Part shown: positions 1-64,000 of the stretch, piece after piece
Position numbering within the stretch: position 1 is the stretch's first letter
How the letters are laid out: each line of letters opens with the position of its first letter
The notes under the pieces: generated by a model
Seen by the model: only the letters and a program-made list of their open reading frames with translations
Database searches by the model: none
What the model was told of the DNA's origin: nothing
NCBI GenBank assembly: GCA_024679065.1
Contig: JAGIQG010000023.1
Span: 10,292,001 to 10,356,000, forward strand
Direction: 5' to 3'
DNA: 64,000 nt
Source of the DNA: Sphyrna mokarran
Lineage: Eukaryota
Made by a program: the position numbers and the translations under genes

Positions 1-112
1 CCAGGGTAGATATATGGGGTTACAGGGATAGAATCTGGGTGAGATTGTGATCGGTGCAGACTCGATGTGCCAAATGGCCTCCTTCAGCACTGTAGAGATT
101 CAATGATTCTAC
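1..112 (+). mobile_element. HE1-like V-SINE, 3' part
   Basis: Tail ...ccaaatggcctccttcagcactgtagagattcaatgattcta matches copies at 5055, 10690 and 39150. Confidence 0.75.
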
Positions 113-515
113 GAAGAGTTTTAAAATGTGTCCATTGAGATGTAGGTATTGCCGGCAAGGACAGTATTTGTTACCCATCCCCGAATTGTTTGTTCCTGTG
201 GAGCAGCACGGAGAGGCAGCGATTTGGGCGAGTGTAAAGTTCGAGTTTAAGGTAATTTTTAACATTTTCTTTTTGGTTAAAGTAGCGAAAGGTGGTAGTT
301 TTTTGCTGTTTTTTTTAAAACTAACTGGAAACCGGAAGTTGTCATAAGGAGGCTTGCCGGTAGTTGTAGTTTTTCTCTCTGACTCTATAAATTGGTACAG
401 AGAGGAAACCTGATACTCTACACAGGTAGAGTATCCCACCCTGCCCCCTCCTCTAACCTAATAATAAAAGTGTGTGGGAAGTTTTTTTTCTCTCCTAGAA
501 ATTAAAGTATCAGAG

Positions 516-1439
516 ATGGCAAAGCAGGCAGTACGTTGCACCTCCTGCGGTATGTATGAGGCGAGGGACACCAGTAGTGTTCCTGCTGATTATACCTGCA
601 GGAAGTGTGCCCATTTGCAGCTCCTTGAGGATCGTGTTAAGGAGCTGGAGCTGGAATTAGAGGAACTCAGGATAATTCGAGAGGTTGAGGCAGATATTGA
701 CAGGAGTTACAAAGAGATAGTCACTCCTAAAAGAGATTCTTGGGTAACTATTAGGAAGAGGGGTAAGAAGCAATCGGGTAGACAATCCCCTGGGGCTGTT
801 CCCCTCCAAAATAAGTTTTCTGTCCTGGAGGCTACAGTTGAGGAAGAATCAACTGGAGATAGCCAAAGGGAGCAGGTCTCGGGGGGTGAGCCTGCTGTGA
901 ATGCTCAGGTGGGTAGGGGAAATAAGAGATTGGGCCTGGTAATTGGAGACTCCATAGTTAGGGGGACAGATAAGAGAGTAAATAGTAATAAATGGGACTC
1001 AGGGCTGGTGTGTTGTCTCCCAGGGGCCGGAGTCCAGGACGTCTCAAAGCGGGTTTTCAAGATTCTTAAGGGAGAGGGGAGTCAGCCCCAAGTCATAGTT
1101 CATGTAGGGACACATGATGTAGGTAGGACAAGGGAAGGGGATATTAAACAGAAATTTATGGAATTGGGGTGGAAGCTTAGGGCCAAAACAGACAGAGTGG
1201 TTATCTCTGGACTCTTGCCTGTGCCACGGGATAGTTTAGAGAAAAACAGAGAGAGGGAATGTTTGAACTCGTGGCTGCGGGGATGGTGCAGGAGGGAGGG
1301 GTTCAGGTTCTTGAACAATTGGGGCTCATTCTGGGGTAGGTGGAACCTCTACAAGAGAGATGGTCTACACCTGAACCAGAGGGGAACCAATATCTTGGGG
1401 GGAAAATTTGCAAAGGCTATGCATGGGGGTTTAAACTGA
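516..1439 (+). CDS. CR1 ORF1 protein (Cys-rich zinc finger, coiled coil, SGNH/GDSL esterase-like domain)
   Basis: CxxC..CxxC, then LEDRVKELELELEEL, then esterase blocks IGDSIVRG, CLPGA, HVGTHD and DGLHLNQRG. The frame is uninterrupted. Confidence 0.9.
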   Translation: MAKQAVRCTSCGMYEARDTSSVPADYTCRKCAHLQLLEDRVKELELELEELRIIREVEADIDRSYKEIVTPKRDSWVTIRKRGKKQSGRQSPGAVPLQNKFSVLEATVEEESTGDSQREQVSGGEPAVNAQVGRGNKRLGLVIGDSIVRGTDKRVNSNKWDSGLVCCLPGAGVQDVSKRVFKILKGEGSQPQVIVHVGTHDVGRTREGDIKQKFMELGWKLRAKTDRVVISGLLPVPRDSLEKNRERECLNSWLRGWCRREGFRFLNNWGSFWGRWNLYKRDGLHLNQRGTNILGGKFAKAMHGGLN

Positions 1440-1472
1440 TTCAGAGAGGGGGTGGGATCCTGAGTAGTTTGG

Positions 1473-4344
1473 ATGTTAAGAGGGACGAGAGTAGGGGGGA
1501 TCATAGATGAGAACTGTAAAGCACAGCAGCGCACGGGTGGAGTAGGGCATGGTTTGAAATGCGTATTCTTCAATGCAAGAAGTATTCGCAATAAGGTGGA
1601 GGAACTTGCAGCTTGGATCAGTACCTGGAACTTCGATGTTCAGAGACATGGATAGAGCAGGGACAGGAATGTTTGTTGCAGGTTCCAGGGTTCAAATGCT
1701 TCAGTCGGAGTAGAGAAGGAGGTAGAAGTGGGGGAGGAGTGGCATTATTAGTCAAAGACTGTATCGCAGTGACAGAAAGGAAGTTTGATGAGGACTTGTC
1801 TGTTGAGGTAGTATGGGCTGAGATTAGAAACAGGAGAGGAGAGGTCACCCTGTTGGGAGTCTTTTATAGACCTCCTAAAAGTTCTAGAGAGGTAGAGGAA
1901 AGGATTGCAAAGTCGATCCTGGACAGGAGTGAAAGTAATAGGGTAATTGTTATGGGGGACTTTAACTTTACTAATATTGATTGGAATAGCTATAGCTCTA
2001 GCTCGTTAGAGGGGTCAGTTTTTATACAAAGTGTGCAGCAAGGATTTTTGACTCAGTATGTAGATTGGCCAACTAGAGGTGAGGCTACATTGGATTTGGT
2101 GCTGGGCAATGAGCCAGACCAGGTGCTAGACTTGGAAGTTGGTGAACATTTTGGTGATAGTGACCACAATTCGGTTACTTTCACCTTAGTGATGGATAGG
2201 GATAGGTATGAACCTGGGGGCAGTAGTTATAGCTGGGGGAATGGTAATTATGAGGCCATTAGGAGGGAATTAGGGTGCATAGGTTGGACTAGGAAACTAC
2301 AGGGACTGGGAACATCTGAAATGTGGAGCTTATTCAAGGAGCAGCTACTGCGAGTCCTTGATAAGTATGTCTCTGTCAGGCAAGGAGGAAATGGTCGAGT
2401 AAGGGAACCATGGTGTACTAAAAAAGTTAATTCGCTGTTAAAAGGAAAAAGGAGGCTTATGTCAGGATGAGGCTTGAAGGCTCAGTTAGTGCAATGGATA
2501 GCTATAGATTAGCCAGGAGGGAGCTAAAGAGTGAGTTGAGGAGAGCTAAAAGGGGACACGAGAAGACTTTGGCTGATAGGATCAAGGAGAATCCTAAATC
2601 TTTCTTTAGATATGTTAAGAATAGAAGATTGGTTAGGGCAAGATTAGGGCCAGTCAGAGACAGCAGTGGGAAGTTGTGCGTGGAGCCTGAAGAGATTGGA
2701 GAGGCACTGAACAAATATTTCTCTTTGGTATTCACGCAGAGAGATGTAAATGTAGTTGTGGAGAACACTGGGATACAGGGTTGCAAACTGGAAAGTATTG
2801 AAGTAGATAAGGAGTATGTGCTAGATATTCTTGAGAGTTTGAAGTTAGATAAGTCCCCTGGGCCGGACGGGATTTACCCTAGGATTCTCTGGGAGGCAAG
2901 AGAGGTGATTGCAGAGCCTTTGGCTCTGATCTTCAGGTCATCATTGGTTACAGGTATAGTGCCAGAAGACTGGAGGATAGCAAATGTTGTCCCATTGTTC
3001 AAGAAGGGGAATAGAGACTTTCCTGGGAATTATAGACCGGTGAGTCTTACTTCTGTTGTGTGCAAAGTATTGGAAAGAATTATTAGGGATAGGATTTATA
3101 GTTATTTAGAGAGAAATGAATTGATTGGGGATAGTCAGCATGGTTTTGTGAAGGGTAGGTCATGCCTTACTAACCTTATTGAGTTTTTTGAAAAAGTGAC
3201 CGAAGAGGTGGATGGGGGTAAGGCAGTTGATGTGGTATATATGGACTTTAGTAAGGCGTTCGATATAGGATGGATGTCAGAGGTAGGTTCTTTACCCAGA
3301 GGGTGCCCCATGGAAGGCTTCTGCAGATAATGCAGATGTATGGGATTGAAGGTGGTTTAGCTAATTGGATTAGGAATTGGCTAGCTGATAGAAGACAGAG
3401 GGTGGTGGTTGATGGAAATTATTCATCGTGGAGTTCGGTTACAAGTGGTGTACCTCAGGGATCTGTTTTGGGGCCCCTGTTGTTTGTAATTTTTATAAAT
3501 GATCTGGGTGAGGGTATTGAAGGATGGATTAGTAAATTTGCAAATGACACCAAAGTCGGAGGAGTGGTAGATAGTGAAGAGGGGTGTTATAGTTTGCAGA
3601 GAGACTTGGACAAGTTGCAGAGCTGGGCTGAGAGGTGGCAAATGGAGTTTAACGCGGAAAAGTGTGAGGTAATTCACTTTGGCAGGAATAACAAATGTGT
3701 AGAGTATAGGGCTAATGGTAGAACTCTTAATAGTGTTGATGAACAGAGGGATCTTGGTGTATATGTGCATAGATCCCTGAAAGTTGGCAATCAAGTCGAT
3801 AAGGTTGTTAATAAGGCATATGGAGTCTTAGCTTTTATTGGTAGGGGGATTGAATTTCGGAGCCGCAACGTCATGTTGCAACTGTACAAAACTCTAGTGC
3901 GCCGCACTTGGAATATTGTGTGCAGTTCTGGTCCCCACATTATAAGAAAGATGTGGAGGCATTGGAGAGGGTACAGAGGAGGTTTACCAGGATGTTGCTG
4001 GTATGGAGGGCAGGTCTTATGAAGAGAGGCTGAGGGATTTGAGGTTGTTTTCGTTAGAAAGAATGCGGCTAAGAGGAGACCTTATTGAAACATATAAGAT
4101 GATTAGAGGTTTAGATAGGGTGGACAGTGATAGCCTTTTTCCTCGGATAGAGAAAGCTAGCATGAGGGGACATGGCTTTAAATTAAGGGGTGGTAGTTAT
4201 AGGACGGATGTCAGAGGTAGGTTCTTTACCCAGAGGGTAGTAAGGGTATGGAATGCCCTGCCTGCTGCAGTTGTAGATGCATCAAGTTTGGTGATGTTTA
4301 AGAGGTTAGTAGATGAGATTATGGACGAAAAGGGAATGGTTTAG
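1473..4344 (+). pseudogene. CR1 ORF2 (APE endonuclease + reverse transcriptase), several frameshifts
   Basis: FNARSI, ETW, GVFYRPP, MGDFN, SDHN, KSPGPDG, NYRPVSLTS, QHGF, YMDFSKAFD, GVPQGSVLGP, KFANDTK, DLGV and RGHGFKL are spread over consecutive frames (breaks near 1640, 2430, 3265, 3900, 4000). Confidence 0.92.
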
Positions 4345-5054
4345 GTTAGAGGGTCATTGCTTTTTCCTAATTGGTCAGCGCAACATCGAAGGCCAAAGGG
4401 CCTGTGCTGCGTTGTAATGTTCTACGTTCTATGTTCTATGAATTGCCCAAATAGCAAAATAGGTCATTCATGTTACTGTAGATCTGGAATTAATAGAGGC
4501 TAGACCTTGTAAGAATGGCGGATTTCCTTCCTTAAAGTACTCTCTGCATAAAATATCTGCATAATATCTACTTAACAAATGCTTTTCAAAAAAGGGAAAT
4601 TAAAACCAGTTTCATGCCCACTGTTTGTGGTGGAGTTAACCTTCTCAGAACTGCATATTTTGTACCATCACTGAGATTCTTGATTGCTTAGGACATAAAT
4701 GAAACATGGGTATTGATTTTTTGAATTTCCACAGCAGAGTGGGAACGAGAGAGAATCTCTCTGATACACCTCTCCATTAGAACGGTGGGGATGACTTAGT
4801 ACTGCAATTTTTCAAAGAGTAAGTATGTTAGGGTGTTTATTTATGAATCTAACAGAGTAGGAAATGTTTCTGAGGAAATGTTTTCTTATTTGCTTATATT
4901 TTTCTTTTGCTGATAAATGCAGTAAATTATTATTTAAAATCCCAAAAAAAGTATTACCAGAACCTGACTTCAGTAAATGTATCTTCTTGTAACAAAATAC
5001 AAAAGGAAAATGATTGTAATATCTTGCAAGATTTCCCTTTAGGATTTGGTTTGC

Positions 5055-5340
5055 GTGGTGCCAGGGACCTGGGTTCAATTCTGACTTGAGGTCACTATTT
5101 GTGTGGGTTTGCACGTTGTCCCTGTATCTGTGTGGGGCTTCTGCATGGGTGTCTCGGTTTCCTCCTACACTCCAAAGATGTGCAGGTCAGGATGATTGGC
5201 CAAGCTAAATTTCCCCCTAGTGTCAGGGGAACCAGCAAGGTAAATACATTGGGTTACAGAGATAGAACCTAGGTGGGATTGTTGCTGGTGCAGGCTTGAT
5301 GGGCCAAATGGCCTCCTTCTGCACTGTAAGGATTAAATGA
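5055..5340 (+). mobile_element. HE1-like V-SINE (gattctatg-type tail)
   Basis: B-box gggttcaattc, core ggtttcctcctacactccaaagatgtgcaggt, tail ggccaaatggcctccttctgcactgta. Confidence 0.85.
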
Positions 5341-5980
5341 CATTTGGCTCCTATCAGATCATAACAGAAGGATGAAGCACCATGTTATTCTGCTCGCTGC
5401 CCATCTCTTGATGGTGAATGGGGAGGTTCAAACCAATATCATTCTGGTGGATGGTTTGCACCTGCAGTCTCCTCTCAGGGCAATGTAAATGATGGCAGCA
5501 GCTTCTCCAACTCTCTGCCAGTGCCTGTTGTATCCATTGAAGCTGTGATGACTGAAGAGATCCCAGCCATGGTACTGGGATCTCCCACCACCCCAACAGG
5601 GCCTGCACAAGCTCCACTGGCCAACACAGGGCTTCCAAGCTCATCAAGACGCAAAGGGCATCAGAGTCCAATCTAGGACAGAATGTTGGCAAATGGAAAC
5701 TTAAATCACTTTGACCACCATCATCGACTCTGGATATAAGCTGTCCCACCGGCAGCACAGACTCAGTAGGTGTGGCAGCAGCAGAGTGGCATATAGTCTG
5801 GAGGGAGTTAAGCTGGATGTCCACAATATCAGCTCTGCACACCTTTAATTGCGGTAATGCACTTCCACTTCTGTATATGCCTGCCAAACAAAAAAAGTTG
5901 CGAGATGACCATAATCGCGTGCCATTCCTGGGGTGATCAGAAGCGCTGATATAAAGATTCCGGTGTTGGACTGGGATAAA

Positions 5981-6159
5981 CACAGTAAGAAGCTGACAAC
6001 ACTAGGTTTAAGTCCAACCGATTTATTTGATAGTAAACTCACAAGCTTTCAAGGTTATCCTCTTCACCTGACAAAGAGGATAACCTCGAAAACTTGTGAG
6101 TTTACTCTCAAGTAAAATCAGTTGGACTCAAAACTGATGTTGTCAGACTTCTTACTGTG
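5981..6159. repeat. ~180 bp imperfect palindrome, probably Penelope-like element derived
   Basis: cacagtaagaagctgacaac... pairs with ...gttgtcagacttcttactgtg. Centre ctgacaaagaggataacctcgaaa. Confidence 0.75.
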
Positions 6160-6829
6160 ATCAGGAGCACCACACATCCATTTCCAGAGTGCAAAATTCA
6201 GGTCATTGTTTAAACAGTATGGCATTCACAAGGATCATTCATTATCATCTATGCCTTGGCAAATACACGGCCTCATGTCACAGAGGGTTGAGTAATTGTA
6301 TCCTCAAATTGGAATTGAATCCTCCTTCTAGTTAATCACAATCATAATTTCCTTTCATCCAGAGCCTTTTCTTTGTGAATTGAGATGTTTTCTAACTGAA
6401 TTCTGCCCCAGGATGTGTGTGTGGATAAATGGAGCTGGGGATGTTTTCCTGCTGCATATCAAGGAGCTCCGATCTCCTCATCCTGATGGGATTGTTACTC
6501 TGTACGAATAACAAGATTCACATTCAGGAAATAAAAACAAAATATTAATAAATCTCTATGTTCCATTAGTGAAATAACTCACATCAGGAAACAAAATACT
6601 TGTTCCACTGAGAAGTTGGTAGAATGTTAATAACAATGGAGAAGGGTGTGTTCTAACTCCCCTCACAATTAATTATAAAACTTTGCTTGGATCAGTATTA
6701 TCCTTATATGCTGAATTTTTTACATCTTGTTTCCAGGATTTTACATTCTTTCAACAATGATTACTTTCATTCTTCTGCTGAATATAACAAACACAACTTC
6801 AGGTTCTGAGGAACCAAATTTTGTGAAGT

Positions 6830-6880
6830 GGCTAACTGTGGTTTCATAACATGGCTTCCTGCTATTTTCTTCCTCATTTA
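6830..6880 (+). promoter_or_regulatory. Putative TATA-less haematopoietic promoter of gene A (RUNX + ETS/PU.1 motifs)
   Basis: TGTGGTT 6837-6843, CTTCCTG 6855-6861 and CTTCCTC 6869-6875 lie ~100-140 bp upstream of the ATG. The RUNX and first ETS motifs are retained in gene B. Confidence 0.45.
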
Positions 6881-6977
6881 AATTTCAAATACAATTTATA
6901 TTTCACTCTTATTTCAGAGTGAGACATCGGAGCTAGGTGACTGATGACTAAGCATTGATCTGATCTCCAACAGAATA

Positions 6978-7014
6978 ATGTGGATTTTGATTCTCCTCAT
7001 TTGCTCTCTGCCCG
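6978..7014 (+). CDS. Gene A exon: signal peptide (MWILILLICSLP)
   Basis: ATAATG start, hydrophobic leader, G|gtgagt phase-1 donor. Paralogous exon at 39905. Confidence 0.88.
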
Positions 7015-7564
7015 GTGAGTAACAGCCAGAGCTGGATAATCAGATAATCAGTGTTAGCTTAACTCTAGTCTACAGTGTTTGTTCATTGTTTGAAGAAAGT
7101 TTCATTCTCCAGTTTCACTCATCATCAACTGTATCTAAGGAAATACATGTCAGGGAGCTAAGCAGAGATATCCTCACATTGGAACTGATTCTGCCTTCCA
7201 GTTACTCAATCACAATTTACTTTTGCCCAGAAAATTTTCTCAATAAATTGAGACCTTTTTTTGCATGAAATCTGCCTCAAAATCTGTTTGTGGATCTAAT
7301 AAATGGACCAGCGAAGGTTGTTCTATTCCACATCAGGTCTCCTCACCCTGACAGAATTGTTGCTCATCACCAATAACAAGATTGAGATTAAGCAAATTAA
7401 AGCAAATTATCAATCGAACTTAATATGTAAATGATTTTCATAAAAGCTGCTGTGGGGCTGTTTTTGCTCAACCCTTTATCTTGCTGGAAAGTTTTTTCCC
7501 TTCAAGTAGCCAGACAGATTTCAGAGTTTTAAATCACCTATTTGTTGGTAGCCATAGCACCCCA

Positions 7565-8430
7565 GCTGTTGTTCGTCCATCGTCATCAATGAGAACCTCG
7601 ACATCATTAGTCATTTTGAGTCCGAAGTTGACTGATCAGGCCAATTCGGGCACAGAATGTCCTGGCACATTTTGGACAGACTTGTGTAGACACTGTAGTT
7701 GTTGCGCTGGTGGCTCTGGACTTGTGCAGCTCGCACTTAAGTTGTGTTTTAGCAATATACCTTTCTTGGTGAGCTTGACAGCTTTGTGGATGAAGCATCG
7801 CCAGGTAGGGCGGTTTTGTGCCAGCGTTTCCCAGGTGGTCGTGTCAATGGCAAGCGACTTCAGGGAGGCCTTGAGTGTGTCTTTGAAACATTTCTTCTGC
7901 CCTCCATGCGAGCGTCTTCCAGCAAAGAGTTCCTCAAAAAGGAGCTGCTTGGGTATGCGCTTGTCTGACATACGGATGACATGATCTGCCCACCGGGTCT
8001 GTGCTCTCATCAGCAGTGTGTGGACTGATGGTAGACTTGCTCTAAAGAGAACTTCAGTGTATGTACTTTGTCTTGCCATTGAATGTATCATATTCTCCAA
8101 AGACAAGTCATGTGGAAATGATTGAGCTATCTTGCATGCCTTCAATATACAGTCCACATTTCACAGGCATACAGGAGGGTAGTGAGTACTGTGATGCTGT
8201 CGGCCTTCAGTTTTGTTGCTAGGCTGATTTCTTGATGTTTCCATACAGTGGAGTGCAGTCTACCAAAAGCAGAACTTGCCTTTGTTATTCTGCAGTTAAC
8301 TTCTGCGTCAATAGTCCCTGCTTGGGAGAGGGTGCTGCCAAGATAAGTGAAGCAGTCCACTGCCTGTAGTTTTTGCCCTTTGATTGTGATTATGTGTTCT
8401 GCATGAGGAGCAGGTGGTGCATGACATCCC
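7565..8430 (-). mobile_element. RTE-clade LINE, 3' fragment
   Basis: FTYLGSTLS, KASSAFGRL, LLYACE.WT, RWADHVIRMSDKRIPKQLLF, GGQKKCFKDTLK and a terminal CPKCARTF..RIGL motif. Confidence 0.88.
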
Positions 8431-9149
8431 TCATGCTATAGTCTCTAATACAGGCTTGTGACCAGGTCCAGGAAGAACAAGCTATTGGAAATAGACACAC
8501 ACACATTTGCTTTGTCTGCCTCCTGTATCTCCAGATTTGGAAAGTCTTCTAAGTTTAATGGAACAAAATACTTAGCAAATATAAATGAATAATATTAATG
8601 ATGTATTTGCACAACATGCATATATTCACCAAATAAAATAAACTATTATTAATTATGGATGGGAAATTAAGGATAATTTAATTTTAGAAAATCTAAGCAA
8701 GCAAACTTTAAAAATGAAAGTTGCCTTTAATAGGTAATTGTTTGAAATTGTGGGGGGAGGTTTTACATTCTCACTTGTCCTGAAAATCCTGCCCAAAGTC
8801 AATGGAGCTTCTCACTGTCTGCCTGTCGCCTGCTCTGATTCCCGTGGCAGGCGGAACGGTAAAATTCTGATTATCTGTTGTGCAATACACACTGAAAACT
8901 GCAGTAATAACAATACTGCAATCAGAACATATCTCTCATTTGCATCTGTTTCTGTTGTTTAATGTACAGTTGATGAGATATGATTTTATGAGAATTTGTC
9001 ATGACAATGTTCCTGTATAGCAGACAATTTTTCATAGTCATCTTGCTAATATTTTTCTTTTAATTCTTTAACTTTATTAAACTGGATTTCACTTTTTACT
9101 CTTGCCCATTTTAACATTATTGAATATTACATGGTAATGGAGTTTTTGA

Positions 9150-12100
9150 TCAACATTATCAACTCTCCATCATTTAAAATGGGTCTATTTTCTAACTAGC
9201 AATGACAAACTCTCAGTCTCATCTTCTTGAGTTTCAATTCAACTTGACCAAAAGCTCCAGCATGCTCGATTGTAGCTCTTAAAATTTTTATTGTCGCTCT
9301 TGCCATTGGCCACACAGCTAAAATCCCTCCTCTTGATCCTAGAGTGTGAAGAGAATTTGATCACAAACTATGACTAAGTTCCTTCTCACAGGTTAGTCTT
9401 AAACAATTAACATATTATTATTATTGTATTTTTGCAAGTAACTAAATTCTCACCTACGTAACATCAATTCTATATTCAACTATTGGTTATCTGTCTATCC
9501 CATTTAACAAGTTGAATCGTAAGTAATATTAAATAAATTAAAATACACAATGTTATTAAACTTCAACATGAGACATTAGACAAATTTATGGATGAATCTG
9601 TCATACTTGTATGCCAGTCTCATGAATTATTCTACAAGTTAGTCCTTTTGATCAGTCTATTTTAATCTCCCAGTTCTTTGAGCCTCTTTAGTAAAAGTTT
9701 GATTGGCATTAGCAAATTTGTATTTGTATCAGATTCTCTGGTAAATGCTAACTATTAGTGTCATATTTTTCAAAATAGCTACCCAATGTCCCTTTAAGAT
9801 CATCTGTAATATTAAAAGAAACTTCCTCTTACGTGCATCAATGAATTTCATGCAACCTGTTCCAGCTGGTATTTGAGGTTTAAAGCAAAAAGCAGTATTG
9901 GTAACATCACACATTAATGTACCATATCAATATTCCTTCAGTCAGGAAGTAACACAATATTTTCTTATAAGCTACTCTTGTAACATTTGTATCAAGACTT
10001 TTAGCTTCAATTGTACAATCTAACTTCACATCTGTTTTAAAACCACATAAAGCCTCTTCATTAGAATGTATTTGGTAAGGAACATAATTATTTCATCTAT
10101 TTGTCGACATTTATTCAGATTAGTATCTGTTCACCACTGCTTATGGGAAGATATCATGATACCCTATCCGCATGTCCTTTTCAATAACTCTTACAGTCTC
10201 CTATTTCTTATGTTCTTATAACATGCTCACACTGCAGGCTGTTGCTAAGTCATTGAACAATTCCTGTTTTGCTGACTTTGATTGTAAATTTACTTCCCTT
10301 TCACTATTCCCTGTCTTTCGTTCTAACAACTTCTGTGTCAAAATGAAAAATGGATCCCCAATTTGAGAAGGACACCATTCTAGTTGTTGAATCCCAGTTA
10401 TATCAAACACTCCAGTTATTAATTCGTGATGGAAATTACTGTATAGAATTTTATCAGTTTCCTCCATAACTAACCCATTTTGTGGTCCTGAGGTTACTTT
10501 AGGAGAAGTGTCCACTACAGGTATAGGCATTGTTGTAGGAGCTACACTAGGTTTAGGAGTGGTAGGTTTAGTTTCCCTCTTTATGCGATCAAAAACGTAA
10601 TGATCATCTTCTTTAAGCAATTCCCTATGAATATCCCTATGTTCATCATCATAAAAAATACCCCAAATTACTCTCTTTAAAACTACAGGTACGGTGGCAC
10701 TTAGCATTCTGTCCCACAACGCCAGGAATCTGGGTTCAATTCCCGGTATGTGTGGAGTTTGGTATGTTCTCTCCGTACCTGCATAGCTTTCCTCCAGGTG
10801 CTTTGGTTTCCTCCCATAGTCCAAAAATGTTCAGGCTAAGTGGATTGGCCATCCTAAATTGCCTCTTAGCAGCAGGGGGATAGCTGGAGTAAATGTATGG
10901 GTTTATAGGGATAGGATCTGGTGGGATAGCAGCCAGTGTAGACTCAGTGTGCCAAATGGTCTCCTTCTGCACTGCAAGGATTCTATGACAACCTTCCCAT
11001 TTTGAGGTTTGCAGATTTTACACGTTGTTTGCAAAATGTGAATAAGATGGAGCCGACAAGATAAAACAACTTTAATCTGGGTCAGATTGGATTTCAATCA
11101 TGTCACAGCAGGAGCTGTTTAGCCATCTGAGAAAAGAATCCCCCACAAATCTCATCCGAATATTATCAAGACATCAAATTCAACCGGTAAATGTCCATTT
11201 TCATAATATCCCACTCTCTGTGGAGTAAAGAATAGATTTCCCAGCTGATCTTCAGTTTGTTCATCTCAAAACATCACCTCCCATGATTACACAATGATCA
11301 CTGATCTAAGAAGAATGATTTCCATAAAGAACGCCACCTAAAAATGCTCCATAATTGGATCAAGGTTGTATCTGCTGTTATGTCCAGTCTACAACCAGTT
11401 CCTTATTTGAACTATTTTAATTTGATATATAATGTTTACCAGTTTATGGAGATATTAATAAGTCAGGACTTTCTTGATATTTATGAAGAATCAGATTGGA
11501 ATGTTAACATCTCTATTGAGCATAGAAGATTTTCCCTAGAAAAGCAAGCCTAAGAGCTAAACCCGAGATGACTAAAAATTCATAGGATTAAACCCTTGAA
11601 GACTTATGAGTAAGCTACAATTACATAGTAAATACAGCGCTACCATAATTCACAGAGATCCATATATGGAAAATGAGCCAAACTATCAACTTACATCAAA
11701 TGATAAGAGCATTGATAAGAGGTTCAAACCAATACTTCACTAATAGTTTGTCTCAACAAATGAAAATATGTAGGACATTGATGGCTACCAATCAAAAATC
11801 ATCAAAAATAATGTCAGCTACAAGCATTATTAAAAAACAGACCCAAACTACCAAAACAAATGGAATGAAAATCAGTTTTTGGGCATCAGAAATGATTAAT
11901 CCTGATGAACAGTTGCATGTAAGTCACATTACCTCACCATATATGGTATAAGGCAGTTATCAGTGGTTCTGGTCTGTCTTGCACACATCCAAATGGCGTT
12001 TTATGTTTATTTGATCAACATAGGAAGTGTCAGATCACATCTCACTGGACAGGTCACAACTTGCTTCAACCTTCTCTTGGTCAAGTTCAACTCAACTTGG

Positions 12101-12350
12101 CCAAAATTCCCAACATGCTTCATTGCAGCTCTGAACAATTCTTGTTGCTGCTGTTGTCATTGGCCACCCAGCTATAAAGACCATTGGTCTAATATCTTTT
12201 CAGGTCAAGTTCATCAGGCTGCTCTATTTCCATACCTCGGACCAATATGTCAGGAATTTGGACAATTTTCATATTTTGCCGGAAATATTATTCCTTTTGT
12301 TTTCTTACTATTCTTAACCTGACCACCAGGATTGATTCTGTGTTTATTCC
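9150..12350 (-). mobile_element. Probable degraded endogenous retrovirus/LTR-element remnant with env-like ORF, interrupted by a SINE
   Basis: Absent between the homologous anchors in gene B intron 1. Open frame 10216-10690 has RIKR, a Pro/Thr-rich segment and WCP. Polypurine tract AAGAGGAGGGA near 9325-9335 on the minus strand. Diverged direct repeat 9225-9322 vs 12075-12178. Confidence 0.45.
10690..10988 (+). mobile_element. HE1-like V-SINE
   Basis: tRNA-like head, V-domain core and gattctatg tail. Confidence 0.85.
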
Positions 12351-12967
12351 CCTCCAGGTTCTGCTCAGTGATCAGTCTCCAAGTTTCTGAACCTTCTCAG
12401 CTTTCTGCCTTTCTATGCTCTTGTTTGCCTGAACCTCCCCTTTCCAAATCCTCCTTCAGAACAGGACGCAGAGAACAATGACAAGAGGTTGAAAATTCAC
12501 TTGACTATTTACAGTTCACTGGTTGAATTGGAGAAGACTCTGAATTAAGTTGTTGCTGCTGTTTGAAAGGAAAGACTGCATTTTCATAGCGCCGTTGTTG
12601 TAATGTAGAAAATAAAACATCTTTTCCCTCAAACAACAACACAATAATCTTTTTTTTCAGCAGGATAAATATTGGTGAAGACACACTAGAGAATTCACCT
12701 TCTTTTCTTCACAATACCACCATGGGAAGGTTTACACCCACCCGGGAGGGCAGATAGTGTCATGATGGTTACCTGCCCATCTCCCACTTGCTGCAAAACA
12801 ATTCACCACCCCATTCATTGCAATTTGTCACCTGACCTCCCCATGAAATCTGCATCAGACCAAAAGAATCTGCTTTCAAACTATCCTCACTCCCATCATT
12901 CCAGTCCCATCCTTCCAAGGGGTTTCATTTCCCCCCAAGTCCGTCGCGGTACAATCCAGACCTCCAA

Positions 12968-13390
12968 GGGCAGCACGGTGGCACGGCGATTAGCACTGCT
13001 GCCTCACAGCGCCAGACACCTGGGTTCGATTTCCGGCTTGGGTCATGTCTTTGCACATTTTCCCTGTGTCTGCAGATGCAGAAGCCCATCTCCGGTCTTC
13101 TCCTGCTCTAGATGATTATGGGCTGACTTCCCCTCCAGGGACTAAAGTGGGGGAAAGGTTGATGGCCGGAAGGGCGCAGGGTGTTGCGGGAGTTCGGGCA
13201 ATCAGGTCTCTTCCAGATGCTCCAGTTTCCTCCCACATTCTGAAAGACGTGCTGGTTATGTGCATTGACCAGGCTAAATTCTCCATCAGTGCACCCGAAA
13301 ACGTGCCAGAGTGTGGCAACTGGGTGATTTTCACAGTAACTTCATTGCCGTGTTAACGTAAGCCTACTCGTGATACGAATAAATAAATAT
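12968..13390 (+). mobile_element. V-SINE (cacagtaacttcattgc-type tail) with an internal ~135 bp insert
   Basis: Head gggcagcacggtggcac, B-box gggttcgatttc, tail gtaagcctactcgtgatacgaataaataaa. Confidence 0.85.
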
Positions 13391-13968
13391 TAAACCAACA
13401 ATTTCCCTCAGTCATCAGCACCTCTTCCTCAGCTGTCATCTAAATCGATATCTAAGGCCTCCGGCCATCCTCCAAGGCCACCAATCCGTGCACCATCACC
13501 GAGGTTGGCAATCTTCACCTCCAGAAATCTCAAACTCACCCAAGATCTGAAAACCCCTCCTGCCAGAATTTAATGTGTGTGTCACATCCCATCCCTACTG
13601 CCTACACCACCTCTCAGATCAGATCAAGGATCTCTTTGTTCCTGTCATCTTCTTCAGATTGCTCACCAACTAACCGCAAATTAGGCCTGTCAGTTAGGTT
13701 TGTTTCTCAGTCTGAAATCTCTTGATGATGTCTCAAAATCACACTCTGGAGTGAATATCCACAATGTAAGGCAGAACTCCAATTTCCAGACCCCCCCCAC
13801 CCCCTCCCCGTTCACCCAGGCCCTGTCAGTGGGTCCCTAAGACTGTGATAAATGTTTATATTAATGTTTATTTTCATCACAAGCTAGGTGGAATTTGACT
13901 CATTAGAATGTCTGTGTTTGAACGAAGCAATTGTTTCCCGTTCAATTGCTGAAATGTTGTCTCCTCAG

Positions 13969-14280
13969 TTTCAGGTGCATTTCGGGCAAAAAAGGAAATA
14001 ACAGGAATTGTGGGAAGAGCGATCACAATCCATTGTCACTATGATGTGTGGTACCAGTCAAATGTAAAATATTGTTGTCGTGGCTGGAATCGCTGGTGTG
14101 ATATTGTAGCAACAACAAATGGGCAAAATGGCAGAATATCAATCACAGATTACAAGTCACAAGGAATAGTCGTTGTCACTATGAAGGATCTTCGCTCAGA
14201 AGATGCAGGATGGTACAGATGTGGTATTGTAACACGTGGTCGCAAACAAATGTGTAAAGTAAAGCTACAGATATCTAACG
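13969..14280 (+). CDS. Gene A exon: V-set Ig domain V1 (CD300/pIgR-like)
   Basis: ctcctcag acceptor, 312 nt, phase 1-1, G|gtatgt donor. VSGAFRAKKEITGIVGRAITIHCHY...KYCCRGWNRWC...DAGWYRCG...KLQISN. Confidence 0.9.
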
Positions 14281-14744
14281 GTATGTTATTCTCAGCGATG
14301 ACTTTTATTACTTGAGGAAGATCCTATGAATGAAGGTTTTGTGAATCCTCACTTCTGTGGTGAATTCCGACCTGGTTCTCCACCACGGCCTCCTGTGAAA
14401 ACTCCAGTCCATGCTCCTCAAAGGAAGTCAGGAGATGCAGCTCAGGAAGCCCATCTCCTGTCTTCTCCTGCTCGAGGCGATTATGGGCGACTTCCCCCTG
14501 CAGGGACTTAAGTTGAAATGGAAAGGCTAATGGCCAGAGGGGAGCAGGGTGTTGCAGGAGTTTGGGCAATCAGGTGGCACATGTTGGGACCATGCCTGAG
14601 AAGGCAGGAGTTGGAATGGGGGTGTTGGCGGTGCTAGAGATTTTGGCAGCAGGTGTTAGGGGTTTGATGATGGAAGGCCATGGGATGGAGTGCATCAACA
14701 TAGACCTTCCAGACAGAGGACACTGATGGCAGGGCAGGATGGAC

Positions 14745-14970
14745 ACTTACCCGTGCTGACAGAAAGCGGTCATTCATTTCTTTTCTGCACTAGGCCGTGT
14801 TCCTTCACTGCCACTGCCGCTATCTCCCAGGCTGCATTGCCCGCTCAACCCCTGGGCCGCTGACCACCTGGAGGGAAGAATCTTATCCTTCTCTCCTCGC
14901 AGCTTCCAACTGTTGCCTTAGCTCTCTCTCTCGGTGAAGTGTGGAGCTACCCCTCACGGCGCCAGTTTCC
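14745..14970 (-). mobile_element. Degenerate Myb/SANT-like ORF, probably a PIF/Harbinger transposon remnant
   Basis: Minus strand reads across frameshifts VAPHFTERE/LRQQLEA/EERRIRFFP...AAWEIAAVAV/RNTA*CRKEMND..SAR and is followed by gtaagt. Confidence 0.55.
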
Positions 14971-15342
14971 TCCTGTACCAGTCCATTGTTACAGCTTGAA
15001 TTCAGCTCCCACTTATTGACGACGCATAGCTATGATCACTCTGGGTGAGTCACCTGCCTGGAGATTCCATAATGACCTGACTCACATGGTGGCTCTTTCA
15101 TTGCACTTTATTTAATGTGAGAAGGAATCATTTCGAAGTCTATTCATTGTCTTTAACAGTTCAAAGTTGTGGGCAGTAATTGGAGATTCTCTTATAACGA
15201 GACAGAAGATTTCCATATCCGGTGAACATCATAGAGATGAGAGCGTTTTATTGACCCCATTAACCACGTCATTTTGATGTTTTATGCATCCTTTGAGATT
15301 TTATTTGATTCGAAATCTCTTTAAGAGGTTAATTAATTATGA

Positions 15343-15540
15343 TTTGATTTGATTTAGTATTGTCACATGTATTAGTATACATTGAAAAGTATTGTTTCTT
15401 GCACGCTAGACAGAAAAAGCATACTGTTCATAGAAAAGGAAAGGAGAGAATGCAGAATGTAGTGTTACTGTCCGTAATTTGGGTGTAAAGAATGATCAAC
15501 CGCATGTGAGATAGGTTCATTCAAATGTTTGATGGCGGCA
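15343..15540 (-). mobile_element. LINE 3' tail fragment (related copies 18175-18375 minus, 30930-31065 plus, 56880-57010 plus)
   Basis: Minus strand ends ...tactaatacatgtgacaatactaaatcaaatcaaa. Confidence 0.6.
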
Positions 15541-16268
15541 GGGAGTTATCCCTCAAATTGTTTTAGTTTTGTTTGTTGCCCCGAAATGCAATATCGAGAT
15601 ACAAGGTGAGATTTTCCACTCATCCCACACATTCTCTCCCCATCTTCCAGTGTCAGGGTGGGAACAATCTAGCTCAACCTCAGAGAACTGGAACCAATCA
15701 AATCTACACATTGAAAGCTCCAAAACATCGAACACAAATCTGGCAATTTGTGTTCATTTTTTGCCATAGATTATTTCAGGCTCTCACCAACTAATCCACA
15801 TTCAAAACAAAAACAATGAAATAGTAATGAAGCTCATTCTTCAGAGATGTTGCCCCTTCAGGATCAGGGTCAGGCAGCTGTGGGATTTTCAAGGATAAAG
15901 TAAACTCACCCGGGTTTGCCCCCTCGCTGTCTCCATTCTCAGATCAGCAAGTCCCACCTCAGCCAGGTGAGAGCCTCCAGCACCAGGATCCCACCCACTC
16001 TGCCTGATTGGATGATCACATCAGGCCCTGGCCTTTAATTGGCTGGAGCATTGGAGATAGCAATGGGCATTTCCAAAGAGCAATGTGCGGTGTCTGGGCC
16101 CAGACTCTCTCCTGTGTCCCATTCCCAAATCCTGATTAAACACCCACCTCATGGAGATGTCAGAATCCAACATGGTAATCTCTGGCTGAGACAGTGAAGG
16201 GGACAACAAGAAGGTATTTGATGTTTGGATGTTCATTCAGTATCTGAATGATTATTTCCTTCCTACAG

Positions 16269-16592
16269 AACCCGTCTCTGTTCCTGTGCTCCAATTTTTG
16301 ACACCACTTTATGTCTCACTTCCTGGGGGCTCAGTGTCCATCTCCTGTAAGTCTGTCCAGGGATCACTTCCCATTCAGTACACATGGTATGAAAAGACCC
16401 CGTCTGAAGATTCAAAGATCTCTGACACCAATAAACTGGATATACATTGTCAATCCTTCACACAGCAACATCATCAATATTACTGCACAGCCTCAAATAA
16501 CCAGGGAGAAAAATCGAGCGAAATGGTTGTAGTGTCAGTGATCAACAGATCAGGGGAGAATTGCAGTTATAAGATACAAGATAGCCATCATG
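16269..16592 (+). CDS. Gene A exon: C2-type Ig domain C1
   Basis: tcctacag acceptor, 324 nt, phase 1-1, G|gtaagt. EPVSVPVL...SVSISCKSVQGSLPIQYTWY...YYCTASN...ENCSY. Confidence 0.9.
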
Positions 16593-17146
16593 GTAAGTGT
16601 TATTTTATCCAAATAATACGGTTGATGTTTTTTATATTCTTGCATATTAATATATATTTGATTGGTTACATAATTGCATTAAGAGCCGATCTCTTGACTT
16701 GATGGTGATATCATTGTTGCTGCAAAGGCTGCTGTTTTAATTTCAGTTTGTACTCTGTGCAGGCAAGTCTTCTTGGAATAAACTTGTTGTGTATTACTTT
16801 GAAACTATGGGGACAAACTTACAAAAAATATTCTAAATCCAGGGCCTTTGTGAAAATGGAGGAGTTTCTGATCCATTTCTTTGGAGATTCCAAGCAACGG
16901 ATCAGAGTCCAGGGATGGGAAAGTCTCTGTCCACACACCATCACACACCCTGTCCCCCCACCCTGTCCCCCTCTCTTAATACATAAGTGCCAAAAAAAAT
17001 TTCCCCTTAGAAATTTTTGGTCAGATCACTCCCATATAATGTGATAAATTTCTATATTAAGGATTACTTTCAAGTGGAATTTAACATGTATATGTTTGAA
17101 TGAAATAGTTATTCTCTGTTCAATTCTTGAAAAGTTGTCTCCTCAG

Positions 17147-17452
17147 GTGCATTGTGGGCAGAAAGGGAAATAACAGGAATTGTGGGAAGAGCGATCACAA
17201 TCGATTGTCACTATGGGGCAGAGTACCGGTCAAATGTGAAATATTGGTGTCGCAGCTCAACTCAGAGGTGTGATGTTGTAGCAGCAACAAATCGGCAAAA
17301 TGGCAGAATATCAATCACAGATTATAAGACACAAGGAATATTTGTTGTCACAATGAAGGATCTTCGTTCAGGAGATGCAGGATGGTACAGCTGTGGAATT
17401 GAAGAACTTGGTCTCAATCCAATATATGACGTAAAACTACAAATATCTAATG
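17147..17452 (+). CDS. Gene A exon: V-set Ig domain V2
   Basis: ctcctcag acceptor, 306 nt, G|gtacat. CHYGAEYRSNVKYWCRSSTQRC...DAGWYSCGIEELGLNPIY. Confidence 0.9.
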
Positions 17453-19109
17453 GTACATTATTCTCAGTGATGACTTTTATTACTTGAGAAGGTCCTATGA
17501 ATGAAGGTTTTGTGGTTCCTCACATCTGTTGTGAACCATGACCTGGTTGTCCAATTTGGCCTCCTGTGAAAACTCCAGTCCACTCTTTTCGTTGGAAGTC
17601 AGGAGATGCAGCTCAGGAAGCCCATCTCCGGCCTTCTCCTGCTCTAGGCAATTATGGGCGACTTCCCCTCAGAGACGAAAGTGGAGATTGAAAAACTGCT
17701 GACTAGAAGGGTGCAGAGTGTCGGGGGATTGCAATCGGGGTGGCGCATGTTGGGACCGTGCCTCAGGAGGCTGGAGTTGGAATTGGGGTTTGGGGCCAGA
17801 GATTTTGGAGGCAGATGTTAGGGGTTCAGATGCTGGAAGACCATGGGTTTTTAGGGAATGCATCAACATGGGCACTCCAGGACATTCCAGAGGGTACTGA
17901 TGGCAGGACAGGATAGACACTCACTTCATTGCACTTTATTTAATGTGAGAAAGGAATTCTTTAAATGTTTATTCATTGCCTTTAACCGTACAAAGTGGTG
18001 GGCAGTAATGGAGATTCCCATACGTTTCTATAACGAGACAGAGGTCTTCCATGCCCAGTGGATATCACGGGGGTGACAGTGTTTTACTGACCATGTTAAC
18101 CACATGTCATTTTGATGTTGCATGTCCCTTTTGAGATTTTATTTGATTCAATATCTCTTTAAGAGGCTAATTAGTTTTGATTTGATTTATTACTGTCACA
18201 TGTATTACTATAGAATGAAAAGTATTGTTTCTTGAGCACTACACAGACAAAGCATGCTGTTCATAGAGAAGGAAAGGAGAAAGTGCAGAATGTAGTGTTA
18301 CAGTCATAGCTAGGATGTAGAGAAAGATCAACTGCTTATGAGGTAGGTCCATTCAAAAGTCTAATGACATCGGGGAATTATCCCTCAACTTGTTGATTTA
18401 GTTTCATTTGTTATCCCAAAATACAACACCAAGGTACAGGGTGAGATTTTCTATTCATCCCACTCATTTTCTCCCCCCCCCCTTCCGGTGTCAGGGTGGG
18501 AATGTTCCAGCTCAACCGCAGAGGACTGTAACCAATCAAATCTACATTCCCATGGAGTGCTCTAAAACATCAAACAGAAATCTGGTAATTTTGGTTCATT
18601 TTCTGCCGTGGGTTATTTCAGGCTCTTACCAACTCATTCACATTCAAGACAAGAACAATGAAACAGCATTGAAGCTCATTCTTCAGAGACACTGCCCCAT
18701 CAGGATCAGGGTCAGGCAGCTGTGGGATTTTCAAGGTTAAAGTAAACACCCGGGTTTGCCCCCTCGCTGTCTCCATTCTCAGATCCGCAACTCCCACCTC
18801 AGCCAGGTGAGAGCCTCCAGCACCAAGACCCCACCCACTCTCCCTGATTGGATGATCACATCAGGCTCTGGCCTTTAATTGGCTGGAGCATTGGAGATAA
18901 CAATGAGCATTCCTAAAGTGCAACTTGTGGTGTCTGGGCCCAGACTCTCTCCTGTGTCCCGTTCCCAAATCCTGATTAAACACCCACTTCCATGGAGATG
19001 ACAGAATCCAACATGGTGACCCCTGGCTGAGATACTGAAGGAGAAAACAAAAAGGTATTTGATGTTTGGATGTTCATTCGGTATCTGAATGATTACTTCC
19101 TTCCTACAG

Positions 19110-19433
19110 AACCCATCTCTGTTCCTGTGCTCCAATTTTTGACACCACTTTATGTCTCACTTCCTGGGGGCTCAGTGTCCATCTCCTGTAAGTCTGTCGA
19201 GGGATCACTTCCCATCCAGTACACATGGTATGAAAAGACCCCGTTTGAAGATTCAAAGATCTCTGGCACCGATAAACTGGATCTACATTGTCAATCCTTC
19301 ACACAGCGACATCATCAATATTACTGCATAGCCTCGAATTACCAGGGAGAAAAATTGAGCGAAATGGTTAACGTGTCAGTGATCAACAGATCAGGGGAGA
19401 ATTGCAGTTATGAGGTACAATATAGACACAGTG
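19110..19433 (+). CDS. Gene A exon: C2-type Ig domain C2
   Basis: 324 nt, phase 1-1, close paralog of 16269-16592, G|gtaagt. Confidence 0.9.
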
Positions 19434-20794
19434 GTAAGTGTTATTTTACCTGAACAATATGATTGATTTTTTTTATAATCTTGCCTATACATATATATTT
19501 GATTGGTTACATAATTGTATTAAGAGTTGATCACATGACTTGATGGTGTTGTCATTAGGGTGTTGCAAAGGCTGCTGTTTTAATTTAGTTTGTACTCAGT
19601 GCAGTCAAGGCCTCCTGGAATAAACTAGTTGTGTGTTACTTTGAAACTATGGGGGCAAAGTTACCAAAACATTCTAAATCCAGGGCATGTGTGAAAATGG
19701 GACAGTTTCTGATCTATTTTTTGGGAGAGTCCAAATCTGAGATCTTGTACACTGCACACAGTGAAAAAAACAGCAAAAATTGTGACTTGCTTGTAGATCG
19801 AGGGGCCAAGGCTAAAATCACCAAAAGATTGACTGAGAGCAGCAGGGGGCACCATTGTGCATGTGCACCATTGTGTAAGAGCAGTCAGTCTACTGTTCTC
19901 AGCCAGAGAACAACCCAGCCTGCATGAACCAATCAACCATGTGATCTCCTTCCCTGACTTGTCTGAATCCCTTTCCCTCTCTCCACTGATTGCAAGGCAG
20001 AGTGGCAGTAGACTTCTCCCCCTTTCCCCTCCCTAATTGTCCTGCCCCTCTCTACCTCAATGATCACTATACAAAATGAGTAGTGGTTCCCCCTCCACCC
20101 TCTCACCACCGATTGGCCATATCTAGTCTGGCCTAGCACCCATAATATGTCAGGCCCCCTCAGGTTCCACACCTTTGGAACTGCCCTGTACCCATTAGGC
20201 AGTGCCAGTGTGCAGTGCCAGGGTGCCAGGCTGGTCTCCATGGTAAAAAGGAAGTCATTTTAGCAAGTATATCTATAGTTGCTGACCATATTTAAAGTGG
20301 CCATTAAGTCTGTCAGAGGAATGTTGTTTATTTGGAACCAAAACAGTGATAAGTTACACATTAATGTTATTTCCTTTTCACTTTTAAGTATTCCTCAACT
20401 GTTGATAATTAAGTTGTGTAGGAATTCAGTAAAGAAAAAGAAAATATAGAGTAGTCTCAATTTGCTGTGTCTGCAAAAGGAATGGCAAGTCAATCAGGAT
20501 TTATGGGATCGTTCAATTCAAAACATTTATCAGTGATTTCCTACAGCATTCCCTTCCAGCCGTGTGCTGCAGTTCAGGCACACGGAGCAGGAACAAACTC
20601 CTGATTATCACAAGATGGGTTCCTATTCACTGCAGAGTACAGGCAGTGTGTGTATCTGTATTAACATGAGTGCCCCTGCTTGGAGCACCAGCTGCCTGTA
20701 TTGATCAGCCCTCAAGTACCACATGGTGCCTTTCCCGCTCCGCCCAACTCAAACTCCAGCACTCAGTTCAGTCCTTCAACACACCCCACAGGCA

Positions 20795-21065
20795 GGACAA
20801 TGGAACATCCCTGTGCCTGGAAGCAGCAGTCCTCCCCCATCCAGCAGTTAGTTAAGTCAATGGTAACAATAATGGAACGTCCCAGGGACTGGAGACAGCA
20901 CCTCCAGCACTTAGTAAATTTGCCCCCTCCAACCCAGCAATGATGACAATGGAACATCCCCGTGCCTGGAAACAGCAGCACCCACATCCTCCAGCACTTA
21001 GCAAAGTCCACCATCCCACAAAGACAACCAAGGCATATCCCTGGGACTGAGAACAGCACTCAATG
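20795..21065 (+). repeat. Degenerate minisatellite, ~4 units of ~75 bp
   Basis: Recurrent a(c/t)aatggaac(a/g)tccc..g..ctgga..cagca. Confidence 0.6.
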
Positions 21066-21865
21066 AATTTCCCCACCCCACCCAGAAAGTTTCCAGCCCC
21101 TGCCTCCAACCCTCCCTTGCACTCCAGCGGCTGCAGCTCCATCACACTTCCCTCCTTACTCCTCAATCAAAAATATGCAAAAAAAACGTTGCAACGGGTC
21201 ACGCTAAATTCTCCCTCAGTATACCCAACCTGGTGCTGGAGCATGGCGACTAGAGGATTTTCACAGTAGCTTCATTGCAGTGTGAAAATGTGCCTACTTG
21301 TGACTAATAAATAAAGTTGAACTTCACTTCAGCATTTTCATGCCAACTTTCATTGAGCAATTGTAAACCCTGCCAGCATGATGTCATGCCGGAGAAGAGG
21401 GAGACACTAGCAGGGGTTGCAGAATTTAATGACTGACTCACTAATTATATGCAACGTTATGGTAATGCATGTAAATTGCTGCTGTCCCGATTTTCAGCAC
21501 AAATCTGTTTGCGCTGAGAAACGTAGGCTGGGAGACCCGCAGAGGCCCGACTGCCCGGTGAGAAGCCTGTGAAAGGGCTTCTGCTAATGTCTCCCATCCT
21601 GCCGTGCTACACGAGCAGATGGATGAAAGAATTGCCATCTCCCTGCACCCCCACCCCATCCCTTGATGTTTAAGTCCCCCAAAGAAAGCGTGATTTGCTC
21701 CTGTTTTCATGATTTAGAATTTTTGTGGTCAGATCACCCCACCACCATAACATGATAAATTTTGATATTAAGGATTACTTTCAGATGAAATTTAACTCAT
21801 TAGAATATATGAGTTTGAATCAAGCAGTTATTCCCCGTTCAATTCCTGAAATGTTGTCTCCTCAG

Positions 21866-22171
21866 ATGTACTGTGGGCAGAAAGGGAAATAACGGGAATT
21901 GTGGGAAGAGCGATCACAATCCATTGTCATTATGGGGCAGAGTACCGGTCAAATGTGAAATATTGGTGTCGCGGCTGGAGTGAGCAGTGTGACGTTGTAG
22001 CAGCAACAAATCAGCAAAATGGTGGAATATCAATCACAGATAACAAGATACAAGGAGTATTCGTTGTCACTATGAAGGATCTTCGCTCAGAAGATGCAGG
22101 ATGGTACAGCTGTGGAATTGAAACATCCGACCTCGATCCATTGTATAACGTAAAACTACAAATATCTAATG
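21866..22171 (+). CDS. Gene A exon: V-set Ig domain V3
   Basis: ctcctcag acceptor, 306 nt, G|gtacat. KYWCRGWSEQC...DAGWYSCGIETSDLDPLY. Confidence 0.9.
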
Positions 22172-23879
22172 GTACATTTCACTGTATTGACTTTATTGCT
22201 TGCAACTGAAATGTCAGATCAATGGCTGGAATTATACATACAAAGATTGGGGGTGGGGCTCCAGTAGTGCAGCGGGCCAGGAACTGTCAGCGGAGGCCAT
22301 TTTGCGGGCTTCCTGCTGGGTGTCATGGCTTCCACATATCTCCAAGACTACGTTTTTTTGACATAATCGCTCCGCGCCAGAAATCTCTGTTTCCACATGA
22401 TTAGCGGGCCTGGGAATAAATTCCCCGTGCCCGCTAGCGTCTGCCCTACCCCTCCGGGAGTGGTCCCCTCCAGAGCATTTACTACTACTCTCCACTAACG
22501 GGGAACAAGCAGCCCACTCCCGCTGGATGGAAGAGAGGCCATTAAGATCTTCCTGGCAGGTTGGGGAGTATGGGGAAGGTCCATTGGTCAGTGCCAGCCA
22601 GATAATACCAGCCTGACACCCTACCACTGCCAAAGGGGCAAACTGACACTACCCAATAGGCATTGGGCTGTGCAAGGGGCAGGGCAATAGGGAGTGGGAT
22701 CTTTTGGGTGAATATCGTACTGGGATGGGGTGGGGGAGGAACCTGTTGCCACTCTGCCAGATTGGGTGGGGAGAGGGAGGGAATGAGGGTGATTGGGTTG
22801 GCCATCAGGGCAAGGGAGTTCAGTGCTGCTGGGGAGGAAGTTTCTCAGGGATGGCCATTGGAGATGGGGTGCCATGAATATCGGAGGGGAGTTCCGGGCT
22901 GACAGAGTGGGGAGGGGGAACATGAGGGCTGATCATCAGGATTAGGGGTTAGGTTGGGACTGTCCAAGGAGGTCGGGGAGATCAGAGGCTGGCTGAGGGT
23001 GGGGGACATAGGGGCTGGTGCAGGAGGTCCAGGATGCTAGTGATCAAAGGGTGGGAGAGTCAGAGACAGCAATGGTGGATTGCAGGACTGACCAGCGGTC
23101 AGGAAGCCAGCAATGGGGGTATACGGTGGGACACTGTGCATGTACTGATCTCCATCCTGACAGGTCAGTGAATGCACAGTGGCCCAGTCAGTGCTCTGCT
23201 GCCAGCCTCTCAAGCAGAATAGGCCCCAGCCCCTGATTTTCAGAGTGAATCATGCTAGGGCACTCTGTGGTGCACAGACTGTTGGAGATTCGTGTTAGAA
23301 ATTTAAAAAATCCAGTGGGATTTTCCTGCACCTTGAAAATTTAATGTTTTTCAGAGAATCCCAGGTCTGTATCTGACCTGGATACATGAAAACTTTTGCC
23401 AGGTAAGCATCATTGTGTCCTTGCGCGATATTCTAGTTAGCGAGTATATGCATGAAGGGATCAAAGGTTAAGGGGAAAAGGCGAGAGAATCGGGTTGAGA
23501 AACATGATCAAATGATGAACAGACTTGATGGAGCGAATGGCCTAATTCTGCTCCTATTTCTAATGGGGTTATGGCCTTACTGAGTCAGAAGTATACCTGC
23601 CAACAATCCAAAAGTCAATTTAAATTAATGAAACACCAATTGTCCGGGATTTTAATTTGCCCGTCTGCCTTAACGGTTGGCCAATTGGCCAAGTAATCAT
23701 TATCTTTTAGCTGAAACAAAATTAAAATTGAAAAATCAGGCCACAATATGTTATTTTCTGTTGAGCAACGAATATCTGATATTATATTTCTCAGCGATTA
23801 TCTTTATTATTCTCAACTGAAATATCTGATCAATGTTTTATCTATGACAAAACATGACAGCTCCGAAATTCTGAGTCTG

Positions 23880-25705
23880 GCAGCTAGAGGGCAGAGGTCA
23901 GGGAAACTGAAACAAACCCTATTGTAGTGTGTCCATATTTCTGAAAATGGATTGCAAACAGAGAGGGAGGAACACTGGAAAATCATCAGGGATCTGGTTC
24001 TAAGGGAATGGTTGGAGCTACCAGCTGACAAGTGCTTGGATCCTGATGGACTTCATTCCAGGGTCTTAGAAGAAGAAGCAGCTAGTGAGGTCGTTGGTGT
24101 GTTGGTTTTAATTATCTGAAACACTCCTACGTTTGGGGAAGGTCCCATTAGATTAGAAGATGGAGAGAGACAATCAAAGTGGGAAATTACAGGACAATTA
24201 ATTTACATCTGCTCTAGGGAAAATATTTGAAGCTACTATTTAAAAAGTGACAGCAGATGACTGGGATTGGCTCCAGGAAATCCAGCACTGTAAACATCAT
24301 TAAATCATGGTCACATTGAACAAGCTTACTGAAGTTACATAGAAAAATAGGAAAATAGAAGCATGATTAAGTCATTTGGCCCTTCGAGCCTTTGCTATTC
24401 AACATGATCATGGCTGGTCCTCTACCTCAGCACCATCTTTCCATTCTCTCCTTATAACCCTTGAACTGTTTAGAGCCTAAAAATCTATTTCCTCTTTAAA
24501 TATTTTCAGTGACTTGACCTCTACAGCTTTCTGTGGTAGAGAATTCCAGAGGTTCACCATCCTCTGCATGAAGAAATTTTTTATTCATTCATGGGGTATA
24601 GGCATCGCTGATTGGCTAGCATTTATTGCCATCCCTAATTGCCCTCGGTGGGCAGTTAAGAATCAACTACATTGCTATGGCTCTGGAGCCACACATAGGC
24701 CAGAGCAGGTAAGGACAGCAGATTTCCTTCCCTAAAGGACATCAGTGAACCAGAAGAGTTTTTCCTGACAATTGACCATGGTTTTACAGTCATCAGTAGA
24801 TTCTTAATTCCAGATTTTTTTTATTGAATTCAAATTCTACCATCTGCCATGGCAGGATTTGAACCCGGATCTTCAGAACATTAACCAAACTTCTGGATTA
24901 ATAGCTAAAGATAATACCACTAAGGCCATCGCCTCTCTTCCTTGTCTTATCTCCTCTTCCTACCCTATATCCTGAGCCTATGACCGCTTTCCGTAGACCC
25001 TCCAGCCAGAGGAAACAACATCCCTGCATCCCCTGGGTCTGTCCAGCCCTGGAAGAATTTTATGCATCTCAATTAGATCCCTTCACATTCTTCTAAATTC
25101 CAGTGAATTAGGCCTTGTTGACCCAATCTCCCCTCATAAGACAATCCTGCCATCCCAAGAATAAGCCTGGTGAGCCTTCACTGCACTCCCTCTATAGAAA
25201 GTATTTATATTATCTTATTGTTAATATATTATTAAATATATTGAACCTGCACACAGTACTCCAAATGTGATCTTAGCAATGCCCTATATAGGTGCAGTCA
25301 GACAGTCTTGCTCCTGTACTCAAGTCATGAAGACCAACATTCCATTTGTCTTCCTTGCTTCTTGCTGTTCCTGCAAGCTTGCTTTCATTGACTGGTATAC
25401 CAGAACACCCTGGTGTCTTTCTGTATCAAATTTCCCAATCTATCAAATTTTGCACAACACTGTGTCATTCTGTTTCTCCATCTGAAGTGGGTAACTTCAC
25501 ATTAATCCACATTATATTATCCCTGCCGTGTATTTACCCACTCACTGAACTTTTCTAATTTATCTTGAAGCCTTTTAACATCCTTCTCATCACTCACATT
25601 CCCATTATGTTCTGTGTGATCAACAAACTTCGATATGTTACATTTGGTTCCCTCATCCAAATAATTGATATAGATTGTGAACATATGGGGCCCAAACACC
25701 GATCC
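23880..25705. mobile_element. Degraded CR1 fragments on both strands with a nested tRNA-derived SINE (24590-24935, minus)
   Basis: Plus strand resembles DK.PGPDG..PRVL. Minus strand GSVFGPHMFTIYINYLDEG..ISKFVD. The nested repeat matches 33665-34015. Confidence 0.7.
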
Positions 25706-26044
25706 CTTTTTTTGAGTGTAGTTTCCTAAGATTCCCTCCAAGTAATTCACATTTGAGACACAAACAATTAGAAGCATTGAAGGCTAGTTACTGAGAGAAA
25801 TTGTTTGCCATAATTTTTATATTAACTCATTTACAGCATCATTGCTTCTATCCTGATCTGAAACATCATTGTCTAAAGACAGACATTGTAGTTCAGGATG
25901 CCTGCAGGACTGAGGGACATTGAGACCTGGATGTGTCGGTGAGATTGCAACATGATGGACCCTGAATGAGATGTAGAAGTGGTTAGAGTTGGAACATTTG
26001 ATTTTTAGATCTTCAGTCAGTATCTGAATGTTTCTTTCCCACAG

Positions 26045-26368
26045 AACCTGTCTCTGTTCCTGAACTTAGATTTTCATCACCACCAAATGCCTCATGTTCT
26101 GGGGGCTCAGTGTCTGTCTCCTGTGAGTCTGTCCAGGGATCACTTCCCATTCAGTACTCATGGTATGAAAAGACCCCGTCTGAAGACTCAAAGATCTCTG
26201 ACACCAATAAACTGGATCTACATTGTCAATCCTTCACACAGCGACATCATCAATATTACTGCACAGCCTCAAATAACCAGGGAAACAAATCCAGTGAAAT
26301 GGTTACAGTGTCAGTGATCAACAGATCAAGAGAGAATTGCAGTTATGTGACACAAATCAACAGTGTTG
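26045..26368 (+). CDS. Gene A exon: membrane-proximal C2-type Ig domain C3
   Basis: ttcccacag acceptor, 324 nt, G|gtaagt. EPVSVPELRFSSPPNASCSGG...ENCSYVTQINSV. Confidence 0.9.
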
Positions 26369-27647
26369 GTAAGTGACTCTATAAAATACCAATATAAACT
26401 GAATTTTTAAAAATGTTTATCCAAATTGCCTACAACCAAAGTTGGTTCAGTCTCTCAGCAACTGGAACTGGTCACATTGCTTCTATCTGGTCCCTGATGA
26501 TCTGCATTTTTGATGGAAATGAAATCATGAAATATAGTAGACATTCCAGTTACCCCACAAAATCAAAAGGAAGCTTGATTCACTGAGAGTTTAGAAAGCC
26601 ATTTGCCTATTTCTAAATGGAACCTCTAATGTCTCCCGGCTTGTCTCAATGTGAAAGATTTTTAACACTGAAACATTAAATATTCTTTTAAAGCAGCCAA
26701 TACCTGTTCTCATTTGTTCACAGTGAGTCAACGCAGTAATTCTCTGTTAAAGGAGCAGTTTGTTCCTACACATATTTGGTGAAGAAAATCAGCCTGTGAA
26801 GTTTGTTGCATTGAGCTGTGCTTCTGGAAGGTTCTGTATCAGTGCAACTCATTTCTCACATTTTGTACCGGATTCTTCACTGAAACAAACCCAGTTGTGG
26901 GAGTTCTCCATGGTGGCAGGGCGGGGCGGGGTGGGTGTTGTTTGGTGAGGGGGATGTGTGGGAATGGTTGGAGGGGGTGGTTGGAGGGGGAGGCTCTACT
27001 GAAGCTACACAATTTAATTCTATAAAATAGTCAGAAAATCCACTGCCCATGAGCAATGTTTCCTGTCATTGACGTAAGAACAGAAAACTGTCCTCTAGAC
27101 AGAGGGAACAACCATTTGTCAATAATAGCCAGAGACTGGTTGATGTATTCACATGACATTTGTCTATTACTTTAACAGAAAGTTTCCTTAAACAGTGAAA
27201 CTCCATCAAATATTAACCACCTCTCCACTCAGCAACAGCAGTAATTCCACATTCAATATTTCACTGTGTTTCCATTTTAGAACTGACCTCCAAGACATTA
27301 TTATAATGTTTGTTGTGCCTCCAGGAACAGATTGTCCAGTGGTGGCAGAGTCCAGCTCTCTGACAAAAAGTTCCCTTCCCGTTTCAAGAAGGCAGAGCTG
27401 GCTATATCTGAATTAACAACCTCGGTCCTTGCTAATAACTGTAAGATCAATTTCCAGGCATAGAAACAAAATACAAATATTTTGTATAAACTAGGCCCTT
27501 TCCCAACTATCACACAGGGAACTTTAGAGCGAAATGAATTCTCCCAAATCCATTCTCCCAGCCAAGTCCTGAGATTCCATTTGTGAAGACGGCTCTCTCG
27601 GTTGACTTAATCAGATAGATCCGAATATTATCCTCTTGTCTCAATAG

Positions 27648-27732
27648 GAGCTGAATATACTTGTGAAGTTTTAACAACAAAATCACCCACGACTTCAACC
27701 ACATCTTCAGAATCTACACCTGTCAGTGAAAG
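27648..27732 (+). CDS. Gene A exon: Ser/Thr-rich stalk (GAEYTCEVLTTKSPTTSTTSSESTPVSE)
   Basis: tcttgtctcaatag acceptor, phase 1-2, AG|gtacat. Homologous to gene B exon 52079. Confidence 0.82.
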
Positions 27733-28670
27733 GTACATGTTCTCATTACAGATGCTTCCATTAACGTTGCTTTCCAATCAGAATCAATGATTATCAGTTT
27801 TGGCATGAAGATTTACAATAATTTACCTCAATGGAAATGCTAGCTGTGTTTACATGTTGCTATTGTGTTAGCTTCCTGGCAAAGTTGCTGTTTCTGTCAA
27901 TGGAAATTCAGATTAAGTGAGCTTTTTCTGTTTGCCACACCTTTGATATTGCAGCTTTCGTTCTTCATGTTAATCACTTCATCGTGAACACAATCTCATG
28001 GAGTTGTGCTTGTCACACTCCAGCGATGCCAGATTTCCTTAACCCTGTGTGTTCTGGAGTATCGCTGACAGGAACATTGCACTCACTGTCATCTTCTCCT
28101 TCTCAGTTGTCCAGTTCAATACATTGTTCCCAAACTGAGAGGGTTAAAGCCCGTTTGCTTCTGGCTGATTCCAAATTTCCTATTAGGAGGTGCACTAGGG
28201 AATTGTGAGATGACAAAAACAGAAAGTGCTTTAAAATCTCAACAGGTCTGGCAGCATCTGTGGAGAAAGAAGCAGAGTTAACATTGAGTGGAATATGATT
28301 CTATTTAGGAACAGTGTGGGATGATGTTATTGGAAGCTTTTTACTCATTGAACAGATATCTCACCATTGTTATATTGCACCAGACAATGTTGCTGTCCCA
28401 GTGACCAGTCAATTCATAACATTCTTACTTCTAAGATTTTACTCAGCATTACAGATATACTGAGGAAATTTAATGAAACCAGCTCCATTTGATCTGTATT
28501 TAATGATCATGAAGTTAATCAGTGAAACTCTAGTTGATTGCTCCAGCTAACGTGCCTTGTCTGTGTGGCGCTGCTGCAATAAGTCAGAGTGTAAAGAGGA
28601 GATTAATGTTTCAAACATGAAGCTGCTTCATTCCCTTCAAATCATTCTGTATTTCTTCCATTTTGCTCAG

Positions 28671-28761
28671 TTTCATTATCTGGAATGTGATTCGCTGGGG
28701 GCTCTTTACCCTCCTGGTGATTTGTGTTATTTCGGTCACATGGTACACGAGAAAATCTCAG
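28671..28761 (+). CDS. Gene A exon: transmembrane segment with Arg (SFIIWNVIRWGLFTLLVICVISVTWYTRKSQ)
   Basis: ttttgctcag acceptor whose phase-2 entry matches the stalk. Hydrophobic stretch, basic RK stop-transfer, CAG|gtgagg donor. Confidence 0.88.
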
Positions 28762-29469
28762 GTGAGGATTACGGAATTTACAACAATCATTCTGTAAGTT
28801 TTCCATCAATTATTTAAAAAATCATTGATCGTAAAGAGAAAAATCATTTTGTAAAGAGAAGGTTGCATTGAAATCAACGTCCCCAGGGGGAAACAGAGCC
28901 ATCGGCACCACTGGTGATTTTTTTAAAAGAGATGTAAGGGGGAGGTTTTTCACACAGGGGGCGGTGAGTGCAGAGCCAGAAGAGGTGATAAATCAGATTC
29001 TATAACAACATTCAAGAGGCATCTGGATAGAAACATGAAAAGGCAGGGAATAGAGAGATAGGACCATGTAGAGGCAAGAAAATATTAGATTAGAGAGACA
29101 TCTGTATCAGCACAGACTTGGTGGGCCTGTTCCTATATTGTTCTTTGTTCTGCCGTATTGCTCAGAACGAGTGCCATGGTGTCACACTGGTAGGACAGGC
29201 TGTGATTGAGCCCACCCTGACAGCAACTTACTTTCCAAAAGATTGAAATGCTATTTTTAAAGTCGGGCCAGATTTCTGAATGTTAAGATGGTACTGCAAT
29301 CCCCACATACACCACCCTCCCACCTCAAACACCATGTAATACCTCCACCCTCCTGCCCTCCCTCATTTCTCAATACTTCTCCTGACATTGCTTGACAATT
29401 TCCCTGGTATTTCCCTCAGCCAAGTGGCGCGAATGTTATTTGCTACATGACAGGCCAAGCGTGGATATT

Positions 29470-30150
29470 GTCTAGATCTTGCTGCAATCTTCAGTACGTG
29501 AAGAGGCACAAATCATATTAAACACTGTGCAGTCAACAGCAAACATCCCCATTTTTGACCTCATGTTGGAAAGAAGAGCATTGCTGAAGCTGGTTGGACT
29601 AAGAATCCTTTGTAACTCGTGTAGTGATGTCCTGGAACTGAGATGGCTGATCTCCAACCATAACAACCACCTTCCTTCATGCCAGGTATCACTCCAACCA
29701 ATGGAGGGCTTTCTCCCCGAGTCCCATGCATTCCGGTTTTGTTCAGGCTCTTTGATGCCTGAATCAGTCAATTGCTGCCTTGATATCAAGGGCAGTCACT
29801 CTCACCTCACCTCTGGCATTCAGCTCTTTTGTCCATGTTTTAACAAAGGCTATAATAGGGTCAGGAGTTGAGTGACCCTGGCTGACCCCAAACTGAGCAT
29901 CCACGAGCAGCTTATTGATGAGTAAATGCCTCTTGATGGCGCTGTTGATGACCTTTTCCATCACTTTACTTATTATTGAGATTTAACTGATGGGGCAGTA
30001 ATTGGCCAGGTTGGATTTGTCCTTTTTATGGAAACATAACTGAGCAATTTTCCAAGTGCCGGGAAATGCCAATATTGTAGCTGTACTGGACCAGCTTGCC
30101 TAGAGGTGCAGCAGGTTCTGGAGCAGAAGCCTTCACTATTATTGCCAGAG
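29470..30150 (-). mobile_element. LINE RT fragment (CR1/L2-like); duplicate at ~55400-56090
   Basis: MEKVINSAIKRHL..DAQFG..GHSTPD..ALDIKAA. Confidence 0.75.
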
Positions 30151-30371
30151 AATTAATCACAGCCAGAAGGAAATATTAGTTACCCATGAGAAAGTAATGT
30201 TACATTTCTTAATGTGGAATACAAATAACAATTCTTCCCAGCAATGGGTGATCAATGTGATCTCGAAACTGCCCCAAATTGTTGCCATTTCTAGAATTCT
30301 GTTCAAGACTGAAATGTCAATTGATACATCGTTCTCCCAGTCTCAATGAATCCAATGATTTTCTTTTCCAG

Positions 30372-30522
30372 TGACTCAACGAATCCGATGCTCACAGTTG
30401 GACCAAAGTGGGAAAATGAAGACTCCAGGATTCTATCTACATCGACAGAATTTTGCATCCTGGTCAAACATCCATTCCTCATCCAGCTTTGAACATTTCT
30501 CTTGACAAATCTACAGAATAAA
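30372..30522 (+). other. Gene A putative terminal exon (TGA as first codon in phase 0, then 3' UTR, AATAAA 30517-30522)
   Basis: gattttcttttccag acceptor. The paralogous exon in gene B is open for 15 codons. Poly(A) signal followed by a GT/T-rich tract. Confidence 0.6.
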
Positions 30523-31719
30523 ATGTTTTTTGTCATTTAATGATTTTAACCAAAACTTTAGTGCTGGGTCCTTCAAGTTGCATATCTACATCTGGACAAC
30601 AACTGATCTGTTTGCTGACTTAAGGTCGAGAATTCTCATTTCATATTCTTACCTTAATCTCTGTTAATTTAAAGAGTAGCACAATCTGTAAGAAATAGAC
30701 AATATGATTTTTGCAGTCACTGGAAACAATTCGCTCCAATGCTATGTTCCACGTTGAATGTGCCTGTATAACAATAGGATGGGAGTCACACTCGTTTCAA
30801 TGAGAAGTTGTTTTCTCGAGATGGCATCAGAATGAGGTGACGTCTTGCAAGCTGTGCCCAGTATATCTTCTAATTCTATCTTTTACTCTTGTTCCACACT
30901 TTAAAACTTTGTTCTAACTCTTTTAAACTACGACTGTATTGCTACATTCTGCACTTGCTCCATTCCTTCTCTGTGAACAGTATGCTTTGTCTGTATAAAA
31001 CACAAGAAACTAAACTTTTCACTGTATAGCAATATCTGTGACAACAATAAAACAAATCAAATCAAGCATGTATTTCCTTTTACTTCAGAAAGCTGAATTT
31101 CTCTTAATTTCATGCTGTTATGATTTCACCTTTATTTTAGCAAACACAATCTACACTCTGAAAATTTCCCTGTTTCCCAATGTTTACAAGTTCAGTTTCA
31201 AGTCTGAAGCCTAATTCCCCGTCTGAATTCCACCTTACTTGTTCCCCCTCCGCACTGGGTCTCTGTGTGTGTGGGAAATCTGCTCGACAACAGCCAGTCC
31301 TGGATGGTCGAAAATTACAACTGCACATTGTGAACAGTGAAGCCATTGTCTTTATCCCCACAAGAAACATCTTTGACTCCATCTACCTCCCTGTCCAATT
31401 GTGTCCTCGTCCACACTGTAGGTACCTCCTCACTCAGCTATTCCAATGTCTGGGCATCTCCCATCCAGCATTAAATTCACCCCATCAAAATCCCTCTGCC
31501 AGTTTTACTGGGATAAAGGCTGTATATAAATGCAAGTTTTGCTCCTTGAACTCCACTCCACCCAGAAGGAAATAAAACAAATTCAGGATAAACCTGCCCT
31601 CAACTGGCAGGAACTGTTTTTCAAGTAGTTGCTGCTTGATTTTACTGGAGGTTGCCAATTAGCTGGTAATTCTACTGAAAACATCAGAAATCAAATTAGA
31701 GACTCCCAGTCGCTGAGCT

Positions 31720-31828
31720 ACCTACTGCCATACTGGTCTCAAAATATCTAACCGCAGAAGCTAAAAAGACACAGGCCTGGTTAGTTCTTGGATGAGAGAC
31801 TGCCTGGGAATACCAGGCACAGTCGGCT
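31720..31828 (+). pseudogene. 5S rRNA-derived pseudogene or SINE3-type head
   Basis: cctactgccatac...gaagctaa...ggcctggttagttcttggatgagagactgcctgggaataccagg follows the 5S A-box, IE and C-box, with substitutions and a deletion. Confidence 0.8.
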
Positions 31829-32055
31829 ACACAACAAGATATCCCAGTTGGTGCCAGCAATTTTCACCTGACTTCACTTGGAAACAGAGCACCTTTTGTC
31901 AATTGTACTTGGATTCAGGGAGGGGCCAATCCCAGTACTGGGATATTGAGCGTGTAATGGGGTCTGACAAGTTCAGGAGTGAATTTGGCCTCTCTCCCTC
32001 AGACTCTCAGTGTGCACGTTACAGTATGTGTCCTTCCCTCAGTCTGTCACTAAAC

Positions 32056-32260
32056 CCAAGAAGTTTATTTGGTAACAAACACCACTAGCTTTCAGGGCTT
32101 TGTTCCTTTGTCAGCTGAGTGGGGAATTCACCTCATGAAAGGGCAAAGCCCCGAAAGCTTATGGCGTTTATCACCAAATAAACCTCTTGGACTTTAACCT
32201 AGTGTTATGAGACTTCTTACTGTGTTTACCCCAGTCCAATGCCAGCATCTCCACATCATG
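32056..32260. repeat. Penelope-like palindromic element (same family as 5981-6159)
   Basis: ccaagaagtttatttggt...accaaataaacctcttgg fold-back, followed by gagacttcttactgtgtttaccccagtcca. Confidence 0.7.
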
Positions 32261-33664
32261 AATAAACCCGAGACTCAGACTATTACTGATAGTACAGTGT
32301 GAGTGTCGCTTATACAGGAGCACTTGTATTGATGTCTCTCTTTGTAGGGGTTAATGTATCTGAGGTTGAATTCCCAGCAAACCTCTCTCTTTACGGCAGC
32401 AACTTCCCCTATATCCCCATCACCCTCCCCCACCAGCGCCACTCCACCCTTCACTGTATCATAACAGAGAGACCAATTCCTTTCTCCACACGTAACAGAT
32501 TGCTGTTCGAGACCTGATTTTCTTATTGGTTTCAATAGTTGAAAAGGTTTTGTTTGATATAGAATGCTGCCAGTGTATGTTCCATCTTAAGTGAACAGAA
32601 ACTCAGTTTAACCACAATTTATTCTCTCCTCAAATAAGCTGATGCTTGATGACCAGCAGCTGAACTCTGAAAAAAATATTTTCAAGTTCATTTCACCTCA
32701 TGGTGGTTTAACCACGAGAAAAATGTGTTGCTGGTCTCAAGGTTGGTGTGTGACAGAGAGATGTGAACACACAATAGCTGTTAGGTACTAAATGAAGGGT
32801 TGTGGTTGCAATTGAGAGAAGGAGATCTGCATCGTTGCAGGACTTGTTAGAGGCAAACATCATGGTCACTGATTCATTATTGGGCTCCATGTGATACAGG
32901 TGGGGAAACAGTGAACAGGTGTACAGGCTTCATAGGAACCGCACCATGAGTAACTTACCCCAGAGGGAGGAGCTACTGAGTTGGATGAAGACTCATGATT
33001 CATAATCAAAAGCAAAGGCCAAAGCTGAGTGAAAATGGATGGATTGATTTCCATCGATTCCCAAAAATCCTGAAACAGTTAAACTGTGCTGGGAAACGAG
33101 GCTGTATTCTTGCAGCTCAGAACATTGATGGTCCTTTCTGGAATTGGGTGGCAGTTTCTTCAGGACTCATGCTTATGTTCATCAACGGTGCACCATCCCA
33201 CACTGAGCCAAGCAAGGATAAAATGTTGGCTAAGCATGGATTTTATGATCAGCGTGTGGGCCCTCACAGCCTGGTATTAAAGGAAGAGATGAGTCTACCC
33301 CCATCTCGCTGCTTTACCACTCACCCATTCAATGCCCTTTGGGATTGAGACCTCCTTCAGGATGGAAGTCTCAGTTCTGGGAATGGGCTGCCAATCAAAT
33401 GGCCCATCGTTCACACCCCATTATAGCATCGGTAAGTTCTAGACTGTGATGTTTTCAGCAATAACACTCACAAGCCAATCGCAAAGATCATTGGGGAAAT
33501 AATAATTACCCTGTTAATTAGTACATTTAATTAATTGTGAAGACTTATATTTTTTGGGCAGTGAATTCAGACACCCACCAATCTCTGTGTGAAAAGGTTT
33601 TTTTGTCTAATTTTTCTACCAGTTCCCTCAAATCTATGCCCCCTGGTAATTGATGTCTCAGCTG

Positions 33665-34015
33665 GGGGAGGTGATGGCCTATTGCTGAAGTTTTAATCCA
33701 GAAACTCAGCTAATGTTCTGTGGATTCAGGTTCAAATCCTGCAAAGGCAGATGGTGGAATTTGGAATCAATAAAAATAATCTTGAATTAAGAATCTATGG
33801 TGTCCATGAAATGATTGTCGATTGTGGGAAAAGCCCATTTAGTTCACTAATATCCTTTAGGGAGGGAAATCTTCCATCCTTAGCTGGTCTAGCTTCAATG
33901 TGACTCCAGAATCACAGCAATGTTATTGACTCTCAACTACCCTCCAAAGGTAACTAGGGATGGGCAATCAATGATGGTCAGGCAGTGACGCCCCAAGACC
34001 CATCAATGAATAAAA
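33665..34015 (+). mobile_element. Second tRNA-derived SINE family nested in a CR1 tail (other copies 41520-41785 minus, 45200-45370 minus, 59620-59970 plus)
   Basis: ggttcaaatcc B-box, ggcagatggtggaattt, agggagggaaatct, tail tagggatgggcaa...aatgaataaaaa. Confidence 0.7.
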
Positions 34016-35457
34016 AGTAACAGGCTTTTCCTGTCCATCTTATCTAGGCCATTCATTGTTTAGTACATCATAATTAGATCATCCTTCTTCTAAGGAAAAC
34101 AACTTTAGCCCATCCAATCTTCTCTTTTAGCTGTAGTTTTCCCTGCCAACATTTTTGTAAACCTCCTCTGTGCTCACTTCAGAACAATTCCGTCCTTCCT
34201 ATAATGTAATGACCAGAACTGTACACAAAATTCTAGCTGTGGCCTAACCAGTGTTTTGTACAATTCCAACATTACACCCAATAAAGGAAAGCATTCACCG
34301 ACCTCCAATTCTCCAATACTGTGCCCGTTACACTCTCGCTTTTCACTGTTTTGGCTCCGTTTTTCATCGCGTAGCCAGTCATTTTTGATGCATTAATCTT
34401 TGAACTTTGTAACAGTTGTCTTTCCAAATTTTAGGATTTTTGCTCCTGCTTTTTTTGTTCTTTTACGTAATGGTGCCAAACCTAAATGTATTAAGCTCAC
34501 TATCACCAGAATGGACCCCACTGCTACTTCATCCACTCGCTCAAGTTAACTTCCTGAGACAAAATCCAGACCCTTCCCCTCTCATTGGGCTTTTTAGTAC
34601 TGGCTAAAAAACTTCTCTTGAATTCAGTCCAAGAATGTTGTGCCCCTGTGTTGCTCACATTGTTCATTCTCCAGTTTATACTCGGGATGATTGAAGCCCC
34701 AACTGTTACTGCCCTATTGTTTCTGCATTCAGAAATGTTCCTGCGTATTTGCTCATCTAAATCTTTTCCACTACTTGGGGGGCTTATTCTGAAGGTACAT
34801 GAAGAATGGTGCTCACTGAGAGCTCAGACCATCATCAATACTGTTAATAAACAGGATATTGTGGGGAGTGCAGGCTGTGACACTCAGCTACTCATCAGCA
34901 GTCTTCAGCCCCTGCCCACTGAGCACAGTTCTTGGGAAGGTAAAGCCCTGCCTCAGGCTGATCTATATATCGTGGGTGGGTGACTGAATCGTTCCTGAGC
35001 AAATGGGACTGAAGTCCTCCCAGGCAGGAATCGTGCAGCAGGAGTTTGTTTTGCAATTGTTGATCTCAGGGGAAGGGACAATAAAAAGTTGCTCAGTGCC
35101 AGCCTGCACAGATATGGTTTTGACCACAGAACCTGTCACTTTACAGGGTGTTGAACCATTTGCTCAGATCATCATCGAGTTGTGAATAAACAGTAAATCA
35201 GCAGGTGCACTTGTGAATCTACTTCACACATTCAGCGCTCTGTGGGAAGGGGCAATGATGAATCTTCTTGTCCAACACTTGCATCATTTTATACATTTTA
35301 TACTCGAGCTCAGAAATTTCCAACCAGGGGATTCCTGAGAATGTTTCAGGGGGCCCGTTGTAAAAGGCAGATACAATTCGCCTCATTTATCGAATACATG
35401 ATTGTGTTGGTGAACAAGGACAAGCTGATTAAACTCACTCAGATTATATTTATATTC

Positions 35458-35752
35458 GGGCAGCACAGTGGCGTAGTGGTTAGCATTGCTTCCTCATAAC
35501 ACCAGATGCTTGGGTTCAATTCCTGGATTGGGTCACTGTCTGTGTATAGTTTACACTTACTTCCCTGGGTTTCCTCCGGATGCTCTGGTTTTCTCCCACA
35601 GTCCAAATGACATGCTGGTTAGGTGCATTGGCCACGCTAAATTCTCCCTCAGTGTACCCGAACAGGTGCCAGAGTACAGAGACAAAGGGATTTTCATAGT
35701 AACTTCATTGCAGTGTTAATGTAAGCCTATTTGTGACACTGATAAATAAACT
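35458..35752 (+). mobile_element. V-SINE (cacagtaac-type tail); duplicate at 61414-61708
   Basis: gggcagcacagtggcgtagtggttagc head, conserved core and tail. Confidence 0.85.
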
Positions 35753-36254
35753 TCAAGCTTTTAAGATCTTCCTCCATGTCAACTTTCTACATTTATTGCA
35801 ACATGACAAACGCAGAACATCAGGAATTACGGATACAGAGGGAATCTCATTGAAATAACTCTTCAATCTCCTCAGTATAAAGAAAGTTGTAATGAAAGTC
35901 TCCAATCTCAGTATCTTTGTGGAATCAATATTAAACAGAATGTGATTGAAACACAGCTCCGTACAAAGAACAGGATTTGAATTCCAAACTCTATTTCTGA
36001 CAATCGGACTCTGTTGACCCGACTGCAGAGAGTTCAGGTGCTTGTTGACAGAGCCAAGGTCAAATAAATCCCTAAATGTGTCCAAATGTTCGAGTGGAGT
36101 TTATCCAGCGTATCAGGGACATTTCCCAGTACGGATCACTGCAATAATTCTTGCTGGTTCAGACTCCAGGTGATGTCTCCAGTGACCGATCTCCTCACGT
36201 GTCACAGAATTCCCTTCAGCCAAGAACTGGGGGAGTTGCATTCAGCAGAGTGGA

Positions 36255-36575
36255 ATCATAGAATCATAGAAACTCTACAGTACAGAAAAATCAACCCCCC
36301 GAGTCTGCACCAACCACAATCTCACCCAATGCCCTCCTCATAAATCTCTACCAACTAATCCCCCTTTCCTATGAATCCCAGGACACTAAGAGCAATTTTT
36401 AGCATTGCCAGTCGATCTAATCCGCACATCTTTGGACTGTGGGAGGAAACCAGAGCACACGGAGGAAACCCATGCAGATGTGAAGAGAATGTGCAAACGG
36501 CACACAGACAGTGACACAGGAATTGAACCCAGGTCCCTGGAGTTTTGAAGTAGCAGTGCTAACCACTGTGCTACC
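36255..36575 (-). mobile_element. HE1-like V-SINE; duplicate at ~62210-62530
   Basis: Reverse complement of head (gctaaccactgtgct), core and tail (catagaatcatagaa). Confidence 0.85.
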
Positions 36576-38714
36576 TTTCTACCCTGTGGATGGAGGCGCA
36601 CAGAGCCAATGACAGTGTATCAGTCTGCCTGATACTCTCGATGCTCTGAATTTTAGGCTTGACATGGAAGCATGATTAGCAGCCTGGAGGCAGGTGTGGT
36701 ATCCACTGCTCAAGCCTCTGACCCCAATTCCATTCTGGCCGGCCAGTGGGAAACATGTGGGGAATGGCTCACTATTAACTTGTATGGGTGGCAGCAGGGC
36801 ATATACCAGGTGTAATGAGGTTTCTGGGGGACGGGGGGATTTGGAAGTGGAGACCAGGAAATTGTTGAGTCCAAGGCAGATGAGGAGTCTCTGGAGTTGT
36901 CCATCAGATGGCAGTTGTTGGATTTCCAACAAGATGCACAAGAAAATGTGGAAAAGATCCCTGAACATCTGTGTCCCATTGTCCCTGCGTTGGGTGCAGC
37001 ATGTGGAGTGTGAGCGCTGCATTGACCCTGCACTCTGAACACAGCCTCTTCCATAGAGAGAATGATGGCAGTCATGGACACATACTCAAAGGTTTCTGGG
37101 ATTGTGTTCAGACGTGCAAGCCAGCAAACTGGCCGTGACCACAGCAGCTCACTGCTAATGTGAGCAATGTGTGAACAAAAGCTGTTGTTTTTAATACTTA
37201 GGTGATTTTTGTGTTGTTCTGTGAACTGGGTTATGTATCTTTATATGTGACTAATAACCTTCAACTGGGACTAGTAATCTGCAGGATTAAGGATATCAAA
37301 GAAATCTGGGTGTGCAAGATGCACTTGGAGTAAATCTGGCCAAGTTGAATTTTCAGAAAGTAACTATGACATGGATAGAAATTTGCATTAGGAGATAAAG
37401 ACGTTTCTTGTGTTCAGCTGCTAAATTTAAAAGGGAAGTAAAAGGTTTTACAATTTGGAAAATGTTCTTAATAAATAACGCAAAGTTAATCCATTTTGTT
37501 TCACCCAAAAGTGGTATCATATGTTCTGAGAAATAGAAAATTTTAAGAAGTATAAGGAGAAAGGTAAAAAGATAAAAGAGAAAACAAGGGGACAATTCTC
37601 CCATCTCTCTGCACTACTCTATTCTGCCCAGTGGGTAGGCCATTTCGGGGGCTTCTTGCTGGACACTACGGCCTCCGGGAGTCTCCGTGTGTCAGGTTTC
37701 CAGCGCCGTCAGCTCTGCGTGATCTCTGGTGCAGAGCTGCATAACTTATTCAACTTGTCATTCAAATCCTATTTAAGTATTATTAGCAGGATCAGGACTG
37801 CGATCTCCGGGGCCTGTTAACCCCTTCCCCACACACCAGCAGTGTTTCATTCCAACCGAGTTTATTATAGTCCAACCCTCCCCCCACACTTGTGGGGATC
37901 TGGTCGCCCAACCCTTCTGGAACGAAGAGGGGTGGGGGTGTGGAGACAATTGAGACCACCCCCTCCCCCCCCCAAGAATGTGGCACTGTAATCTCCCACT
38001 CAGTCGAGGCCTGCACCAACTACACAGGCCAGGCTGCCAAGTTAATCAAGGTCTACAGGGCATCAGAGTCAGCCAGTTGCCTCCAACCAAACTGCCAGCA
38101 ATGGGGAACTACTGAGACATCAGGCTCACAAATACAAATGTAAGTCACTATGATGGCCCTCACCATTCCAGGGTATGCCCTGTCCCACCAGTGGGCAGAG
38201 CCAACAGAGGCAGCAGTGGCACAGTGATACATTTTCAGGAGCGAGTTACCCTGGGTGACCTCACCATTGGCTCTCTGCCCCTTTAATTGTGACGATACTT
38301 TTCCACATTCTGCGTCTACCAGCCGAACAAATTATTGTGAGATGATGCAATGATGTCATCCTCCAAACGTAATCGCCTGCAATTCCCAGGATGATCAGGT
38401 ATGCCACATGCCCACTTTCAGAGAGTAAAATTCAGTTCAAATGTTCAAACAATATGTCACTCACCAGGATCATTCATCACTATCTATGTCTTGGCAAATA
38501 CACGTCCCCATGTCACAGGGTGGTGAGTAGTTATATCCTCAATTTGGAATTGAATCCTGTTCCCAGTTACTCAATCACAATTTCCTTTGACTCAGAGCCT
38601 TCTCTCTGTGAATTGAGATCCTTTTCTGACTGAATTCTGCCCCAGAACGTGTGTGTGGATAAACGGAGTTGGGGGTGTTTTTCTGCTGCACATCAAGGAG
38701 CTCTGATCTCCTCC

Positions 38715-39600
38715 CTATCAAACTTCCCTGTCCCTATACTCAAATCCTCTCACTATGAAGGTCAACATACCATTTGCTTCTTTATTGTCTGCTGTACCTG
38801 GACACTTACTTTCAGTCACTGGCACACAAGGACAGCAAGACCTTGTTGAATATCCACATCTCTCAATTTACATCCATTCATCTTATTGTTACCCAGCTGG
38901 ATAATCTCACATTTATCCACATTATGTTGCATCTGCCATACAGATGGCCATGCACTCAGCCTGTCCAAATCACACTGAAGCATCGCTGCATCTTCCTCAC
39001 AGCTCACCCTCCCACCCAACTTTGTATCATCTGCAAATTTGGAGATAATACGTTCAGTTTCCTCTTCCAAATCATGTATGCATAATGTGAACAGTTGGGG
39101 TCCTACCACAGACCCCTGCAGCACCCCATTGCCTGGGTTCGATTCTCAGACTGGGGTTCGATTCCCAGCTCGGGTCACTCTCCGTGTGGAGTTTGCATGT
39201 TCTCCTCGTGTCTGCATAGGTTTCTTCCAGTTGCTCCAATCTCTTCCCACAGTCCAAAGATGTGCGGGTTGGATTGATTGGCCATGCTAAAATTGCCCCT
39301 TAGTGTTCTAAGGTGCTTAGGTTAGAAGAATTAGTGGGTAAAATATGTAAGGCTATGGGGATAGGGCCTGGGTGGGATTGTGTTCCATGCAGACTTTATG
39401 GGCCGATGGGCCTCTTTTTGCACTATAGGGTTCTATGGTTACTACGGTTACTACTAACTAACTGCCGATCAGAAAAAGGCGCATTTGTGCCGACACTTTG
39501 TTTCCTGTCTGCTGACCAGCTTTCTGTCCATCTCAATATATCACCTCAATCCCATGTGCTTTAACATTATGTAAATTGCTCTGGCTGTCATCTCCACACA
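38715..39600 (-). mobile_element. CR1 RT fragment with a nested HE1-like SINE (39150-39437, plus)
   Basis: QGSVVGPQLFTL..DLEE..ISKFADDTKLGG..LQCDLDRL. Absent from the homologous gene A upstream region. Confidence 0.8.
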
Positions 39601-39759
39601 CAATTAATTATAAAACTTGGCTTGGGTCAATACTATCCATAGCTCTGACTTTTTAATACCTTGCTTCCAGAAGTTTACTTTCTTTCAACAATAATTACTT
39701 CATCTGCTAAATGTAGCTGACAGAATTTCAGGTTCTGAGAAGCCTGACTTTGCAAAGTG

Positions 39760-39795
39760 GCTAACTGTGGTTTCATGACCCCATTTCCTGCTGTC
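39760..39795 (+). promoter_or_regulatory. Putative promoter of gene B (RUNX + ETS motifs)
   Basis: TGTGGTT 39766-39772 and TTTCCTG 39784-39790 at the same spacing as in gene A. Confidence 0.45.
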
Positions 39796-39904
39796 TTCTT
39801 CTTCATTTAATTTTCTGATACAATTTATTTTTGACATTTATTTCAGTGTGAGACAAGGAGCTGGGGGACCGACGACAAGCACTGACCTGATCTCCAACAC
39901 AACA

Positions 39905-39941
39905 ATGTGGATTTTGATTCTCCTTCTTTCCTCTCTGCCTG
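39905..39941 (+). CDS. Gene B exon: signal peptide (MWILILLLSSLP)
   Basis: ACAATG start, G|gtgagt phase-1 donor, paralog of 6978-7014. Confidence 0.88.
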
Positions 39942-40819
39942 GTGAGTAACAGCCAGAGCTGGATAGTCAGATAATCAGTGATAGTTTAACTCTAGTCTAC
40001 AGGTTATATAAATATGAGAGAGAGAGAGAGAGAGATGTTTAAATATTTGGAGACCTGTAAAAGCACAAAATGAGGATTTTTATTGCAATGGATAGAGTCT
40101 GTGGGGCAGATTCTCCGATCCTGCTCATAGCAGGGATTTTCCCATCCCACTGTAATGAAAGGAGATTTGTCTGAGCTTCTGATTCCCTGTCCTCTCTGGC
40201 AGCGGTGGTGGGACACGAACTGCCTGAGGATTCTGGCCCTCAGTCTCCTACTGTTTGTGGGAATGGAAGATGGGATGTAATGATGCCAAACAGGTTAACG
40301 ATGCCAAACAGGACTTGTGACCTGCAAATTCTTCCAATACAGTGAAGGCAAGAGAGAGAGATACACAATCAGCCATGTCTTGATGGGCAGTGGTGTCCCT
40401 CCTGCTACAGTCTCTGGATTCAGGCCAATGACCAGTTCTTGGTAGAATAAGGTACTGGGAACAGGCATACACATTTGCTGTATCTGCTTCATCTTTTTAT
40501 AGATTTGGGAAGTTGTCTGTATTTAAAGGAACAAATACTCAGCAAATATAAATCGCTAATATTTGTGAAATTTTATACAGTAACTCCTTGTAATTATATA
40601 TTGCATCATGGAAATATTTAGCAAATAAACAAAACAGCAACACGCATCGTGAATGGGAATTTGAGGACAATTTAATTTTTAATTTTCAATGAGCCACATT
40701 TTTAAAATGAAAGGCCTTTTTTATTTTGTATTCATTTTTTATTTATATTTTAGAATTATGAAGGCTGCAGCATTAATAACCCCACAAATACGTCTCAGCT
40801 TTATACAAGTTGAAAATAG

Positions 40820-41118
40820 GGGCAGCATGATGGCACAGTGGTTCTTACTGCTGTCTCACAGCATCAGGGAGCCAGGTTTGATTCCAGGCTTGGGAGACTG
40901 TGCAGAGTCCACATGTTCGCCCTGTGTCTGCATGGGTTTTCTCCAGGTGCTCTGCTTTTCTCCCACGTCCCAAAACATATGCTGGTTAGATGCATTGGCC
41001 GTGCTAAAATCTCCCTCGGTGTACCCAAACAGGCACCAGAATGTCACGCCAAGGGGATTTTCCACATTAACTTCATTGCAGTGCTAATGAAAGCCGACTT
41101 GTGACTAATAAATAAACT
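40820..41118 (+). mobile_element. V-SINE (cacattaacttcattgc tail)
   Basis: Head, core and tail match 12968 and 35458. Confidence 0.82.
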
Positions 41119-41789
41119 TCAGAGTTGATGAGATATTATTTTATGAACCTCTGTCAGTGTCACTGATCCTCATGGCAGATGATTGATCTATATTACTTTT
41201 CCCATAAACAATCTTTTTCTTCTAATTGTTTAAGTCAGTGGATTTTAGTTATTTGTGCTGCCCATTTTAATATGATAAGATTACGCTGCAGTGAGGTTTT
41301 GGCTAATGACCTCGATGCCATTAATGATGAAATATAATTTCAAACAAATGCGGTTACACTCCCAGTCCCAGCTACACTCAGCCTCTCTGTTAACTCATCT
41401 CTAATATTTCCTGGATCTAATTTCTCATATCCTCAGGCTTTCTCTCTAGTTCTTTAATTGTCTTGGAATCCCCCTCCTGTCATTTATTGTAAAATCTTTC
41501 TGAAATGTCAACTATATTGCTGTGGACCTGGAGTCACCTGTAGGCCAGATCGGGTAAGGAGGGCAGATTCCCTTCCCTTCAGGACATTAATGAATCAGAT
41601 GGGTTTTTATAACAATCGACAATGCTTTCCTGGTCATCAGCAGATTCTTCATTCCAGATTTTTTTTTATTGAATTTGAGTTCCAACATCTGCTGTGGTGG
41701 GATTCAAACCTAGGTCTCCAGATCATTGGCAGAGTTTCTGGATTAATTGCTTAGCGCTAATACCACGAGGCCATTGCCTCCCCTTATGT

Positions 41790-43590
41790 AAGAGTATGAA
41801 AGTCAGCTAGCAGTGAACATAATCACTGACTGTGAAAGTTTCTATATGTAAAGATATGTATAGAGAAAAAGATTGACTAAAACAAATGTCGGTCCTTACA
41901 GTCAGAAACAGGAGAGTTCATAATGGGGAATAAAGTGACGGCTGATGAATTAAATTTGTACTTTGCTCCAGTCTTCATAAAGGAAGATATGAATAATATA
42001 GCATAGGTTCAGAGAGAAACATGTTTAAGTGAGAAGCTGGAAGAAATCAGCATTCGTAGACAGTTTTGGGGAAATTGATAGGATTGAAGGTGGATAAATC
42101 TCCAGGTCCTGATAATCATCATCTCAGAGTACTTAAACAAATTGCCCAGGAAATAGTAGATCCATTAGCCATCATTTTCCAAATTCTTTAGACTCTGGAC
42201 TGGTTTCTACAGATTGGAGGATAGTTAACATAAGCCTGCAGTTCACAAAGGGAGTAAAGAGAAAACAGGGAACTATAGACCAATGAGACTAACATCAGTA
42301 TTGGGGAATTTGCTAGCATCGATTATCAAGGATTTCATAACTTGGCATTTGAAAGGCAGTGCTATCAGACAAAGTCAGCATGGATTTACAGAAGGGAAAT
42401 CATGCTTGATGAAACTATTAGAATTCTTTGAGGCTGTAACTAGTACATTTGGCTGAGGAGAACCAGTGGATGTGGTTTATTTAAGCTTTCAAAAGACTTT
42501 CGACAAGGACTCACATAACATACAAGTTTGTAAAATTAAAACACATAGGATTGTAGTCGTCTCGAAATGGATAGAAATCTGATTAGCAGATAGGAAGCAA
42601 AGATTTATTGGCAGTCAGTGACTAATGGGATCTGCAGGCATCTGTGCTAGTACCCCAATTGTTCACATCATATATTAATGATTCTGAACAGAGAACTGAA
42701 TGTATTACCTCCAAGTTTACAGATGATACAAAATTAGGTACGATGAGCTGTGAGGAGGATACAGAGATGTTTCAGCTTGATTTGGACAGGCTGAGTATAT
42801 CAGCATCTACATGACAGATACAGTACAACGTGGATTAATGCGAGGTTATCCACTTTGATAACAATAATAGGAAGATAGATTACAACTTGAATGGATGTAA
42901 ATTGAAAGATGTGGATACTCAGCAAGACCTTAAAGTCTTCGTCCACCAGTCGCTGAAAGTAGCACACAGACACAGCAGGCAGTAGAGAACGCCATCATAT
43001 CGAGAGGATTTAACTATATTGCTCGGGATGTTTTACTGCAATCGCATACATGAGACCACAACTACAGTATTCTGTGCAGTTTTGGTGGAAGATATCTTTG
43101 CTACAGAGGGAGCACAGCGAACGTTTACCAGGCTGACTCTTGGGATGGCAGGTCTGTCATATGAGAGGAGACTAAGTCAGTTAGATTTATATTCACTAGA
43201 ATTTAGAAGACTGAGAGGGGGTCTCATAGAAACTTATAAAATTCAAACAGGATTAGAAACAGTAAATTCACTGAGAATGTTCCCAATGATGGGGGAGCCC
43301 TGAACTAGGAGGTCATAGTTTAAGGGGTAAATATTTTCAAACTGAGGCGAGGAGAAATTTTTTCACCCAGAGGATGGTGAACGCAGAATTCACTCCCACA
43401 GAATGGAATTGAAGCCAAAATATTTTAAGAAGAAATTGGATATAGTTCTTGGGGCTAAGGAGATCAAACGGATATGGGGGGAAGAGGGAATCAGTATATT
43501 GAACTCAATGATCAGCAATGATCAAAATGAATGGTGGAACAGGCTTGAAGGGCCGAATGCCCTACTCCTGTTTCTAGTTTCTATGTTTCT
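41790..43590 (+). mobile_element. Degraded 5'-truncated CR1 LINE
   Basis: Remnants of DKSPGPD, NYRP, QHGF..GKSC, KF.DDTK and GLSYERRL..LYSLEFRRLRG.LIETYKI. Tail tttctatgtttct. Confidence 0.85.
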
Positions 43591-44112
43591 TCGGTCCTGC
43601 TCAGTGATCAGTCTCCAAGTTTCTGAATCTCCTCTGGCCAATCCTCAATCTCTTTCCTTTCTATGTTTGTCAGTAATGTTCTCATCATCTCCAATTCATC
43701 CTACAGTACATGTTATAGCAACAAAGTTGAGAAGATGGAAAATGTGCTGAATCCTCACACAACACAACACTTCCAGTTTTCCACACTCCCTTCATTCCCC
43801 TATCACCCTCCCCAGACCACAATACCCCCAAGCCCGCCAAAGGCAAACAAAAAGGACTCCGTTTCCCCAAAGTCACCCAAACCTCCCCCTGATTTCCACT
43901 CACCTCCCCAGGAAGCATCTAATCCCAACAGACCTCCAGCCATTCCCCAAGGTTACCCATCACCAAGGCCTGCAAAAATCAACCCTGCGACATTCCCAAT
44001 CCATCCACAATCTGAATATCCCTTCTTGCCAGCATCAAATTCATGTCTAACTCCCAACACACCCACTGGCAGTGCCGCAAAATTCTCAGGTCTGTACAAG
44101 GGTCTAAAAGAT

Positions 44113-44385
44113 AAACTTTATTAACTAGCCATAAGTGTGGCTTATATTAACACTGCAATGAAGTTACTGTGAAAGGTCTTTAGAAACCGCACTCCGGCAC
44201 CTGTTCAAATCAATGCACCAAATCAGCACATCTTTCAGAATGTGGGAGGAAACCAGAGCACCTGGAGGAAACCCACACAAACACAGGGAGAATGAACAAA
44301 CTCCACATGAATAGTGATCCACATCGGGAATCGAACCTAGATCCCTGGTGCTCTGAGACAGCAATGCCAACCACTGTGCCGCCCC
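44113..44385 (-). mobile_element. V-SINE
   Basis: Reverse-complement head ccactgtgccgccc and tail cactgcaatgaagttactgtg. Confidence 0.82.
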
Positions 44386-44689
44386 ATGTCTATTTCTACG
44401 TGCAATATCTTTTGATGAAGTTACACACTGGAGTGAAACCCCAGCGTGAGGCAGAACCTCAATTTCTAGCTCCTTTACAATCTCCCAGCTCCAACCTGTG
44501 AGTCTAGAAAATACCCCAAATGTTTCAAAAGCAAACCATTGACTGTGAAATACTTTGGGACACTCTGAGTTTGTGGAAAGTCTCTATTTAAATGATTATG
44601 TTAATCCGCATGGAATTTAACTCATAAGAATGTACGTATTTGAATGAAGCAATTACTTCTGTTCAATTTCTGAATTGTTGTTTCCTCAG

Positions 44690-45004
44690 TTTCAGGTGCA
44701 TTGTGGGCAGAAAAGAGATTCAAAGGAGTTGTGGGAAGAGAGATTTCAATAAATTGTCACTATGGTGCAGGGTACGAGTCACATGTTAAATATTGGTGTC
44801 ACGGCTGGACTCGCCATTGTACAGTTGTAGCAACAACAAACTGGCAAAATGAAAAAATATCAATCAGAGATAACAATTCACAAAGAATATTTGTTGTCAC
44901 TGTGAAGAATCTTCGCTCAGGAGATGCAGGATGGTACTGCTGTGGGATTGAAAAAGCTGGGGATCTCGATCCACTGTATGCTGTCGAGCTTCAAATATCT
45001 TACG
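44690..45004 (+). CDS. Gene B exon: V-set Ig domain (CD300/pIgR-like)
   Basis: tttcctcag acceptor, 315 nt, phase 1-1, G|gtacat. VSGALWAEKRFKGVVGREISINCHY...KYWCHGWTRHC...DAGWYCCGIEKAGDLDPLY. Confidence 0.9.
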
Positions 45005-45734
45005 GTACATTTCTAAGTGATTATCTGTATTCACCTCGACTGAAATATTCGATCCATGTTTTATCCGTGGGGAAACGTAGACAGCTCCGATATTCCGAGC
45101 AGTACAGAGTCTGGTAGCTAGAAGGCAGAGGTCAGGGAAACTGACTTATGTTACATAAATCCAATGTTGGGAGTTTGCATTCAGAAAACAAGTAAAATTT
45201 GGGCAATAACAACAGTTTTGTGGTCATCTGTAGATTCTATATCCCAGTTATTTTTTATTGAATTCGCATTCTGCCATCTGCCATGGCAGGATTCAAACCC
45301 AAATCCCCAGAACATTCACTAAGTTTCCAAACAGTCCAGCAATAATACCACTAGGCCATCACCTCCCCTATGGAATCCCTCCAAAGAATTGACCAAGATC
45401 CAAAGGCTTCCTGATATAATGGGTGATTCAAGATATTGAGGTCATCCGAACAGAGTCCAAATTTACAAGTGAATTAACCTGGAGTTGTCATATTGTCTGG
45501 ATGGTAAAAGCAACCTCTTTATCAACTGTTGAGACACTAGCTCGATTTTCATTCCGGAGGCAGGTCGGGGAAATTTCGAAAAATACCAACCCAACCTGCC
45601 TGCCTCGCGAGAAACTGCCCACGAATGATGAGATCATCATTGCTACGGGGGCTGGGGTAGGGGAATGTTGGTTGTGGACTGGATACAGGCCAGCCGGGCA
45701 CAGGAAGATTGGCACAGAGAGTCAAAGTTTAAAA

Positions 45735-46030
45735 AGTTTTATTTATTAGTCACAAATAGGCTTACAATAACACTATAATGCAGTTATGTGAAAATCCTCT
45801 AGTCACCATACTCCAGCGTCTATTCGGGTACACTGAGAGAGAATTTAGCATGGCCAATGCACCTAACTTGCATGTCTTTCGGACCTTGAGAGGAAACCAG
45901 AGTACCCGAAGGAACCCATGCAGACATGGGGAGAACGTGCAAACTCCACATAGACAGTGACCCAAGCCTGGAATCGAACCCAGGTCCCTGACATGGTGAG
46001 GCAGCAGTGCTAACAACTGTGCCACGTGGT
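45735..46030 (-). mobile_element. V-SINE
   Basis: Reverse-complement head, core and tail. Confidence 0.82.
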
Positions 46031-46729
46031 GTGGTGACAGGCTGTTTAAAATGTTCCCCCTCATACCATGGGATTTTGTCCCAGGAAAAACGAAGGGCCC
46101 TCCATCCGTCATCTCTCACAGCACACAAAAGATGTGAATGGTTGGGAAGGGCTTGGCTGGAAGAGTCATTGGGGGCATAGGGTTTGGGCAAAAGGGCAGA
46201 ACAAAGGTCTGACTGGGTGTGGGTAAAGGAGCATTTGCTTCATGAGAGGACATGGAGAGTGGCAGAGCGGACGAGCAGGAACCTTTGTTTTAACTTTGCT
46301 TAACTTAAAACAACTCGGTGAAAATCCCGCTCATTATCCCGAGCAAACCTCCAGATCAGAATCAAAATCATTGCTATTTTCACAGGGGCTACTTGAGATT
46401 TGTTCATGGGTAATGTTTTGATTTTAAGAGCCAATCTTATGAATTTTGGGTATTCATTTTTCATTCTGATTTACTCCTTTACTCAGTGATGGAATTGTCA
46501 GATTAGATTCTGAATTCATGTTCATTTTTAGAGTTTCTTCATTGTGTATTGACATCATTAAATCTTTCAATTTTAACTCCAAAGAAATAATACTTGATTA
46601 TTTATTATAAATGAATCTCCCATTCTTGATTTCCAAACTGAAGATTCTAGATATTCGCCAAAGGTAACTGATTAGGAATGATTCTCAGGTGTACAGCCCT
46701 GGGCAGTGGGAAGGGAGGAGGTGAAAGGT

Positions 46730-47037
46730 ATCATAGAATCTCATAGAATCCCTACAATATAGAAAGAGCCCATTTGGCCCATCGAGCCTGTAACAACCAC
46801 AATCCAACCACTATCCCTATATCCCCACATGTTTACCTTGCAAATCTCCGGATACTAGGGTCAATTTAGCATGGCCAATCAATCTAACCTGCGCATCTTT
46901 GGATTGTCGGAAGAAAATGCAACACTCAGAGGAAACCCACGTAAGATGCGGAGAGAATGTGCAAATTCCATACAGACGGTGACCCAAGCCAGAATCAAAC
47001 CTGGGTCCCTGGCACTGTGGAGCAGCAGTGCTAACCC
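46730..47037 (-). mobile_element. HE1-like V-SINE
   Basis: Reverse-complement core and catagaatc tail. Confidence 0.82.
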
Positions 47038-47299
47038 ATACAGGTGTTGTAACTCCTGCTCCTGAATGAGAAGATATTTTCTCTAAGTTGCTAAAATTAA
47101 ACATATTGTAGAAAGATTTTGTCTGTTGTGCGGTTTGACAATGCGACAGACTGACTGACTGACATTCTATTTTCACTGTCCAAGATCAGTTTATGTTTCT
47201 GCTGTCTAACTATGTGCTGCATCTCTCTTTGGAAAGCTGGTTTGAAGATGTAACATTTGACAGTGCTTATAGCAAATCCCCTCATTATTACAAAAATAG

Positions 47300-47480
47300 G
47301 AAAATGCTGGAAAATCTCAGCAGGTCTGACAGCACGTGGAGAGAAAATAGCACCAATGTTTCGAGTGCAGATGACCCTTGGTCAGAGCTGGCTAAAGGTC
47401 ATCTAGGCTTGAAATGTTGGTTCTATTCTCGCTCCACAGATGCAATCAGATCTGCAGAGATTTTCTAACACTTTTCTGTT
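47300..47480. repeat. Palindromic Penelope-like element (half copies near 28215-28290 and 54325-54375)
   Basis: gaaaatgctggaaaatctcagcaggtctga... folds onto ...tcagatctgcagagattttctaacacttttc. Confidence 0.65.
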
Positions 47481-48924
47481 TTTGATTTCAGCATCTGCAG
47501 TATTTGCTAATATTCTGTGTCAAATGAAAGAATTTCAGATTTAAAAAATGGGTCTGTTGCAATCAGCAAAGTAGATTGAACCCATTCCGCTTTGTCGAAA
47601 TTAAGCTAATGAGAAGCTGATGGTCTCTAATTTTGTGTTTTATTAATTTTATTGAAAAACTGCCCATTTAACGAGGTGCTTCGAGATTTGCAAAATAGTT
47701 GCAGAGGTTTTATCGTAGAGAAGGCGAAACAATAAAAACTCACACAATTCTGATCATCATTGATTTACGTTCAAAACTCATCAGCTGCCCCACTACACCA
47801 GCAGTGATCAGCTCAGAGCAGGACCCTATATATTGTTTGAGAGCATTATGCAGCAACAAACAATATTAAGAATAACAATAGTGAATAACGTAAAGCTGGA
47901 CAAATGTATCTCAAAATCTCATGTGACATGTGTGATAAGTGACTGAGTTTGCAACACCTGTTTCCTGTGCCGTACACCAACCTTTTTCCAACTCACAACC
48001 GAAAATATGTACTTCCTCATCGCAATAGAGAGAGTTCCAGACACATAGGGTGTAATCTTACTGCCATGCTCTCACTGCAGCGGGATTGGAAAATCCTACT
48101 GGTATGAGAAGTTGGAAAATTCCGGTCATAATTCCGTTCCCGGACTCACGTCTCATCAGATCGCAAGACTAATGGTACGGTGATCGCATGATAAGAGTGG
48201 ATGTACGTCTCTCTTTTTCTCACACAATTGATTACAACAGCTTTGGAAATTTAAAAGGATGAACGTGCCAATTTAGTTTAGGAGCTTTAACTTTTCACAT
48301 GCTGATTACAAAGAAGTCAGTCAGTTTCCATAATTTCTATAGGAAATTTAGTTTACTGGAAATTGACGGTCTTTGGTTTTGAGTTTTAATAATTTTATTG
48401 GAAAACTGCCCATTTCAACAGATTTACTAAATAGGTATAAATTTTCTATTGTACAGGAAGGTGCAGCAATAAAAACTCACACAATTCTGATCATCATTGA
48501 TTTATGTTCAAAACTCAAAAGGAACTGTGCGGACAGTTAACACGAGGAAGAAATTTCCCAATGGAGCTTCATAAAGTGTCATTGACATGCCAACTGAGGT
48601 TTTCAGTTAGCAATGCAGACAGGCCACACTGTCCAGTCAGGAATCAGGGTCAGGCAGCTGTGGGATTTTCAAGAATGAAGTAAACTCACCTGGGTTTGCC
48701 CCTCTCTGTCTCCATTCTCAGATCAGCAAGTCCCACCTCAGCCAGGTGAGACCCTCCAGCACCAGGGTCCCACCCACTCTCCCTGATTGGATAATGAGCT
48801 TGTCCCTGGCCTTTAATTGGCTGGAGCATTGGAAATTGCAATGAGCATGCCTAAAGTGTGACGTGCGGCATCTGGGCCCAGACTCTCTCCCGTTTCCCAT
48901 TCCCAAACCCTGATTAAGTATTTT

Positions 48925-49380
48925 CTTCATTCATTCATTCATTCATGGGATTTGGGCATCGCTGGCTGGCCAGCACTTTTTGTCCATCCCTACTTGCCCT
49001 TGAGAAGGTGGTGGTGAGCTGCCTTCTTGAATCGCTGCAGTCCACGTGCTGTGGGTTGATCCACAATGCTATTAGGGAGGTAATTTCAGAATTTTGATCC
49101 CGCAACTGTGAAGGAACGGTGATATATTTCCAAGTCAGGATGATGAGTGGCTTGCAAGTGGTGGTGTTCCCAGGTATCTGCTGCCCTTGTCCTTCTAGAT
49201 GGAAGCAGTCGTGGGTTTGGAAGGTGCTGCTTAAGGATTTTTGATTCATTGCGGAACTTGTAGATGGTAAACAATGCTGTGACTGAGTGTCGGTGGTGGA
49301 GGGGATGGATGTTTGTGGATTTGGTGCCAATCAAGCAGGCTGGTTTGTCCTGGATGGTGCCAATTGTGTTGGTATCCATC
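48925..49380 (-). mobile_element. LINE 3' fragment (CR1/L2-like) inserted in the intron before the gene B C2 exon
   Basis: IQDKPACLIG..NIHPLHHRHSV...LPSRRTRAAD, tail (tgaa)n. Interrupts a block homologous to 16080-16270. Confidence 0.75.
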
Positions 49381-49508
49381 CCATGGAGGAGTAGAAGTCA
49401 GATTCCAACATGGTTAACCACGCCTGAGGTTCTGAGGGGCAGAGAGCAGGAGAGTATTTTATTTTTAGATGTTCAGTCAGTGTCTAAATGTTTGCTTCTT
49501 CTCCACAG

Positions 49509-49832
49509 AACCTGTGTCTGTTCCTGAACTTAAATTTCTATCACCACCAAATGCCTCATGTTCTGGGGGCTCAGTGTCCGTCTCCTGTGAGTCTCTCCAG
49601 GGATCACTTCCCATTCAGTACACGTGGTATGAAAAGGCCCCGTCTGGAGATTCAAAGATCTCTAACACCAATAAACTGGATCTACATTGTGAACGCTTCA
49701 AACAGCAACGTCATCAATATTACTGCACAGCCTCAAATAACCAGGGAGACAAATCCAGTAAAATGGTTACAGTGTCAGCGATCAACAGAACAGGGGAGAA
49801 CTACAGTTATGAGATTCAAATCACAAGCAATG
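49509..49832 (+). CDS. Gene B exon: C2-type Ig domain
   Basis: ctccacag acceptor, 324 nt, G|gtaagt. EPVSVPELKFLSPPNASCSGG...YYCTASN...ENYSY. Confidence 0.9.
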
Positions 49833-50369
49833 GTAAGTGTGACTGTAAACAAACCATTTGGTGATTGAATTTTTGAAGAAATGTTTAACTCATAAGAGTT
49901 TCTGGGCATAACGGGATTTGCGCTCACAGTGGACAGGCCCAAATAGTCACCCATCCCTCATCTCTACACCCCCCACCCCAATCACCCCCCTGCCCCACCC
50001 CATGCCCTCTCCACAATGTTTAACTCTTGTGTCTGGGTTTTGAATGATGTCAAAGACAAAAGAACAAAGGGAGAAATCAGGAGCACGTAACGAACGCAAA
50101 TCAATATGGGACGTGTAATGCCCAACTCAAATAAGATGACAAACAAGTTCAATGATATTTTATGAAAAAGGAGTGAAGAGAGCAAATTAATGAGGGTCTG
50201 AGGAAAGGACAATGAAATGACTGGGGAGATCTTCCAGTGAACCAGCATTAAAATGATGGCATATCTGGGCTATAAAATTCCATCATTCCAGAAAATTACC
50301 TTGTCCTAAAACTTAAATGTTTCAAATTCCAGCACGCACACACCCCTAAAGAAGATGTCTCTGCTTACA

Positions 50370-51380
50370 AAGAACCAAGAAGAGTACAGCACAGGAACAG
50401 ACCCTTCGGTCTTCCAAGCCTCTGCCAATCATGATGCCCCAAATAAATTTTTAAAAAACCTTCTGCTCTTACTCAATCCATATCCCTCTATTCCCTTGCT
50501 ATTCATGTACCCATCCAGATGTCTCTTAAATGCTGCTAATGTGCCTGCTTCCACCATCTCCTCTGGCAGCGCATTCCAGACACTCATCACTCTCTGAGCA
50601 AAAGACTTCTCCCCAAACATTTCCCTTAAGCTTTCTCCACCTCACCGTGAATCTGCCCCCCCCAACTTGTAGTTGACACTTCCGCGTGCAAACAGCCTCT
50701 GATTATCCACCCTGTCTGTGCGTAGACCTCTATCAGGTCTCCTCTCAGTCTCCATTTTTCTAATGAAAATAATCCTAGTTTATTCAACCTCTCCTCACAG
50801 TCAACACTTTCGAGACAGGCAACATCCTTATGAACCTTCTTTGCCCTCCCTCCAAACCTTCCATGCTCTTCTGGTAGTGGGGTGACCAGAACTGCACGCA
50901 ATACTCCAAATGCAACCTGACCAAGGTTTTATACAGATTCAACATGATTTTCCAACTCTTGTACTCAGTGCTCTAGCCAATGAAGGCAAGCATGTCATAT
51001 ATCTTCTTAATCACCTTGATCACCAGTGTTGTCATTTTAGTGAACTGTGAACCTGCATGTCCAGGTCTCGTTCTATGTTCATGTTCCTAAAGAGCTCTAC
51101 CATTTACAGTGTAATTCATGCCTGAACTTCATCCTTCAAAATGCATCATCTTGCATTTGTCCGGATTAAACTCCATCTGCACAAGTCTCCAATCTCTCCA
51201 TATTTTGTTGTATCCTCTGACAATCTCCAGCATTATCAGCAACTCCACCAATCTTTGTGTCGTCCATAAATTTACGAATAAGACCACCCACGTTTTCCAC
51301 CAGATTATTTCTAAAACAACTGCAGAAGTCCCGGCTCTGATTCCTGTGGAATAACATGAGCTACAGATCTCCAATCTTTA
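50370..51380 (-). mobile_element. CR1 3' fragment
   Basis: KFMDDTKIGG, QMEFNPDKC, EERLNKLGLFSLEK.RLRGDLIEVY, WNALPEE.VEA. Confidence 0.85.
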
Positions 51381-52078
51381 AAAATTACATCCTTTCACTT
51401 TAGTCTATGTGAATGTTGCAGTTTTGTTTTCCACAGAGTGAGAGAAACACATTTCCTGGTGGTTGTTCTGGTAAAAAAAGAGCAAAATGGCCAGAAATTC
51501 CATTTGCCGCTGAAGATTGTAAGAACTTCAATTGCAATGCTATATCTTTCTTTCATTTTGGAACAAATGATTTACTAAAATGCTCTGAGACAATCAGTGC
51601 CTAGTGGAGGGTGGTTGGGGAAAGGATAGAGAGGAGAGGGTCTCCCACTGATAACATGGACCATTATAATTAAACGGACCGAAAATCACTGGCTGGTTTG
51701 TGATGTTCACGGTTAGTGAATGAAGATTCCCCTCGTGACTGTAAGCTCATAGAACTGACCCCAGGCAATGACCGTTCCCAATGGTGGCAACGTATTCATG
51801 AGGAATTGATGACAAAAAGGGGAATATCCGGATTGAAATTCACCAATCCGAACTCATTAACTGTCCACCACCAACTCTCAGATTTGGGGAATAAAATGAA
51901 ATTTGCAGTAAAACTGGGCCAGATATGAGCTGCTTCTCTATTGTGACCAGAGAGGGAAAAATTACACAGAAATCAGATCTTTCCTCAAGTACTGAAGTCC
52001 CATTTCACAACGACGCTCTCTCAGTTGATGGAGAGTGAAAATGAGGTGAATCTGAATGTTATTCCTATGTTTCAACAG

Positions 52079-52199
52079 AATCTAAATATTTATGTGAAGT
52101 TTCTACAACAGAATCATCAACTACGACACATTGCACAAGTACAAACATTATTTCCACCAGCAGCAGCAACAAATCTTCAGAATCGAAAAATGATGAAAG
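52079..52199 (+). CDS. Gene B exon: Ser/Thr-rich stalk (ESKYLCEVSTTESSTTTHCTSTNIISTSSSNKSSESKNDE)
   Basis: tttcaacag acceptor, 121 nt, phase 1-2, AG|gtacac. Confidence 0.82.
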
Positions 52200-52479
52200 G
52201 TACACTGTTCTCATTGGGGATGTAACGATTGGCATGGATTTCTATGCAACGGACTAAATGTTCTTTAAACATTTGGAGATGATGTTGTTTATTATTTTGT
52301 AATGTGTCTGATCAGAATGGAAATAGTGGCCGAACTCACATCATGCTGTTGTGTCAGCGTTCTAACCAAGGTCTAATTCTTTGACATTGGAAATTACAAA
52401 TAAGGGACAGAATTGCCTTACCCAATGTTTCCCTCTGCACAACTCAATGGCAAGTCAGACCTTATCTTCCATCCAATAG

Positions 52480-52780
52480 GACGGCATGGTGGCACAGTGG
52501 TTAACACTCTTCCCTCACAGCATCAGGGACCCAGGTTCAATTCCTAGCTTGGGTCTCTGTCTGTGCAGATTCTGCACACTTTCCCCATGGCTGCATGGGT
52601 TTCCTCTATGTGCTCCAGTTTCCTCCCACAGTCCAGAAGCCATGCTGGTTAGGGACATGGGCCATGCTAAATCATCCCTCAGTGTACTCAAACAGGTGCC
52701 AGAGTGTGGCGACTAGGGGATTTCCACAGTAACTTCATTGCAATGTTAATGTAAGTTTCCTTATGATGAATAAATAAACT
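52480..52780 (+). mobile_element. V-SINE (cacagtaac-type tail)
   Basis: Head ggcatggtggcacagtggttaac, core and tail present. Confidence 0.85.
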
Positions 52781-52872
52781 TTTTTTTTACTGTTCCATTA
52801 ATTTTGCACCTGGGGGTTTTGCACAGTCTTCCCTGGCAGGGTGGGCTTGAGGGCATATTATTTCTGCAACAG

Positions 52873-52960
52873 AATCACCAACTACGATGCATTCCACAAG
52901 TACAAATATTATTTCCACTGGCAGCCACAGCATATCTTCAGAATCGGAAAATAATGAAAG
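52873..52960 (+). other. Duplicated partial stalk exon of gene B (alternative exon or pseudo-exon)
   Basis: Paralog of 52112-52199 including the downstream intron. tttctgcaacag acceptor, 88 nt, phase 1-2, AG|gtacaa. ESPTTMHSTSTNIISTGSHSISSESENNE. Confidence 0.55.
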
Positions 52961-54759
52961 GTACAATGTTCTTATTGGGGATGTAATGATTGGCACACAT
53001 TTCTGTGCAACAAGTGAAATGTTCTTTGAACATTTGGAGACAATGTGGCTGATCAGAATGGAAATGGTGTTCCCCCGCTCCCCCTCCCACCACCACCCTC
53101 ACCACTCCAACCCATTGATGGGCATGTTGAGCTGCTAAAATTACCAGAGAGCGGAGAAAGCATTTGAGTCCAATTTCTCACCTCTCATAATCTTACCAGT
53201 ATCAGATATCCGGCACGTTCAGCCTCCAGCCCATTTCTGGCGAAAGGCTGAATACATTTGTTAAGTCGACGATAAGCCTAATTTAGATGAAATTAACCAC
53301 CCCGGGACGTAATCGTTCTTACCTTTGTGACTTGGCTGGGAGATTCTCTGATCAAGAAAACACCTGGACCTCATAAACAAGGACCAATGGTGATGGCCTC
53401 AGCGGTAGGACTGGAGGCCGTTGATGTCCCTAGGAGGTCGAGGGCAAGTGGAGGAGATGCTCCTTGTGCAATGCCAACGATATGACTGGTGTACGGAGAC
53501 CAAAATGCATACAATCGTTGGGATGGGAGGAGGGCCCGCTGGCAACCTGCCCATAAGCAATGCTGAGGTAAATGGGACCTGCTTTCAATTGCACGTGAGC
53601 AGTAGTGGTAGAGGGGAGGGGTGATTAGTCAGGGTGTTGTGAGAAGCTGGACAGAGGTGATATTTTCAGGGGAGCTGATGGCGATCAGCCATGGGCCTGT
53701 GGATAGATTGGTGGTGCGGGTGTTTTCCTGAAGTCAGCTGCATTCGCAATGTGCCAACAGAATTCTATCTGAAACCTGTCAACTCTCTGCTGGATGCCAT
53801 TGCGCATGTGCAGCCACATAGATCTCCACATGCACAATGGCTCCCTCTGCTGCTGCAGCAGCCTTTCTGGCAGGTTAAGCTTAGCCTTTCACTCTAGTTG
53901 CTGGAAGCAGACTAGTCTATTTTTTTTTGTTGCTCTGAGTGCAAATGATATGAAACAAACTCACCCACAAAATGAATCTGAAATACTCCTGTCTTCATGC
54001 TAACAGTCCAAAGATATGTGTATTACATTGTTTGACTATGCTAAATTGGCCCTAGTGTCAGGGGGATTAGTAATATGTGGGATTACAGGAATAGGGCCTG
54101 GGTGAGATTGTGGTCGGTGCAAACTCGTTGGGCCGCATGGCCTCCTTCTGCACTATCTGGATTTTATGATTCCATGATTCTCGCTGGACACAGAATTTTT
54201 CTCAGAAAATCACCTATTTGTTTCTGTTAGAGGAAATTCAGACTAATAAGGAAGCTTTTTCTGTTTCAACACCTTAGATGGTGCAGTTTTCATTATTCAC
54301 GTTCATCACTTTACCATCAACCCAATCTCAGCAGGTCCTTCAGCATCTGTAGAGAGAGGAGCAGAGTTAACATTGAGTGGAATATGATTTTATTTAGGAA
54401 CAGTGTGGGATGGTGTTATTAGAAGTTTTTTACTCATTGAACAGATATTTCACCATTGTTATATTGCATCAGACAATGTTGCTGTCCCAGTGACCAGTCA
54501 ATTCATAACATTCTTACTTCTAAGATTTTACTCAGCATTACCGATATACTGAGGAAATGTAATGAAACCAGCTCCATTTGATCCGTATCTAATGATTATG
54601 AAGTTAATCAGTGAAACTCTAGTTGATTGCTCCAGCTCACGTGCCTTGTCTGTGCAGCACTGCTACAATAGGTCAGAGTGTAAAGAGGAGATTAATGTTT
54701 CAAACATGAAGCTGCCTCATTCCCTTCAAATCATTCTGTATTTCTTCCAGTTTGCTCAG

Positions 54760-54850
54760 TTTCATTATCTGGAATGTGATTCGCTGGGGGCTCTTTACCC
54801 TCCTGGTGATTTGTGTTATTTCGGTCACATGGTACACGAGAAAATCTCAG
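54760..54850 (+). CDS. Gene B exon: transmembrane segment with Arg, identical to gene A
   Basis: Same 91 nt as 28671-28761. An extra in-frame acceptor (ttcttccag) 9 nt upstream would start the exon at 54751. Confidence 0.88.
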
Positions 54851-56316
54851 GTGAGGATTACGGAATTTACAACAATCATTCTGTAAGTTTCATGATAGAA
54901 ACATGAAAAGGCAGGGAACAGAGAGATAGGACCATGTAGAGGCAAGAAAATATTAGATTAGAGAGACATCTGTATCAGCACAGACTTGGTGGGCGTGTTC
55001 CTATATTGTTCTTTGTTCTGCCGTATTGCTCAGAACGAGTGCCACGGTGTCACACACTGGTAGGACAGGCTGTGATTGAGCCCACCCTGACAGCAACTTA
55101 CTTTCCAAAAGATTGAAATGCTATTTTTAAAGTCTGGCCAGATTTATGAATGTTAAGATGGTACTGCAATCCCCACATATACCATCCTCCCACTTCAAAC
55201 ACCATGTAATATCTCCACCCTCCAACCCTCCCCCAACTCCCAACACTGCTTCCGGCATTGCTTGACAACTTCCTTGGTATTTCCCCCAGCCAAGTGGCAT
55301 GAATGTTATTTCCCCAACCACCCTCCACTAGGCACTGATTGTCTCAGAGCATTTTAGTAAATCATTAGTTCCAAAATGTAAGAAAGATGTAGCCTTGATA
55401 TTGTTTAGATTTTGCTGCAATCGGACATTGAGACTTCGGTATGTGAAGAGTCACAAATCATATTAAACACTGTGCAGTCAACAGCAAACATCCCCATTTT
55501 TGACCTCATGTTGGAAAGAAAGGCATTGCTAAAGATGGTTGGGCTGAGAATCTTTTGTACCTCATGTAGTGATGTCCTGGAACTGAGATGGCTGACCTCC
55601 AACCATAACAATTACCTTCCTTTATACCAGGTATCACTCCAACCAATGGAGGGCTTTCTACCCGAGTCCCATTCATTCCTGTTTTGTTCAGGTTCTTTGA
55701 TGCCACACTCAGTCAATTGCTGCCTTGATATCAAGGGCAGTCACTCTCACCTCACTCTGGCATTCAGCTCTTTTGTCCATGTTTTAACACAGGCTATAAT
55801 AGGGTCAGGAGTTGAGTGACCCTGGCTGACCCCAAACTGAGCATCCACGAGCAGCTTATTGATGAGTAAATGCCTCTTGATGGTGCTGTTGATGACCTCT
55901 TCCATCACTTTACTGATTATTGAGATTTAACTGATGGGGCAGTAATTGGCCAGGTTGGATTTGTCCTTTTTATGGAAACATAACTGAGCAATTTTCCACA
56001 TTGCTGGGAGATGCCAATATTGTAGCTGTACTGGACCAGCTTGCCGAGAGGTGCAGCAGGATCTGGAGCAGAAGCCTTCACTATTATTGCCAGAGAATTA
56101 ATCACAGCCAGAAGGAAATATTAGTTACCCATGAGAAAGTAATGTTACATGTCTTTATGTGGGATACAAATAACAATTCTTCCCAGCAATGGGTGATCAA
56201 TGTGATCTCGAAACTGCCCCAAATTGTTGCTATTTCCAGAATTCTGTTCAAGACTGAAATGTCAATTGATACATCGTTCTCCCAGTCTCAATGAATCCAA
56301 TGATTTTCTTTTCCAG

Positions 56317-56364
56317 TCACTCAATGAATCCGATGCTCACAGTTGGACCAAAGTGGGAAAATGA
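56317..56364 (+). CDS. Gene B putative terminal coding exon: short tail SLNESDAHSWTKVGK*
   Basis: gattttcttttccag acceptor in phase 0, stop at 56362-56364, AATAAA at 56462-56467. Confidence 0.62.
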   Translation, partial: SLNESDAHSWTKVGK

Positions 56365-57676
56365 AGACTCCAGGATTCTATCTGCATCGACAGAATTTTG
56401 CATCCTGGTCAAACATCCATTCCTCATCCAGCTTTGAACATTTCTCTTGACAAATCTACAGAATAAAATGTTTTTTGTCATTTAATGATTTTAACCAAAA
56501 CATTAGTGCTGGGTCCTTCAAGTTGCATATCTACATCTGAACAACAACTGATCTGTTTGCTGACTTAAGGTTGAGAATTCTCATTTCATATTCTTACCTT
56601 AATCTCTGTTAATTTAAAGAGTAGCACATTCTGTAAGAAATAGACAATATGATTTTTGCAGTCACTGGAAACAATTCGCTCCAATGCTATGTTCCACGTT
56701 GAATGTGCCTGTATAACAATAGGATGGGAGACACACTCGTTCAATGAGAAGTTGTTTTCTCGAGATGGCATCAGAATGAGGTGACGTCTTGCAAGCTGTG
56801 CCCAGTATATCTTCTAATTCTATCTTTTACTCTTGTTCCACACTTTAAAACTTTGTTCTAACTCTTTTAAACTACGACTGTATTGCTACATTCTGCACTT
56901 GCTCCATTCCTTCTCTGTGAACAGTATGCTTTGTCTGTATAAAACACAAGAAACTAAACTTTTCACTGTATAGCAATATCTGTGACAACAATAAAACAAA
57001 TCAAATCAAGCATGTATTTCCTTTTACTTCAGAAAGCTGAATTTCTCTTAATTTCATGCTGTTATGATTTCACCTTTATTTTAGCAAACACAATCTACAC
57101 TGTGAAAATTTCCCTGTTTCCCAATGTTTACAAGTTCAGTTTCAAGCCTGAAGCCTAATTCCCCATCTGAATTCCACCTCACTTGTTCCCCCTCCGCACT
57201 GGGTCTGTGTGTGTGTGTGTGTGTGTGTGGGAAATCTGCTCGACATCAGCCAGTCCTGGATGGTCGAAAATTACAACTGCACATTGTGAACAGTGAAGCC
57301 ATTGTCTTTATCCCCACAAGAAACATCTTTGACTCCATCTACCTCCCTGTCCAATTGTGTCCTCGTCCACACTGTAGGTACCTCCTCACTCAGCTATTCC
57401 AATGTCTGGGCATCTCCCATCCAGCATTAAATTCACCCCATCAAAATCCCTCTGCCAGTTTTACTGGGATAAAGGCTGTATATAAATGCAAGTTTTGCTC
57501 CTTGAACTCCACTCCACCCAGAAGGAAATAAAACAAATTCAGGATAAACCTGCCCTCAACTGGCAGGAACTGTTTTTCAAGTAGTTGCTGCTTGATTTTA
57601 CTGGAGGTTGCCAATTAGCTGGTAATTCTACTGAAAACATCAGAAATCAAATTAGAGACTCCCAGTCGCTGAGCTA

Positions 57677-57784
57677 CCTACTGCCATACTGGTCTCAAAA
57701 TATCTAACCGCAGAAGCTAAAAAGACACAGGCCTGGTTAGTTCTTGGATGAGAGACTGCCTGGGAATACCAGGCACAGTCGGCT
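57677..57784 (+). pseudogene. 5S rRNA-derived sequence (duplicate of 31720-31828)
   Basis: Same 5S-like boxes, inside the duplicated block. Confidence 0.8.
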
Positions 57785-60700
57785 ACACAACAAGATATCC
57801 CAGTTGGTGCCAGCAATTTTCACCTGACTTCACTCGGAAACAGAGCACCTGTTGTCAATTGTACTTGGATTCAGGGAGGGGCCAATCCCAGTACTGGGAT
57901 ATTGAGCGTGTAATGGGGTCTGACAAGTTCAGGAGTGAATTTGGCCTCTCTCCCTCAGACTCTCAGTGTGCACGTTACAGTATGTGTCCTTCCCTCAGTC
58001 TGTCACTAAACCCAAGAAGTTTATTTGGTAACAAACACCACTAGCTTTTGGGGCTTTGTTCCTTTGTCAGCTGAGTGAGGAATTCACCTCATGAAAGGGC
58101 AAAGACCCGAAAGCTTATGGCGTTTATCACCAAATAAACCTCTTGGACTTTAACCTAGTGTTATGAGACTTCTTACTGTGTTTACCCCAGTCCAATGCCA
58201 GCATCTCCACATCATGAATAAACCCGAGACTCAGACTATTACTGATAGTACAGTGTGAGTGTCGCTTATACAGGAGCACTTGTATTGATGTCTCTCTTTG
58301 TAGGGGTTAATGTATCTGAGGTTGAATTCCCAGCAAACCTCTCTCTTTACGGCAGCAACTTCCCCTATATCCCCATCACCCTCCCCCACCAGCGCCACTC
58401 CACCCTTCACTGTATCATAACAGAGAGACCAATTCCTTTCTCCACACGTAACAGATTGCTGTTCGAGACCTGATTTTCTTATTGGTTTCAATGGTTGAAA
58501 AGGTTCTGTTTGATATAGAATGCTGCCAGTATATGTTCCATCTTAAGTGAACAGAAACTCAGTTTAACCACAATTTATTCTCTCCTCAAATAAGCTGATG
58601 CTTGATGACCAGCAGCTGAACTCTGAAAAAAATATTTTCAAGTTCATTTCACCTCATGGTGGTTTAACCACGAGAAAAATGTGTTGCTGGTCTCAAGGTT
58701 GGTGTGTGACAGAGAGATGTGAACACACAATAGCTGTTAGGTACTAAATGAAGGGTTGTGGTTGCAATTGAGAGAAGGAGATCTGCATCGTTGCAGGACT
58801 TGTTAGAGGCAAACATCATGGTCACTGATTCATTATTGGGCTCCATGTGACACAGGTGGGGAAACAGTGAACAGGTGTACAGGCTTCATAGGAACCGCAC
58901 CATGAGTAACTTACCCCAGAGGGAGGAGCTACTGAGTTGGATGAAGACTCATGATTCATAATCAAAAGCAAAGGCCAAAGCTGAGTGAAAATGGATGGAT
59001 TGATTTCCATCGATTCCCAAAAATCCTGAAACAGTTAAACTGTGCTGGGAAATGAGGCTGTATTCTTGCAGCTCAGAACATTGATGGTCCTTTCTGGAAT
59101 TGGGTGGCAGTTTCTTCAGGTCTCATGCTTATGTTCATCAACTGTGCACCATCCCACACTGAGCCAAGCAAGGATAAAATGTTGGCTAAGCATGGATTTT
59201 ATGATCAGCGTGTGGGCCCTCACAGCCTGGTATTAAATGAAGAGATGAGTCTATCCCCATCTAGCTGCTTTACCACTCACCCATTCAATGCCCTTTGGGA
59301 TTGAGACCTCCTTCAGGATGGAAGTCTCAGTTCTGGGAATGGGCTGCCAATCAAATAGCCCATCGTTCACACCCCATTATAGCATCAGTAAGTTCGAGAC
59401 TGTGATGTTTTCAGCAATAACACTCACAAGCCAATCGCAAAGATCATTGGGGAAATAATAATTACCCTGTTAATTAGTACATTTAATTAATTGTGAAGAC
59501 TTATATTTTTTGGGCAGTGAATTCAGACACCCACCAATCTCTGTGTGAAAAGGTTTTTTTGTCTAATTTTTCTACCAGTTCCCTCAAATCTATGCCCCCT
59601 GGTAATTGATGTCTCAGCTGGGGGAGGTGATGGCCTATTGCTGGAGTTTTAATCCAGAAACTCAGCTAATGTTCTGTGGATTCAGGTTCAAATCCTGCAA
59701 AGGCAGATGGTGGAATTTGGAATCAATAAAAATAATCTTGAATTAAGAATCTATGGTGTCCATGAAATGATTGTCGATTGTGGGAAAAGCCCATTTAGTT
59801 CACTAATATCCTTTAGGGAAGGAAATCTTCCATCCTTAGCTGGTCTAGCTTCAATGTGACTCCAGAATCACAGCAATGTTGTTGACTCTCAACTACCCTC
59901 CAAAGGTAACTAGGGATGGGCAATCAATGATGGTCAGGCAGTGACGCCCAAGACCCATCAATGAATAAAAAGTAACAGGCTTTTCCTGTCCACCTTATCT
60001 AGGCCATTCATTGTTTAGTACATCATAATTAGATCATCCTTCTTCTAAGGAAAACAACTTTAGCCCATCCAATCTTCTCTTTTAGCTGTAGTTTTCCCTG
60101 CCAACATTTTTGTAAACCTCCTCTGTGCTCACTTCAGAACAATTCCGTCCTTCCTATAATGTAATGACCAGAACTGTACACAAAATTTTAGCTGTGGCCT
60201 AACCAGTGTTTTGTACAATTCCAACATTACACCCAATAAAGGAAAGCATTCACCGACCTCCAATTCTCCAATACTGTGCCCATTACACTCTCGCTTTTCA
60301 CTGTTTTGGCTCCGTTTTTCATCGCGTAGCCAGTCATTTTTGATGCATTAATCTTTGAACTTTGTAACAGTTGTCTTTCCAAATTTTAGGATTTTTGCTC
60401 CTGCTTTTTTTGTTCTTTTACGTAATGGTGCCAAACCTAAATGTATTAAGCTCACTATCACCAGAATGGACCCCACTGCTACTTCATCCACTCGCTCAAG
60501 TTAACTTCCTGAGACAAAATCCAGACCCTTCCCCTCTCATTGGGCTTTTTAGTACTGGCTAAAAAACTTCTCTTGAATTCAGTCCAAGAATGTTGTGCCC
60601 CTGTGTTGCTCACATTGTTCATTCTCCAGTTTATACTCGGGATGATTGAAGCCCCAACTGTTACTGCCCTATTGTTTCTGCATTCAGAAATGTTCCTGCG

Positions 60701-63700
60701 TATTTGCTCATCTAATTCTTTTCCACTACTTGGGGGGCTTATTCTGAAGGTACATGAAGAATGGTGCTCACTGAGAGCTCAGACCATCATCAATACTGTT
60801 AATAAACAGGATATTGTGGGGAGTGCAGGCTGTGACACTCAGCTACTCATCAGCAGTCTTCAGCCCCTGCCCACTGAGCACAGTTCTTGGGAAGGTAAAG
60901 CCCTGCCTCAGGCTGATCTATATATCATGGGTGGGTGACTGAATCCTTCCTGAGCAAATGGGACTGAAGTCCTCCCAGGCAGGAATCGTGCAGCAGGAGT
61001 TTGTTTTGCAGTTGTTGATCTCAGGGGAAGGGACAATAAAAAGTTGCTCAGTGCCAGCCTGCACAGATATGGTTTTGACCACAGAACTTGTCACTTTACA
61101 GGATGTTGAACCATTTGCTCAGATCTTCATCGAGTTGTGAATAAACAGTAAATCAGCAGGTGCACTTGTGAATCTACTTCACACGTTCAGCGCTCTGTGG
61201 GAAGGGGCAATGATGAATCTTCTTGTCCAACACTTGCATCATTTTATACATTTTATACTCGAGCTCAGAAATTTCCAACCAGGGGATTCCTGAGAATGTT
61301 TCAGGGGGCCCGTTGTTAAAAGGCAGATACAATTCGCCTCATTTATCGAATACATGATTGTGTTGGTGAACAAGGACAAGCTGATTAAACTCACTCAGAT
61401 TATATTTATATTCGGGCAGCACAGTGGCGTAGTGGTTAGCATTGCTGCCTCATAACACCAGATGCTTGGGTTCAATTCCTGGATTGGGTCACTGTCTGTG
61501 TATAGTTTACACTTACTTCCCTGGGTTTCCTCCAGATGCTCCGGTTTTCTCCCACAGTCCGAATGACGTGCTGGTTAGGCGTATTGGGCACGCTAAATTC
61601 TCCCTCAGCATACCCGAACAGGTGCCAGAATACGGAGACAAAGGGATTTTCATAGTAACTTCATTGCAGTGTTAATGTAAGCCTATTTGTGACACTGATA
61701 AATAAACTTCAAGCTTTTAAGATCTTCCTCCATGTCAACTTTCTACATTTATTGCAACATGACAAACGCAGAACATCAGGAATTACGGATACAGAGGGAA
61801 TCTCATTGAAATAACTCTTCAATCTCCTCAGTATAAAGAAAGTTGTAATGAAAGTCTCCAATCTCAGTATCTTTGTGGAATCAATATTAAACAGAATGTG
61901 ATTGAAACACAGCTCCGTACAAAGAACAGGATTTGAATTCCAAACTCTATTTCTGACAATCGGACTCTGTTGACCCGACTGCAGAGAGTTCAGGTGCTTG
62001 TTGACAGAGCCAAGGTCAAATAAATCCCTAAATGTGTCCAAATGTTCGAGTGGAGTTTATCCAGCGTATCAGGGACATTTCCCAGTACGGATCACTGCAA
62101 TAATTCTTGCTGGTTCAGACTCCAGGTGATGTCTCCAGTGACCGATCTCCTCACGTGTCACAGAATTCCCTTCAGCCAAGAACTGGGGGAGTTGCATTCA
62201 GCAGAGTGGAATCATAGAATCATAGAAACTCTACAGTACAGAAAAATCAACCCCCCGAGTCTGCACCAACCACAATCTCACCCAATGCCCTCCTCATAAA
62301 TCTCTACCAACTAATCCCCCTTTCCTATGAATCCCAGGACACTAAGAGCAATTTTTAGCATTGCCAGTCGATCTAATCCGCACATCTTTGGACTGTGGGA
62401 GGAAACCAGAGCACACGGAGGAAACCCATGCAGATGTGAAGAGAATGTGCAAACGGCACACAGACAGTGACACAGGAATTGAACCCAGGTCCCTGGAGTT
62501 TTGAAGTAGCAGTGCTAACCACTGTGCTACCATTCTACCCTGTGGATGGAGGCGCACAGAGCCAATGACAGTGTATCAGTCTGCCTGATACTCTCGATGC
62601 TCTGAATTTTAGGCTTGACATGGAAGCATGATTAGCAGCCTGGAGGCAGGTGTGGTATCCACTGCTCAAGCCTCTGACCCCAATTCCATTCTGGCCGGCC
62701 AGTGGGAAACATGTGGGGAATGGCTCACTATTAACTTGTATGGGTGGCAGCAGGGCATATACCAGGTGTAATGAGGTTTCTGGGGGACGGGGGGATTTGG
62801 AAGTGGAGACCAGGAAATTGTTGAGTCCAAGGCAGATGAGGAGTCTCTGGAGTTGTCCATCAGATGGCAGTTGTTGGATTTCCAACAAGATGCACAAGAA
62901 AATGTGGAAAAGATCCCTGAACATCTGTGTCCCATTGTCCCTGCGTTGGGTGCAGCATGTGGAGTGTGAGCGCTGCATTGACCCTGCACTCTGAACACAG
63001 CCTCTTCCATAGAGAGAATGATGGCAGTCATGGACACATACTCAAAGGTTTCTGGGATTGTGTTCAGACGTGCAAGCCAGCAAACTGGCCGTGACCACAG
63101 CAGCTCACTGCTAATGTGAGCAATGTGTGAACAAAAGCTGTTGTTTTTAATACTTAGGTGATTTTTGTGTTGTTCTGTGAACTGGGTTATGTATCTTTAT
63201 ATGTGACTAATAACCTTCAACTGGGACTAGTAATCTGCAGGATTAAGGATATCAAAGAAATCTGGGTGTGCAAGATGCACTTGGAGTAAATCTGGCCAAG
63301 TTGAATTTTCAGAAAGTAACTATGACATGGATAGAAATTTGCATTAGGAGATAAAGACGTTTCTTGTGTTCAGCTGCTAAATTTAAAAGGGAAGTAAAAG
63401 GTTTTACAATTTGGAAAATGTTCTTAATAAATAACGCAAAGTTAATCCATTTTGTTTCACCCAAAAGTGGTATCATATGTTCTGAGAAATAGAAAATTTT
63501 AAGAAGTATAAGGAGAAAGGTAAAAAGATAAAAGAGAAAACAAGGGGACAATTCTCCCATCTCTCTGCACTACTCTATTCTGCCCAGTGGGTAGGCCATT
63601 TCGGGGGCTTCTTGCTGGACACTACGGCCTCCGGGAGTCTCCGTGTGTCAGGTTTCCAGCGCCGTCAGCTCTGCGTGATCTCTGGTGCAGAGCTGCATAA

Positions 63701-64000
63701 CTTATTCAACTTGTCATTCAAATCCTATTTAAGTATTATTAGCAGGATCAGGACTGCGATCTCCGGGGCCTGTTAACCCCTTCCCCACACACCAGCAGTG
63801 TTTCATTCCAACCGAGTTTATTATAGTCCAACCCTCCCCCCACACTTGTGGGGATCTGGTCGCCCAACCCTTCTGGAACGAAGAGGGGTGGGGGTGTGGA
63901 GACAATTGAGACCACCCCCCTCCCCCCCGCAAGAATGTGGCACTGTAATCTCCCACTCAGTCGAGGCCTGCACCAACTACACAGGCCAGGGCAAGGCTGC

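What the first reader, a model, noticed from the sequence alone, without database searches (positions are those of the whole stretch)
6978..56467. Tandem cluster of modular (V-C2)n activating immune receptors in a cartilaginous fish
Seen: two complete genes with open, phase-consistent exon chains, L-(V-C2)x3-stalk-TM (703 aa) and L-(V-C2)x1-stalk-TM-tail (311 aa). Known: a V domain with an extra C-C' disulfide (KYWC..C) is typical of CD300, pIgR and TREM. CD300 has a single V and pIgR has V domains only, so strictly alternating V-C2 repeats are not the mammalian architecture. Skate MDIRs are the closest described family I know of. Inference: a germline-encoded receptor family that varies its ectodomain length by duplicating a two-exon V-C2 cassette.
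Basis: partly seen in the sequence, partly recalled or inferred. Interest (0 to 1): 0.85.

Follow-up and report, generated by a model that had tools for sequence, protein, structure and literature searches.

The report
Shark MDIR-type V-C2 immune receptor genes
Two neighbouring shark genes encode cell-surface immune receptors built from repeated pairs of antibody-like domains; they are real, but they belong to a receptor family first described in a skate in 2006, so they are new members of a known kind.

Summary
On the + strand lie two genes made of open, GT-AG-flanked, phase-compatible exons. Gene 1 is leader-(V-C2)x3-stalk-TM (701 or 703 aa). Gene 2 is leader-V-C2-stalk-TM-tail (309-314 aa). 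The V exons are pIgR/CD300-type V-set domains with the extra Cys pair, and the C2 exons resemble FCRL5 domains.

The reading is right, but it is not new. The exons are 49-70% identical to skate MDIR2, MDIR3 and MDIR5. By my domain HMMs MDIR5 is V-C2-V-C2 and carries the same W-x-V-x-R-W transmembrane motif. RefSeq models with (V-C2)x3, an Arg-bearing TM and a short tail exist in five other elasmobranch species (six models). They are named 'pIgR-like'. A Mustelus asterias model (stalk and TM 96% identical) looks like the orthologue of gene 1.

Among 120 fetched relatives with a C2 domain, 45 carry the Arg-TM motif and 43 of these lack ITIM-like motifs. Another 50 lack the motif and carry ITIM-like tails. 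This is a paired activating/inhibitory family.

'Activating' remains inference. No RNA run was listed, so splicing of all three cassettes is untested. Gene 1 shows possible decay: its core Trp in V1 is a Cys, and TGA is the first codon of its last exon.

The scan noted the same family elsewhere in this genome, about 122 kb upstream and 260 kb downstream.

The parts
6657..6977 (+). Conserved upstream region of gene 1 (putative promoter and 5' UTR)
   Evidence: 82.5% identical to 39592-39904 upstream of gene 2. Promoter function was not tested.
6978..7014 (+). Gene 1 leader exon (12 codons plus 1 base, donor GTGAGT)
   Evidence: The leader peptide is identical to that of the Mustelus model P0171.
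13975..14280 (+). Gene 1 V1 exon (306 nt, phase 1-1). An alternative in-frame acceptor lies at 13969. The core Trp is replaced by Cys.
   Evidence: V-set 34.6 bits; pairs with Mustelus domain 1, SH-aLRT 97; Cys at the Trp position in 1 of 69 V domains
16269..16592 (+). Gene 1 C2 exon 1 (324 nt, phase 1-1)
17147..17452 (+). Gene 1 V2 exon (306 nt, phase 1-1)
   Evidence: V-set 40.3 bits; pIgR 3.6e-50, CLM-1 6e-16
19110..19433 (+). Gene 1 C2 exon 2 (324 nt, phase 1-1)
   Evidence: FCRL5 1.1e-34; sister of C2 exon 1
21866..22171 (+). Gene 1 V3 exon (306 nt, phase 1-1)
   Evidence: V-set 42.3 bits
26045..26368 (+). Gene 1 C2 exon 3, membrane-proximal (324 nt, phase 1-1)
   Evidence: 90% identical to the last C2 domain of Mustelus P0171
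27648..27732 (+). Gene 1 Ser/Thr-rich stalk exon (85 nt, phase 1 to 2)
   Evidence: 96% identical to the P0171 stalk
28671..28761 (+). Gene 1 transmembrane exon carrying the W-x-V-x-R-W motif (91 nt, phase 2 to 0)
   Evidence: (96% to P0171; 53% to skate MDIR5, E 1.4e-7)
30372..30374 (+). TGA as the first codon of gene 1's last exon (gene 2 has TCA here). AATAAA lies at 30517-30522.
39905..39941 (+). Gene 2 leader exon
44696..45004 (+). Gene 2 V exon (309 nt, phase 1-1). An alternative acceptor lies at 44690.
   Evidence: V-set 30.0 bits
49509..49832 (+). Gene 2 C2 exon (324 nt, phase 1-1)
52079..52199 (+). Gene 2 stalk exon a (121 nt, phase 1 to 2)
52873..52960 (+). Gene 2 candidate alternative stalk exon b (88 nt, phase 1 to 2). 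It is out of frame if spliced after exon a, so the two would be mutually exclusive.
   Evidence: Its use was not tested.
54751..54850 (+). Gene 2 transmembrane exon (100 nt; 91 nt from the alternative acceptor at 54760)
   Evidence: 91% identical to P0171
56317..56364 (+). Gene 2 tail exon coding part (15 aa, no Tyr, then TGA). AATAAA lies at 56462-56467.
   Evidence: 79% to the P0171 tail; 50% to the Heptranchias P0157 tail
13886..19734 (+). Intragenic tandem duplicate of the V-C2 cassette, introns included (13886-16893 against 17007-19734, 81-86% identical)
28235..38033 (+). First copy of a recent segmental duplication. It is 93.5-98.6% identical to 54324-63990, with an offset of about 26 kb. 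It holds the TM and tail exons of both genes and their downstream DNA. The second copy runs to the end of the window.

Best explanation
The window holds two tandem members of the chondrichthyan MDIR (modular domain immune-type receptor) family. These are type I membrane proteins. Their ectodomains are chains of a pIgR/CD300-type V domain followed by an FCRL-type C2 domain, with one exon per domain and every exon in phase 1-1. Gene 1 has three V-C2 cassettes and gene 2 has one. Both end in a Ser/Thr-rich stalk, a highly conserved TM helix with an Arg near its outer end (W-x-V-x-R-W-x-x-F-x-L-L), and a tyrosine-free tail of 5 or 20 residues.

Shown here: the exon structure, the domain types, membership of the clade that holds skate MDIR2, MDIR3 and MDIR5, growth by tandem duplication of a roughly 3-kb cassette, a recent 26-kb duplication that gives both genes nearly identical 3' ends, and a family-wide split between Arg-TM/short-tail forms and ITIM-tail forms.

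Inferred: the Arg pairs in the membrane with an acidic residue of an ITAM-bearing adaptor of the FcR-gamma, DAP12 or CD3-zeta kind. On that reading these are the activating partners of the ITIM-bearing relatives, they sit on leukocytes, and all three cassettes of gene 1 are spliced into one mRNA. The ligand is unknown. By analogy with the V-domain relatives it could be a membrane lipid (as for CD300) or polymeric Ig (as for pIgR and the Fc alpha/mu receptor).

My confidence by part: family membership about 0.9; a full three-cassette transcript from gene 1 about 0.6; adaptor-coupled activation about 0.5.
For: Exons and phases.

Domain types:
- Pfam V-set passes its cut-off in 4 of 4 V exons.
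- Against the PDB, V2 hits pIgR at 3.6e-50 over 5 domains and CLM-1/CD300f at 6e-16, with both extra Cys aligned.
- The C2 exon hits FCRL5 at 1.1e-34, and the next hit is 7.2e-4. A profile of the four C2 exons hits FCRL5 at 1.3e-47.

Family membership:
- Searches with the related models P0010 and P0171 returned proteins named 'Modular domain immune-type receptor 2/3/5' of Rostroraja eglanteria.
- Window V exons are 49-57% and C2 exons 55-70% identical to them. The TM exon is 53-55% identical to the MDIR5 TM, E about 1e-7.
- In the V tree, 40 of 40 V domains of V-C2 proteins, window included, form one clade (SH-aLRT 97), apart from 29 V domains of V-only pIgR-like proteins.

Same architecture elsewhere:
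- VCVC occurs in 30 and VCVCVC in 11 of the 250 fetched proteins.
- Six VCVCVC models have an Arg-TM and a short tail without ITIM-like motifs (P0152, P0153, P0154, P0157, P0159, P0167).
- Orthologue: Mustelus P0171, with stalk and TM 96% identical, V1 paired with its domain 1 (SH-aLRT 97) and C1+C2 grouped with its domain 2 (SH-aLRT 99).

Family-wide split: of 120 proteins with a C2 domain, 45 carry the Arg-TM motif and 43 of these 45 have no ITIM-like motif. Another 50 lack the motif and have ITIM-like motifs. 25 are unclear. In the TM helix, W0, R4, W5 and L11 are invariant, and F8, L10 and I13 are nearly so, in 46 sequences.
Against: - There is no transcript evidence for this locus.
- The closest annotated model (Mustelus P0171) is V-C2-V-V-C2, not V-C2 x3. 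Inclusion of the middle C2 exon is therefore not supported by that model.
- Pairwise dN/dS between the window's own exons is high: 0.44-1.04 for V and 0.66-1.51 for C2. This fits either fast immune-gene evolution or relaxed constraint.
- V1 of gene 1 has Cys where 59 of 69 V domains have the core Trp and the other nine have L, I or F. Gene 1's tail is cut off by a TGA.
- The Arg lies at the outer edge of the hydrophobic stretch, so it could be a flanking rather than a buried residue. As I recall the abstract of the MDIR paper (not held here), MDIR5 was listed among forms without typical signalling motifs.
- Akula et al. 2014 (PMC4016189, passages read) reported finding no FcR-gamma homologue in shark data. 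If that is true, one candidate adaptor is missing.
Confidence: 0.7

Rival explanations
1. Gene 1 is a decaying copy, or it does not make the full three-cassette protein. Because every Ig exon is symmetrical (phase 1-1), transcripts may skip V1, the middle C2 or other exons, or the gene may be silent.
For: - The core Trp of V1 is a Cys, in 1 of 69 V domains compared.
- TGA is the first codon of the last exon, where gene 2 has TCA and the Mustelus model reads Ser.
- dN/dS reaches 1.04 for V1 against gene 2's V, and 1.51 for C1 against C2.
- The Mustelus orthologue model lacks a C2 between its second and third V domains.
- The upstream TM acceptor AG present in gene 2 reads AT in gene 1.
Against: - All 10 exons are open and have intact GT-AG sites.
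- The TGA leaves the TM and a 5-residue tail intact. A Chiloscyllium model (P0167), also V-C2 x3, likewise ends 5 residues after its TM.
- V1 keeps all four Cys of the fold and groups with the first domain of the orthologue.
Confidence: 0.2
2. The Arg-TM forms are not adaptor-coupled activators. They would be non-signalling decoy, adhesion or shed receptors, with the Arg simply flanking the helix.
For: - The Arg sits 4 residues into the conserved motif, at the extracellular end.
- The tails have no Tyr.
- As recalled from the MDIR abstract (paper not held), MDIR5 was grouped with forms lacking signalling motifs.
- Akula 2014 reported no shark FcR-gamma (passages).
Against: - The TM helix is conserved far more tightly than simple anchoring needs. 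W0, R4, W5 and L11 are invariant, and F8, L10 and I13 nearly so, in 46 sequences that include sharks (one of them a hexanchiform) and batoids.
- The motif and ITIM tails are almost mutually exclusive: 43 of 45 Arg-TM proteins have no ITIM-like motif.
- From general knowledge, FcR-gamma-coupled receptors such as Fc-alpha-RI, NKp46 and GPVI carry an Arg in the outer third of the TM (recalled, not tested).
Confidence: 0.2
3. The genes are the shark orthologues of pIgR, or of FCRL5, as the RefSeq names of their relatives suggest.
For: - RefSeq names relatives 'polymeric immunoglobulin receptor-like' or 'Fc receptor-like protein 5'.
- The best solved-structure matches are pIgR for the V exon and FCRL5 for the C2 exon.
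Against: - V and C2 domains alternate in one chain, which neither pIgR (V only) nor FCRL (C2 only) shows.
- The tail is 5 or 20 residues long.
- The window's V exons sit in a clade apart from V-only pIgR-like proteins of bony fishes, a caecilian and rays.
- The same family also receives the names CMRF35-like, CXADR-like and A33-like, so these names reflect automatic best hits.
Confidence: 0.05

Closest known systems
Skate MDIRs (modular domain immune-type receptors, Rostroraja/Raja eglanteria; Cannon et al. 2006, Immunogenetics 58:362)
   Same: - The two domain kinds are the same and are interleaved. By my HMMs MDIR5 is V-C2-V-C2, MDIR2 is V-C2 and MDIR3 is V-V-C2-V-C2.
- Identity to the window is 49-57% for V and 55-70% for C2.
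- MDIR5 has the same W-x-V-x-R-W TM and a short tail.
- All fall in one V-domain clade.
- The family has both Arg-TM and ITIM forms.
   Different: - The species and lineage differ: a shark close to Mustelus rather than a skate.
- Gene 1 has three V-C2 cassettes, which none of the three MDIR entries I retrieved has.
- Gene 1 lacks the short conserved tail.
- I could not read the primary paper, and I did not retrieve MDIR1 or MDIR4.
RefSeq models 'polymeric immunoglobulin receptor-like' of elasmobranchs, for example Mustelus asterias XP model P0171 (611 aa) and Chiloscyllium punctatum P0167 (717 aa)
   Same: - P0171 has an identical leader, a stalk and TM 96% identical, V domains 77-87% and C2 domains 85-91% identical. 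It is the likely orthologue of gene 1.
- P0167, P0152, P0153, P0154, P0157 and P0159 have the same architecture as gene 1: leader, V-C2 x3, stalk, Arg-TM and a short tail.
   Different: - P0171 is V-C2-V-V-C2. The window's C1 and C2 are sisters, and both correspond to its single domain 2.
- These are automatic models with no functional study that I could find.
Mammalian CD300/CMRF35 family and pIgR
   Same: The V domain has the second Cys pair (KYWC..C); both Cys align with pIgR domains. CD300 also has paired activating and inhibitory members with charged TM residues (general knowledge).
   Different: CD300 has one V domain and no C2. pIgR has V domains only and a long sorting tail. The window's V exons fall outside the V-only clades.
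FCRL family (FCRL5)
   Same: The C2 exons match the repeated domains of FCRL5 (chain residues 268-824), with per-domain E values down to 7e-5 and 1.3e-47 for the profile as a whole.
   Different: FCRLs have no V domain and signal through ITAM- or ITIM-like tails, which these genes lack.

Membership tests
MDIR (chondrichthyan modular domain immune-type receptors) | Membrane-distal Ig domain of the pIgR/CD300/TREM kind | tested here: met
   V-set passes the Pfam cut-off in 4 of 4 V exons. PDB hits: pIgR 3.6e-50, CLM-1 6e-16, TREM2 about 7e-6. The four fold Cys are conserved in 61-69 of 69 V domains compared.
MDIR (chondrichthyan modular domain immune-type receptors) | A second, C2/I-type domain subfamily related to FcR homologues, combined modularly in variable number | tested here: met
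   FCRL5 is the only strong PDB match for the C2 exons. The window has 3 cassettes in gene 1 and 1 in gene 2. Family architectures run from VC to VCVCVC and beyond.
MDIR (chondrichthyan modular domain immune-type receptors) | Sequence grouping with the named skate MDIR proteins | tested here: met
   Entries named MDIR2, MDIR3 and MDIR5 were retrieved. Identity is 49-70% per domain. One V clade holds all of them (SH-aLRT 97, quick tree, 69 rows). In the C2 tree shark and batoid domains interleave by lineage.
MDIR (chondrichthyan modular domain immune-type receptors) | Forms with a positively charged TM residue alongside ITIM-bearing forms | tested here: met
   Both window genes have the Arg-TM and tails without Tyr. 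Family split: 45 Arg-TM, 50 ITIM-type and 25 unclear, of 120.
MDIR (chondrichthyan modular domain immune-type receptors) | Expressed as spliced mRNA | not testable with these tools
pIgR | Ectodomain of V-type domains only, and a long cytoplasmic tail with sorting signals | tested here: not met
   C2 exons alternate with V exons. The tail is 5 or 20 aa. The V exons lie outside the V-only clades.
CD300/CMRF35 | A single V domain on a stalk | tested here: not met
   There are 2 or 6 Ig domains per gene, including C2 domains.
FCRL | C2-type domains only, with ITAM- or ITIM-like tails | tested here: not met
   V exons are present, and neither tail has a Tyr.
Adaptor-coupled activating receptor (a functional class, not a sequence family) | A basic TM residue that pairs with the Asp of an ITAM adaptor | tested here: inconclusive
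   An Arg is present and invariant in 46 of 46 TM segments, but it lies near the helix end.

The most novel reading that the evidence does not exclude
The MDIR-type chain joins a pIgR/CD300/Fc-alpha-mu-receptor-type V domain and an FCRL-type C2 domain in a single receptor. It could therefore be the missing immunoglobulin (Fc or polymeric Ig) receptor system of cartilaginous fishes. It could also be close to the ancestral arrangement from which the V-only (pIgR/CD300) and C2-only (FCRL/FcR) families of bony vertebrates split. In the data examined the combination is confined to Chondrichthyes: 22 of the 150 best V-domain relatives carry the C2 domain, and all 22 are chondrichthyan. A 2014 survey reported no pIgR, FcRL or FcR-gamma homologues in sharks (PMC4016189, passages).
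Probability: 0.1. Interest if true: 0.75.

Novelty: new member of a known kind. Interest (0 to 1): 0.3.

Why it matters
The locus adds a well-resolved genomic example to a family known mostly from a few skate cDNAs and from automatic models with misleading names (pIgR-like, FCRL5, CMRF35-like).

It shows at DNA level how the family changes domain number. There is a tandem copy of about 3 kb carrying a V-C2 cassette with its introns. Single exons have been gained or lost relative to a closely related shark. A 26-kb duplication gives neighbouring genes the same TM and tail module.

The strongly conserved Arg-bearing TM helix, set against ITIM-tailed relatives, points to a paired activating/inhibitory system throughout the elasmobranchs sampled. 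Its ligands and adaptor are unknown. That question is worth testing, because both domain types are related to mammalian Ig-binding receptors. As a discovery, though, the architecture itself is not new.

Tried and rejected
A single exon would probably have been a better query. Read laying therefore could not be used.

As an indirect route to spliced fragments, I searched the V2 exon alone with the search for homologous proteins. It found no candidate in the 0.55-1.75x length range. This says nothing about longer proteins.

To see whether Mustelus has an unannotated C2 exon, I called look-up of encoding contigs on P0171.

I used profile and sequence searches against PDB sequences instead.

Literature. 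The MDIR paper (PMC3701310, pmid 16738934) and the Cannon 2010 review (PMC2823954) are not held. What I say of the MDIR paper's content is recalled from its abstract. [quoted passage not shown] Searches found no held paper describing this family in sharks; one search was mostly noise. I did not ask for supplements; any supplement of the MDIR paper might list further forms.

Rejected readings. A pIgR or FCRL orthologue is rejected on architecture, tail and tree. Extra family exons on the minus strand or elsewhere in the window are ruled out. NCBIfam gave nothing, as expected for a prokaryotic library.

No protein flagged as encoded by the window appeared. The window's own products therefore seem not to be in that collection within the length ranges searched.

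Limits of the trees and counts. Trees 43 and 44 are 'quick' trees (SH-aLRT only). They were built on domains cut from 22 proteins that I chose out of the 250 fetched, plus the 8 window exons. The other 228 proteins were left out. In the V tree 31 of 65 inner branches are unresolved and the outgroups have long branches. The architecture and TM counts use HMMs built from the window's own 4+4 exons and simple regular expressions. Several models counted are gene fusions or fragments.

This call adds that field and a sentence of part-by-part confidences, and is otherwise the same report.

Full report
WHAT IS THERE

The window has no N and is 42.7% G+C. A tblastn of one V and one C2 exon against all six frames finds exactly four V exons (E <= 5e-42) and four C2 exons (E <= 6e-45). 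All are on the + strand, and nothing else scores below E 0.2.

Reading the flanks shows that every one of these eight exons is 306, 309 or 324 nt long. Each enters and leaves in phase 1. Each has a pyrimidine-rich AG acceptor and a GT donor (GTAAGT, GTACAT or GTATGT).

Two 37-nt leader exons (ATG at 6978 and at 39905, donor GTGAGT) lie in a conserved block. The block 6657-7079 is 82.5% identical to 39592-40005.

Downstream of each last C2 exon lie three further exons:
- a Ser/Thr-rich stalk exon (phase 1 to 2);
- a transmembrane exon (phase 2 to 0);
- a last exon followed by AATAAA.

I did not build a joined sequence. Adding the exon lengths gives 2106 nt (701 aa) for gene 1 and 939 nt (312 aa) for gene 2.

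DOMAIN TYPES

All four V exons pass Pfam's V-set cut-off, at 30.0-42.3 bits against a cut-off of 26. The C2 exons hit only the short Ig models:
- Ig_3 scores 26.7-29.6 bits, below its cut-off of 30, in all four.
- Ig_C17orf99 is above its cut-off in two of four.
- The 'ig' model is above its cut-off in one of four.

Against PDB sequences, V2 matches all five domains of pIgR (3.6e-50) and single-domain CD300/CLM proteins (6e-16). TREM2, NKp44 and the Fc-mu receptor score more weakly. Both cysteines of the KYWC..C pair align with those of pIgR.

The C2 exon matches the repeated domains of FCRL5 (1.1e-34; the next hit is 7.2e-4). A profile of the four C2 exons gives FCRL5 1.3e-47, titin 5.8e-9 and FCRL4 0.003, with 11 sequences at E <= 0.01.

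WHAT IT BELONGS TO

A HMMER search of V2 against 1.84 billion representative proteins gave 2562 hits at E <= 0.001. The best were multi-V proteins of 263-1254 aa. Look-ups showed these to be RefSeq models of sharks, skates and rays, named 'polymeric immunoglobulin receptor-like', 'CMRF35-like molecule' or 'uncharacterized'.

Searching with one of them (P0010) returned 133 proteins at E <= 1e-10, of which 120 were listed. Three are named Modular domain immune-type receptor 2, 3 and 5 of Rostroraja eglanteria, the clearnose skate (sequences).

I built HMMs from the window's own four V and four C2 exons and scored all 250 proteins fetched by then. The domain strings are:
- MDIR2: V-C.
- MDIR5: V-C-V-C.
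- MDIR3: V-V-C-V-C.
- Across the whole set: VC 39, VCVC 30, VCVCVC 11, VVCVC 6, and others. The V-only strings belong to pIgR-like proteins.

Window V exons are 49-57% and C2 exons 55-70% identical to the MDIR domains. The TM exon is 53-55% identical to the TM of MDIR5, with E about 1e-7.

In a quick maximum-likelihood tree of 69 V domains, all 40 from V-C2 proteins form one clade (SH-aLRT 97). These 40 include the window, sharks, batoids, Callorhinchus and MDIR2, MDIR3 and MDIR5. They sit apart from 29 V domains of V-only pIgR-like proteins of a bichir, a snakehead, a mormyrid, a caecilian and two rays (names).

The window's genes are therefore members of the MDIR family.

[quoted passage not shown] The primary paper (Cannon et al. 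2006) is not held. My memory of its abstract is that it reports one to six Ig domains of four subfamilies, a charged TM in MDIR1 and ITIMs in MDIR2 and MDIR3. That is recall, not a result.

THE SAME ARCHITECTURE ELSEWHERE

Of the 11 VCVCVC proteins:
- Six have the Arg-bearing TM and a short tail without ITIM-like motifs: Hemitrygon P0152, Hypanus P0153, Pristis P0154, Heptranchias P0157 and P0159, and Chiloscyllium P0167.
- Three have ITIM-like tails.
- Two have no TM.

Gene 1's exact layout is thus already present in public annotation for five other elasmobranch species.

The closest relative is Mustelus asterias P0171, 611 aa and named 'pIgR-like'. Its leader is identical, its stalk and TM are 96% identical, its V domains 77-87%, its C2 domains 85-91% and its tail 79% identical to gene 2's tail. 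V1 pairs with its first domain (SH-aLRT 97). The window's C1 and C2 are sisters inside a clade with its single second domain (SH-aLRT 99). I take it as the orthologue of gene 1. It comes from a related but different species, because no protein flagged as the window's own appeared.

Its domain string is V-C-V-V-C. Either this lineage gained a C2 exon between V2 and V3, or Mustelus lost it, or the Mustelus model skips it.

HOW THE FAMILY CHANGES

Self-comparison of the window shows three layers.

1. Inside gene 1, 13886-16893 and 17007-19734 are tandem copies at 81-86% identity. The similarity runs through the introns, so a cassette of about 3 kb (V exon, intron, C2 exon) was duplicated as DNA.

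2. V3, C3 and the gene 2 exons match the others only in and close to the exons (78-89%). This is older divergence.

3. 28235-38033 matches 54324-63990 at 93.5-98.6% with an offset of about 26 kb. This recent duplication begins in the intron before the TM exon and runs to the end of the window. Both genes therefore carry almost the same TM exon, tail exon and 3' flank, while their stalks and Ig exons differ. A first-stage note places another V-type motif 6.9 kb past the window's end (s1-886931). That is where a third gene would lie if the 26-kb unit repeats. I could not check it.

In the C2 tree, domains of one protein often group together: Heptranchias d2/d4/d6, Callorhinchus d2/d4, Hypanus d2/d4. 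Cassette duplication or homogenisation thus recurs in separate lineages. In batoids the membrane-proximal C2 domains form their own group.

I add that single exons also come and go (MDIR3, P0171).

HOW IT LIKELY WORKS

The TM exon encodes a hydrophobic helix that begins W-N-V-I-R-W and is followed by a basic stop-transfer stretch.

Gene 2's tail is 20 residues long counting from that stretch, and it has no Tyr. In gene 1 the first codon of the last exon is TGA where gene 2 has TCA, which leaves a 5-residue tail.

Among the first 250 fetched proteins, 120 have a C2-type domain:
- 45 of these carry W-x-[VMIL]-x-R-W after the last Ig domain. Of the 45, 43 have no ITIM-like motif, and the commonest length after the motif window is 18 residues.
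- 50 lack the motif and have at least one ITIM-like motif.
- 25 are truncated, secreted or unclear.

In the 45 TM segments plus the window's, W0, R4, W5 and L11 are invariant, and F8, L10 and I13 are nearly so.

A helix kept this tightly across sharks and batoids, and almost never combined with ITIM tails, is best explained by a conserved partner in the membrane. I therefore favour an ITAM-adaptor-coupled activating receptor paired with inhibitory relatives. That is inference.

Points against this reading:
- The Arg is near the outer end of the helix.
- I recall that MDIR5 was not counted as 'activating' in the original abstract.
- Akula et al. 2014 (PMC4016189, passages) reported no FcR-gamma, pIgR or FcRL homologues in the shark data then available.

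That last statement is at odds with the domain matches found here and with the MDIR entries. It does leave the adaptor unidentified. The ligand is unknown.

IS GENE 1 HEALTHY?

Points for:
- All exons are open.
- All splice sites are intact.
- V1 groups with the first domain of the orthologue.

Points against:
- V1 has Cys at the core Trp position. 59 of 69 V domains have Trp there, nine have L, I or F, and only V1 has Cys.
- The tail is truncated.
- The upstream TM acceptor used by gene 2 and implied by the Mustelus model is lost.
- Pairwise dN/dS among the window's exons is 0.44-1.04 for V and 0.66-1.51 for C2. These values come from few substitutions and were not tested for significance.

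They fit either a fast-evolving immune gene or relaxed constraint. Without RNA this stays open. No RNA run was listed, so no reads could be laid.

DISTRIBUTION

Of the 150 best V-domain representatives, 22 also carry the C2-type domain. All 22 are chondrichthyan. The V-only hits that I named come from bony fishes, a turtle, a caecilian and chondrichthyans. Only the top 150 of 2562 hits were examined, so absence of the combination elsewhere is not shown.

together name more than 20 chondrichthyan species with relatives, including the holocephalan Callorhinchus. For Callorhinchus only ITIM-type forms were among the rows I analysed.

VERDICT

The finding is real and correctly read, but it is a new member of a known kind. 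The V-C2 modular architecture, its variable length and its charged-TM and ITIM forms are those of MDIRs. Three-cassette Arg-TM models are already annotated in other elasmobranchs. What the locus adds is a clear genomic picture of cassette duplication, exon gain or loss between close relatives, and 3'-module sharing through a 26-kb duplication.

The scan's first stage noted the same family on other DNA of this genome: s1-886383 about 122 kb upstream and s1-886589 about 260 kb downstream. The cluster is therefore much larger than this window. I did not check those notes.

Supplementary files were not requested.

Noticed in passing
window 474-4344 (+): A largely intact non-LTR retrotransposon. 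ORF1 has a GDSL-esterase/OSK-like domain, followed by an AP-endonuclease domain and a reverse transcriptase split over overlapping frames. It lies upstream of gene 1.
   Followed up: partly
window 31720-31828 and 57676-57784 (+): Full-length matches to 5S rRNA (49.5 bits against a gathering score of 38), one in each copy of the 26-kb duplication. Whether they are a 5S gene, a pseudogene or the head of a 5S-derived SINE was not resolved.
   Followed up: no
window 14074-14076 (V1 exon of gene 1): The core Trp of the V fold (K-Y-W-C) is a Cys in V1 only: 1 of 69 V domains compared. V1 also has an extra Cys near its end.
   Followed up: partly
window 30372 against 56317: A single-base difference (TGA against TCA) at the first codon of the last exon removes the 15-residue tail from gene 1. 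The tail motif (L-N-E-S-D) recurs in the Mustelus and Heptranchias models.
   Followed up: yes
window 52079-52199 and 52873-52960: Two stalk exon candidates in gene 2 have the same entry and exit phases, and the second is a partial copy of the first. They can only be used one at a time.
   Followed up: partly
related proteins: RefSeq gives this one family many unrelated names: pIgR-like, Fc receptor-like 2/5/6, CMRF35-like, CXADR-like, A33 antigen-like, and Fc alpha/mu receptor-like. One model is fused to a TRIM69-like gene (P0126). Several models join neighbouring genes (P0013, P0005, P0002).
   Followed up: no
related proteins P0009 (Narcine, five V domains) and P0014 (Hemitrygon, three V domains): Rays also have V-only 'pIgR-like' models. 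These fall outside the MDIR V clade and group weakly near the V-only proteins of bony vertebrates. This bears on the published statement that cartilaginous fishes lack pIgR homologues.
   Followed up: no
window about 13045-13356, 40838-41104, 45762-46191, 46817-47176, 52480-52729: Repeated short ORF fragments with similar peptide runs occur on both strands inside introns. They look like copies of one SINE-like repeat. I did not analyse them.
   Followed up: no

Follow-up and report, generated by a model that had tools for sequence, protein, structure and literature searches.

The window analysed here, 64,000 nucleotides of the Sphyrna mokarran genome, contains two immune receptor genes (see the table). 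Their gene models were built from protein relatives, and all exons are open and have AG/GT at every junction. Gene 1 comprises a signal peptide, three V-C2 modules, a stalk and a transmembrane segment in 701 residues, and gene 2 a signal peptide, one V-C2 module, a stalk, a transmembrane segment and a tail in 309 residues. The layout of gene 1 recurs in a Mustelus model (P0008). The first codon of the last exon reads TGA in gene 1 and TCA in gene 2, which leaves gene 1 with a tail of six residues. The stalk-like copy at 52861-52960 possesses its own possible acceptor and an intact donor, and might be a remnant or an alternative stalk exon. An RNA run on 49300-56600 returned repeat matches and two diverged C2 pieces, one of them crossing an intron-exon border, and no splice joint. 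At 468-1436, the forward strand also holds a 323-aa open frame, which we take to resemble ORF1 of a CR1/L2-type retroelement.

Table. Features of the two receptor genes in the window, and adaptor exons found elsewhere in the genome
Feature	Position	Strand	Remark
Gene 1 signal-peptide exon	6978..7014	+	ATG to phase-1 donor
Gene 1 V domain 1, CD300/pIgR-like	13975..14280	+	C-strand Trp of the KYWC motif exchanged for Cys near 14073
Gene 1 C2 domain 1, FCRL-like	16269..16592	+	family assigned via the gene 2 paralogue
Gene 1 V domain 2	17147..17452	+	gene model
Gene 1 C2 domain 2	19110..19433	+	gene model
Gene 1 V domain 3	21866..22171	+	gene model
Gene 1 C2 domain 3, membrane-proximal	26045..26368	+	gene model
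Gene 1 stalk exon, Ser/Thr-rich	27648..27732	+	phase-2 end
Gene 1 Arg-type transmembrane exon	28671..28761	+	W-x-x-x-R-W anchor, phase 2 in, phase 0 out
Gene 1 last exon	30372..30419	+	TGA as first codon; tail stops with the transmembrane exon
Gene 2 signal-peptide exon	39905..39941	+	gene model
Gene 2 V domain	44696..45004	+	best solved single-domain match CD300LF; nearest paralogue the downstream ITIM gene, 84% nt, 67/101 aa
Gene 2 C2 domain	49509..49832	+	FCRL5 as best solved match; 103/104 residues shared with the downstream ITIM gene
Gene 2 stalk exon	52079..52199	+	type seen on ITIM genes; phase-2 end
Partial second stalk-like copy	52861..52960	+	84% to the first; directly beyond the stretch matching the ITIM gene
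Gene 2 Arg-type transmembrane exon	54760..54850	+	identical to the gene 1 exon
Gene 2 last exon	56317..56364	+	15 residues without Tyr, then stop
~26-kb tandem repeat, first copy (anchor, tail, spacer, gene 2 ectodomain)	28235..52856	+	matches 54324 onward
FcR-gamma transmembrane exon	L102:1489-1578 (G000:C446:11045007-11045090)		Asp present
CD3-zeta transmembrane exon	L101:1480-1581 (G000:C335:17364945-17365031)		Asp present

The transmembrane exon of gene 1 spans 91 nucleotides between an AG at 28669-70 and a GT at 28762 and, after a one-base phase-2 entry, is translated as FIIWNVIRWGLFTLLVICVISVTWYTRKSQ. Arg is the eighth residue of the hydrophobic helix and lies in its outer third. Because both stalk exons end in phase 2, the gene models allow this single frame. 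Annotated proteins of many sharks and rays keep the exon in frame, and it is hence not a chance reading. It is the membrane-anchor exon of a shark immune receptor, a real and conserved feature. The preliminary description had called the transmembrane segments of both genes identical and their tails free of ITIM and ITAM motifs. Both statements are borne out: the two copies of the exon show 0/91 nucleotide differences, and past the Arg either gene has a single, juxtamembrane Tyr, with YxxL/I/V/M motifs absent from both tails.

That the receptors carry CD300-like heads proved correct for the V domains, which are CD300/pIgR-like, and not for the ectodomain as a whole, which is no plain CD300, as an FCRL-like C2 domain follows every V. 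Among solved structures, CD300LF was the best single-domain match to the gene 2 V domain (E 3.7e-17), and pIgR outscored it only when summed over five domains; the best match to the C2 domain was FCRL5 (E 2.9e-40). The V domain is of the CD300/pIgR/TREM type with the second Cys pair present. Mammalian CD300 proteins have a single V domain (PMC12447643, available part), whereas the shark genes have V-C2 modules. A search among longer proteins with the gene 2 V domain gave 23 matches, all from sharks or rays and mostly named pIgR-like, the closest ones from Mustelus asterias; the Arg-type anchor is present in 10 of these 23, which were retrieved with the V domain only.

Of the 55 V-domain matches in the genome, 52 belong to a single cluster on contig C805, in which genes of the Arg type and of the ITIM type are intermingled. 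Two very long genes on its minus strand (C805:10052773-10084647 and 10159109-10203758) have more than 10 V-C2 modules each and ITIM-type 3' ends, and most of their V domains are devoid of the second Cys pair. An adjoining cluster of CD300-like genes without C2 domains (C805:10454174-10670000) includes at least four genes with a W-x-x-x-R-W anchor lacking the Asn, two of them identical and ~30 kb apart. For a comparison with the CD300 locus at 17q25, the sole flanking gene identified is represented by an exon of the CCD48 family (EF-hand and coiled coil; L090:4707-5795) ~135 kb before the cluster. Three weak V-domain matches lie at C446:28048217-28159570, on the same contig as FcR-gamma, and are possibly another pIgR/CD300-related group. 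The MDIRs of the clearnose skate, reportedly described by Cannon et al. in 2006, are said to include one form with a positively charged transmembrane residue. According to the available part of PMC3031540, they are a cartilaginous-fish multigene family of activating and inhibitory receptors resembling CD300, TREM, FCAR and pIgR, as the shark set does; both are built of modular Ig domains, a likeness drawn from the description of the MDIRs only. What sets the shark set apart from the MDIRs is that the anchor, the phase of its exon and the swap with the ITIM-type anchor have been mapped in it. The shark cluster thus likely encodes an MDIR-like paired receptor family.

The anchor had further been read as an LRC-style NxxR module joined to a CD300 head, and on this point our results disagree. 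In the sources available, the features that define LRC anchors are NxxR, DYT and acidic residues at the C-terminal end of the transmembrane segment (PMC6557307), and the Xenopus XFL genes place transmembrane segment and tail on one exon, with exons under a phase-1 rule (PMC2413239). The window copies do read N-x-x-R, and the Arg stands near the N-terminal end of the helix, as in NxxR (TM1) anchors. We collected 25 Arg-type anchors from 37 database proteins, leaving out three isoforms. The residue three before the Arg was K in six of them, D and S in five each, N in four, A and T in two each and E in one; among the anchors found through the V domain alone, it was Asn in 3/10. The Asn of the window copies hence appears to be incidental. 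The family signature is rather W-x-x-x-R-W-x-x-F-x-x-L, whose RW and F counts partly reflect the pattern used for selection; the W-x-x-x-R-W anchor is found also on single-V CD300-like genes further along the cluster, in catsharks and in horn shark. DYT is absent in the window copies, which have Phe at R-7, and 19 of the 25 relatives have Tyr or Phe there, seven residues before the Arg, where LRC receptors have the Tyr of their DYT motif. An acidic residue at the C-terminal end is likewise absent in the window copies; in 7/25 relatives, all rays, D or E occurs only after the first cytoplasmic Arg. The shark exon, moreover, is entered in phase 2, and the tail lies on a separate exon. With three features of the NxxR module missing, the anchor does not qualify as a member of it; the aromatic residue at R-7 would speak for a remote kinship.

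A profile of five genomic anchors, run against 1.84 billion representative proteins, matched 14 proteins at E ≤ 0.001, 14/14 of them elasmobranch and none from any other group, within the little reach that a 30-position profile has. A search with P0029 for bony-fish carriers of the anchor returned eight matches, all from sharks. A word-seeded search of shorter proteins with the P0017 anchor gave one candidate and none that scored, and an atlas search with the anchor part reached a top score of 0.79, under the noise. Against PDB sequences, the transmembrane profile had 0 matches at E ≤ 10, and such helices may be undeposited. The anchor appears to be native to the whole shark and ray CD300/pIgR-like cluster, a graft from mammalian-type receptors is unlikely, and the origin first proposed for it is probably wrong.

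True homology with the TM1 module of LRC and Xenopus FcR-like receptors, by jawed-vertebrate inheritance or as a graft onto CD300-like heads, would leave the mechanism the same and differ in origin; we regard it as rather doubtful. The N-x-x-R of the window copies and the aromatic residue at R-7 would agree with it, as would the FCRL-like membrane-proximal domain, given that Xenopus FCRL-like receptors use NxxR anchors (PMC2413239, in part). The scarcity of Asn, the missing DYT and acidic end, the exon layout opposed to that of XFL (PMC2413239) and the elasmobranch-only yield of the short profile argue against it. As far as the available texts describe them (PMC6557307, PMC2413239), the NxxR receptors FcalphaRI, GPVI, OSCAR, LILRA, NKp46, TARM1 and XFL have in common with the shark receptors an Arg near the top of the helix, a short tail, predicted FcR-gamma coupling and ITIM forms in the same cluster, whereas the shark set differs in its unconserved Asn, its W-x-x-x-R-W, its lack of DYT and acidic end, its separate tail exon with phase-2 entry and its V-type heads. 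Many NxxR receptors are also reported to reach the surface without FcR-gamma (PMC6557307, PMC2413239, both in part).

The Arg itself is kept in 28 of 29 distinct anchors of the Arg type, a set picked by the RW pattern or the profile, so that the count is partly built in. Conservation showed no significant concentration on the Arg face of the helix, with 3857/10000 shuffles as high. An outer-half Arg also occurs in 3/21 ITIM-type anchors, and therefore the Arg alone is no proof of an activating role. ITIM-type anchors with such an Arg (P0015, P0018 and C805:10106628) are possibly dual-function receptors or cases of drift. An Arg-type gene on the minus strand (C805:9965826-9986299), in which Cys replaces the anchor Arg, provides a natural control for this residue; its V domain is 97% identical in DNA to that of the ITIM gene at 10393124. 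Interface residues often stand between Trp residues. Flanked by two Trp, the Arg could thus snorkel to the head groups and bind no adaptor, and the receptor would serve next to its ITIM partner as a decoy or in adhesion, without signalling. The absence of significant one-face conservation and the Arg in some ITIM anchors fit such a role. However, only 17 apolar residues follow the Arg, compared to ~23 in the ITIM anchors of the cluster, so the Arg should sit inside the membrane, and a contact with a partner would better explain why it is nearly invariant in sharks and rays and always joined to a short tail. We hence consider snorkelling unlikely.

The identity of the two anchor exons is part of a ~26-kb tandem repeat, whose second copy starts at 54324 and continues past the window, across the ectodomain of an ITIM gene (G000:C805:10357868-10378107). 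This downstream gene has an uncharged anchor, three ITIM-type motifs and a fourth tyrosine motif. Gene 2 has signal peptide, V, C2 and stalk type in common with it (identities in the table), and anchor and tail in common with gene 1. Similarity to the ITIM gene stops at 52856, within the stalk-transmembrane intron and just before the partial stalk copy, and similarity to gene 1 sets in at 54324. The ITIM gene has a phase-2 stalk donor and a phase-2 transmembrane entry, like the Arg exon. With the same donor and the same entry phase, either anchor type can replace the other without a frame shift. Divergence between the repeat copies is a mosaic: it amounts to 0-2% at 30.5-39 kb and at 47-50 kb, rises to 3-18% at 40-47 kb, around the V domain, and is 4-8% near the anchor. 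This mosaic rules out a single clean duplication and calls for at least two events, either an ancient pair that conversion has renewed or a recent duplication followed by replacement. For the V domains of gene 2 and its ITIM neighbour, positive selection was not significant (dN 0.194, dS 0.112, p = 0.13). The two appear to be a clear genomic case of an activating/inhibitory pair.

The two window genes might also be decaying, unexpressed by-products of unequal crossing-over, the anchor type being functional elsewhere in the family. The nonsense codon that opens the last exon of gene 1, the Trp-to-Cys exchange in its first V domain and the broken paralogues nearby would be in line with decay. 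It is quite improbable in view of the uniformly open exons, the intact AG/GT junctions and the Mustelus model that shares the gene 1 layout; moreover, transcript decay is not expected from a stop codon in a last exon. One broken Arg-type paralogue, at C805:10116863-10125886, has a stop in the anchor and breaks in V and C2.

Exchange of anchors may reach well beyond this pair. We built a tree from 36 membrane-proximal C2 domains, 19 of Arg-type and 17 of ITIM-type genes, leaving out rows without C2 and one gene of the Sphyrna genome whose domain the search pattern missed. On this tree the anchor type changed 13 times, against a mean of 12.2 for shuffled labels, and 390/500 shuffles were as low. 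Anchor type thus appears unrelated to ectodomain ancestry across species. Mixed sister pairs came from sawshark, catshark, electric ray, sevengill and lamniforms, and from gene 2 with its downstream gene. A tree of the transmembrane segments (53 rows) separated the types with one change and support of 100/99, the labels being taken from the same transmembrane features. Some database models are fused neighbours, which limits detail and leaves the anchor-C2 pairing unaffected. Within the cluster, for three of the four Arg-type V-C2 genes without an anchor stop, the closest V domain belongs to an inhibitory-type gene (97.0%, 96.4% and 84.3% nucleotide identity); for gene 1, this applies to the first V domain only. 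Species-wise clustering of C2 domains can come from ectodomain conversion as well as from anchor swaps. From these comparisons, the Arg anchor appears to be an old shark-and-ray module, which likely has been exchanged repeatedly with the inhibitory anchor.

In mammals, paired receptors are described as evolving in concert or being homogenised by gene conversion (PMC3210942, PMC12447643, both in part). The pattern in sharks and rays is of this kind. CD300A and CD300C share with the shark receptors a CD300-type V head, short-tailed activating forms beside ITIM partners and ectodomains shared lineage by lineage (PMC12447643, PMC3210942). Human CD300C couples to FcR-gamma via a Glu and has one V domain, whereas the shark receptors have an Arg and V-C2 modules (PMC12447643, in part). 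Homogenisation in the gene 2 pair affects C2 (99%) and spares V (66%), which is opposite to what is usual in paired receptors.

Which adaptor might the Arg engage? NKp30 carries a V-type head. According to the available part of PMC13107469, zeta and FcR-gamma dimers are engaged through their Asp pair by an Arg close to the helix top, as in TCR-alpha and CD89 and presumably in NKp30 and NKp46. NKp30 and TCR-alpha thus have in common with the shark anchor an Arg in the top half of the helix, whereas their ectodomain families are unrelated and, as far as described there, they have no ITIM twin by cassette exchange (PMC13107469). Partners of DAP12 and DAP10 have a central basic residue, a Lys for DAP12, and NKG2D uses an Arg with DAP10 (PMC13107469, in part). 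Coupling of the shark receptor to DAP12 or DAP10, as in most CD300 and TREM activators, would suit its CD300/TREM-related V domains and the NKG2D precedent (PMC13107469), but it is very improbable with an Arg near the helix top rather than at its centre (PMC13107469), and a DAP10 family search, which is weak for a gene split into exons, gave nothing above the cut-off.

Two transmembrane exons of the zeta/gamma family, assigned by their best PDB matches, are present in the genome, and both have the Asp. The first cytoplasmic K/R is 19 residues away from the receptor Arg and 16 residues away from the Asp of shark FcR-gamma and zeta; hence receptor Arg and adaptor Asp should lie within one turn of each other. 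CD89 is described as tolerating a one-turn shift (PMC13107469, in part). Arg depth, short tail and ITIM partners make FcR-gamma or zeta coupling the best inference, and the shark receptor likely couples to FcR-gamma or CD3-zeta; the coupling first proposed for it is probably right. The lack of one-face conservation, the outer-half Arg of some ITIM-type anchors and the paralogue with Cys for Arg count against it. In the available text of Akula et al. 2014 (PMC4016189), homologues of FcR-gamma, FcRL and pIgR are absent from sharks and placed at the origin of bony fish. The FcR-gamma exon (the transmembrane exon only) and the FCRL-like domains of the Sphyrna genome appear to contradict this account.

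We hence propose, with a probability of roughly 0.62, that the anchor belongs to a short-tailed V/C2 Ig receptor, likely activating, whose outer-third Arg pairs with an FcR-gamma or CD3-zeta dimer, and that it is exchangeable with an inhibitory cassette, gene 2 being a product of such an exchange. The Arg would pair with the two aspartates of the adaptor dimer, which would supply ITAMs to the short-tailed receptor, and clustering by ligand would trigger activation. Arg and inhibitory cassettes enter at the same phase-2 intron, where recombination or gene conversion can likely place either of them beneath any one ectodomain. Gene 2 would thus combine the ectodomain of the downstream ITIM gene with the anchor of gene 1 and act as the activating twin of its neighbour. 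A literature search on shark CD300/pIgR-like receptors with an Arg anchor and on MDIRs found no description of the anchor or its exchange in what it covered, which included few subscription papers and not the main ones on MDIRs and teleost pIgR-like receptors.

We may further speculate that two ancient, interchangeable anchor cassettes sit at one phase-2 intron of shark and ray CD300/pIgR-FCRL mosaics and that the Arg cassette is the ancestor of the FcR-gamma anchor of LRC and XFL receptors, which we hold to be rather unlikely. If true, FcR-gamma-coupled paired receptors would date to the jawed-vertebrate ancestor, the CD300/pIgR and FcR/LRC families would be tied to one source, and sharks would have candidates for their missing activating receptors of antibodies or microbes.

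Coupling by a basic residue, pairing and conversion are well known in mammals, and the design seen here, with near-identical C2 and diverged V domains in gene 2 and its ITIM neighbour, is a paired-receptor design of a known kind that is little described in sharks; known biology would thus be extended and not overturned. With an FcR-gamma transmembrane exon in the same genome as a large receptor cluster with a conserved Arg anchor, these receptors would be a concrete, testable client for shark FcR-gamma.
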